A program made the translations under genes and the position numbers. From positions 5,890,001-5,954,000 of the forward strand of contig OZ176056.1 of NCBI GenBank assembly GCA_964247055.1: DNA of 64,000 nucleotides. Reading direction: 5' to 3'. How positions within the stretch are numbered: position 1 is the stretch's first letter; each line of letters opens with the position of its first letter. Source of the stretch: Paragordius varius. Lineage: Eukaryota; Animalia; Nematomorpha. The notes beneath the pieces are model-generated. The model did no database searches, was not told where the DNA came from, and was given only the letters and a program-made list of their open reading frames with translations. This document shows, piece by piece, positions 1-64,000 of this stretch.

Positions 1-1550
1 TATATCCCAACCAATTATCGAATTATTACATTATATTTCCGTATTTAGGATATAAGAATTTAGATTTCACTGACTTCCGTGGAGCCAATGTATTTGGATT
101 TTCTTTCTTTCGTCAACTGATAATTATAAGAAATGCCATAGTAATGCAATAAATAGCTATCACAATATCACTTAAATTATAAAACATTAACATGACCTCA
201 AAAGTCTGATTGTTTTAATATATTAAAATTTTTGATAAGAGTCAATTCTAATAAATGAGATAGTATTAAAAAATGAGTACTTAATTGACATAACAGTTGA
301 AATAGTTGATTTTACATTTCGCTTGCATTCGCCAATAAAAGAATTTATATATCTGAAGATAAACTTGAATTGCCTCAGCCAATGAAAAGAAAGCTGTGCA
401 AATATCAATATACACTTCTTATTCAACGACACTCCAACAGCACGCAAAGCCTGGTTAAAGCATTTACGACTGCAAGAAATTATACTTTAACAGTAAAAAT
501 TTTCTTTTTTTATATAAATGATAGATATGTCCAAAAATAATTAAATGTATTGATAAAAACGAAAAAAGTAGACCTTTTTTCCTGTAAATTTATGGTGTTA
601 TCTATCAAATATAATTAAATTAGAAAAAACTATTTAATCTCTCTTCTTTATGTGTTTTTTAAACTGTTTTTATAATTAAAAATTTGACATGACACCAAAA
701 AAACGGTGTTTTCTTTTTGGCAAATTTTTCCTGGCTTATAAATACGTCATAGAATCAAGCAAGATGTTTATCCTCATAAATGTGAAAATAAGTTTAAAAA
801 TAACTTTAGAAAAGTTATTTTTACATCAAAATATATTAAAAAAACCACTGAAAAAAAATTAAAACTTTTTTCCTTTATGTTAAATTAATAATCTACCATT
901 TGTAGAGTTATGGAAATTAAGCTCACCTGATTCACTCTTATTTTCTTTTGATACTAATTTTATTTTAAATAAGGTCTTAAATTTATATAATTATATTTAT
1001 GAAATATATCTATGAGGTTTCAATTTTTCTGTAGAATGCCCATTACCTCTAAGTATAGAATTAAGCAATTACGCATGATTGAGATAAATAGGCCGTTAAA
1101 GATTCATGTATAATTTGTATACTTTTTTGAACAAAACACCGAATCCAGCATGTTAAAATTTAAGAAGAAAATAATTAAAGACAAAACATAAAAATATTTT
1201 ACAAAAAAACCAATTTTATAAATATCCTTTAACGATAAAATTAAAATAGCCTACTGAAATTTTTTCATAGTGCCACACCGCTAATGATTCAAACGAATTT
1301 TGACATTATTGCGCCATCAATAATCAAATATGTATTTTGGCGAATAACTTCTTAAAAAACTCTAAAGTATTAGTTCTTAGAATCTGTTGAATTCAATGTA
1401 TATTAAGTAAATTTAGTGCCTCAACATATCTCAAATCATAAATAGTGACCTTTAAGTCACTCTAATTACTGATGATTTTAGTTGCAATCCTTTTAAAAGA
1501 AAATTTATTGAGAATACAAAATCTTGGCAAAATCAATTAAAAATAAATCC

Positions 1551-1613
1551 CAGCCATAGTATTTGATTTTCCACTTTCTTTAGCTTCCATCCTAGATCCA
1601 TTATTTGCTACTT
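1551..1613 (-). pseudogene. Stalk micro-exon copy with mutated donor, (E)VANNGSRMEAKESGKSNTMA
   Basis: Acceptor aatatgcAG, 63-nt open phase 1-1 frame homologous to other copies; donor reads GGATTT instead of GTATTT. Confidence 0.6.
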
Positions 1614-2642
1614 CTGCATATTATAAAATACATACTATATAATTGCTATATCTAAGTTAATATATATTGCTAAGTTGATCATAAATGTAGTTATTATAAT
1701 TTAGAGACAACCCACTATATCTCTTAATCGGTAAATATATAATCTCAAAATAATAATTTTTAGCAATCGGCTATTTTTAAATAATTTGATATAATTTTTT
1801 ACAACATGTAAGTAAAGTGGTGAACATCAGATGGTTAAATAATTCACATTTTTTAATTTAATAATTTGGCTAATTTTGTTGAAAAAGCTTTCATATAATA
1901 TATAAAATAAAGTGTAATATCCATCAGATTGAAATAATTAAAAATTAAATTTTATTTTTTGAATATAATCGAACTTTCATCAAAATTATTTAAAGAATTT
2001 AAAAATTATTTTTCAAATTTGGCCTCATCGGAGTTTAATAAGCAAACTTTACAATTGGGGGTTTATAATTATCAATCCATTTAAAGAGAATCTTATGTTA
2101 TTTGTTTTATAAGCGGTGACTATTAAGTTCATGTCATCTAAGTTTACTGTAAAATAATTTTTTGAATTTGGGCACCACTGCCCTTATTTTTGTGTAATGT
2201 TACATTTCAGAATAAGACCATATGATAATATAAATAAAAAATGTTACTCAAAATTATATTTAACCATTGATATAAGAAATATAACTTTTAGCTATTATAC
2301 GAAAAAATATATACCAATTATAGTATTATTAGCAGAAACATTGTTCAAGTTTTCTTCGTCTTTAAATATTATATAGAATAAAGTATTTAATATTTTACGA
2401 TTGTTACTCAAAATTATATTTAACAATTGATATAAGAAATATCTTTTAGCTATTATATGAAAAAAAATCCAATTATATTAATATTAATAGCAGGAACATT
2501 GTTTTCGTCTTTAAATATTATTTAGAGTAAAGTATTTAATAGTTTACATTGTTATATTAATACTAAAACATCATTAATAAAATGCAAGGTCTAATATTTA
2601 TAAGAAATTGCAATAAGGGTTGTGCAATTATATAGCCTCACA

Positions 2643-3240
2643 CAGTGGCGGAACTATAAATTGTGGGCCCCCCAATCTTTAAATACTGGCCAACCATTCC
2701 CCAAAAAAAATCGTTTGAAGTTATCTTTTCACCTGGCGCCTCACTTAGATTCCTAAACATATATTTAAACCTATCCTACTATGAAGACTAAATTCCTAAT
2801 TCATAAATGGGACAGCTTGTTAAGTGAAGCTTTCTTTAATTCGCTATATTCGTTGATATAAACACATTGTCAACATATGCGTAGAATACGGGCCCATCTA
2901 GGAATAGCAGCGGGGAAACTGCTTAAATATAGATTAATTGCTAAAAGATATTTTTTCGGAATTCGGATAAATAAATTTTGACATTTGTTTAGTCAGAATA
3001 AATTATTTTTATGATAATATGGTTTTTTGATATTATAATAACAGGGCTTCGAACCGGTTCTAAAAAAGTAGAATTAGAACCGGACTTTAATTTCAAAATG
3101 AATCGCTTCCTTAAACAGCAATAGGTTCCAATACGACTTGATAAATATGTATTAATTAATGTATTGATTAAATGGAACATTAATGTGCGGACAGCCAAGT
3201 TTAAATTTTGAGAATGGCCCTCTTAAATTGCCGACCATTG
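2643..3240 (+). mobile_element. Truncated copy (left end) of hAT-type element; others at 7569-8450, 20018-20610, 30074-30980, 37141-37690, 40894-41490
   Basis: Same left TIR, same left flank GCCTCACA and colinear internal motifs. Confidence 0.8.
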
Positions 3241-4232
3241 TTTTGTTAATCCTTATCAAAATTACGAAATCGGAAATATTGTTTTAAAGAAGCAATTCTA
3301 TTTATTTGCGTTAAAGCTATAGAAATGGTTAGGGAACCTTATGCGGACGATGGGCCGCGTTTTTAACAGCCCCTTAAAGCACTACCTCTTTAAATCAAAA
3401 AATATCTTTTTAAATATTACTTTTGCCATTATGTAATATAAAATCTACCAATTGGAGTGTTACGGTCAGGCTGTCGACTCGATTCCCTCTTTTTTTCTTT
3501 TGCCACTAAAGTTATTATGAAAAATAAAGTCTTAAATTTATATAATTATATTATAAATTATATCATTATAAGATTTCAATTTTGCTGTAGGATATCTGAT
3601 AAAAAATTGAAACTTTTTGCATTATGTAAATTATCTCAGTAAGCCTAGTGATATATTCAGGCTACCACTGGATTCACTGTTATTTTCTTTTGACACGAAA
3701 GATATTATTTTAAATGAATAAATTTATACAATTATAATTATAAAATATATCAATATGAGGTTTCAATTTTCCTGATAACCCTTGCCTCTAAGTATGCAAT
3801 TAAGCTATTACGCATCATTCAGATAAATAGGCTGTTAAATATTCTTGCATTATTAAAACCGAATTCGGATGTTAAAATTGAAGAAGAAAATAATTAAAGA
3901 CATATCATAATAAGTAGTTACAACAAAACCAATTTGTTTAATAATCTTTTTATGTTAAAATTAATATAAAATAGCCTACTAAAATTTTTTCGATAGGGTG
4001 CCATACCGCTAATGATAACATTATTGCAATCAATAATTATTACTAAACTTAGAATGTGCTTTTTAAAATACTAACAAAATGTAGTGCCTCACCATATATC
4101 AAATCATAAATAGTAAAAATTCTATGAGCTTTCAGACACTATAACTATTGATGATTTTAGTTACAATCCTTTTTTTTCAAAGAAAATTTGTATCAAAGAT
4201 GTTGGCAAAAAATTAATTGAAAAAATAAATAC

Positions 4233-4295
4233 CAGAGATATTGCTAGGTTTTACACTCTCTCTAGATTTCATATCAGAACCAGCATTTGTTTCTT
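4233..4295 (-). CDS. Phase 1-1 micro-exon, (E)ETNAGSDMKSRESVKPSNIS
   Basis: atctttAG|AAGAAACA...ATCTCTG|GTATTT; 63 nt, no stop, N-x-S sequon. Confidence 0.72.
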
Positions 4296-5504
4296 CTAAA
4301 GATTTTAAAATACATAATAATAATTATTATTCAATCAAATTAAATGCTAAATCGGTCATAAATGTATCATAATTTTCATTCAACTCAATAATTCGAAAAT
4401 TTTTCATAAACAGGTTAGTTACACATTTAACCTAACACTTTACAGTTGGGATTTATTATAAAACGTTAAATATTCAGTCAAAGATATCAATATATAGAGT
4501 CTTATATTTATTTGTTTTATAAGCGACTTTTACGGTCATGTCATCTAAGTTATTGTAAAATTATTTTTTTGGATTTGGGTATTGCCCTTATTGCTGATAT
4601 TACATCATATTTTTCTAAAATTGCTTATATATTAATTATGCTAAAAGAAAAATACGATTTTTTGATCTGTTATTATCTGATAATATCATAATAATTTAAT
4701 ATCTCAAGTTTTATCATTTTATTTTTAATTATGGTTATTTTTCATTTTTTGCCTAATTTTGATTTTCTATCAATATTTGAAAAACTGTCGTTTATATAAA
4801 AATTTTCTGGCAAAAAATTCGCTGGTTAGAACTTTATGAAAAAAATAGAGATAAAAATTGACCTTCTTTTTTACACACAGTGAAATAGTTGTTAACTAAT
4901 TTATATCTATAAATATTTTTAAAGATTAATATGCCGTAAATTGGCTTTTCGATTAGCAATCACAAATTGGAAATAACTTTCTTTAATCTTGGGGCCCCCT
5001 ATAACAATTTTCTTACATATTTTTACGAGATTGTATATCATCATTTTGTGTTTAAAAATTAAAAATTCGCATATAAAAGATTAAATTTGAGCCATGTCAA
5101 AAATTAAATTATTTAGGCATGGGAATCATGTATTAAATATTACATTAAAATTATTTTTATTCAAAAAAAAAACGATTAATATATCTATAATCCAAACTTC
5201 TCAAAACTTAATATAAAACAAATAGCCTACTAAAACATTTTACGCTAATGATACCTATGAATTTTTACATAAATATTGTGCCATCAAAACTCAAATGTGT
5301 ATTTTGGCGAAAAATATAGTAGAATGTGTTTTTGAATTCAATATATATATTAAATAATTTTAATGGCTTAACATATCTCAAATTATAAATTTTAAAAATT
5401 GTATGATCTCTAAAACACTGTAATTATGTTGATTTTAGTTGCAATCCTTTTTTAAGATAATTTGTGAGAAACAATCAAGAAAAATAATTAGAATAACTAT
5501 ATAC

Positions 5505-5558
5505 CAGAGATATTCTTTAGTTTTACGTTTTCTTCCATTCTAGATCCATTTGTTACTT
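5505..5558 (-). CDS. Phase 1-1 micro-exon, (E)VTNGSRMEENVKLKNIS
   Basis: aaatgcAG|AAGTAACA...ATCTCTG|GTATAT; 54 nt, 9 nt shorter than the 63-nt type, frame preserved. Confidence 0.72.
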
Positions 5559-6377
5559 CTGCATTTTATAATACATAATATATAACTAATATATCTAAGT
5601 TAAATATTGCGAAATCGGTCATAAATGTAGTTTTTATAATTTTCATACAACCCACTAGATATCTCAATCGGAAAATATAGAATAACTCAAAATGATTTTT
5701 AGTAGTCGGCTATTTTTGACGAGTAAGTAAAGTGTGTGAACATCAGATGTTTAAATAATTAACATTTTTAAATTTAATAATTTGGCTACTTTTGAAAAAG
5801 CTTTCATATAGTATATAAAATAAAGTGTAATAATCCATCAGATTGAAATAATTAAATTAAATTTAATTTTTTGAATATAATCGAACTTTCATCAAAATTA
5901 TTTAAAGAATTTAAAAATTATTTTTCAAATTTGGCCTCATCGGAGTTTAAAAAGCAAACTTAACAATTGGGGGTTTATAATTATCAATCCATTTAAAGAG
6001 AATCTTATGTTATTTGTTTTCTAAGCGGTGACTTTTAAGTTCATGTCATCTAAGTTTACTGTAAAATAATTTTTTGAATTTGGGCACCACTGCCCTTATT
6101 TTGGTGTTATGTTACATTTCAGAATAAGGCCATATGATAATATAAATAAAAAATTAATTAGATAATGTTACTCAAAATTATATTTAACCATTAATATAAG
6201 AAATATAACTTTTAGCTATTATACGAAAAAAAATATACCAATTGTATTAGTATTATTGTTAGCAGGAACATTGCCCATGTTTTCTTCGGAATCTTCAAAT
6301 GATATTTAGAGTAAAGTATTTAATATTTTACACTGTTATATGAATAAAACATCATTAGTAAAATGCAAGGTGTAATA

Positions 6378-7506
6378 TACCATTTTTCATGCAAAAACAT
6401 CATTTTTTCAACCAAATGCAACATTTTTTCAACCAAACGCAACATTTTTTCAACCAAACGCAACATTTTTTCAAGCAAACGCAACATTTTTTCAAGCAAA
6501 GACATCATTTTTTCAAGCAAACGCAACATTTTTTCAAGCAAACGCAACATTTTTTCAAGCAAACGCAACATTTTTTCAAGCAAACGCAACATTTTTTCAA
6601 GCAAACGCAACATTTTTTCAACCAAAGACAACAGTTTTTCAAGCAAAAACAACAATTTTTTAAAAATTAAAAACCATTTTTTTTATTTTAATACATATTA
6701 AATTTAAAGTTAATGGAAATTAAATTTAGCGTAGAATTATGATTTTTATTATTTTATAATAAATATGTGATGGTATGATTGATTTTCAAACAAAATTTTG
6801 CCCATAATTGCATTATTTATATTATTTTATTCTTTTACAACTTTAGTTTAACCTTATCAGTCCATACATTTTGCACTTCAAAATTGTCCTTGAAAATTAA
6901 AAGTTGGTCCTAGAACACTTCAATTTGGTCCTTCAATATTTTAATTTTGATTCTAACTTTTATTAATCAAGCAATATTTTATTCATCTATCCTATCATTA
7001 ACCTATTTTCTTTATTTCCTAAACTTTTAAGGGAATACCATTTCTTTCATAAGAACCGTATATCAATATTATTTTTTATAAAAAATTTAACATTATTAAA
7101 CATCTAGGATTTGTGGGTTATTAATCGTAATATTTAGTTTAAAACATCAATAAGTTAATAATATTGATTTAAAGATGTTTGAAAATCAATCATACCATCA
7201 CATATTTATGATAAAATAATAAAAATCATAATTCTACGCTAAAATTAATTTCCATTAACTTTAAATTTAATATGTCTTAAAATAAAAAAAATGGTTTTTT
7301 ATTTTAAAAAAATTGTTGTTTTTGCTTGAAAAAATGTTGTCTATGGTTGAAAAAATGTTGCGTTTGCTTGAAAAAATGTTGCGTTTGCTTGAAAAAATGA
7401 TGACTTTGCTTGAAAAAATGTTGCGTTTGCTTGAAAGAATGTTGCGTTTGTTTGAAAAAATGTTGCATTTGGTTGAAAAAATGATGTTTTTGCATGAAAA
7501 ATGGTA
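6378..7506. mobile_element. Non-autonomous TIR element (Tc1/mariner-like, TA TSD) with ~400-bp TIRs containing a 21-bp minisatellite
   Basis: TA|TACCATTTTTCATGC...GCATGAAAAATGGTA|TA; empty site ggtgtaaTAtttatctg at 40826-40841. Confidence 0.85.
6385..6660 (+). repeat. 21-bp minisatellite (CATTTTTTCAAGCAAACGCAA)n; also at 7315-7495, 21455-21645, 22380-22645
   Basis: Contiguous units without spacers; produces the heptad ORFs MLRLLEK / TQHFFKQ. Confidence 0.95.
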
Positions 7507-8453
7507 TATTTATCTGAATATATTGCAAAAAGGGTTGTGCAGTTAAAATGTGCCCTTATAGCCTCACACAGTGGCGGAACTATAAATTGTGGGCCCCCCC
7601 GCAAGCTTTAAATACTGGCCAACCTTTGCCCCCCAAAAAATCGTATGAAGTTATCTTTTGACCTGGCGCCTCACTTAGATTCCTAAACATATATTTAAAT
7701 CCTACTATGAAGACTAATTTCCTAATTCATAAATGGGACAGCTTGTTAAGTGAAGCTTTCTTTAATTCGCTATATTCGTTGATATAAACACATTGTCAAC
7801 ATATGTGTAGAATACGGGTCTATCTAGGAATAGCAGCGGGGAAACCTTAAATATAAATTAATTGCTAAATATTATTTTTTAGAATTCGTATAAATAAATT
7901 TTGACATTTGTTTAGTCAGAATAAATTATTTTTTTGATAATATGGTTTTTTGATATTATAAAAACAGGCCTTCGAACCGGTCTAAAAAAGTGGAATTAGA
8001 ACCGGGCTTTAATTTCAAAATAAATCGCTTCCTAAAACAGCAACAGGTTCCAATACAACTTGATAAATATGAAATAAGATTGATTAAATGGAACATTAAT
8101 GTGCGGACCGCCAAGTTTTTAAATTTTAAAAATGGCCCATTAAAATTGCTGACCACTGTTTAAGTGTGTGATGAAAGTTTATCGAAAATTTGTTAACTAA
8201 AGATAAATTTCAAAATAACATGAATCAAAGGTTAAAAACATTAGAAAAATAATGCACATTTGTATACCAGACATATGTTAGCCAATTGACTTAATAATAA
8301 AATATGTGAAATAACAATCATTCTGTTAAAATTTAATGAATGTCCTTCAGGATTGCAATACAAAACATTTTTTACAAAATTAAAGTTATTTCTCATACAA
8401 TGTTGTAAAATGAATTGACCCACATTAATGTGGTTGGCCTGCATTAATTGCAT

Positions 8454-11400
8454 ATTCCATCCAACGCGTTTTAGGGCGCCCTTTCCCCTCTTGCCTTCAC
8501 AATATAATCATCAATCTGTTTACCAATGTAATTATTATCTCTTCTTTTAACATGTCCGAACCATCTTAAACGATGTACCATAAAACTTTTGCGTTATTGG
8601 TTTGATTTCCGTACTTCCTCTTATGTAGACATTCTTCACCTTGTCATTCCTCGTTACACCGCACATCAATCTAAGCATTCTCATTTCAGTAACCTCCAAG
8701 TTCTTTTCTGATTTCTTTATTGCCCATGTCTGTGAGTTGTACATCATTTTTGGCTGTACAACAGCACTGTAAATCTGACCCTTTACTTTTAGGTCAATAT
8801 TTTTGTCACACAAAACATATGAGATCTTTTTATAATTTGCCCAACTATTTCGAATTCTTAAATTAATATCAAGTGTTAAAGAACCATCTGCTGCTAAAAT
8901 CGCTCCTAAATATTTGCATTCCTCCTGTTTAATACCCACCCTTCTTCTAATTCTGTTTCTCGTTTTTTCCCGCCAAAATTTATCAGTTCTGTTTTCTTTT
9001 TATTAACTTTTAATCCGCATCGTCGTAACAAATCAATCCATTTACCCACCAATTCTTTCAATTCATGCAACTCGTCGGACAGCCTTATTAGGTCGTCTGC
9101 ATAAAGTAAATACAGCCACCATGTTGCCCCACTTCTTTTGAAATTTGGTCTATGCATATTATAAATAGTAACGGGCTGATTGCAGACACCTGATAGACCC
9201 CTTCGTTTATTTTAATAGGACCTGATACTCCCTGGTGTGTTATTTTGGTTTGGGAATCGTACATGCATTTTAAAATCTTTTTGTAACTTTCAGGGACGTT
9301 TTTCCGTCTTAAGCTCCACCATATTGTGCTTTGTGGTATTCTGTCATAAGCCTTTTCAATATCAATACAAATACCATGCAACTCCTTTTTCATTTCTATA
9401 TGCTTCTCGATTAGCCTTCTTACTGCGATCGGATCAATGGTGGACTTTCCTGAAAAAAAACCAAATTGATTACCCTCTATACTAACCATTTTTCTCATTC
9501 TTTTCTATTGTACTTTCTCAAATAACTTCATTGTATGCGACATCTCTAATTATTACAATCATTAATATCTCCTTTACCCTTGAAAATGGGAACAGTGAAA
9601 CTATCCTTCCATTCGGTTGGTATCATGCCTGTAGTAACTACATTATTAAAAATATCCGTCAAAAATTCAATACCTTTCTCTGACATTATTTTCCAACAGT
9701 TTATGTTATTATCGTCCGGACCTGCAGCCTTATTTATTGACATCTCTTTCAAACCAGCCTGGACTTCTTCTTTTGTTATACTTTCAATATGCGCAGATAT
9801 ATAATCTGGTGTTTCATGAAAATTTGTTTCACTGACGCCCAATTCAAGCTCCTGGAAGTATTCTTTCCACCTTTTCAATATTTTCGATTCCTCAACGAGT
9901 AATTTGCCGTTTTTATCTTTAGCTGTCCCGTAAGGGGGCAAGTCTAGCTTTCTTCTGTGTCTTTGTCGAGCAATTTTAAAAACTTTGTTTAGATCTTGCT
10001 TACTGTTTACCTCTTTATATAATGATGCAGTCTTTTCTTTTTTGACCAATCTTACAAGCCTTTTAAGTTCCTTATTAATCCTTTTACATTTTTCCTTGTC
10101 TCCTGCTTGGTGGGTAAACCTCCACATTTCAAAAGCTTTATTTCAGCCATGCCTCTCTATAAACCTGATTTCTGCCACCTTTCATTCCGCACACCTTAAC
10201 TCCCGCCTTCTTATTTTTTTTGGCAATTGAGACCAAACATTTTCTGGATCACTGTACCTGTCTAGTATGCCTACCGTTTCTACAAATCTCTCTTTACTGT
10301 TTCTTAGGAATTCCCATTTAATTACCTTCGGCGCTATAAGCTTAGGCTTTTCGGCATTTATTGGTATATCTGTCATATATTCACATAATTAAATTATGTT
10401 GTGTACTAATTTGCAGGTAGGTTGGACTTTGCAGTCCAAAACAAACTTTAAAGACTTTCGTGGCAATAGAATATAATCAATTTGTAACTTCTTATTTCCA
10501 CTTTCGTAGGTAATTAAGTGGCTATCCCTTTTAGTGTATTTGCCATAGCAATGTTATAGGATTGGGCAAATTTTAATAAACTAGCCCCTTCTTCAATTAT
10601 GACCCTGTAACCTTTTCCGCCGTGCCAAGGCTCAAACCTCTCCTATTTTGTCCCACGTGCCCATTGAAATCACCACAAAATATGATTTCTTTGTCTTTCG
10701 TTAATGAAGTCATTTCTGCGTCTAACAAATCATAAAATTTATCTTTCTCCGGTTTAGCTAACCCTATCTGGGGGGCCTAAACGCTAAAGATAGTAAAAAC
10801 CCTCTTATTTAACAATAGGTCGACACTTATAATTCTACTGTCAGCACGTCTAACATCAATTACTTGATTGGCAAATCATGAACACACTATTATGGCGACC
10901 CTACTGTAACCATCCGTAGAACCTGAATAAAACATTTTATAATTATCCTCTAATGTCTTAGTACCATTTCCACGGTATCTGGTCTCCTGAATGCCCAAAA
11001 AATTTACTTTTTTTACCCTCATAATTTAACTAAATCATATTACTTACTTTTTAACGAACCAACATTTATACTGGCAAAACACACTCTACAACATTCCTTA
11101 TCCCTATTGACCCCTACCTCCGTGCAATGGCTGGATCTGGCCTGCACGCCTTACAAAAAACACCCATAAAAAACAAAAATACAATATAGAAGAATAATAA
11201 TAGATAAAAATAAAAACTAAAATATATAGGAACTAATATGTAAATGCAACCAAAAAGAATCAAAATATTTGAACCAAAAAATAAAAAAAATACATAAATA
11301 AATTATATCAATAAATAAAAATGAAATTAAATACGCATCTTTACAACTGAGGAATTAGAATTATGATTTGGAATATGTAATAATAAAACAATAAATAGAA

Positions 11401-11465
11401 AAATTATAAGAAAAATATTATAAAGGTAATTACGCGCCATTTTTGAATGAATGTCTCAGTAATAT
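8454..11465 (-). mobile_element. Degenerate RTE-clade non-LTR retrotransposon (APE + RT), 3' end deleted
   Basis: Frameshifted fragments with YADD, NQFGF..GKSTIDP, YLGAIL, KGRPKTRW, IDYIL (ORFs 8547-10376 minus). Confidence 0.93.
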
Positions 11466-13165
11466 ATAAAATTATCCATCAGATCGATATAATTAAAAAT
11501 ATTATATATAATTTAGTATTTTAAAGATAATTAGACTTTAATCAAAATTTAATTATTTGGAGTGAAAAAAGTCATTTATCAAATTTCTATGCATTGGAGT
11601 CTAAATATATATTTGCAAAATTTATTAACAGGTTAGATAAACATTTGGCCTGACAACCAACTTTACAATTGGCGGTAATTAAAATTAATTAGTCATTGTT
11701 ACTCTAAATTATAAAAAACCATTGATATAAAAATTATAACTTTATGCTATTATATAAAAAAAATATACCAATTGGATTAGTGTCATTGTTAGCAGGCGCA
11801 ACCTTAGATGGACTCGCAATGTTTCCTTTGGAATCTTAAATATTAGTTAGAGTGAAATAATTAATAATTTACATCGTTATATTAATAGAACATTATTAAT
11901 AAAATGCGAGGTCTATTGAAGAATATCTTGCAAAAAAGGGTTTTGCAGTCAAAAATTATACCCTTATAGCCTCATAATCAAACGCTATTTTCTTGTTTTA
12001 TAATTCACAAAAGCGTTTTTATAATTGCGAAAATATTCTTGATTGGGTAAATTATAAATTAATCGGAATATCAATCAAACTTTTTCAAATGTTCGGGAAA
12101 ACGTTTTGATTGACTGGGAAAACGTTTAGTTCGATTAGAAAATTTCGATTCATATGATTATTAAACAAAATATATGAATAACAGTATGATTACACATTTA
12201 TTTTATGAACTAGATTTTATCACTATATTTGGGAGTCGACTAATCTAAACTTTGTTTTAGATATCAAAACAGGAGATTAATTACTTTACGGTGTAATTTA
12301 TTTTGGGTTTAGAGCATTTTTAACATTATGCACCTACTAAATTAATATACAATGGTGTTAGTTCTTGCCAAAATTCCGAAATATCAAATTGTTTTAGAGA
12401 AGCAATATTATTTTAATGTTAAAGCTAAAAAATGGTAAGGAAACCGATGGATAATGGGCCGTGTTTTTAACACCCTCTGTAATGTACTACCTTAATTGTG
12501 ATACCATGTATTAAAATAATATCCACATAAACGTGAAAATAAATTTAGGAAATAACTTTTATATAAAATATTTTTACTATAAAATATATTAATGAACCAC
12601 TAATAAAAGAACTTTTGCCATTTGTAATATATAATCTACCAGTTGTAGTGTTATGGGCTTCAAACTCACCATTGGTTTCATTCTTTTTTTGTTTTGACCC
12701 TATAGTTATTATTTTAATTAAATTTTAATATATAATTATATTCATAAAAGATTCAATTTTTCTGCAGGATACCCTCTGCTAAGTATGCAATTACAATTAC
12801 GCATGATCGAGAGAAATTGGCCGTTAATATTTTTGTAAAGTTTGTATACTTTTTTAACAAAACACCGAATTCAGCATGATAAAATTTAATAAGAAAATAA
12901 TTAAATACATAAAATTTTTTAAAAAACTATTATGTATAAATAACCTTTTTATGATAAAATTATGCGCCATCAATCAAATAATATGTATTAAGGCGAATAA
13001 TTCTTTAAAAAAACTCTCAAGTATTAGTTAACTTAGAATGTGTTTTTAAGTTCAATATATACTAACAAAATATATCTGCACTATACTTATTGATTTTAGT
13101 TAGAATACTTTTTTTCAAAACAAAATTTGTTGAAAATCTTGGAAATCAATTAAAAATATAAATAC

Positions 13166-13225
13166 CAGATATATTATTTGGTTTTCCACTTTCTTTAGAT
13201 TCCATATCAGCTCTATCGATTGTTT
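13166..13225 (-). CDS. Phase 1-1 micro-exon, (E/K)TIDRADMESKESGKPNNIS
   Basis: tttaacAG|AAACAATC...ATATCTG|GTATTT; 60 nt, open. Confidence 0.72.
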
Positions 13226-13772
13226 CTGTTAAAGATTTTAAAATACATAATATATAATTAATATTAAACTATATTGCTAAATCGGCCATCAATGTAGTTT
13301 TTAAATATTTCATACAATTCACTGGATCTCTCAATAAATTATTGAAAAACTCAAAATGGTTTTCTGCTATTTTTGAAGGATAATTTCGTTTAAGCTTTTA
13401 CAGCATCTAACTTAAATGAATTAGTTTGTATAAATATCCATTTACGATAAAATTAATATAAAATAGACTACTAAATTTTTTCAATATAGTACCACACCGC
13501 TAATGATTCATACGAAGTTTGACATTATTGCGCCATAAATAATCAAATGTGTATTCTGGCGAATAACTCCTTAAAAAACTTTAAAATATTAGTTAACTTA
13601 GAATCTGTTGAATTCAATGTATATTAAATAAATTTAGTGCCTCAACATATCTCAAATCATAATAGTGACCTCTAGATCACTGTAATTACGAATGATTTTA
13701 GTTGCAATCCGTTTTTTGAAGAAATTTTGTTAAAAGATCTTGGCAAAAAAATTAAATAAAAAAACTATATAC

Positions 13773-13832
13773 TAGACGTGGTATTTGATTTTCCACTTTC
13801 ATTAGATTTCATCTCAGTTCCATTAGTTACTT
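13773..13832 (-). CDS. Phase 1-1 micro-exon, (E)VTNGTEMKSNESGKSNTTS
   Basis: atctccAG|AAGTAACT...ACGTCTA|GTATAT; 60 nt, open. Confidence 0.72.
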
Positions 13833-14455
13833 CTGGAGATTCTAAAATAAATAATATATAATTAATATTTATAAATTAAATTATATTGCTAAATCGGTTA
13901 TAAAGTACTTTTTGTTATTTTCATATAATTCACTAGATCTCTCAATCGGAAAATATAGATGACTAAAAATGATGATTTTATTAGTCTTAACATAAAAGTT
14001 AAATCATTATAACCTATTAAATTTATCTCTCTAATAATTACTATGAAATTGGTATAACTATTTATTATATCTTTTATATTTTAGCAACTAACTATTATAT
14101 AAACCTTAAGTTCTAAACAAGTAATTTAAGAAAGTCTTTTTTAAATTTAATATATACATCATTCTCAGTCAAAAGGAACATTTTTTAAGCAAAGACAACT
14201 GATGAAATGTAAGTTTGCATGAACAAATGTTGTCTTTGCTTGTAAATGTTGCTTTTGGCTGTAAAAACGTTGCATTTGACTGAAAAAGTGTTTGGCTGAA
14301 AAACGGTATGTTAATTTTCCTCAACAAATATGTCTAATTAAATTTCTAAGACCCATGTAATTATTGATGATTAAAATGGTTATCGAAGTTTTGTAATAAA
14401 TTGTGGTAAGCTTGATCTTAGGTTAAAACAAAAAATAAATTAAACAATTATATAC

Positions 14456-14506
14456 CATAAATAGTAGTTGACCTTACGTTCTTTGTTTTAGTTTCCGTCT
14501 CCATAT
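14456..14506 (-). CDS. Divergent phase 1-1 micro-exon, (D)METETKTKNVRSTTIY
   Basis: cttcaatattAG|ATATGGAG...ATTTATG|GTATAT; 51 nt, open, GC-richer than flanks, not in the standard repeat flank. Confidence 0.5.
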
Positions 14507-15788
14507 CTAATATTGAAGATGATATAAAATCGGTAAATAATTACTGTCAAAGATTAGATTATTTAACCAAATTGGTCATGTAATTTAAATAAATGCCACT
14601 TCTTTCCATGGAGGCGGAATATTAACTATAATTTTTACGACTTTTTAAAAAAATCCACAACATTAGTTATTTTTAAAAAATAAGTATTAAATACAGTTAA
14701 ATATGAAATTTGATAAATTAATATCATGAGATTTGTTTATTAGTGTAGTTTATGGACAAAGGCTAATATTTTTCATAATAATGTAACTCGTTCGTGAAAA
14801 TGTAAAGAAATAGTATCAAAAAATGAGAAATGATCCGGATCTTAAAACATTTTTGCTTTAGGTAAAAATAAACCTTCTCAAATACCGAAAGAATCATAAT
14901 TATTTTGTTCGGAAAGGCCGTTAAGTAGTGTCTTAAACGGTAGACAAAATTGATAATTTATAAAATTATTATTATACATACATATATAACGGTATGATTA
15001 CATATGTATATCAAGCCAACAAATTTGATTTACAACAAGTAAGTAAAGTGTGTCAACATCAGATGTTTAAATAATTCAAATATAATTTGGACTTTTGTTA
15101 AAAAAGGTTTCATATAATATATAAAATTAAGTGTAATAATCCATCATATTGAAATAATAAAATCAAATTTAATTTTTTGAATATAATCGGACTTTCATCA
15201 AAATTTAATTATTTAAAAAAATGAAAAATCATTTTTCAAATTTGACCTCATCGGAGTTAAATATGTTTGCAAAATTATTCTGCATTAAAAGATATTTACA
15301 ATTTTACCTAACAAGGCACATTTTCAATTGGGGGTTTATAATTATCAATCCATTTAAAGAGAATCTTATGTTATTTGTTTTATAAGCGGTGACTATTAAT
15401 CATGTCATCTAAGTTTACTGTAAAATAATTTTTTGGATTTGGGCACCACTACCCTTATTTTGGTGTTATTTTACATTTAAAACCATAAATATGATAATAT
15501 ATATAAAAAATTAATTATACAATGTTAATCTAAATTATATTGAACCAATGATATAAGAAATATAACTTTTAGCTATTATACGAAAAACTATATACCAATT
15601 GGATAATTATTGTTTGCCGGAACATCTTCCATGTTTTCTTCGACTTCAAATATTATTTAGAGTAAAGTATTTTATATTTTACATTATATTAATACTAAAA
15701 CATAATTAATAAAATGCAAGGTCTAATATTTATAAGAATATATTGCAAAAAGAATTGTGCAGTTAAAATATGGCCTTATAGCCTCACT

Positions 15789-17856
15789 CAGTGGCGGAAC
15801 TATAAATTGGGGAACCCCGCAAGCTTTAAATACTCGCCACCCTTTCCCCCAAAAAAATCGTTTGAAGTAATCTTTCAAATTGGCGCCTTACTTAGATTCC
15901 TAAACATATATTTAAATATATACTTCATAAAAACTATTCTTAATTCATAAATGGGACAGCTTGTTAAGTGAAGCTATTCGTAGAATACGGGCCTATCTAT
16001 GAATAGCACCGGGGAAACTGCTTAAATATAAATTAATTGCTAAAAGTTATTTTTTCGGAATTCGGATAAATAAAATTTTGACATTTGTTTAGTCAGAATA
16101 AAATATTTTTTATGGTAATATGGTTTTTTGATAATAGGGCTTCGAACCGGTCCTAAAAAAGTGGAATTAAACCGTTCTTTAATTTTAAAATAAATCTTTT
16201 CCTAAAACAGCAACAGGTTCCAATACGACTTGATAAATAATAATGTATTGATTAAATGGAACATTAATGTGCGGACCGCCAAGTTTTTAAATTTTGAGAA
16301 TGGCCCATTAAAATTGCTGATCACTGTTTTAGTGTGTGATGAAACTTTATCGAAAATTTGTTAACTAAAGATAAATTTTAAAATTACACGAATCAAAGGT
16401 TAAAAACATTAGAAAAATAATGCACATTTATATATCAGCTAACAAATGTTTGCCAATTCTCTTAATAATAAAATATGTGAAATAACAATCATTCTGTTAA
16501 AATGAATTTCCTTCCGGATTACAACACAAAACATTTTTTACAAAATTAAGGTTATTTCTCATACATTGTTGTAAAAAGAATCGGCCAACATTAATGTAAG
16601 TTGGCCTGCATAAATTGCATATATAATCAAATTAGATGTTAGAGAATATTGTTATAATAAATGTTTTTCTTTCCCTATTTTTTTTGTTCACTATTAAGGC
16701 TAAATTTTAATGAATAGTGAAAAAATGCATCTTGTGCTCTTTCTTAACATAAACCCATTTCTTCATAAAAAATTTAAATATGTACATTTCACATAACACT
16801 TGGATGCAATGCATTCATTTAAGTCTTTCGATTCAAATTGGAATAGTTAGATACCCCAAGCTTTTTTAAAAATAAACATATCAAATAATATGGAATGACA
16901 TGACATAGCAAAAATTTGCACTTATATAAAATAAAAATATATCCAAAAATATACTAGGTTGACTTATTTTAGTGAAAAGCCAAAAGTAAAAATTTAGTCA
17001 ACATGAGATGTATGCATTAAAAATTTTTATAAATTATACAAATTAAACCACTTTTTTTGTTTCTATCAATATTAAATGTTTTGAATAAAATATTTCTGTT
17101 TTAAAATTATATAAACGCAATATTTTGCAAATATGTTGTAAAATAAAAATGGCGTCAAAATACTTTGATATGAAACTTTTTTTTTACAAAACTAAACTTT
17201 ATTTAAACGTTTTGGCTTGTTTTAATAATTTTTATTAGTATAGAAGCATAAATATAATTTAGACCGTTTCTTTAAATAACATTTTAAAAATATCAACTTA
17301 AATATAGGGGTATTTAGACAACCCAATATCGCATGAAGTGTTTAATAACAAAATATATCTATCAATATATTATTGCAAATGAAATTTTATTTGTAATTAT
17401 TTTAATTTAACAAAGGCAAAAATTTACATCTGTCAAAATTTTGTGAATTCTCATAAAATTATAATATTATATTTTTTATAACAAAATAATGGCCTTGGAA
17501 ATATATTAGCTTCACTTTTAGTCCCAACTATCTATTATTTAGTTTTTAACTATATTCACTTTTTAAGGTGTTAACTTGAGAGAAGTTAAAGGTATTCATA
17601 TTAACTTATAATAAAACCGCTTATTAAGATACTGAAAAAATGCATTTTTTTCGCTTTTTCTTCCTTTTCAATATTTTCTTTATTTGCCAGCTTAAAATAG
17701 GCAATCATTACTTATATATCTGTAAATAATAAAAGGTAAAAAATTCAGGCCCGCAAAATAGAAAGGGGGCCCAAAATTAATAATATAATAATAAAAGGGC
17801 CCCTGTTTTGCCTTGCCCCACACTGCTCCCCCTAGCTCTCCGTAGTTTCGCCACTG
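15789..17856 (+). mobile_element. Non-autonomous hAT-type element, ~2.07 kb
   Basis: 14-bp TIRs CAGTGGCGGAACTA / TAGTTTCGCCACTG, 8-bp TSD GCCTCAC(T/A); empty sites at 11969, 21418, 27935. Confidence 0.85.
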
Positions 17857-19081
17857 GCCTCACAATCATTAAAGGCTACTTGTTTTTTAAATCTATAAAA
17901 GCGTTTGTATTGATTGAGAAAATATTTGTCTTGTTTACGGAGAATGTTATTGGGAAATTTGATCAATTGTTTGGGAAAACGTTTCGTTTGATTGGGAAAA
18001 CATTTCCATTGAATATGATTATTAAGTATACAAGAATAATAGTATGATTACACATTTGTTACAAGACAACAACTAAACTTCACAACTATATTGCCAATTA
18101 AAACTTTGTTTCCAGATATTCATACAGTATAACCTGACTTACAGTTTGATTTTTGGGTTTAGACAGATAAAATTAACACAAATGATATATTCTAGCCCTT
18201 TTGAATCATAAAATTTGAAATTATACATATGCAAAATTGACAAATATTTCATTTTTAAAAATATGACTGTAAAAACTACTATATGGACTACACAATGATG
18301 TTAGTCCTTATCAAAATTACGAAATTTAAAATATTGTTTTAAAGAAGCAATAATATTTGATTGCGTTAAAGCTATAGATGGTTAGGGGACCTTATGCGGA
18401 CGATGGGCGCGTTTTTAACAGCCCCTTAAAGCACTACCTCTTTAAATCAAAAAATATCTTTTAAAATAATTTTTACATTAAAATACATTATTAAACCATA
18501 GATAAAACATTGAGACTTTTGCCATTATGTAATATAAAATCTACCAATTGGAGCGCCCTGTCTTCTCGATTGACTCTTTTTTTCGTTTGAAACTAGAATT
18601 ATTATGAAAAATAAAGTCTTAAATTTATATAATTATATTATAAAAAGTATCATTATAAGGTTTCAATTTTTCTATAGAATATCCCGTGCCTGTAAGTATG
18701 CAATTAAGCAATTACGCATGATTAAAATAAATAGGCTGTTAAATTTTTTTGCATATTTTGTATACTTTTTACACCGAATTAAGCATGATATAATTAAATA
18801 AGAAAATAATTAATAACATAAAATTTTTTAAAAACTAATTTGTATAAATATCCTTTTACGATAAAATTATGCGCCATTAAAATCAAATAATATATTTATA
18901 AGGCGCACTTTTTTTAAAAAAACTTTAAAGTATTAGTTAACTATGTGTTTTTCAATTCAGTTTGCCTCAACATATGTTAAATCATAAATAGTAAAAATTC
19001 TATGATCTCTGCACTTTAATTATTGATGTTTTTAGTAATTCCAAGATCTTAGCAAATAAATCAATTAAAAAAAATAAATAC

Positions 19082-19144
19082 CAGCCATAGTATTTGATTT
19101 TCCATTTTCTTTAGCTTCCATCCCAGATCCCTTATTTGCTACTT
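19082..19144 (-). CDS. Phase 1-1 micro-exon, (E)VANKGSGMEAKENGKSNTMA
   Basis: atatccAG|AAGTAGCA...ATGGCTG|GTATTT; 63 nt, open. Confidence 0.72.
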
Positions 19145-21448
19145 CTGGATATTTTAAAATATATATATAATTGATATATCTAAGTTAATGGTAAATCGGT
19201 CAAAAATGTAGTTTTTATAATTTAGAGAAAACCCACTATATCTCTCAATCGGTAAATATATAATCTCAAAATGATGATTTTCAGCAGTCGGCTATTAAAG
19301 AATAAATTGATATAATTTTTACAACAAGTAAGTAATGTGGTGAACATCAGATGTTTAAATAATTTACATTTTTAAATCTAATAATTTGGCTACTTTTGTT
19401 GAAAAGCTTTAAAATAATATATATAAAAAAGTTTAATACATCACATTGAAATAATTAAATTTAATTTAATTTCTTGAATTTAATCGGACTTTCATCAAAA
19501 TTTAATTATTTAAAAATATTTTCAAACTTGACCTCATCGGAGTTAAATAATATGTTTGCAAAATTATTCTGCATAAAAAGATATTTACAATTTCACCTAA
19601 GCAAACTTTACAATTGGGGATTTATAATTATCAATCCATTTAAAGAGAATCTTATGTTATTTGTTCGGTGACTTTTTAGTTCATGTCACCTAAGTTTACT
19701 GCAAAATCAATTTCTGCCCTTATTTTGGTGTTATGTTACATTTCTGAATAAGACCATAAATATGATAATATAAATAATAAATTAATTAGACAATGTTACT
19801 CTAAATTATATCGAACCAATGATATAACAAATATAACTTTTAGCTATTATACGATAAAAATATACCTGTATTTGTTGTACTGTTAGCAGGAACATCCATC
19901 TTTTCTTCGTCTTCAAATATTATTTAGAGTAAAGTATGTAATATTTTACATTGTTATATTAATACTAAAACATCATCAATAAAATGCAAGGTCTAAAATT
20001 TATAAGAATATATTGCAAGTGGCGGAACTAAAAACTGTGGGCTCCCCCACAAGCTTTAAATACTGGCCAACCTTTCCCCCAAAAAAATCGTTTAAAGTTA
20101 TCTCTTGACCTGCGCCTCACTTAGATTCCTCAAATATATAAACCTACCCTACTATGAAGACTAAATTCCTAATTCATAAATGGGACTGCTTGTTAAGTAT
20201 CGCTTTCTTTATTTCGATTGGCATGCTCACATATTCGTTGATATAAACACCTTGTCAACATATGCGTAGAATACGGGCCTATCTAGGAATAGCAGCTGGA
20301 AAACTGCTTAAATATAAAGGAATTGCTAAAAATTATTTTTTCGGAATTCGGATAAATAAAATTTTGACATTTTATTAGTCGGAATAAAATATTTTTTATG
20401 GTATAGTGGTTTTTTGATATTATAATAACAGGGCTTTGAACCGGTCCTTAAAAAGTGGAAATAGAACCGGTTTTTAATTTAAAAATGAATCTTTTCTTAA
20501 AACAGCAACAGGTTCCAATACGACTTGATAAATATGAAATAATGGATTGATTAAATGGAACATTAATGTGCGTACCGCCAAGTTTTTAAATTTTAAGAAA
20601 GGTCCATTAACACTTGGATACAACACACTCATTTTAGTCCTTCGATTCAAATTGGGGTAGTTGGATGCCCCAGGCCTGTTTAAAATCAAATACTTCAAAA
20701 AGTATGGAAGCAATCGAAAGCATGGCAAAATTTAGCACTTATATAACATTAATAAACCGAAATATATAAAAAAATTTATTCAAAAATACTTGATATTACT
20801 TATTTTGAGCTAAAACTGAAAGGTAAAAATTTAGTCAGCGTGAGATGTGTCAAATTGTAAAATTAAAAAATAATACAAATTAAACCGCTTTTTCTACTTC
20901 TATCAATGTTAGATGTAATTTATATAAGAAATACTTTAGTTTTACCCTTAAAATTAAATGAAGACGATATTTTGACAAATTTTTGTAATCGAAGTAGTTT
21001 GAGATGGAACTTTTTTAAAAAAAATTTTATCTAAATATTTTGGCATATTTATATAATATTTATCAGGTTAGAAGCATAAATTTAAATTGGGACCGTTTCC
21101 TTCAGTAATTTTTTAAAAATTTTAATTTAAATTTAGTCTGGGGTATTTAGATACCCCAATTTGTATCGAAGTGTTTAAATTGCCGAACAACTGTTATTAA
21201 AATAAACTTTTTGCTATTAAATGAAAAATCCAATTGAATTAGTATTATTTTTAGCGGCACATTGGCCATGTTTTTTCCTTCGGAATCTTAAATATTATTT
21301 AGAGTGAAGTATTTAATAATATCCATTGTTTTATTAATACTAACAGTAATAAAATATCTAAAATTCATAAGAATATATTGCGAAAAGGGTTTTGTATTCA
21401 AAAAATATACCCTTATAGCCTCATAATCATTAAACGCTACTAGTTTTA

Positions 21449-22657
21449 TACCATTTTTCATGCAAAAACATCATTTTTTCAACCAAATGCAACATTTTTT
21501 CAACCAAACTCAACATTTTTTCGAGCAAACGCAACATTTTTTCAAGCAAAGACAACAATTTTTCAAGCAAACGCAACATTTTTTCAAGCAAACGCAACAT
21601 TTTTTCAACCATAGACAACATTTTTTCAAGCAAAAACAACAATTTTTTTAAAATAAAAAACCATTTTTTTTATTTTAAGACATATTAAATTTAAATTTAA
21701 TGTAAATTAATTTTAGCGTAGAATTATGAATTTTATTGTTTTATTATCAATATTTGATGGTATGATTGATTATCAAACATTTTAATTTAGCCCATAAATT
21801 GCATTATTTATTTATATTAATTATTTTTTTATCAATCAATAATTTTTTGAATCAAAATTAATATTTTCATAGTGAAACAACTTTGTTTCATTTTCTTTTT
21901 ATCAATATTATAAATTTATTATTGTTTTTAACCAAATATTACCATCAATAACCCACACGTAGATATTTTTAATATTAATTTATAGAAAATAATAAGGATA
22001 TACGGTTCTTATGAAAGAAATGTATTCACTTAAAGATTTAGGTTAAATAAAAAATAGGTTTAAATGATTGAATAATGAATATCTTATTGCTTCCTTAATA
22101 AACGTTAGAATCGAAGTTAAAATATTGAAGGATCTACTTGAAGTGTTCTAGGACTAAGTTTAAATTTAAAAGAACAATCTTGAAGCGCAGTATAGATTGA
22201 TTAGGTGAAACTTAAGTTGTAAAAGAAAAAAATAATTAATATAAATAAATAATGCAATTTATGGGCTAAATTAAAATGTTTGAAAATCAATCATACCATC
22301 AAATATTGATGATAAAACAATAAAATGCATAATTCTACGCTAAAATTAATTTAAAAAATGGTTTTTTATTTTAAAAAAATTGTTGTTTTTGCTTGAAAAA
22401 ATGTTGTCTTTGGTTGAAAAAATGTTGCGTTTGGATGAAACAATGTTGTCTTTGGTTGAAAAAATGTTGCGTTTGCTTCAAAAAATGTTGCGTTTGCTTG
22501 AAAAATTGTTGTCTTTGCTTGAAAAAATGTTGCGTTTGCTCGAAAAAATGTTGACTTTGCTTGAAAAAATGTTGCGTTTGCTTGAAAAAATGTTGAGTTT
22601 GGTTGAAAAAATGTTGCATTTGGTTGAAAAAATGATGTTTTTGCATGAAAAATGGTA
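21449..22657. mobile_element. Second insertion of the same TA-TSD minisatellite MITE, opposite orientation
   Basis: Same termini and TA TSD; internal segment is reverse complement of 6820-7170; different target site. Confidence 0.85.
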
Positions 22658-23919
22658 TATAAATCTAAAAAAGCGTTTTTATTGATTGATGAAATATTTG
22701 TTTTGTTTGAGAAAAATGCTATAAATAAATGGGAATATCGATCAAAGTGTTTCGACTGTTTGGGAAAAACATCATATTGACTGGTAAAACGTTTCGATTG
22801 AATATGATTGTTAAACTACAGTATGATTACACATTTATTTCAAGATAACAACTCAATTTAATAATTATATTTTGGAATTGACTAATCAAAACTTTGTTTC
22901 CCAATATTAATACAGGAGATTCATACTCTTAACGGTGTAATTTATTTTGGATTTAAAGCAGATGTATTTATCACAAATGACTTCGCGATCCGCATTTTAG
23001 GATCGAAAATCCGAAGGATATTATCGCAAATAGGCACAAACATTTTATTGAATTTTTAACATGTTGTAAAAACTAAAATATTTTTACACAATGTTGCTAA
23101 TTTTTGCCAAAATTTGGAATTAGGAAAATTTGTTTTGGAGAAGCAAAATTTTTTGATCCCAAAAATTTATAATGGTTAGAAGACCGAAGATGATAGGCTG
23201 TGTTTTTAACACCCTGTGTAGTCTACTACCTTAATTGTGATACCATGATTAAAATATTTCCATATAAATGTGAAAATAAATTTAAGAAATTTAAAAAATA
23301 TTTTTACTATAAAATATATTACTGATAAAAGAACTTTTGTTATTTGTAATATATAATCTACTAGTTGTAGTGTTATGGGCTTCAAATTCACCATTGGTTT
23401 CATTATTATTTTCTTTTGACCCTATAGTTACTATTTTAATTAAAGTTTAAAATATAATTATATTCAGAAAAGATTCTATGTTTATGCAGCCTCTGCCTCT
23501 AAGTATATTACAATTACGCATGATCGATATAAATTGGCCGTTAAATTTTTGTAAACTTTGTAAACTTTTTTAACAAAATACCGGCAGCATGATAAAATTT
23601 AATAAGAAATAAATTATTAACATGAAATTTTTTTAAAAACTAATTTGTATAAATATCCTTTTAACGATAAAATTATGCGCCATCAAAATCAAATAATATG
23701 TTTATAAGGCGGAAAAAAAACTTTAAAGTATTAGTTAACTATATGTTTTTCAAATCACTATATAATAACAAGTGCCACAGATATCAAATCATAAATAGTA
23801 AAAATTCTATGATCTCTGCACTTTAATTATTTATGATTTTAGTTCGAATACTTTTTTTTCAAAGAAAATTTATTGAGCATCCCAGATAGCAAATAAACCA
23901 ATTGAAAAAAAATAAATAC

Positions 23920-23979
23920 CAGCCATATTTGATTTTCCACTTTCTTTAGCTTCCATCCCAGATCCATTATTTGCTACTT
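23920..23979 (-). CDS. Phase 1-1 micro-exon, (E)VANNGSGMEAKESGKSNMA
   Basis: atatccAG...ATGGCTG|GTATTT; 60 nt, exactly one codon (ACT) shorter than the 19.1-kb copy. Confidence 0.72.
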
Positions 23980-24304
23980 CTGGATATTTTAAAATACATA
24001 CTATATAATTGATTCTAAGTTAATATATATTGCTAAATCGGTTATAAATGTAGTTTTTATAATTTAGAGACAACCCACTATATCTCTCAATCGGAAAATA
24101 TATAATCTCAAAATGATGATTTTTAGCAGTCGGCTATATTTAAACAATAATTTGATATAAATTTTACAACAAGTAAGTAAAGTGGTAAACATCAGATGTT
24201 TAAATAATTCACATTTTAAAATTTAATAATTTGGCTACTTTTGTCTAAAAAGCTTTCACATATATGTAAAGTAAAGTGTAATATCCATCTGATCATATAA
24301 TTAA

Positions 24305-27300
24305 TATGATATCACTCTTTCAAGCGGTCATACCGTAAACTATTTCGCCGTAGAACCCTGCCTGTCTAACGTTTCCTCGCGATTGTTCAGTTTTGCCATG
24401 ACCCTCCTAACTGTATTCATCCAACGCGTCTAGGGCGCTTTTTTCCCCTCTTGCCTTTCACAATATACTCATCAATCTTTTTACCAATGTAATTTATCTC
24501 TTCTTGGAACATGTCCGAATCATCTTAAACGATTTACCATAAACTTTTGCGTTATTGGTTTGATTCGTACTTCCTCTTATATAGACATTTTTCACCTTTT
24601 TCCTCGTTACACCGCACATCAATTTAAGCATTTTTATTTCAGTAACGTCCAAGTTCCTCTCTTCTGATTTCTTTATTGCCCATGTCTGTGAGTTGTACAT
24701 CATTGTTGGCTGTACAACAGCACTGTAAATCTTACCCTTTACTTTTAAGTCAATATTTTTGTCACACAAAACAGAGATCTTTTTATAATTTGCCCAACTA
24801 TTTCGAATTCTTAAATTAATATCAAGCGTTAAAGAACCATCTGCTGCTAAAATCGCTCCTAAATATTTGCATTCCTCCTGTTTAATACCCACCCTTCTTC
24901 TAATTCTATTTCTCGTTTTTTCCCGCCAAAATTTATCAGTTCCGTTTTCTTTTTAGTAAATTTTAATCCGCATCGTCGTAACACATCAATCCATTTACCC
25001 ACCCATTCTTTCAATTCCTGCAACTCGTTTAACAGCACTTAGGTCGTCTGCATAAAGAAAATACCAGCCACCATGTTGCCCCACTTCTTTTGAAATTTCG
25101 TCCATGCATATTATAAATAGTAACAAGCTGATTGCAGACACCTTGTAGACCCCTTCGTTAATTTTAAGAGGACCTGATAATCCCTGGTGTGTTTTAATTT
25201 TGGTTTGGTGTGAATTGTACATGCATTTTAAAATCTTTATGTAACTTTCAGGGACGTTTTTCCGTCTTTACCTCCACCATATTGTGCTCCGTGGTATTCT
25301 GTCAAACGCCTTTTCAATATCAATACATATGCAACTCTTTTTTCATTTCTATATGCTTCTCGATTGGCCTACTTACTGCGCGAATCGGATCAATGGTGGA
25401 CTTTCCTGGAATAAAACCAAATTGATTACCCTCTATACTAACCATTTTTCTCATTCGTTTCTCTAGTACTTTCTCAAATAACTTCATTGTATGCGACATC
25501 AATCTTTTCCCTTTGTAATTATTACAACCATTAATATCTCCTTTACCCTTAAAAATGGGAGCAGTAAAAATCTCCTTCCATTAGGTTGGTATCATACCTG
25601 TAGTAACTAAATTATTAAAAAAATCCCTCGAAAATTTAATACCTTTTTCTGACATTTTCCAACAGTATGTTAATATCGTCTGGACGTGCAGCCTTATTTA
25701 TTGACATCTCTTTCAAACCAGCCTGGTCTTCCTCTTTTGTTATACTTTCAATATGCGCATATATATAATCTGGTGTTTCAGGTAAATTTGTTTCACTGAC
25801 GCCCAATTCAAGCTACTGGAAGTATTCTTTCCACCTTTTCAATATTTTCGATTCCTCAACGGTAATTTGCCGTTTTTATCTTTAATAGCTGTCCCGTAAG
25901 GGGGCAAGACCAGCTTTCTTCTGTGTCTTTGTCGAGCAAAAAACTTTGTTTAGACTTTGCTTACTGTTTAACTCTTCATATAATGATGCAGTCTTTCCTT
26001 TTTTGATCAATCTTACAAGCCATTTAAGTTCCTAATTAATCCTTTTATATTTTTCCTTGTCTCCTGCTTGGTGGGTAAATCTCCACATTTTAAAAGCTTT
26101 ACTTTTCTCCCGCAATTTCAGAATTATTTTTTATCTTTCAGCCATGTCTCATAAATCTGATTCCTGCCACCTTTTATTCCCCACACCTTAACTCCGGCCT
26201 CTCTTATTTTTCTTGCCACCTGAGATCAAACACTTTTTAAATCACTGTTCCTGTCTACTATGCCTACCGTTTCTACAAATTTCTCTTTACTGTTTCTTAG
26301 GGATTCCCATTTAATTACCTTCGGCGCTATAAACTTAGGCTTTTCGGCATTTATTGGTATATCTGTCATATATTTACACATAATTAAATTATGTTGTGTG
26401 CTAATCTGCAGGTTAGGTATGACTTTGCAACTTTAAAGACTGTCGTGGCAATAGAATTTAACCAATTTGTAACTTTTTATTTCCACTTTCGTAGGTAATT
26501 AAGTGGCTATCCCATTTAGTGTATTTGTCATAGCATAGGATTGGGCAAATCTTAATAAACTAGCCCCTTCTTCATTTATGACCCCGTAACCTTTTCCGTC
26601 GTCCCAAGGCTCAAAACCTCTCCTATTTTGTCCCACGTGCCCATTGAAATCACCACAAAATATGATTTCTCTGTCTTTCGTTAATGAAGTCATTTCTGCG
26701 TCTAACAAATCATAAAATTTATCTTTCTCCAGTTTAGCTAACCCTATCTGGGGGAGCATAAACGCCAAAGATAGTAAAAACCCTCTTATTTTACAATAGG
26801 TCGACACTTATAATTCTACTGTCAGCACGTCTAACCTCAATTACTTGATTGGCAAATCTTGAACACACTATTATGGCGACCCCACTGTAACCATCCCTAG
26901 AACCTGAATAAAATATTTTATATCCTCTAACGTCTTAGTACCATTTCCACGGTATCTGGTCACCTGAATGCACAAAAAATTTACTTTTTTTACCCTCATA
27001 GTTTCAAACAAATAATATAACTTACTTTTTAACAAACCAACATTTATACTGGCAACACACTCTACAACATTCCTTATCCTATTGGCCCCTATCTCCGTGC
27101 AACGGGCCGGGTCTGGCCTGTACGCTTTACAAAATACACCCATAAAAAACAAAAATACAATATAGAAGAATAATAATAGATAAAAATTAACACTTAAAGA
27201 ATCTAATATTTAAATTGAACCAAAAAAGAATCCAAAAATTCAAACCAAAAAACAAAATACATAAAATATATATCAATAAATAAAAATGAAATAAAATACG

Positions 27301-27442
27301 CATCTTTACAACTGAGGAATTAAAATTATGATTCGGAATATGTAATATACTTCAAATAAAACAATAAATAGAAAAATTATAAGAAAAATATTATAAAGGT
27401 AATTTCGCGCATTTTTTGAATGAATGTCTCAGTAATATATAA
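24305..27442 (-). mobile_element. Degenerate near full-length RTE LINE, paralogue of 8454-11465
   Basis: GDFNGH endonuclease motif (ORF 26499-26807), YADD, MSHTMKLFEKV; flanked by degenerate ~25-bp target duplication aatatccat..gatc..tataattaa. Confidence 0.93.
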
Positions 27443-29063
27443 AAATATCCATTAGATCGATATAATTAAACATATTATATATAATTTAGTATTTTAAAGA
27501 TAATTAGACCTTAATCAAAATTTAATTATTTGGAGTAACAAAAGTCATTTATCAAATTGCTATGCATTGGAGTCTAAATATATTACAAAATTCGTAAACA
27601 GGTTAAATAAACATTTGGCCTGACCACTAACTTTACAATTTGGGGTAATTAAAATTAATTAGTCATTGTTACTCCAAATTATAATAAACCATTGATATAA
27701 AAATTATAACTTTATGCTATTATACAAAAACAATTGGATTAGTGTCATTGTTAGCAGGCGCAATCTTAGATGGACTCGCAATGTTTCCTTTGGAATCTTA
27801 AAAATTAGTTAGAGTGAAGTAATGAATAATTTACATCGTTATATTAATGATAAAACATTGTTAATAAAATGCGAGGTCTATTTAAAAAATATATTGCAAA
27901 AAAGGGTTTTGCAGTCAAAAATTATACCCTTATAGCCTCATAATCAAACGCTATTCATCTTGTTTTATAAATTTATAAAAGCTTTAATGAGAAAATATTC
28001 TAATTGGGTAAATTTTTATAAATTAATCAAACCGACTTGAATGTTCGGGAAAACAATTGGATGGACAGGGAAAACGTTTAGTTCGATTAGAAAAGCTTTC
28101 GATTCAAAATAATTATGTAACAAAATTTATGAATAACAGTATGATTACACATTTATTTTATGAACTATAATTTATCACTATATTTGGTCGACTAATCAAA
28201 ACCTTGTTTACAGATATTAAAACAGTAGATTAATAACTTTACGGTGTAATTTATTTTTTTGGTTTTAGAGTAAATGTTTTGAAACAAATCACTTGTCGAG
28301 CTACATATTAGGATCAATAAATTTGAATATCCACACTCGGAAAATTGTTTTTATCATTATGACTGTAAAACTACTATATGTTAGTCCTTGCCAAAACTCC
28401 GAAATCGGAAAATTTGTTTTAGAGAAGCAATATTATTTGATTGATTGCATCACGTCTATAGAAATGGTTAGGGAACCGCAAGCGGATGATAGCGTTTTTA
28501 ACCCACATGTGTAAAGCACTAGCTTAATTTTGATTCAATGCATTAAAATAATATCCCCATAAATCCGAAAAAACCACTGAAAAAAAATTAAAACTTTTTG
28601 CTATTGTGTAAAATATAAAATCTATAAGTTGTTTCTATATTTTGTATACTTTTTTAAACAAAACCCCGATGTTAATTAAGAAGATTAAAGACAAAACATA
28701 AAAATTTGTTACAAACAAACGAATTTTTATAAATATCCTTTTACGATAAATAAATATATAGCCTACTAAAATTTTTTTTAATATATTGCCACACTGCTAA
28801 TTATTCATACGAATTTTGATATCATTGCGCCATCAATAATCAAATATGTATTTTGGCGAATAACTTCTTAAAAAACTTAAATTAGTTAACTTAGAATCTG
28901 TTGAATTGAATATATATTAAGTAAATTTAGTGCCTCAACATATCTTAAAATCATAAATAGTGACCTCTAAGTCACTGTAATTACTGATGATATTAGTTGC
29001 AATCCTTTTTTTAAAGAAAATTTGTTAATAGATTTTAAAAAATTAAATAAAAAAACTATATAC

Positions 29064-29126
29064 CAGACATATTATTTGAGTTTCCACTTTCTTTAGCTTT
29101 CATCCCAGATCCATTATTTGTTACTT
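29064..29126 (-). CDS. Phase 1-1 micro-exon, (E)VTNNGSGMKAKESGNSNNMS
   Basis: atatccAG...ATGTCTG|GTATAT; 63 nt, open. Confidence 0.72.
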
Positions 29127-32100
29127 CTGGATATTTTAATAAAATACATACTATATAATTGATATATCTAATTTAATATATATTGCTAAATCGGTCATAA
29201 ATGTAGTTTATATAATTTAGAGAAAACCCACTATATCTCTCAATCATAAAATATATAATCTCAAAATGATGAGTTTTAGCAGTCGGCCATTTTTAAAGAA
29301 TATTTTGATATAATTTTTTACAACAAGTAGGTAAAGTGTGTGAACATCAGATGTTTAAATAATTCACATTTTTAAATTTAATAATTTGGCTACTTTTGTT
29401 GAAAAAGCTTTCATATAATATATAAAATAAAGTTGAATAATCCATTAGATTGAAATAATTAAATTAAATTTAATTTTTTGAATATAATCGGACTTTCATC
29501 AAAATTTAATTATTTACAGAAGTTAAAAATCATTTTTTAAACTTGACCTCATAGGAGTTAAATATTATGTTTGCAAAATTATTCTGCATTAAAAGATATT
29601 TGCAATTTCACCTAACAAGCAAAATTTACAATTGGGGGTTAATTATCAATCCATTTAAAGAGAATATGTTATTTGTTTTATAAGCGGTGACTATTAAGTT
29701 CTAAGATTACTGTAAAATAAATATTTGGATTTGGGCACCACTGTGCTTATTTTGGTGTTATGTTACATTTTTGAATTAAACCATAAATATGATATCATAA
29801 ATAAAAAATTAATTAGACAATGTTAATCTAAATTATACTGAACCACTGATATAAGAAATATAACCTTTAGCTATTATACGAAAAAAAAATATACCAATTG
29901 TATTAGTATTATTAGCAGGATTGTCCATGTTTTCTTCGTCTTTAAATATTATTTAGAGTAAAGTATTTAATATTTTACATTGTTATATTAACATTAAAAC
30001 ATCATTAATAAAATGCAAGATCTAATAATAAGAATATATTGCAAAAAGGGTTGTGCAGTTATATAGCCTCACACAGTGGCGGAACTATAAATTGTGGGCC
30101 CCCTCCGCAAGCTTTAAATACTGGCCAACCTTTACCCCCCAAAAAATAGTTTGAAGTTATCTTTTCACCTGGCGCCTCACTTAGATTCCTGAACATATAT
30201 AATTAAACTTATCCTACTATGAAGACTAAATTCCTAATTCATAAATGGGACAGCTTAAGTGAAGCTTTCTCTATTTTTGGCATGCTCACATATTCGTTGA
30301 TATAAACACATTGTCAACATATGCGTAGAATACGGGCCTATATAGGAATAGCAGCGGGGAAACTGCTTAAATATAAATTAATTGCTAAAAGTCATTTTTT
30401 CGGAATTCAGATAAATAAATTTTGACATTTGTTTAGTCAGAATAAATTATTTTTATGATAATATGGTTTTTTGATATTATAATAACAGGGCTTCGAACCG
30501 GTTCTAAAAAAGTAGAATTAGAACCGGGCTTTAATTCAAAATGAATCGCTTCCTAAAACAGCAACAGGTTCCAATACGACTTGATAAATATGTATTAATT
30601 AATGTATTGATTAAATGGAACATTAATGTGCGGACCGCCAAGTTTTTAAATTTTGAGAATGGCCCTCTTAAATTGCCGACCACTGTTTTAGTGTGTGATG
30701 AAAGTTTATCGAAATTAACTAAAGATATATTTTCAAAATAACATGAATCTAAGGTTAAAAACGTTAGACAAATAATGCACATTTGTATACCAGCTAACAA
30801 ATGTTAGCCAATTCTCTTAATAATAAAATATGTTAAATAACAATCATTCTGTTAAAATTTAATGAATGTCCTTCGGCATTAAAAAACATTTTTTACAAAA
30901 TTAAGGTTATTCATACATTGATGTAAAAGGAAGGCCAACAATAATGTGAGTTGACCTGCTTAATTTGCATTTATAATCGAATTACACATTTTTTTCAAGG
31001 CAACAACTAAACTTCACAACTATATTTGGGAGTCAACTAGTTAAATTGTTTCAGATATTCATACAGTATAACCTGACCAGTTTTTAGGTGTAAAGCAGAT
31101 AAAATTAACACAAATGATTATCCAGCCCTTTTGAATCAGAAAATTTGAAATGATACATACGCAAAATTGACAAATATTTCAATTTTAAAAATATGACTTA
31201 CACAATGATGTTACTCCTTATCAAAATTAGCAAATCGGAAATATTGTTTTAAAGAAGCAATATTATTTGATTGCGTTAAAGCTATAGAAATGGTTAGGGA
31301 ACCTTATGCGGACGATGGGCCGCGTTTTTAACAGCCCCTTAAAGCACTACCTCTTTAAATCAAAAAATATCTTTTTAAATAATTACTTTTGCCATTATGT
31401 AATATAAAATCTACCAATTAGAGTGTTAGGGTCTTCAGGCTGTTCACTCGATTCCATCTTTTTTTCTTTTGCCACTAAAGTTATTATGAAAAATAAATTA
31501 TTAAATTTATATAATTATATTATAAATCATATCATTATAAGATTTCAATTTTTCTGTAGGATATCTGATAAAAAATTGAAACTTTTTGCATTATCACTGG
31601 ATTCACTGTTATTTTCTTTTGACACGAAAGATATTATTTTAAATGAATAAATTTATATAATTATAATTATAAAATATATCAATATGAGGTTCAATTTTCC
31701 TGTAGAATAACCCTTGCCTCTAAGAATGCAATTAAGCAATTACGCATGATTCAGAAAAATAGGCTGTTAAATATTCTTGCATTTTTTGAACAAAACAAGG
31801 ATGTTAAAATTGAAGAAGAAAATAATTAAAGACATATCATAATAAGTAGTTACAACAAAACCAATTTGTTTAATAATCTTTTTATGATTAAATTAATATA
31901 AAATAGCCTACTAAAATTTTTTCGATATAGTGCCATACCGGTAATGATAACATTATTGCAATCAATATTACTAAACTTAGAATGTGCTTTTAAATATACT
32001 AACAAAATATAGTGCCTCACCATATATCAAATCATAAATAGTAAAAATTCTATGAGCTTTAAGACACTATAACTATTGATGATTTTAGTTACAATCCTTT

Positions 32101-32159
32101 TTTTCAAAGAAAATTTGTATCAAGGATCTTGGCAAAAAATTAATTGAAAAAATAAATAC

Positions 32160-32221
32160 CAGAGATATTATTGGGTTTTACACTCTCTCTAGATTTCATA
32201 TCAGATCCAGCATTTGTTTCT
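32160..32221 (-). pseudogene. Micro-exon copy with altered acceptor, TNAGSDMKSRESVKPNNIS
   Basis: Acceptor tttAGAAG changed to tttAAGAG: first AG gives 62 nt (frameshift), second (GAG) gives in-frame 60 nt; donor intact. Confidence 0.55.
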
Positions 32222-32998
32222 CTTAAAGATTCTAAAATACATAATAATAATTATTATTCAATCAAATTAAATGCTAAATAAATAGCTTAAAATCATAAAG
32301 GGGTTTTTATAAAACTCGTTTTTCGCAACCACACTCAATAGTTTATGAAACTATATTAAAATAATTTTTATTTATTAATACTAGCATCTTAAAGTAATGG
32401 AACATCACCCAATATCCGTATAAATCCCTGTAATGGGTTTGTTTTAACACATATCAATTTTTGCTGGGATTTGTACGAATTTTTGGTTTTTCAAGTAAAT
32501 AATAAAAAAAATATTTTCAGTTTCAGTAAATATTTTTTCAATCAGAGTAATCCGCCATATTAACTGACATTTTATATGATTGCTATATATATAGAAAATA
32601 TCTCCTGAAATGATAATCAATCATAATATCTCAACTTTTATTAATATTTTGTAAATTATCCTTAAATTTCACCTTTTGCCCAATTTCGATTTTCTCTCAA
32701 TATTTCAAAAACTAGGCAAACAAATTAGTTTTTAAATTATGGATAGAAAATTTAAATTGGTTAAAAAAATAAAAATGCGTATAATTAAGGATAATTAAAA
32801 AATATATTGATTTGGATTAAGCTGTTTTATTATTATTCAGAAATTTACAATTTTTCCATAACTTAAAATCATAGTTAGGTTTATGAATACACAGATAAAT
32901 ATCGGGTTTTTTTTTATAACATATTTGATACACAAATTTTTTTATGGAACCATATTAATATTTTTAAAATATAGCTAACGGTATTAAAATATTATTAA

Positions 32999-33541
32999 CA
33001 CTTCGATTCAAATTGGAGTATCTAAATACACCAGACTATATATAAATTGAATTTTTTAAAAAACTACTGAAAGAAATGGTCCCAATTTAAATTTATGCTT
33101 CTATCCTAATAAAAATTATATAAATGGCCGAAATATTTAAATAAAATTTGGTTTTGAAAAAAAAGTTTCATATCAAACTACTTCGACGCCATTTTATTTC
33201 TCTAACATTTTTGCAAAATATCGTGTTTATAAAGCTAAAGTGATAGTTAATTTTTCATTTAAATCACAACTAACATTGATAGAAACAGAAAAAGTGGTTT
33301 ATTTTGTATATATTTAAATTTAGCTAATGCACACATGTCATGTTGACTAAATTTTTACCTTTTAGGTTTTACCTAAAAATAAGTAAAAGCAAGTATTTTA
33401 AAATGAAATTTTTTATATATTTCGGTCCATATTTCAATTTATTCCATATTTTTTGTATTATTTATTTTAAACAGGCCTGGGGTATCCAACTACCCCAATT
33501 TGAATTGTGAAGGACTGAAATGGATGTGTTGTATCCAAGTG
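32999..33541 (+). mobile_element. piggyBac-like MITE (TTAA TSD, CACTT termini); copies 43326-43868, 20611-21173 and 16797-17340 (inverted), fragments 35570-35890, 45910-46230, 60940-61390
   Basis: TTAA|CACTTCGATTC...GTATCCAAGTG|TTAA. Confidence 0.7.
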
Positions 33542-33976
33542 TTAATATATTACACCGTAAAATAATTATATATAAACATAACCGAAAAATAAAGTATTTT
33601 TTCATTTTTTGTTCAATTGGTTTATTAGTCTCTAATAAATTACGTTTTATTTTAGAATTACATGAGTGGGAAACAAATATTTAATTTATACAAAATACGA
33701 TTCTAAGTGGATTAGCAACTAAAAATCCATACAAATTCCAGCAAAACTATCAATTTGTGTTAAAACAAACCTTTTAAAGGGAGGAAGGATTTTTGATTGA
33801 TATTACACTTGTACATCCTATTTTATTTAATAACTAGCGTAAATCAAGGGACAATAAAATAATCCACATATGTGGATTACTACAAAACATTATTTAAATA
33901 TGATTTAATAGGAATTTTAAAACGGTGCATTCATACTAATATATTGTTTACTTGGGGGAAAAATAGATTTAAAAAA

Positions 33977-34922
33977 TTATTTTTGTGGATTTTGTTTTTT
34001 GAAAAAAATGGCATTTTACGGGGGCAGCGGGTAAAAAGAGGAATCAAAAAAGTGAGTCGACTATGTTCGGCGCAAGCGAAAATAAGTAAACAAAAATCAT
34101 ATTTGAAATTGAATGATCCAACACGTTCTCCAGAAAATTGTCTCAAAGACACGATTTTTGTGGACTTTTGTTTTGAAAAAAAACCGTTTTTCACACGGGA
34201 TGGGCCCGAACTGGGAGCCTATTTTAAAAAAAGACCGAAGCTATTTTCGGGGCATTCATTAATGATTATATTTTTTCGATGTTTGGATTTGAATGGGTCT
34301 ACCAGTTTTCCGGTACCAGTTCACAAAGCCAGCATTTTCCATTTTTATAAATATATATATTACCATAAATATGTTTTATTATCCATATATTTTTTAACAT
34401 CCAATACATATAATAGATACTCCTTACTCAGCAGCTATCATCAAAGAAACGCCTGACTAAAATTTTTACCTTTTAACAGGGAATACAAAAAATCCATATT
34501 AAATTTTTACAGTCTCATACCATGGGCAAAAAAATACAATTAAATAATTATTTTTGTGGACTTTGTTTTTTGAAAAAAATGGCATTTTACGATGGGAGCG
34601 GGTAAAAAGAGGGCCTAAAAAAAGTCGACTATGTTCGGCGCAATCGAAAATAAGTTAACAAAAATATCTGAAATTATATGATCCAACACGTTCTCCAGAA
34701 AATTGTCTCAAAGTCACAATTTTTGTGGACTTTTGTTTTCAAAAAAACCTGTTTTTCACACGGGGTGGGCCCGAACTGGGGGCCTATTTCAAAAAAAGGA
34801 CGAAGCTATTGTCGGGGTATTTATTAATGATTATCTTTTTTCGATGTTTGGATTTGAATGGGTCTACCAGTTTTCCGGTACCAGATCACAAAGCCAGCAT
34901 TTTCCATTTTTATAAATATATA
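33977..34922 (+). repeat. Two tandem copies of a ~380-bp GC-richer element (33977-34360, 34548-34922); repeated at 44305-45258
   Basis: Shared atggcattttacg...gggcccgaactggg...ccggtaccag...gcattttccattttt. Confidence 0.8.
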
Positions 34923-35187
34923 GATTAACACTTTATCCCGCTTATGTAAGATACCGAATTAAACCAAAAGAAAATAACTCTATTTTATTATGTTAATTTT
35001 ACTGTGTTATAATATTACGATATTAATAATGCCTTTAGCTAGTAAAAAAATTAATATCTGAACAATATTAAATAGTCTGTTTTAGATAATATTAATGTTA
35101 TAAATATACAAATCAAACTCCAAATTAATTAGAATAATAAAATTGGTGTTAATGCAAAAATGGAAATATGTTTGAAATTTAATAATA

Positions 35188-35303
35188 TTAGTTATTAATT
35201 GACAGATAGTATATACATACTGCTATCTGGCAATTATTAATGAAAAATACTGTTAGAAACAAAATTATTGAAATGAACATACCATTAGCATGATTATGAT
35301 GAT
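35188..35303 (-). CDS. His micro-exon (D)HHNHAN (35283-35303) with in-frame hydrophobic read-through GMFISIILFLTVFFINNCQIAVCIYYLSINN*
   Basis: tctttttAG|ATCATCATAATCATGCTAATG|GTATGT; duplicate of 45525-45640. Confidence 0.55.
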
Positions 35304-36313
35304 CTAAAAAGACAATAAAATATATAATAATAACAATCTATACAAATGACGTTTAAATATGAGCAATTTATGTTAATAGTTGAGAAATATTAATTTCCAA
35401 AAAATTGGTTTTGTTCCATAAATGCAATTTTACTAATTTTTGTATCGTTGAAAAAAAATTTATCAATCAGATTTGTATGAATTCGTGAGTGAAAATAAAC
35501 ACAAAAAACTGATTTTAAGCATTCATATATTTTTTAGTTTCCAGTTTAAGTTTCATCAAAGTAGCGCTTACTTTGATTCAAATTATTTTAATAGCCCAGA
35601 CTATATTTAAATTGATATTTCAAAACAACTACTGAATGAAATTGCCCTAATTTAAATTTATGCTTCAATATGAATTATAAAAATAGGCCGAATTTTTTTA
35701 AATTTTGTTTCGAAAAATCTATATTAAACTATTTTGACACCATTTTTATTTTACCAAATTGCAAAATATCGTATTTATTTGATTTTTAAGCTAATTTAAG
35801 TAATTTTTTGATTTATAACACAAACATTGTCAGAAAAAATAGCTTTTTACATTATTGTTATATTTAGCTAATAAACACATGTCATGTTTTATTTAGAAAT
35901 CCTACATGAGTGGAGTTATCAAGTATATAATTTATGATAAATAAGTTAAAGTAATGGAATATCAACCACAATCCGTACAAATCCCTGTAACATGTTTCAA
36001 CACAAATTAATATTTTTACTGGGATGTGTACGAATATTTGGTTGATTTTCCACTACTTTCCTATATTGTATAAATTTTATACTTTGATCTCCCACTCATG
36101 TAAGATCCCAAAATAAAACAGAAATTTTTTATACGCTCGCTGAATATCCTTAATTTTCACTCTTTGCCCGATTTCTATTTCTCAATATTTCATTTAGGCC
36201 GTAAACAAATAATAGTTTTTACGGCAAATGAATAAGCTGTCATAATCTATCTCATAAAAAAATTTTTTGTTAACAATTACAAAGATATAATATAAAAATA
36301 AATGTCATTATAC

Positions 36314-36355
36314 CCATTTCACTTCCTGATGGTGGAGTTGTTACTTTGGATGGCA
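36314..36355 (-). CDS. Phase 1-1 micro-exon, (V)PSKVTTPPSGSEM
   Basis: ataataacAG|TGCCATCC...GAAATGG|GTATAA; 42 nt, P/S/T-rich, GC island in AT-rich intron. Confidence 0.7.
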
Positions 36356-38674
36356 CTGTTATTATAAAAATGTATTTTTGTAAATTTATAAAATATATAA
36401 ACTTAGCATATTATTTAAGAATTTGTTATTAATTAAATACCATATTACAATTCTTAAATTCATAATATCTTAGAACTGAAAATGGAGAATGTTGTGTGTA
36501 TAGTTTTTAAAAATTTAATTTAGAAAGAGAAGTATTAAGACCATAAAATAAAAATATATATAAAATTTAGAATCTATATCTATGCATTTTAAAGGAACCT
36601 ATCTTGATTTATTAAAATATAAAATAAATATATCAGTAATAAAATCAAATTTGCAAATGCTGTTGTAAAAAAGTATATGACGTTACACCATTTTTATATT
36701 TGTTAATATTATATTTTTATAAGTATTTTTCTTTTTACTGATCCACAAAATTATTTCGTAATAGGCATATGAAAGAGGATTGAGCTTTAATTTGATGGAT
36801 ATTTTGTAATGTTAAATTTTTATGTTAACATTTGAAATATTGTTGTTACGTATTTAGATGCGGAATTATGTGGATTTTTATACTTAATAATTAAATAAAT
36901 AGTAAAATGGGTATTTTAAAATTAATATTTTAATTCATAATTAAATTTAATAATTAATATTTTTTAACATGATAAATACTTGTATTAACCGAAATTGGTA
37001 AAATTATTTTATATAGTTGTTATTACTAATTATAAAACACTGGTTAATATATATATGTGACTATTTAAGTAGATTTTAGATTGTTTTTGTTTTTATGTTT
37101 TTCATTGTCAATTTTAAATATTCAAACATTTTCATCAGGTACCCAAAAAAATCGTATGAAGTTATCTTTTGACCTGGCGCCTCACTTAGATTCCTAAACA
37201 TATATTTAAACCTATCCTACTATGAAGATTAAATTCCTAATTCATAAGACAGCTTGTTAAGTGAAGCTTTCTCTATTTTTGGCATGCTCACATATTCGTT
37301 GATATAAACACATTGTCAATATATGCGTAGAATACGGGCCCATCTAGGAATAGCAGCGGGGAAACTGCTTAAATATAAATTAATTGCTAAAAGTTATTTT
37401 TACGGAATTCGGATAAATAAATTTTGACATTTGTTTAGTCAGAATAAATTATTTTTTATGATAATATGGTTTTTTGATATTATAATAACGGGGCTTCGAA
37501 CCGGTCCTAAAAAAGCAGAATTAGAACCGTGCTTTAATTTCAAAATGAATCGCTTCCTAAAACAGCAACAGGTTCCAATACGACTTCATATATGAAATAA
37601 TGTATTGATTAAATGGAACATTAATATGCGGACCGCCAAGTTTTTAAATTTTGAGAATGGCCCTCTTAAATTGCCGACCATTGTTTTGTTACTCCTTATC
37701 AAAATTACGAAATCAGAAATATTGTTTTAAAGAAGAAATATTATTATTTGATTGCGTTAAAGCTATAGAAATGGTTAGGGAACCTTATGCTGATGGGCCG
37801 CGTAGCCCCTTAAAGCACTACCTCTTTAAATCAAAAAATATCTTTTTAAATAATTACTTTTGCCATTATGTAATATAAAATCTACCAATTGAAGTGTTAC
37901 GGTCAGGCTGTCGACTCGATTCACTCTTTTTTTCTTTTGCCACTAAAGTTATTATGAAAAATAAAGTCTTAAATTTATATAATTATATTATTAATTATAT
38001 CATTATAAGATTTCAATTTTTCTGTAGGATATCTGATAAAAAATTGAAATTTTTGCATTATGTAAATTATCTCAGTAGGCCTAGTGATATGTTCAGGCTA
38101 CCACTGGATTCACTGTATTTTCTTTTGACACGAAAGATATTATTTTAAATGAATAAATTTATATAATTATACAAAATATATCAATATGAGATTTCAATTT
38201 TCCTGTAGGATAACCCTTGCCTCTAAGTATGCAATTAAGCTATTACGCATCATTCAGATAAATAGGTTGTTAAATATTCTTGCATTTTTTGAACAAAACA
38301 CCGAATTCGGATGTTAAAATTGAAGAAGAAAATAATTATAGACATATCATAATAAGTAGTTACAACAAAACCAATTTGTTTAATAATCTTTTTATGTTAA
38401 AATTAATATAAAATAGCCTACTAAAATTTTTTCGATATAGTGCCATACCGCTAATGATAACATTATTGCAATCAATAATTATTACTAAACTTAGAATGTG
38501 CTTTTAAATATACTAACAAAATGTAGTGCCTCACCATATATCAAATCATAAATAGTAAAAATTCTATGAGCTTTAAGACACTATAACTATTGATGATTTT
38601 AGTTACAATCCTTTTTTTTCAAAGAAAATTTGTATCAAAGATCTTGGCAAAAAATTAATTGAAAAAATAAATAC

Positions 38675-38734
38675 CAGAGATATTGCCAGGTTTTACACTC
38701 TCTCTAGATTTCATATCTGATCCAGCATTTGTTT
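38675..38734 (-). CDS. Micro-exon (E)TNAGSDMKSRESVKPGNIS using second AG of a NAGNAG site
   Basis: Canonical TAG mutated to TTG; downstream AAG gives in-frame 60-nt exon; donor GTATTT intact. Confidence 0.55.
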
Positions 38735-39961
38735 CTTCAAAAGATTTTAAAATACATAATAATAATTATTTTTCAATCAAATTAAATGCTAAATCGGTCA
38801 TAAATGTATCATAATTTTCATTCAACTCACTAATTCTAAAATTTATCATAAACAGGTTAGTTACACATTTAACCTAACAATCAAACTTTACAGTTGGGAT
38901 TTATTATAAAACGTTAAATATCCAGTCAAAGATATCAATATATAGAGTCTTATATTTATTTGTTTTATAAGCGACTTTTACCGTCATGTCATCTAAGTTA
39001 TTGTAAAATTATTTTTTTGGATTTGGGTATTGCCCTTATTGCTGATATTACATCATATTTTTCTAAAATTGCTTATATATTAATTATGCTAAAAGAAAAA
39101 TACGATTTTTTGATCTAAGTTATTATCAGATAATATCATAATTATTTAATATCTCAAGTTTTATCATTTTATTTTTAATTATGGTTATTTTTCATTTTTT
39201 GCCTAATTTTGATTTTCTATCAATATTTGAAAACTTAGTCGTTTATATAAAAATTTTCTGGCAAAAAATTCGCTGGTTAGAACTTCATGAAAAAAAAATA
39301 GATATAAAAATTGACCTTCTTTTTTACACACAGTGAAATAGTTGTTAACTAATTTATATCTATAAATATTTTTAAAGATTATTTAATAATATGCCGTAAA
39401 TTGGCTTTTCGATTAGCAATCACAAATTGGGAATAACTTTCTTTAATCTTAGGGCCCCCTATAACAATTTTCTTACAGATTTTTACGAGATTGTATATCA
39501 TCATTTTGTGTTTAAAAATTAAAAATTCGCATATAAAAGATTAAATTTGAGCCATGTCAAAAATTAAATTATTTAGGCATGGGAATCATGTATTAAATAT
39601 TACATTAAAATTATTTTTATTCAAAAAAAACGATTAATATATCTATAATCCAAACTTCTCAAAACTTAATATAAAACAAATAGCCTACTAAAACATTTTA
39701 CGCTAATGATACCTATGAATTTTTACATAAATATTGTGCCATCAAAACTCAAATGTGTATTTTGGCGAAAAATATAGTAGAATGTGTTTTTGAATTCAAT
39801 ATATATATTAAATAATTTTAATAGCTTAACATATCTCAAATTATAAATTTTAAAAATTGTATGATCTCTAAAACACTGTAATTATGTTGATTTTAGTTGC
39901 AATCCTTTTTTAAGATAATTTGTGAGAAACAATCAAGAAAAATAATTAGATAACTATATAC

Positions 39962-40015
39962 CAGAGATATTCTTTGGTTTTACGTTTTCTTCCATTCTAG
40001 ATCCATTTGTTACTT
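39962..40015 (-). CDS. Phase 1-1 micro-exon, (E)VTNGSRMEENVKPKNIS
   Basis: aaatccAG...ATCTCTG|GTATAT; 54 nt, open. Confidence 0.72.
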
Positions 40016-42475
40016 CTGGATTTTATAATACATAATATATAACTAATATATCTAAGTTAAATATTGCGAAATCGGTCATAAATGTAGTTTTTATAATTTT
40101 CATACAACCCACTAGATATCTCAATCGGAAAATATAGAATAAATCAAAATGATTTTTAGTAGTCGGCTATTTTTGACGAGTAAGTAAAGTGTGTGAACAT
40201 CAGATGTTTAAATAATTAACATTTTTGAATTCAATAATTTGGCTACTTTTGAAAAAGCTTTCATATAGTATATAAAATAAAGTGTAATAATCCATCAGAT
40301 TGAAATAATTAAATTAAATTTAATTTTTTGAATATAATCGAACTTTCATCAAAATTATTTAAAGAATTTAAAAATTATTTTTCAAATTTGGCCTCATCGG
40401 AGTTTAATAAGCAAACTTAACAATTGGGGGTTTATAATTATCAATCCATTTAAAGAGAATCTTATGTTATTTGTTTTCTAAGCGGTGACTTTTAAGTTCA
40501 TGTCATCTAAGTTTACTGTAAAATAATTTTTTGAATTTGGGCACCACTGCCCTTATTTTGGTGTTATGTTACATTTCAGAATAAGACCATATGATAATAT
40601 AAATAAAAAATTAATTAGATAATGTTACTCAAAATTATATTTAACCATTAATATAAGAAATATAACTTTTAGCTATTATACGAAAAAAATATACCAATTG
40701 TATTAGTATTATTGTTAGCAGGAACATTGCCCATGTTTTCTTCGGAATCTTCAAATAATATTTAGAGAAAAGTATTTAATATTTTACACTGTTATATGAA
40801 TAAAACATCATTAGTAAAATGCAAGGTGTAATATTTATCTGAATATATTGCAAAAAGGGTTGTGCAGTTAAAATATGCCCTTATAGCCTCAGACAGTGGC
40901 GGAACTATAAATTGTGAGCCGCCCCGCAAGCTTTAAATACTGGCCAACCTTTGCCCCCCAAAAAATCGTATGAAGTTATCTTTTCACCTGGCGCCTCACT
41001 TAGATTCCTGAACATATATTTAAACCTATCCTACTATGAAGACTAATTTCCTAATTCATAAATGGGACAGCTTGTTAAGTGAAGCTTTCTTTAATTCGCT
41101 ATATTCGTTGATATAAACACATTGTCAACATATGTGTAGAATACGGGTATATCTAGGAATAGCAGCGGGGAAACTGCTTAAATATAAATTAATTGCTAAA
41201 TATTATTTTTTAGAATTCGTATAAATAAATTTTGACATTTGTTTAGTCAGAATAAATTTTTTTTGATAATATGGTTTTTTGATATTATAAAAACAGGCCT
41301 TCGAACCGGTCTAAAAAAGTGGAATTAGAACCGGGCTTTAATTTCAAAATAAATCGCTTCCTAAAACAGCAACAGGTTCCAATACGACTTCATAAATATG
41401 AAATAATGTATTGATTAAATGGAACATTAATGTGCGGACCGCCAAGTTTTTAATTTTTGAGAATGGCCCTCTTAAATTGCCGACCATTGTTTTGTTACTC
41501 CTTATCAAAATTACGAAATCAGAAATATTGTTTTAAAGAAGCAATATTATTTGATTGCGTTAAAGCTATAGAAATGGTTAGGGAACCTTATGCTGATGGG
41601 CCGCGTAGCCCCTTAAAGCACTACCTCTTTAAATCAAAAAATATCTTTTTAAATAATTACTTTTGCCATTATGTAATATAAAATCTACCAATTGAAGTGT
41701 TACGGTCAGGCTGTCGACTCGATTCACTCTTTTTTTCTTTTGCCACTAAAGTTATTATGAAAAATAAAGTCTTAAATTTATATAATTATATTATTAATTA
41801 TATCATTATAAGATTTCAATTTTTCTGTAGGATATCTGATAAAAAATTGAAATTTTTGCATTATGTAAATTATCTCAGTAAGCCTAGTGATATGCTCAGG
41901 CTACCACTGGATTCACTGTATTTTCTTTTGACACGAAAGATATTATTTTAAATGAATAAATTTATATAATTATACAAAATATATCAATATGAGATTTCAA
42001 TTTTCCTGTAGGATAACCCTTGCCTCTAAGTATGCAATTAAGCTATTACGCATGATTCAGATAAATAGGCTGTTAAATATTCTTGAATTTTTTGAACAAA
42101 ACACCGAATTCGGATGTTAAAATGAAGAAGAAAATAATTATAGACATATCATAATAAGTAGTTACAACAAAACCAATTTGTTTAATAATCTTTTTATGTT
42201 AAAATTAATATAAAATAGCCTACTAAAATTTTTTCGATATAGTGCCATACCGCTAATGATAACATTATTGCAATCAATAATTATTACTAAACTTAGAATG
42301 TGCTTTTAAATATACTAACAAAATGTAGTGCCTCACCATATATCAAATCATAAATAGTAAAAATTCTATGAGCTTTAAGACACTATAACTATTGATGATT
42401 TTAGTTACAATCCTTTTTTTCAAAGAAAATTTGTATCAAAGATCTTGGCAAAAAATTAATTGAAAAAATAAATAC

Positions 42476-42538
42476 CAGAGATATTGCTAGGTTTTACACT
42501 CTCTCTAGATTTCATATCAGATCCAGCATTTGTTTCTT
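42476..42538 (-). CDS. Phase 1-1 micro-exon, (E)ETNAGSDMKSRESVKPSNIS
   Basis: atctttAG...ATCTCTG|GTATTT; 63 nt, open. Confidence 0.72.
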
Positions 42539-45524
42539 CTAAAGATTCTAAAATACATAATAATAATTATTATTCAATCAAATTAAATGCTAAATAAATA
42601 GCTTAAAATCATATAAAAGGGGTTTTTATAAATTCGTTTTTCGCAACCACACTTAATAGTTAATATATTTTTATGAAACTATATTAAAATAATTTTTATT
42701 TATTAATACTAGCATCTTAAAGTAATGGAACATCACCCAATATCCGTATAAATCCCTGTAATGGGTTTGTTTTAACACATATCAATTTTTGCTGGGATTT
42801 GTACGAATTTTTGGTTTTTCAAGTAAATAATAAAAAAAATATTTTCAGTTTCAGTAAATATTTTTTCGAATAGAGTAATCCGCCATATTAACTGACATTT
42901 TATATGATTGCTATATATATAGAAAATATCTCCTGAAATGATAATCAATCATAATATCTCAACTTTTATTAATATTTTGTAAATTATCCTTAAATTTCAC
43001 CTTTTGCCCAATTTCGATTTTCTCTCAATATTTCAAAAACTAGGCCAACAAATTAGTTTTTAAATTATGGATAGAACATTTAAATTGGTTAAAAAAATAA
43101 AAATTGCGTATAATTAAGGATAATTAAAAAATATATTGATTTGGATTAAGCTGTTTTATTATTATTCAGAAATTACAATTTTTCCATAACTTAAAATCAT
43201 AGTTAGGTTTATGAATACACAGATAAATATCGGGTTTTTTTTATAACATATTTGATACACAAATTTTTTTATGGAACCATATTAATATTTTTAAAATATA
43301 GCTAACGGTATTAAAATATTATTAACACTTCGATTCAAATTGGAGTATCTAAATACACCAGACTATATATAAATTGAATTTTTTAAAAAACTACTGAAAG
43401 AAATGGTCCCAATTTAAATTTATGCTTCTATCCTAATAAAAATTATATAAATGGCCGAAATATTTAAATAAAATTTGGTTTTGAAAAAAAAGTTCCATAT
43501 CAAACTACTTCGACGCCATTTTATTTCTCTAACATTTTTGCAAAATATCGTGTTTATAAAGCTAAAGTGATAGTTAATTTTTCATTTAAATCACAACTAA
43601 CATTGATAGAAACAGAAAAAGTGGTTTATTTTGTATATATTTAAATTTAGCTAATGCACACATGTCATGTTGACTAAATTTTTACCTTTTAGGTTTTACC
43701 TAAAAATAAGTAAAAGCAAGTATTTTAAAATGAAATTTTTTATATATTTCGGTCCATATTTCAATTTATTCCATATTTTTTGTATTATTTATTTTAAACA
43801 GGCCTGGGGTATCCAACTACCCCAATTTGAATTGTGAAGGACTGAAATGGATTTGTTGTATCCAAGTGTTAATATATTACACCGTAAAATAATTATATAT
43901 AAACATAACCGAAAAATAAAGTATTTTTTCATTTTTTGTTCAATTGGTTTATTAGTCTCTAATAAATTACGTTTTATTTTAGAATTACATGAGTGGGAAA
44001 CAAATCTTTAATTTATACAAAATACGATTCTAAGTGGATTAGCAACTAAAAATCCATACAAATTCCAGCAAAACTATCAATTTGTGTTAAAACAAACCTT
44101 TTAAAGGGAGGAAGGATTTTTGATTGATAATACACTTGTACATCCTATTTTATTTAATAACTAGCGTAAATCAAGGGACAATAAAATGATCCACATATGT
44201 GGATTACTTCAAAACATTATTTAAATATGATTTTATAGGAATTTTAAAACGGTGCATTCATACTAATATATTGTTTACTTGGGGGAAAAATAGATTTAAA
44301 AAATTATTTTTGTGGATTTTGTTTTTTGAAAAAAATGGCATTTTACGGGGGCAGCGGGTAAAAAGAGGGCCTAACCCAAAAAAGTGAGTCGACTATGGTG
44401 GGCGCAATCGAAAATAAGTAAACAAAAATCATATTTGAAATTGAATGATCCAACACGTTCTCCAGAAAATTGTCTCAAAGACACGATTTTTGTGGACTTT
44501 TGTTTTGAAAAAAAAACCGTTTTTCACACAGGATGGGCCCGAACTGGGAGCCTATTTTAAAAAAAGACCGAAGCTATTGTCGGGGCATTCATTAATGATT
44601 ATATTTTTCGATGTTTGGATTTGAATGGGTCTACCAGTTTTCCGGTACCAGATCACAAAGCCAGCATTTTCCATTTTTATAAATATATGGATTACCATAA
44701 ATATGTTTTATTATCCATATATTTTTTAACATCCAATACATATAATAGATACTCCTTACTCAGCAGCTATCATCAAAGAAACGCCTGACTAAAATTTTTA
44801 CCTTTTAACAGGGAATACAAAAAATCCATATTAAATTTTTACAGTCTCATACCATGGGCAAAAAAATACAATTAAAAAATTATTTTTGTGGACTTTGTTT
44901 TTTGAAAAAAATGGCATTTTACGATGGGAGCGGGTAAAAAGAGGGCCTAAAAAAAGTCGACTATGTTCGGCGCAATCGAAAATAAGTTAACAAAAATATC
45001 TGAAATTATATGATCCAACACGTTCTCCAGAAAATTGTCTCAAAGTCACGATTTTTGTGGACTTTTGTTTTCAAAAAAAACCTGTTTTTCACACGGGGTG
45101 GGCCCGAACTGGGGGCCTATTTCAAAAAAAGGACGAAGCTATTGTCGGGGTATTTATTAATGATTATCTTTTTTCGATATTTGGATTTGAATGGGTCTAC
45201 CAGTTTTCCGGTACCAGATCACAAAGCCAGCATTTTCCATTTTTATAAATATATAGATTAACACTTTATCCCGCTTATGTAAGATACCGAATTAAACCAA
45301 AAGAAAATAACTCTATTTTATTATGTTAATTTTACTGTGTTATAATATTACGATATAAATAATGCCTTTAGCTAGTAAAAAAATATTCTAATATGTGAAC
45401 AATATTAAATAGTCTGTTTTAGATAATATTAATGTTATAAATATACAAATCAAACTCCAAATTAATTAGAATAATAAAATTGGTGTTAATGCAAAAATGG
45501 AAATATGTTTGAAATTTAATAATA

Positions 45525-45640
45525 TTAGTTATAAATTGACAGATAGCATATACATACTGCTATCTGGCAATTATTAATGAAAAATACTGTTAGAAACAAA
45601 ATTATTGAAATGAACATACCATTAGCATGATTATGATGAT
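45525..45640 (-). CDS. His micro-exon (D)HHNHAN (45620-45640) with in-frame hydrophobic read-through GMFISIILFLTVFFINNCQIAVCICYLSIYN*
   Basis: Strong acceptor tctttttAG, internal donor G|GTATGT after 21 nt, frame open 32 further codons to TAA. Confidence 0.55.
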
Positions 45641-46650
45641 CTAAAAAGACAATAAAATATATAATAATAACAATCTATACAAATGACGTTTAAATATGAG
45701 CAATTTATGTTAATAGTTGAGAAATATTAATTTCCAAAAAATTGGTTTTGTTCCATAAATGCAATTTTACTAATTTTTGTATCGTTGAAAAAAAATTTAT
45801 CTATCAGATTTGTATGAATTCGTGAGTGAAAATAAACACAAAAAACTGATTTTAAGCATTCATATATTTTTTAGTTTCCAGTTTAAGTTTCATCAAAGTA
45901 GCGCTTACTTTGATTCAAATTATTTTAATAGCCCAGACTATATTTAAATTGATATTTCAAAACAACTACTGAATGAAATTGCCCTAATTTAAATTTATGC
46001 TTCAATATGAATTATAAAAATAGGCCGAATTTTTTTAAATTTTGTTTTGAAAAATCTATATTAAACTATTTTGACACCATTTTTATTTTACCAAATTGCA
46101 AAATATCGTATTTATTTGATTTTTAAGCTAATTTAAGTAATTTTTTGATTTATAACACAAACATTGTCAGAAAAAATAGCTTTTTACATTATTGTTATAT
46201 TTAGCTAATAAACACATGTCATGTTTTATTTAGAAATCCTACATGAGTGGAGTTATCAAGTATATAATTTATGATAAATAAGTTAAAGTAATGGAATATC
46301 AACCACAATCCGTACAAATCCCTGTAACATGTTTCAACACAAATTAATATTTTTACTGGGATGTGTACGAATATTTGGTTGATTTTCCACTACTTTCCTA
46401 TATTGTATAAATTTTATACTTTGATCTCCCACTCATGTAAGATCCCAAAATAAAACAGAAATTTTTTATACGCTCGCTGAATATCCTTAATTTTCACTCT
46501 TTGCCCGATTTCTATTTCTCAATATTTCATTTGGGCCGTAAACAAATAATAGTTTTTACGGCAAATGAATAAGCTGTCATAATCTATCTCATAAAAAAAT
46601 TTTTTGTTAACAATTACAAAGATATAATATAAAAATAAATGTCATTATAC

Positions 46651-46692
46651 CCATTTCACTTCCTGATGGTGGAGTTGTTACTTTGGATAGCA
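46651..46692 (-). CDS. Phase 1-1 micro-exon, (V)LSKVTTPPSGSEM
   Basis: ataataacAG...GAAATGG|GTATAA; 42 nt. Confidence 0.7.
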
Positions 46693-47099
46693 CTGTTATT
46701 ATAAAAATGTATTTGTAAATTTATAAAATATATAAACTTAGCATATTATTTAAGAATTTGTTATTAATCATAAAATACCATATTACAATTCTTCATAATA
46801 TCTTAGTATTGAAAATGGAGAATGTTGTGTGTATAGTTTTTAAAAATTTAATTTAGAAAGAGAAGTATTAAGACCATAAAATAAAAATATATATAAAATT
46901 TAGAATCTATATCTATGCATTTTAAAGCAACCTATATTAATATTATAAAATAAATATATCAGTAATAAATCAATTATAGTTTTGAAAATTGTGCTTGCAC
47001 AGCCTCTTTATTTGCAAATGCTGTTGTAAAAAATATATGACGCCATTTTTATATATGTTAATATATTAAGTATTTTTCTTTTAATTTAATTTGAATCAC

Positions 47100-47330
47100 C
47101 TGTGATTTCAACTTCACCGAGATAGAGCAATTTATCACATTGTGAAGAGACAATTATAGTTGTATTTTTGGCAATCATATCGGTACTTATAGTAACACCA
47201 GTCGCATTCAGATTGGTATACAAATTTTTTCCTTCGCAGCTTACATTATACAATGATATCCCATCAATCGAATCCCAATCCAATCTGAAAGATAAAGAGT
47301 CTTGTCTGGTCAAGTTTACTGTAAAATATT
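47100..47330 (-). CDS. Phase 1-1 exon encoding a fibronectin type III-like extracellular domain (EYFTVNLTRQDSLSFRLDWDSIDGISLYNVSC...LGEVEIT)
   Basis: Inside track ORF 47086..47430; acceptor tttttatgtgttcAG, donor G|GTGATT, 231 nt = 77 codons; W...Y spacing like FN3, several N-glycosylation sequons. Domain call by eye only. Confidence 0.62.
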
Positions 47331-47467
47331 CTGAACACATAAAAATTATAAATTTAATAATACTAGACAGATTCATACTATGCTTATACAGTATGCATTT
47401 TAATGTATGAGTAATTTTATTGCCAGTCAAAAAACATAAATGGTTTATCCAATGCGTAAAATACTAA

Positions 47468-49897
47468 GACCCATGTTCGGGTAAGTATTACTTGCGTCCT
47501 TATGCTTAAATCCTTATGCTTAAATCCTTATGCTTAAGTCCTTATGCTTACATACTTATGCTTAAATCCTTATGCTTACGTCCTTATGCTTACATTTTTG
47601 AATAAAAATAATACATTCATCATAAGTCTGCTCCTAGTAGACTTATTAAAATTTCAAAGTAGCATATTAAAAATATTGTGAATTTTTGAATCCTGTAAAT
47701 TGGAGGAGAGAAAGTAAAGTATATTTAACAAATAATTTATAGGTTTGAGTAATGTAGCTTCAATCTTTTGGCAAAAGGGGTTTACACAGCCCCTGCTAAA
47801 AAGATAGAAAAATTCTAAAACATTCATTCAAAATCAAAAGTATTTTAGAAGAAATATGTATGCATTTTATCCAACTTTATTTTTTAGATTTTTTTGAGTT
47901 ATCAAAATTGAAATATTTGCATACTTTTTGAAATAAAAAAATCTATCCAGTTTTTCAAATTCTTTATGGAGGATAAAAATGATGTATATATAACAAATTA
48001 TTTATAGGTTTTAGAAATTGAATGATCGCATACACTCTTAGTGAAGTAAGCATCTGGATCATACATGTAAAACCCAAAGTTTTTTAGAAGGTGTGCAATT
48101 GATTTAACCATATTTTTTAGATTTAGATGTCATGGCGATCGAATTTCTGCGCACTTTTTGAATTTTGAGGATGAAGCATTGAAGAATCTACTTATTTTAT
48201 TGGATTTCATAAAATTTATACTCTTTGATATATAAAATTATATATTTATGTTTATTGTCAATAAATATATGATAAATCTTTAGTTTCAAGCGTCTAAAAA
48301 TCATTTTAATCCACAGTGCACAAAATCGGAGGCTATAAAAAATATTATGATCAATCATATATATTGCATATTAGGAATATCATGGTGCTTGGTTTTAGGT
48401 CTAACGAATAATATTGAAGTATATCCAATTTTGTGGTAATTGCCTTATCGAAAGGTTGCAAATTAGGCAAACTTATTTGGAGTCTACGCTTAAAATTCTA
48501 AACAAACTTCATTTTGGTTTTCAAATATAGTTTATAATTTAATGATATTATTAAAGGAAATTAAACTTTGACCCAAAAGAGCCCTAAATATTTCCCCATA
48601 TTTAAAGCAAAAGCTAATCAAATTTTGAGATGATAGAAATGTTAAACAAAGGTGTTTTTGTGATATCTTAAAGCACCATAAAATACGATTGCCAAAAATT
48701 TAAAAAAATCTATTATATTGTCAAATTCTAATTTATATGACAAATATTATCGCGCATCGGCTTTTTTAAAAAAACTGGCCCATTTTAGAGAAGTCCAAAA
48801 AGTTGTTTTGGAACCTACGCTTAGAATTTTAAATTTCATTTTTGTTTTCGAATATAGTTCATATCAAAATATAATGGTATTTTTAAAGGGAAGCATTTAG
48901 CTTTCATAAAAAAATTATAAATTTGCCTAATTTGTAACCTTTCAAGGAACAATTACCACAAAATTGGATATAACTCTAAATTATTTGTAGACCTAAAACC
49001 AAGCACCATATTCCTAATATGCAATATATATTATTGATCATAATATTTTTTATAGCCTCCGATTTTGTGCAATGTGGATTAAAATGATTTTTAGACGCTT
49101 GAAACCAAAGTAAATTTATCATAAATTTATTGACAATAAAGATAAATATATAATTTTATATATCAAATAGTAAAAATTTTATGAAATCCAATAAATTAAA
49201 TAAATTTTTCAATGCTCTATCCTCTCGATCGCCATGATATCTACTAAAAAATATGGTTAAATCAATTGCACACCTTCTAAAAAACTTTGGGTTTTACATG
49301 TATGTTCCAGATATATTTTTTCAAGAAGCTTACTTCACTAAGAATGTATGCGATCATTCAATTTCTAAAACCTATAAATAATTTGTTATATATACATCAT
49401 TTTTATCCTCCATAAAGAATTTGAAAAACTGGATAGATTTTTTTATTTCACAAAGTATGCAAATATTTAAATTTTGATAACTCAAAAAAATCTAAAAAAT
49501 AAAGTTGGATAAAATGCATACATATTTCTAAAAAACTTTTGATTTTGAATGAATGTTTTAGAATTTCTCTATTTTTTTAGCATGGGTTGTGTAAACACCT
49601 TTTGCCAAAAGATTGAAGCTACATTACTCAAACCTATAAATTATTTGTTAAATATACTTTACTTTCTCTCCTCCAATTTACAGGATTCAAAAATTCACAA
49701 TATTTTTAAAGTTATGCCACTTTGAAATTTTAATAAGTCTACTAGGAGCAGACTTATGATGAATGTATATTATTTTTATTCAAAAATGAGCATAAGGACG
49801 TAATCATAAGGATGTAAGCATAAGGACGTAAGCATAAGGATTTAAGCATAAGGATTTAAGCATAAGGACGCAAGTAATACTTACCCGAACATGGGTC
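47468..49897. mobile_element. Foldback-type TIR element, 2.43 kb, ~1-kb imperfect inverted arms with 13-bp subterminal tandem repeats
   Basis: TAA|GACCCATGTTCGGGTAAGTATTACTTGCG...CGCAAGTAATACTTACCCGAACATGGGTC|TAA; (TCCTTATGCTTAAA-like)n at both ends. Confidence 0.85.
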
Positions 49898-51747
49898 TAA
49901 TTTATTAAGCGCAATTTTTAACTGATTAGGAATACTTAAAAGACAATGAAAAACATAAAAACAAAAGAAATCTAAAATCTAGTTAAATTTTTACAAATAT
50001 ACATTTACATGTGTTTTTTTACTAATGACAACTATATATAATATACAGGTGTTTATACTGTTGGAAATATTAATTATTAAATTTAATTATAATTAACAAT
50101 AATCTTAAAATACCCATTTACTATTTATTGAATTATTAAAGATAAAACCCACAAAATTCCGCATATAAATACGTAATAACAATATTTCAAATGTTAACAT
50201 ATTCTCATAATTTTACATTACAAAATATCCATCAAATTAAAGCCTGTTAATTCTCACGTCGATCCTCTTTAATATGCCTACTACGAAATAATTATGATAT
50301 CAGTATTTTACGCATTTGATAAATTATTTATATTATTTGGCTGGCACTAAAATTACTTAACATCATTAGAATGCATACTATATCTCAAAATAAAACAATA
50401 TTGTTTTCCTTTCCATTTTTTCATCTGATTTATGAGTGTTATATTTGTTTTAAAATCTTGCATAAAAGATATTATGAAATATATAATTTATGCATAATAG
50501 CATTTAAAAGTAGTGCAAATAAACCAACAATCCGTACAAATCCCAACAAAAATATTAATTTGTTTGAAAACAGACAATTTACTTTTCATAGATTAAATAT
50601 TTTTTATATTAAAGCCTAATTCTGGTCAAATCTATTTAATTATAACACGATATGATTAAAACTTTTTTTAAATCATATATCATTCGAAAGCCTAAACCTT
50701 CTGGATAATTAACAATAAATATTCGTTTTTACAGGAAATAAAGACTCAAAAGCTAGGATTAGTGCGTGAAAGCTATCTATAGGAATTATATTCATAAATT
50801 CCTAATAGGTAAAATATTCATTTTATGGCGTTTAAAATTGAAACAAGCCTAAAAAATCAATATTTGGACAAAATCGGATGTAGCGTATATTTATATTATA
50901 TGTATTTCTGTATAACTTAAAAAAGAGAACACGACCATCTTAATTTAATTTGTCCAAAATTAAATATTTTGGTGCCATTTTAGCTTTTGAACAGGGTTTC
51001 TAAGCATAAATTATCACTAAATTAAATATTAAATCACAATTTTTGCTTGAATCGGATAGAAATCGTTTGCATGATAATTATATTAAAGGTTTGGTAAAAA
51101 ACATATAATAAATCCTTTACGGAGCAAAAATTTTTTTATTTTATATGGGTATTAATCATATTTTAAACACAATATATTGGATGTTTTATCCATATAGTAT
51201 ATATGAAAATTAAAATAAACAATTCAAATATTACGCTAAGTGCGTTTTGGTTTTTATTGTAAGACTTTTAAATTCTTCTGAAATTTGGATTTTTATGATA
51301 TAATTTTGATTTTCTTCTTTAAGCATTTTAATTTTATTTAGAATAACTAATTCAGTTTTTGAATCGTATCTTCATTCCCACAAGCTTTTAGCTATCAAAT
51401 GATATATAGTTAACAAACATATATTGTAGAGCCCATTACTACCGCAGAGTGTTATGTAAGTCAACTTTTTCGCTTTTTAATATTAGTCGATATTAATTCT
51501 TCTTTGTTACATATGCCTCTCATATCCAGAAAATTATGCTCTCATGCTGTTATAAATTATCGTATCATTAAAGCCCTTGTTTGCCTTATTGAAGTTTTAA
51601 AAAGGATTCTGGTTTAGTTAGTTATTTAGCACCAAATTTTGTACATTTTTTTTATTGTAAATTGAGTTAGAATTTTAAGCAAGTCATTAATTTAATGCGC
51701 ATGAACCAATATATCTCTGAAATAATTTATAAATCAGAATCTCCTAC

Positions 51748-52005
51748 CGGTGTTTAAATAATATCTGGAAAGTAATAATAATTTTATTGTCAATGCACAT
51801 ATCCTACGAGATATATATATAGTATTTGCTTTTTCCATTAAGTAAAAAGCATGAGTCTATTTTAATTTATTTCTTATCATAACACTATTGTTTCCCAGAT
51901 TAACGGCAATCGATATATTGTTGTATGTTAAATCATATTTAAATTTATCTTGGTTCCATTTCAATGTTATGGATTCGTCATCATTAATAGTAGAATTCCA
52001 TGTTG
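51748..52005 (-). pseudogene. Decayed FN3-like exon (FDTTWNSTINDDESITLKWNQDKFKYDLTYNNISIAVNLGNNSVMIRNKLK*...YYLNT)
   Basis: SITLKW...Y pattern, phase-1 donor ACC G|GTAGGA; one in-frame TAG and no intact AG acceptor. Confidence 0.45.
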
Positions 52006-52869
52006 TGTCAAATTAACCATTGTTAATAAAAAAATGATATTGTTGAATTTTAAAAATAACAAAAAATATACTTGGTAAATGAGCTTCATGTAATATCAAA
52101 AATATAATCTTAAAATATTCTATAAAGGGCACTTTATTTCAAGCAGTTGTTTTTGGGTGTATTTGTATATTAAATTTAAATTGGCCTGAATATCTTTGGA
52201 TTTATGATTTGGGGTTAAAAGAACAAATTTTAAGATTTAAATAAATATTTATTAGAGAAAAATTCGCGTCTCCATTATTAATAAATTGAATTTTTCTTAG
52301 ATAAATGTAATTTTGTTGGAAATATCAAATTAATTTTTTTCCTAAGTTTAATACAAATATTAATTATTTGAATTAACACTTATAGATTAAATAGTTCTCA
52401 TTATAACAATGGTTTTAAATCTGTTAAATAAATCACTTATAGTATATTTGATTCTGTGTACTTAAAAAAAGAAAGTACTGGTTTTTTCTTATTGATTCTC
52501 TATTCAAACTGATTTAAATAATAAGCTATCATTTTTAGAGTTGTTTAAATGCTCTTTTCATAAAATTATAAACTCATTAATTCGGTTAAATTTGATAAAA
52601 TATATTAAAATAGACGCCAGACTTTCATAAAAATTGTAAAATTAGAATATAGAAACATTTATAAATATTAAATAATGGAATTCAAATTTGAATTATATAT
52701 ATAATTAATTATATAATTAAATAAATTACCCTCAGCAACTAATATAATAAAAGGTATATATTAATATATTATTAAGTGATTGTCAAAGTTTAGACTCGCG
52801 TTTATAAAATAAAATTACAAAAACGGTGTTAAACATAAATTCCAAACGAAAAATCCAATTTTGAGCTAA

Positions 52870-53067
52870 ATAAATATCTAATGGCTCCGAACTAACAATT
52901 TAATTGAAGAGGTTATTAATTACACACATCAAAAGCATAATCAGATACTTTATCTGATACCGCAGAAATACTATAAATTGCACACAGGGATATCATATGA
53001 TGTGATTATATATACAACCTTTACGTAACTAAAGTGATTGAACCTGAGAAAATCTTAACAAGAGATG
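52870..53067 (+). pseudogene. Decayed FN3-like exon on plus strand (INI*WLRTNNLIEEVINY...KLHTGISYDVIIYT)
   Basis: LHTGISYDVII resembles FN3 L-x-P-G-T-x-Y-x-V motif; after a frameshift ends ...KILTRD G|GTATAA (phase 1); stops present. Confidence 0.4.
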
Positions 53068-53867
53068 GTATAACAAAAGGCCAAAATTAACTGTTAAGTT
53101 TATTTAACAACAGATATATAAATACAATTTTATAATTATATATGTTTCTGACACATAAAGCATAAAGAAACAAAGACGAGGAAGATGCGTTTTTTATAAT
53201 AAAAAACAAATTTGCGCATTTTAAATTAACAAAAAAGCCGATTTAGGCCAGAAAATAAAACTGATACTTAAATATTTTATAAAACCGGTTAGAAAAATTA
53301 AGTACTAAAAGATTGATATTTAAGCAAAATAATTGTTATTTGGGTGCATAAACGATTTTATTTTTTTAAAATTGGCACATTTTTATAGTAAATTTAGTTA
53401 AGCCTAACATTTGGAATATAAGATAACAAAAAAGTTTTAGACACCTTGGCAAAATTTTATTTATTTTTAAATTTAGATACGAGGATATAGTATATCAATA
53501 TTTGCCATTTTAAATGTCTCAAATATAACAAATATAATTACTTTCGTCGGGGTCTATACAAAAAATTATACATTATAACATTTATCATAACAATGTATCA
53601 CAAAAAATAAACAAAATTGATTATCAATGTCGATTAATTTACAAAAAAATTATATGGACTAAATAATATTGGCTATATCAATCTCAATGGGTGCGAAGTT
53701 TGTGATTTTATATCCTAAGGGGAGGACTAATATTTTTATATCATAGATGTTTAACGGTAACCCAAACTTAATTAATGCTAGAAATTAAAAAGTTTTACCT
53801 TCATTTAATTTTTAAAGTTATATTATATACGTTTATACTAAGATTTTAAGTCTTGCTTACAGTAAAG

Positions 53868-53870
<3 letters not shown>

Positions 53871-53901
<31 letters not shown>
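53871..53901. repeat. (TA)n microsatellite
   Basis: Direct inspection. Confidence 0.95.
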
Positions 53902-53907
<6 letters not shown>

Positions 53908-54414
53908 CCTATGGGCCAAATGTTAAAGCCTTCACACCTGATATAATTTAGTCTAAACTGATATATATATATATATATGAATGCGCTTACTTATTATTTA
54001 TACAATTTTAATCTAGTGTTTTTGGAGGATATTTATTAGCCCATAAATATGAAGATTCAGTCTTTTTATTGTAGCCTGCACCCTCTTTTAACGCTTAGCC
54101 TTAAAATAATTGACGTCAATACTTTATATAAACTTTTAATATGCTTATTTAACTGTAACCAATTGATTGATTGAATTACTCTGGAAAAAACTATATATGA
54201 AAAATAATGCATGTATAGATCCATCCAGATTAAAATTTTCTATTTTAGTAATAAAATATGTGCTTTCTGTTGCTTAGCAGTTATTGAGAATTTTGCAAAA
54301 ATTATTAAACTCGGAAAATTGCCAATATAGCCCCTATGTCTAATCATTATTTTGACAGATATTGCGTTCGTATTTATAAATATTTATAGGACCTTTAGTA
54401 CTGCATATTATATC

Positions 54415-54690
54415 AATTAAATTTGGGTATTTCGGAATAACATTATATTAAGGATGTGTATTTATTAAAATTGTTAGGATAATTATACTTTTTTACCATA
54501 CCTACATTTTATTATTTATATTTAAACACGAATGTGCATCACAATTCTAAGAAGCCTATTATTTTATGAATATTTATATAACACGAATAGTGCACGAACG
54601 AACATAAACACCAAACACAATTAATATAATAATAATATAGTAAGATAAAAAGACAATCATGCAATGTTGTGTTATATCAACTATATATTA
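54415..54690 (-). repeat. 3' LTR of Gypsy element
   Basis: Similar to 58247-58491 (ggaataac...aaacacgaa...ataaaaagaca.tcatgcaat...tcaacta); preceded on minus strand by PPT AGAGGAGGAAGAAAA. Confidence 0.75.
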
Positions 54691-57600
54691 TTTTCTTCCT
54701 CCTCTAAAAACTCCTAGGAGGTTTGGGGATTCGATCTGGGTAACGCCTGGGGGCCTCACTCTGCTCACCATCAAGCCTCAGTTGATCCACATGTTTCCTC
54801 CTCTTCCCTTCTTCATCATGCTTCACAATGGATCGGTTCTTACTTCCACCGTTCCCGGTCTCCATCCTTTCGTTATCTCATTCTCTAAAATTGGTTTTGA
54901 GGGTGTGAACTTTTTAAACGGTATTAGTCGTGTACTTTCTTTCAGCGCTTCTTTATCTTACCAATTCAACGGTGTTTTGATGTTTCTCTTCAAAAACTGC
55001 GGAAGTCGTCTTTATTTCATTAAGCCATGAGTTTCTATTTAAAGCCTCTTGACTCTTTATGCCAGTCATCATCGTAGAACGAAATCTTGATTTTAACGTG
55101 CAAATCACTCTTTCCACTAAACAATTTGTGGGTGATAAGGAGCAGACGCCAGAATAATGTTCCAGTTTGTCATCTTTTCTCGAAAATTGAACAATTTAAA
55201 ATAAGTAGCATTATCAGATACTAATATTGTTGGAAAACCATAAGAGGCGAATCATTACTCCAATTAATTTAAAATCACATCCGATGTAATACTGCTAAGT
55301 ATGTCTAGCTCCACCCATTTCGATAACAATTAAAACCAACCAATATTTACCACAAATGGGATCCGCGATGTCCACATGGAATCTTCTACATATTCCTACA
55401 TTGAAGTTTCATTTATATACCGAATTTACAGCAATGTTCACCCTGTTCCTCTGACAACACTGACAGTCCTGTACTAACTTTTCCATGTCCTTATCCGTTC
55501 CGGGCCAAAACACCAATGACCTTGCTATGTTTTTACTAGCAACAATCCCCGGTCCAACATGAAACCAAGCCGAAATTCGTTTTCGCGCACCTGTTGGGAT
55601 TAGTAACCGATCACTAACATATAAGAAACCATCGGCTTGTTTGAAATCGTTTCTCATGGCTTTGAAAGCAGATAATTCCAGTGTTGACCAATCATTTTTT
55701 AAGTGCCATAAGTCGATTAAACAGTTTATACTCCAAGCACACTTTTTTATTTGGGTTTTAATTAAATATAAATCCACGAATGCGATTTGTCAGATTTGTT
55801 CGGTCACATATTCATCATCATTGGCTAAAGGTGTCTGACTCTTTTCGGGAAGTCTTGAAAACACATCGGCCATGTTTGTCGATCCAGCTATTTACATAAT
55901 AAAATCATACGCGGCTGCCTTGTAGATCCATATTTACAATTTGCAGTTTTTACTATCACTTAACTTCAGGATCTTACCGAATAAATAAACTAACGGCATA
56001 TGATCTGACCAGACCTCACTTCCATGTATATAATATAATTGAATTTTTATAACCCAAATAGCTAAGCCTTAGTTTCCAATTCAATCACAAAATAATTTTT
56101 TTCTACATTCTGGCATTTGCTTGATTACAGAAGTACTCCAAAGCCTTTTGTAGTCCATTAGCATTATTTATGTTATAAGTGGCAAGTAAAGATTCTATTA
56201 ATATTTAGTTTTTCGCTCGCTTAAATTCATTTTGATGTGATCGTGACCATCTCCCTTCCTTTTTGGATTATGTTAGTGCATATTGCTAACTTTGACATGT
56301 AAGCCAGGAATAGTGCGTTCATAGAAATTGAGCAATCCCAAAAACGATCCTAACTCAGTTTTATCGTAATGGCGTCAATTTTATTTTGTACAGGACAAAT
56401 TCCTTGTTTTGATAGCTTGTAACCCAGGAATTTAATATTGTTCTGTTAAGGTTTAGTTTATTTTTCCTTAACGTAAAACCGAATTTTCGCAACCTTGCTA
56501 GGGTATCGTTAAGGTTTCAATCATATTAACCGTTTGTATTACCATCAATACATAGTCGAGGTAGATCATTGTGCTCCTAAAAATCTTTGAGTGCCTCATC
56601 CATTTTTTTGAGGCAAGGGAAGCCTTCAACCAAATGGTAGACGATTAAATCGAAAAATTCCATCGGGGTAGTAATTATCAATTATTTTTTTATCTCCTCA
56701 TCCATCGGAATTTTAATGTAAGCGTCCTTCAAATCAATGGACGAGAACCATGTGGATCCCGCACATTTAGAGATCGTGTCAAATGTAGAGATAATCTAGC
56801 ATATGTCCATACAAGAATTGTTTTTTATCCAGAAATCAGCCACACCCTAAATTCCCCATTAGTTTTCACGACGTTAACCGTAGAAGTGGCCCACCACACA
56901 TGGTGTTGTGCAGGATCAACGGGACTCTCCCCAGGTCCATCAGTCTCTGCACTTTTCTTCTCTAATTTACTGTAGTGCCAATGGAATTTGCCCTGCAGGG
57001 CACTTTTGATATCGGATTTAATCGAACATAAAATTTAACAAGATCAACGTTTTAACAACCCAATTCCCCGTTAAAGAGTTTTGAAAACCATTTATATACA
57101 TCATTATAAATCATCATTATTATTAGATGCTATTTGATTAGCTTTCACGGTATCCGGTGAAGTCATCACAATCAATGATCCAAGCCCGAAAATCGATAGC
57201 TCAACTTCCGTCACAAAACATTTTATTCTCCTAGTAATTATTCCCATTGTTGCATTGACATCTGTTTTTCCCAAAAGTTTGATTGCGTTGTTTCTGTAGG
57301 AAGTTAATCTGGGCACATTTTAATAACGGTGCTCCAACCGCCTTCCAGACATTTTTATTAATCAGAGAAGCAGCAGCTTCAGTATCAAAAACCATACTGA
57401 CAACTTGGCCCTTAATCGTTGCGCAAATGCTCGCTTGTGTGCCCCACTTATTATAATCAGCGTTTATATTATCACTATAACGTTTTTTATGGCGACACAT
57501 TGCTATAAATGATTTGTTTATTAGGATTATGGCAATTTTTTTCCGAATAGGGGACGTTTTGGAATATAAAATTTACCACATTTGCCTAACCTCCGCTTTC

Positions 57601-58246
57601 AATTATTATTATTATTACCATCACCTTTTTTATATTCCATATTATTACTACTATTATTATTATTATAATTAGTATTATATTATAACTCGACCGATTCCTT
57701 TAAATTTAGAGATACTGCTTGACGACACATGGGATATCGGCCCATGCAAGTTTCAGAGTCAAGGCCTTGTCGGCAATAGTGGTCAATGACACCGCCCCCA
57801 TCCTACTTCGCATCAGAGAATCGTGAATAAAGATCCACTTCCAATGATTGCAAGTTTAATCCAGCCACAAAACTGTCTCTAATTCTCTTCTCCACCTCTG
57901 TTTGAAATTCAGCTTTTTCCGCCTCACTCTTGATTCTTTGTAAAAATTCCATGAACATCATTTCCCGCAAACAAACTCAATGCAGCTATGAAAGACTTAT
58001 CGGGTGAGAAAAGTTCAAGACCAATGTTATATGGACCTAGGTATAAATAAATGCTGGAAATATCATTGTTTCGATCTAATAACTTGTTTTAAGACCAGCT
58101 CCAGCCAAAACAGTATACTGACATTAGCATCATTAGTATCAACATATTTAAAGATCATAACCCTTTTGACATATCTGATGTAGGAGGCAAAATCTTAAGT
58201 GTCATTGTATCCTTCAATCGAAATTTTCTCCGTCATCGTCACCAAA

Positions 58247-58491
58247 TATTAAATAGTATACCGGAATAACGTAAAATTAAAATATAGTTTATTTATTAAA
58301 ATTGTTGTGTATAATTTAAACACGAACGTGCGCCACTATTGTAAAGAATAAGTCTTTTATTTTACTAGTTTATATATCCACAAATACTGACGCACAAACA
58401 TAAACGCAAAAAGCGATTAATGCAATAATAATAATAATATGATGTAGGATAAAAAGACAGTCATGCAATCTTATTTCATATCAACTACACA
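58247..58491 (-). repeat. 5' LTR of Gypsy element
   Basis: Direct repeat of 54415-54690; followed on minus strand by PBS TGGTGACGATGACGG (58230-58244). Confidence 0.75.
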
Positions 58492-59017
58492 TTATTCCAA
58501 TATTAGGGATATATAATAATAAAGATTTAGGCTGCAACTTGGCAAAATTTTATTATTAAATTCAAATGAGAGGATTAATTATATCAATAGTTGCCACTTT
58601 ACATGCTCACTTTAATAATAAATATAAATACCGAAGTCGTCTATTTGCCAAAAATTATATATTAAAACATTTGTTCTCACAATGTATTATAAAAAATAAA
58701 CAAAATTAATTACCTGTGTCGTCTAACATAATAATTATATGGTATAAATAATGTTGTCTATATCAATTTTAATTGGTGCAAGGTTTATGATTTCATAACC
58801 CAAGAAGACTAATATTTTAGCAATCATAGATGATTAACAACAAACTATATTAAAGCTAAAATATAAGAAATTTTACTCTGATTTAATATTTAAATTTAAT
58901 TTTATGTAATGCGCTTATTCGTTAATACTACAATTTTGAGTCTTGCTTACAGATATATGTAATATTATGGGCCTTTAGTTGTTGAAGCCCTGACATCTAA
59001 TATAATTTAAGTCTAAA

Positions 59018-59019
<2 letters not shown>

Positions 59020-59070
<51 letters not shown>
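59020..59070. repeat. (TA)n microsatellite
   Basis: Direct inspection. Confidence 0.95.
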
Positions 59071-59073
<3 letters not shown>

Positions 59074-60144
59074 TTATTAAATAAAATGTGTAATCATTGG
59101 ATCGAAATCAATTATAATAGATAAAAAGACGTATGTTAAATATTCATCTGTAATTTAGTAAAATACAATAATTTAACGTATGTTAGTAATTTTGTCGCAA
59201 AATTTTGACTTTTGTCCGTTTAAAAAAATGGTTGTTCGTTTTTACTGAATCTTAAAAATGCAAAATTAAATTTAAATTTTGATGCAACATTTTTTGGAAA
59301 AAAAATTATTTATACCTTGGGGCATTTTGCTTATATCGACAAAACCCAAAGCATGAGAGATTCTCACACATTTTAAATCAAATAATTTGACACCAAAAAA
59401 CAATTTTCCTACTAAATTTCATTTTAGCTAGACGTGAAAGTTAGAACCCCAGCCCGACAGGCGAGTTGTTAAAAAAGTATTTACAAGTTCTGATACAATT
59501 TTAGTCCTTTACCCTTAAATATAACAGAAGGCCCTATCTATATTCATTATTACGATTACTTCTGAATTTTTTAGCTTTATTATATTGCCCGTGTGTATAT
59601 TGAATACATCAGCCAAGAACCGTTTACACCTTAAATGCACTCCGAGCAATTTATATTCACCCTCAAACAATTTTTCACCCTTGAACTATTCAACCTTAAA
59701 AATAAATTATGTGGTTTCAAAATAAAAATTATCATTAAAATGGCGAGTTTATTATTTTTTGTATAAAGTTAATATAAAACGAAATTTTATTTTTAAAAAT
59801 ATATAGGTAGTTTTTACATTTGAAAACACAAAATTATTTTAGAGGGAATTGAAATGTTTGAAGGTTAATTTGAATGGTTCGAAAAGAATTTTAATTGATC
59901 AAGGGTGTATTTGAGCAGTAAATGGTATGTTTCAAATATTAACGCATTCAAATGCAAAAAGCACCAATGTATTAAAAATTAATAAAAGCTCAGAAATAAT
60001 TTTTTTCGAAATTTAATCAACTATTGTAGATAAATGATAGCAATCAATATAAAATTAATGATATTATCGATTTCCAAATTTCTGCAAAAATGACATAACA
60101 TCACATAATTTTATTCAAAGTTATGAAGTATATATAAATATAAC

Positions 60145-60205
60145 CTTGTGTTTGGCAAGCATGCATTGTCCAATACAATATTAAGCATATCCGAAGAAAA
60201 TTCAT
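60145..60205 (-). CDS. Candidate first exon encoding a signal peptide, MNFLRICLILYWTMHACQTQ
   Basis: ATG, basic n-region, hydrophobic core, phase-1 donor AAG|GTTATA compatible with downstream phase-1 exons. Confidence 0.45.
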
Positions 60206-62879
60206 TATGATAAAAACAATATTATATGAGGTTCGTTGTAAAATAAAATAATATTAAAAATTATGGAGTGATCAAATATTTATATTTGTTCTTTCTCAGT
60301 TAATTGTACTAGAAAATATTCTTAAAAACTCAAATTAGTGCGTAAATTGATAAAATTTCTTAAAAACTAAGTAAATAACACCAGGCTTATAGCATATAAA
60401 TAACCAGGTAAGATATTTTTAATTACCTTGAAAAAACCATTTATGTAATGTAAAATACAATCGAACATATAATTTTCCCTTTTTACAATGTATATCGTTT
60501 TTTCCTAAAATTTAAGGTATTAATTGATTCGAAGTACGTTAACCCAAACGATATTTTGATTTGATTATTATAAACTAAAACTTACCGAGCGTCTAGACTA
60601 TATGGGTAAAGATATATTGTATTTATAATCTACATCGCAACATAAGAAATTATATTAGATTAATATTATGTTTCATTATTTTAACAAATTATATAATATA
60701 CATCTAAATAAATATCTTACAAAAATATTTTTAAGTAGTTAATAAATTATTAGGGCACCTTGTCACTTATATTTGTTTATTCCAAGGAATGGCCCGCATT
60801 TTTAATGAAAACTTATAGCAGGATTAAAATAATAACATTTACTCTGTTTAATATTTATAAATTTTTTTACCTAAATGATGTATAATTTATTTTTAACAGT
60901 CTAGCCACAAAAAATTGTTTTTATAAGTTTTATTACTAGAGGAAACTGTTAAATTTAATTTTCTGTTCCTAACCTAAAAAAATTATATAAAAATGCCAAA
61001 ATATCCAAATAATATTTAGTTTTGGAATAAATGTTTCCGTATCAAACTACTTGGACGCCATTTTTATTTTATTACATTTTTGCATAATATCGTGCTTATT
61101 TGATTCTAAGCCTAAAATTAAGTTTACTTAAATAGTGGTATGTTTGCATATATTTATATTTAGCTTATGCACACATGTCATGTTGGTAACTTTGGAATGT
61201 ATGTCTGAATAAGTATTATCTGTATTTTTGAATGAATTTCATATAATATTTTTTAGGGTTATTTAAGGCAAACTTTTGCCATGGTTTTAATTTTTTCCAT
61301 ATTTTTTGAAATAATTAATTTTAAAGCCTGAGGTATTTAACTATTCAAATTATCGAAGGACTGATATGAGTATTTTGTATCCAATATTAATATTGTTCAA
61401 TTTACATTATTGTTTAATGGCCAAACAAGAAATTAGTGTATGAGTTAAAAACAAGGCTTAAACCAGTTCATAAAAAAGTGGATCTGGTCGGTTGGACAAA
61501 TCGAACACAAATCGCGTTGCTTCGTAAAAATTTGAAAATAGAACCAGGGGTTCCTGATTTGGAACTGGGGTGGTTCCTGAAAAAATAGCGGAACCGCGTT
61601 AGTTTCCTAAAAATTTACCAGTTCCTGAACCGGTTTTTACAACTAGCAACAGTTTCATTTTCGGTTCCTGACTTTTGATTATTTGATTTTCGTACAAAAT
61701 TATCATAAAAATTATCAACCAAAATATTAACAATTATAAACCAAACAAGTTATAATAAATATCCAAATGTATTGTTAAAGTAATATAATGTAGCATAAGA
61801 AACAGATATAATAGGAAATCCAAACGCCAATTTTTGAGCACATTTTAAAGAATTTTTTCATGAAAAAGGGTTCATTCCAAAAAATGTCACTAATATATTT
61901 TTTTTTGTTTTATATTATTTTACATAAAGGGATGGAAAGCTGACCACCTACTAAAATTGAAAAATTATTGGATTTTCTATTATAATTTAATTCTATTACT
62001 TAATTTTTGATTGGAATTTAAAGTGCCATATAGAAAATTTACAGACAAATATATTATTTATACCTTTGCTCAATTATTCTAAAAGTTCGGAAAAATTTTA
62101 TGTAAAGGCGCGATTGACCACGGTAATTTAAAGCATCAAGTGACACAAAAGTTTAAAAGGTATATTAATTTTAATCAAAAATTTATGATTGGTTAGAAAA
62201 TATATATCATCCGAAATTGGGCTTAGAATAAATATAATTTTATAAAAAGGCTGCTAAGATTTGGCCGGATTTAAAGTAAAAAAGGAAAATAATTATTTAG
62301 TATTTTTATTTTGATTTATTGGTATAGGGTTATATTAATTATAGTCGATTCGGTGTTAAAACAAAATATATCTTAGGATTTATTATGCAAAATTAATGGA
62401 TTATTGCAAAATATTATGTAGTCTATTTAAAGTCGTTATATAAAGGTCAAAGATTCTAGAAAAGGAAATATGTGGTCGGTATGCGTTTAGTTGCGATTCA
62501 AATAGTGATTCTTGTAAGGTTCTGGAAAAGGATACTTATCGTGTGAAGGCTTCAATAAATTTGATATCTAAAAAAAATTATAAAAATTATATTTTATTTA
62601 TGATATGTAAATATATCATTATCGATTCGTTTCATAATCAATAAAAACGTTTACCTAAATAAATTATTTTCCAATCAATACATTTATAAATATTCACTCA
62701 TGTAAACGCATGTTTTAATCGAGAAGGAAAGGTATGGTATCCTACGCTATTCTTATCCACCTTTTTACCAAAAACCTTGATTTCATACCTTCTCCTAACA
62801 TATTTATAATCCTTAAAAATCCTTAACATATTTCTCTTTACATTCACTCATTCTAATCAAATACTGAAAATGTTGACAT

Positions 62880-64000
62880 CGCGTAATCTCAGCATCCGTA
62901 TCAGACCGTGAAAATTACGGGGTGTGCTCATAACAATAATAACTTAGATTTAGTATTAAACGAAATGACCAGGCGTAATGACATACTAGATTTCAAAATG
63001 ACACTACCGGAACTTTAGTGACATCATATATTGTATATTTCTGGCAATATATAACTCGTTCAAATACAACGTCGGTATAATATTGAATAAAAAGCTAGCT
63101 AATTTATCTGATTTTTCAATCTAATCAATGAATGTATAATTTCAATCCGCATATAACCCCTCAACCCATTAAAATCTTTCAAATTTACGGCACTCCTCTT
63201 ACAGCGATCTGTGAAAAATTTTAAAGCGTTTCGACTTGGCGATTCAAATTTTAAATAAGGATATCAATTTATCTTAGGAGACTTCAATTCTATCAGAAAA
63301 ACAAAAGTTTTATTTGACGGGTGGCTTTGGCCATAAAAACGAGAGAGATAAATTGATCGAACTGTGTGCTTACCTACGTTTCTTCGCTCAAACATCTTTT
63401 AAACAACCTAAACGAGGTCTATACTTATGGCGTTCCGTGTGTCAAAGGTACCGTAATTAAATTGATTTCTTATTAGGTATGGTTAAATATAAAAGTGTAT
63501 TTCATGTTAAATGCTTGCCGCCAGATTGCTACAGCGACCACAATTAATTCATCCCCAAACTCTGCATTAAATTACAACTACCCAAAATATCCAAACACAT
63601 TAAAACAAGATTGGATTATCAATCGACAACAAATTTAGCACCGCTTTATCAAATCGTTTCGAGTATCTTAATTTTAATTCCGAAAACTGTCACTATATAA
63701 TTTCTCATCAACGCTATACAGACAATTTGCAAAGATACAGCCGACGAATTTATACAGCCTCTCAAACATAAAAAAAGGCAAAAAGTATTGAGATCGCAGA
63801 AAAACGTAAATCAAATGCAAATAGAATTAATACAAACAAATAAACAGTCAATGTAAAAATAAAGGACAAAAATAAATACGAGCAACTGTGCGAAAAGTTA
63901 GAAACACGCCAAAAATAAACGAAACCCTTTTGCCGATAACATAAAAATCTCTCTACAATGGACTTATGAGAAACGACAACAACTCAATCATCACTGAAAA
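62880..64000 (+). mobile_element. Decayed RTE-like LINE, APE endonuclease region, continues beyond window
   Basis: NVGIILNKK (63068), FILGDFNS (63268), IDFLL, SDH (63533) motifs with stops. Confidence 0.8.

Follow-up and report, generated by a model that had tools for sequence, protein, structure and literature searches.

The question raised by this locus is whether a scattered series of short minus-strand segments represents the exons of a single gene or the recurring parts of a tandem repeat. In the window, that is, the whole 64,000-nucleotide stretch of Paragordius varius DNA analyzed here, the preliminary description had placed 17 such segments, and all of them lie where it put them: twelve homologous copies (eight of 63 nt, two of 60 nt, and two of 54 nt), one divergent copy of 51 nt, two PST segments of 42 nt, and two His segments of 21 nt. 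The homologous copies were found by self-BLAST and MAFFT. Together with the divergent one, they make up 13 stalk copies:

42476–42538, minus strand: 63-nt copy of the stalk exon, AG and GT both kept (ETNAGSDMKSRESVKPSNIS)
39962–40015, minus strand: 54-nt copy of the stalk exon, AG and GT both kept
38675–38737, minus strand: 63-nt copy of the stalk exon; TG at the homologous acceptor position, with an AG in frame 3 nt further down
32160–32222, minus strand: 63-nt copy of the stalk exon; acceptor AG shifted, the +1 AG out of frame, the +3 AG in frame
29064–29126, minus strand: 63-nt copy of the stalk exon, AG and GT both kept; source of the example peptide in the preliminary description
23920–23979, minus strand: 60-nt copy of the stalk exon, AG and GT both kept
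19082–19144, minus strand: 63-nt copy of the stalk exon, AG and GT both kept
14456–14506, minus strand: divergent 51-nt copy of the stalk exon, AG and GT both kept
13773–13832, minus strand: 60-nt copy of the stalk exon, AG and GT both kept; the exon ends in A
13166–13228, minus strand: 63-nt copy of the stalk exon; AA at the homologous acceptor position, but the exon is in frame at 60 nt if the CAG 3 nt downstream is used
5505–5558, minus strand: 54-nt copy of the stalk exon, AG and GT both kept
4233–4295, minus strand: 63-nt copy of the stalk exon, AG and GT both kept
1551–1613, minus strand: 63-nt copy of the stalk exon; GG in place of the GT donor

All 13 copies and their flanks align at 62–98% identity in one shared AG/GT register, with lengths that are multiples of 3. 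The length differences among segments are likewise multiples of 3 throughout, and no segment contains an in-frame stop in phase 1, both as claimed earlier. As in tandemly duplicated symmetric cassette exons, adjacent exons are homologous and have the same symmetric phase. The boundaries reported for every segment, AG and GT, are present in most copies; however, 1613–1551 has the GG donor, and the copies starting at 13228, 32222, and 38737 lack the homologous AG. All three acceptor losses retain an in-frame AG at +3, because the exon there begins with AAG, CAG, or GAG. When the donorless copy at 1551–1613 is read through, TAA is reached after 5 codons, and AATAAA follows about 30 nt later; this copy is possibly dead, or possibly the terminal exon. 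A degenerate extra copy at 12539–12615 was ruled out, since no exon-like sequence is found there. A plus-strand reading of the segments was also ruled out: the frame is open, but the bounds on that strand are AC..CT.

The array is crossed by nested segmental duplications of 75–98% identity, and its introns contain transposon remains:

41902–46973, no strand assigned: young segmental duplicate of 5.1 kb, 97.6% identical to 31592–36648; carries PST, His, and one stalk exon
37142–40834, no strand assigned: segmental duplicate of 3.7 kb, 96% identical to 2700–6378; carries two stalk exons
8453–12304, minus strand: degenerate non-LTR retrotransposon within an array intron; second copy at 24414–28257

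These segmental duplicates support the proposal that the array grew by tandem duplication of exon plus intron. The retrotransposon ORF has no homologue at E <= 1e-5, and Rfam and tRNA scans gave no match. Atlas searches pointed weakly to Cnidaria and Nematoda for retrotransposon clusters. Four sequencing runs (X1–X4) are of DNA, as introns are covered and repeats reach depths of 1e5–5e6; in the DNA runs the repeat unit is present at array-level rather than transposon-level copy number. One stalk exon used as the run query returned the same runs, together with X10 (which has another species label) and X11 (24 Mb, from the sample of X2). None of the runs listed is confirmed as RNA, and the four examined gave no junction reads.

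The candidate beginning of a gene lies upstream of the array, on the same strand:

47100–47376, minus strand: exon 1, ATG at 47376, hydrophobic N-terminus, FN3-like domain, donor G/GTGATT, leaves phase 1

The N-terminus of exon 1, MNLSSIIKFIIFMCSEY, is hydrophobic, and by its sequence appears signal-peptide-like. In phmmer searches against 1.84 billion representatives, exon 1 matches distant FN3-repeat proteins only (best E 1.7e-17), and W18, G23, and Y27 of the FN3 motif are conserved (alignment A1). The AF2 model, whose input alignment was made of FN3 segments, has a pLDDT of 85 and seven strands, and its top Foldseek matches are FN3 domains (TMq 0.7–0.8). The seven-strand beta sandwich with core Trp and Tyr is thus recovered by alignment and predicted fold, and on these grounds exon 1 is judged to encode an FN3-like domain. 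It does not reach the gathering score of Pfam fn3 (PF00041) and has no match to any Pfam family even at E = 5; a 5.8-billion-cluster search likewise gave no protein match. Exon 1 is open in the divergent alleles present in the DNA runs, and 12 of the 12 allelic differences listed change a residue. A 2.4-kb foldback element lies 91 nt upstream of its ATG.

An indication that the stalk segments are coding comes from the way in which they keep their frame. An alignment of all units with 600-nt flanks was unusable because adjacent copies overlap and the units are mosaic; indels and substitutions were compared in a flank window from -95 to +115 nt around the segments. In the exon, each of the four indel events has a length divisible by 3; among the 33 flank events, only 9 do (P = 0.0055, or 0.02 if two exon or flank events are taken as one). 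The picture of arbitrary flank indels around frame-preserving segments is therefore upheld, as 24 of the 33 flank indels are not 3n. The only block with uniform length modulo 3, alignment columns 107–181, consists of the exon with 5 upstream and 7 downstream columns. Among 51 substitutions, none creates a stop, whereas 4.2 would be expected. The probability of zero stops in all 12 copies is 0.024 by tree simulation (range P = 0.015–0.024); because the frame was chosen post hoc, a threefold penalty is due, after which P is about 0.07. The combined frame-keeping P is about 0.001–0.01. The reading frame thus appears to be kept under selection, free of frameshifts and stops, which supports the conclusion that the 13 stalk segments carry the frame-keeping signature of exons.

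The composition of the segments is also distinct, with GC of 0.30–0.37 in stalk exons and 0.43–0.45 in PST, versus 0.13–0.24 in flanks. The stalk copies are GC- and purine-rich islands that coincide with the AG..GT bounds, and the island is kept in every copy. Both the island and the frame statistics bear on the possibility that the array is a non-coding tandem repeat, in which an accidental AG..GT open frame of one ancestor was copied 13 times, with exon 1 an orphan or pseudo-exon that has nothing to do with it. Such frames are easily found: 4.56 kb of this AT-rich DNA contain 22 AG/3n/open/GTA candidates, including PST and His. All 12 copies also read open in antisense, because the strand is purine-rich, and a single ancestor of all copies means that few observations are independent. 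However, chance agrees poorly with the combined P value, with a frame-neutral block that coincides with exon and splice signals, and with the retention of the island in all copies. It also leaves aside the nearby FN3-like exon, which is on the same strand, in phase, and in need of downstream exons. An accidental origin is consequently considered quite unlikely.

The same 22 candidates limit what can be said about the remaining segments:

46651–46692, minus strand: candidate PST micro-exon (a), 42 nt, AG/../GTATAATG, GC 0.43
36314–36355, minus strand: candidate PST micro-exon (b), 42 nt, 1 base different from (a)
45620–45640, minus strand: candidate His micro-exon (a), 21 nt, tctttttAG/../GTATGT
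35283–35303, minus strand: candidate His micro-exon (b), 21 nt, same sequence as (a)

Their reported positions and lengths are correct, but as exons they are inseparable from the 20 further AG/3n/open/GTA candidates within that 4.56 kb. The PST pair and the His pair amount to one observation each, because both pairs lie within one 5.1-kb duplication of 97.6% identity.

The apparent selection on the frame is not accompanied by a comparable signal in the substitutions. Exon and flanks share a rate of 0.81 substitutions per column, and changes are distributed over codon positions as 15/18/18. The ratio of synonymous to nonsynonymous changes, 12:36, corresponds to an omega of about 0.65, which is not significant (P = 0.19). 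The preliminary description had looked to both indel lengths and dN/dS to set exons apart from flanks; the indel spectrum does so, but omega and the equal substitution rates do not. Canonical splice dinucleotides changed 4 times versus about 3.2 under neutrality, a retention no better than that of other columns, and in young duplicates exon divergence is as large as intron divergence. Substitutions in the stalk segments therefore look near-neutral.

Near-neutral change of this kind, with even codon positions, an omega not significantly below 1, exon divergence in young duplicates matching that of introns, splice dinucleotides changing at the neutral rate, and one donor lost, is what a relic array would display. 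In that case, a real exon was duplicated with its intron, expression of the gene, or of most of the array, has since ceased, and the copies are drifting pseudo-exons in a macrosatellite-like repeat. The open frames would then be attributed to young, purine-rich copies; the foldback insertion adjoining the putative promoter and the lack of any transcript or protein on record agree with silencing. This explanation has difficulty, however, with the absence of stops where about 4 are expected and with indels of 3n only, in lineages 20–30% apart. It also does not account for the in-frame AG that backs up every acceptor loss, or for an exon 1 that is open across divergent alleles. A relic is therefore regarded as somewhat doubtful.

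If exon 1 and all segments are concatenated, the conceptual product is open for 395 codons and contains 21 N-x-S/T sequons. In this model, 909 of 1186 coding nt are in segments of 21–63 nt whose lengths are multiples of 3. Each stalk peptide has 17–21 residues, is rich in S, N, E, K, T, and G without F, W, C, or Q, and contains 1–3 sequons; the split junction codon is G/AA, Glu. The stalk exons contain 16 sequons versus 7.7 in shuffles, so that the peptides, described earlier as hydrophilic and N-x-S/T-rich, have twice the number predicted from composition. Protein database searches found no homologous protein on record for the predicted product, and a 70-residue peptide, obtained by conceptually joining the last part of exon 1 to PST, His, and two stalk exons, shares no words with any protein.

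Within the 47 kb downstream of exon 1, none of the open minus-strand stretches of at least 45 codons that lie outside transposons resembles a conventional exon. The last 1.5 kb of the window contains no convincing membrane anchor or terminal exon, and neither a membrane anchor nor a 3' end of the gene was seen elsewhere in the window. A further possibility is that the stalk segments are real exons of another transcript, or that exon 1 splices past the array, so that FN3 head and stalk belong to separate proteins. The window does stop before any 3' exon, and the proposed connectors, PST and His, are without statistical support. The phases nevertheless match, since exon 1 ends in phase 1 and all segments are 1-1, and no other minus-strand first-exon candidate was seen between 47 kb and the array. 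Separate proteins are thus very unlikely.

The present analysis establishes how the array is laid out and how it was duplicated, the statistics of frame-keeping, and the FN3-like nature of the head. Their best explanation, held with about even confidence, is a real gene that encodes a disordered stalk and has expanded through exons duplicated in tandem together with their introns. It would be a single minus-strand gene starting at 47376, whose first exon, ending in phase 1, provides an FN3-like domain after a start that resembles a signal peptide. The introns beyond it, filled with transposons, would extend over at least 45 kb and hold the 13 homologous 51–63-nt phase-1/phase-1 exons, with the two PST and two His micro-exons as possible further members. 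We infer that this candidate gene is transcribed and spliced and that its product is secreted and glycosylated. The joined stalk exons would yield an intrinsically disordered, probably N-glycosylated spacer, which may keep the FN3 head apart from a C-terminal anchor; the anchor would lie outside the window, unless the protein ends at copy 1613–1551. The array would have grown by unequal crossing-over between repeat-rich introns, with selection acting on the open frame (no stops, no frameshifts) and hardly constraining residues. A copy without a splice site could be skipped with the frame unbroken. The many isoforms envisaged in the preliminary description are a hypothetical addition to this model.

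Micro-exon genes (MEGs) of schistosomes, which encode secreted products with a signal peptide and use their micro-exons differentially in transcripts, offer one comparison. Their coding region consists mostly of very small symmetric exons, and real examples have dN/dS near or above 1 (PMC4350168); exons measure 3–81 bp and introns up to 5 kb (PMC10526429). In the conceptual model presented here, most of the coding length would similarly lie in small symmetric exons with kilobase introns between them, following a signal-peptide-like 5' exon, in a transposon-rich, duplication-prone locus with dN/dS near 1. MEGs, in contrast, are strings of unrelated 6–36-nt exons, whereas the exons here are tandem homologues of 51–63 nt, and the protein is headed by a folded FN3-like domain. 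The GC content of this genome, about 25%, is also unlike that of schistosomes. The homologues of exon 1 are generic FN3 repeats only, and none places the locus in a described MEG family.

Symmetric cassette exons of the disordered-region type are present in titin PEVK and tropoelastin. The locus shares with tandem-duplicated regions of this type its consecutive homologous exons in one phase, its low-complexity disordered product, the exon plus intron as the unit of duplication, and exons that can each be skipped in frame. Unlike titin PEVK and tropoelastin, the composition is S/N/E/K/T/G with sequons, neither PEVK-like nor elastin-like, and the array as a whole apparently consists of a single exon family that follows one FN3 domain. 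A human survey found that disordered proteins often come from symmetric exons born by internal tandem duplication (PMC3632108). Mucin-like or glycosylated receptor stalks are similar in having a hydrophilic, sequon-rich spacer after an N-terminal Ig/FN3-type domain; unlike this locus, they usually have one or few large exons, are often rich in O-glycosylation sites, and differ from what is seen in the window in their membrane anchor. The gene design, small in-frame exons for a sugar-coated stalk, is already known. A bolder reading is that a highly polymorphic FN3 head is carried on a copy-number-variable, combinatorially spliced micro-exon stalk, as a recognition or host-interface molecule diversified in both length and surface, and that this AT-rich, unannotated animal genome, outside the schistosomes, contains a family of MEG-like loci; this is unlikely.

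Without splicing of the segments, the locus would be a decaying tandem repeat of the ordinary kind. If they are spliced, unequal crossing-over of exon-plus-intron units would be the way in which a disordered glycoprotein stalk is built and changed in length, and selection would act on the reading frame only. ORF- or homology-based annotation would then miss whole genes of this type in the genome, and one verified case would warrant a genome-wide splice-aware search.

The array at 1551-46692 has about an even chance of being a real gene whose product has a disordered and probably glycosylated stalk, assembled through tandem exon-plus-intron duplication. A 300-nt query around the example peptide of the preliminary description matched 13 copies, all on the minus strand, from 1.4 to 42.6 kb. 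Together with the PST and His segments (candidate micro-exons), these give the 17 segments claimed there, all at the positions described, and by alignment and sequence reading phase 1 is open in 17 of 17. The segments and the putative first exon are as follows.

Segments of the array and exon 1 (minus strand; stalk coordinates from the aligned copies)
1613-1551 (-), stalk copy, 63 nt
4295-4233 (-), stalk copy, 63 nt
13228-13166 (-), stalk copy, 63 nt
19144-19082 (-), stalk copy, 63 nt
29126-29064 (-), stalk copy, 63 nt
32222-32160 (-), stalk copy, 63 nt
38737-38675 (-), stalk copy, 63 nt
42538-42476 (-), stalk copy, 63 nt
13832-13773 (-), stalk copy, 60 nt
23979-23920 (-), stalk copy, 60 nt
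5558-5505 (-), stalk copy, 54 nt
40015-39962 (-), stalk copy, 54 nt
14506-14456 (-), divergent stalk copy, 51 nt
46692-46651 and 36355-36314 (-), PST segments, 42 nt
45640-45620 and 35303-35283 (-), His segments, 21 nt
47376 (ATG) to 47100 (-), exon 1, ends G/GTGATT, phase 1

The proposed AG/GT bounds hold for most stalk copies, but the donor position of copy 1613-1551 is GG where the others have GT, and in copies 13228, 32222 and 38737 the homologous position no longer reads AG; an in-frame AG sits 3 bases downstream in each of them because the exon starts AAG, CAG or GAG. Every stalk copy forms a GC island (0.30-0.37 vs 0.13-0.24 in the flanks), which also speaks against chance. The antisense frame is likewise open in 12 of 12 close copies, since the sense strand is 60-72% purine.

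The frame-keeping of the stalk family was assessed on the 12 close copies, aligned together with flanks of 95 nt (upstream) and 115 nt (downstream). The 63 exon columns contain four indel events (3, 3, 6 and 3 nt), whereas 24 of the 33 events in the ~210 flank columns have lengths not divisible by 3 (P = 0.0055; treating the two adjacent 3-nt events as one raises it to 0.02), which bears out the contrast drawn in the preliminary description. The claimed absence of in-frame stops also holds for the segments: parsimony on the tree of copies gives 51 exon substitutions, among which 4.2 stop-creating changes are expected and 0 observed, such changes making up 8.2% under the flank mutation spectrum. 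In a simulation on that tree all 12 copies stay stop-free with P = 0.024, and a threefold penalty on this test is fair since the open frame was selected post hoc. The signal is real but modest, and it lies exactly at the proposed exon bounds. That the array is a product of chance is improbable, given a combined P of ~0.001-0.01 for the indel and stop tests and given that, in a sliding 63-column window, length modulo 3 is uniform across all copies only in columns 107-181, which comprise the AG..GT segment with 5 columns upstream and 7 downstream.

Substitution measures argue the opposite way. Substitutions per column amount to 0.81 in both exon and flanks, codon positions 1, 2 and 3 carry 15, 18 and 18 changes, and the synonymous to nonsynonymous ratio is 12:36 for an expected synonymous share of 18% (omega ~0.65, P = 0.19 for the stalk segments). 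The four canonical splice-site columns have 4 changes against ~3.2 expected neutrally, and segments of young duplicates differ as much as their surroundings. This near-neutral pattern is compatible with a disordered spacer for which frame alone counts. It is also compatible with pseudo-exons that have not decayed so far, and on that ground the array may be a relic, a reading considered rather unlikely. Real schistosome micro-exon genes resemble the stalk segments in this respect, their dN/dS being close to 1 or higher (PMC4350168).

The PST and His segments are present as described but are not set apart from other candidates. Both pairs lie inside one 5.1-kb duplication (97.6% identical), so each pair is a single observation. 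The same rule (AG before, length a multiple of 3, phase 1 open, GTA after) selects 22 segments in the 4.56-kb interval that separates exon 1 from the nearest stalk copy; PST and His stand near the top of that list, no more, and show no evolutionary signal at all.

Exon 1 matches only FN3-repeat proteins among 1.84 billion representatives, the best match, at E 1.7e-17, covering 15 repeats of a receptor-phosphatase-like protein; the alignment with them shows the Trp, Gly and Tyr typical of FN3, and exon 1 gives no match to Pfam fn3 itself. The AlphaFold model is a seven-strand sandwich (pLDDT 85) that, among PDB structures, is matched best by FN3 domains (TMq 0.7-0.8), a partly circular check because the model alignment consisted of FN3 segments. 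Within 47115-47328, 12 of 12 listed differences between the window and the DNA read runs X1-X4 alter a residue, including Cys80 to Tyr, with 0 synonymous and 0 frame-breaking, in a sample biased to the best-supported differences; diversifying selection or relaxed constraint could account for this.

The stalk family is in phase behind exon 1, and it is quite improbable that the stalk and the FN3-like head come from separate transcripts. No conventional-exon-like minus-strand open stretch of >=45 codons occurs outside transposons in the 47 kb downstream of exon 1, so the next exons would be small, should exon 1 be part of a gene. When exon 1 and the 17 segments are all joined, the frame stays open for 395 codons. 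The conceptual stalk (303 residues) is rich in S, N, E, K, T and G, and F, W, C and Q are absent. Sequons, reported earlier as abundant, are indeed spread along its whole length, and the stalk exons contain 16 against 7.7 in shuffles (~2x the composition expectation), although the excess is weak evidence because the copies share ancestry. No 3' end of the gene is visible in the window; read-through of the donor-less copy 1613-1551 meets TAA after 5 codons, with AATAAA shortly beyond, and judging from this sequence its being the gene's end is only a possibility. A conceptually spliced 70-residue peptide (end of exon 1, PST, His and two stalk exons) matched no protein, and the protein collections searched hold no protein of the array locus or its retrotransposon.

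X1-X4, the read runs that contain the locus, are DNA, since introns and repeats are covered, and the stalk unit occurs in them at array-level depth. Searching with a single 63-nt stalk exon returned X1-X4 again, along with X10, which carries a third species label, and the small run X11, whose 24 Mb of contigs share their sample with X2. For stalk exon 42476-42538, 3/3 sampled words occur in X10 and 2/3 in X11; the exon 1 stretch is below threshold in both. The presence of these stalk-exon words is due either to expression or to the unit being multi-copy.

Growth by exon-plus-intron duplication, as proposed, is evident from self-comparison, which shows nested duplications of 5.1 kb at 97.6% identity, 3.7 kb at 96% and many older pieces at 75-92%. 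The obvious mechanism is that repeat-rich introns recombined by unequal crossing-over, as is described generally for symmetric exons encoding disordered sequence (PMC3632108). Copy-to-copy spacing is 0.6-7.6 kb, the larger intervals containing retrotransposon and foldback insertions. Three stalk copies at 13166-14506 lie 540-620 nt apart, against 1.2-7.6 kb elsewhere, so a short repeat-unit form coexists with long transposon-filled forms.

Repeats in and around the array
8453-12304 and 24414-28257 (-), degenerate non-LTR retrotransposon copies, RVT_1 domain and weak endonuclease-like match
47467-49898, foldback element, 2.4 kb, arms up to 98% complementary, 14-bp subterminal repeats TCCTTATGCTTAAA
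6374-7510 and 21444-22662, foldback elements with inverted 21-bp-unit arrays as arms, unit TTTTTCAAGCAAACGCAACAT
43276-45442, twin at ~33.0-35.1 kb, very high-copy dispersed repeat, internal direct repeat of ~570 bp
55412-55777 (-), integrase zinc-binding domain remnant (PF17921, E 2e-8)

The two retrotransposon copies are ~90% alike and occupy different repeat-unit positions, and are therefore independent insertions; the protein collection holds no homologue. The 2.4-kb foldback element stops 91 nt upstream of the exon 1 ATG, and loose ends at 47465 in X1 and X4 suggest an insertion polymorphism beside the putative promoter. The two other foldback elements lie within introns of the array. The dispersed repeat reaches word depths of 1e5-5e6 in the DNA runs vs ~1e3 for neighbouring sequence. 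The integrase remnant, in a GC-richer block at 54-58 kb, is probably a decayed LTR retrotransposon. The window as a whole is AT-rich, with 22-30% GC outside transposon bodies, and has the look of animal DNA; Rfam and tRNA scans of it were empty, and atlas searches yielded no more than weak taxon hints, to Cnidaria and Nematoda, from retrotransposon clusters.

The proposed design is a known one, familiar from micro-exon genes and from spacers made of cassette exons (titin PEVK, elastin). Consequently, a real stalk gene here would add at most one more example.
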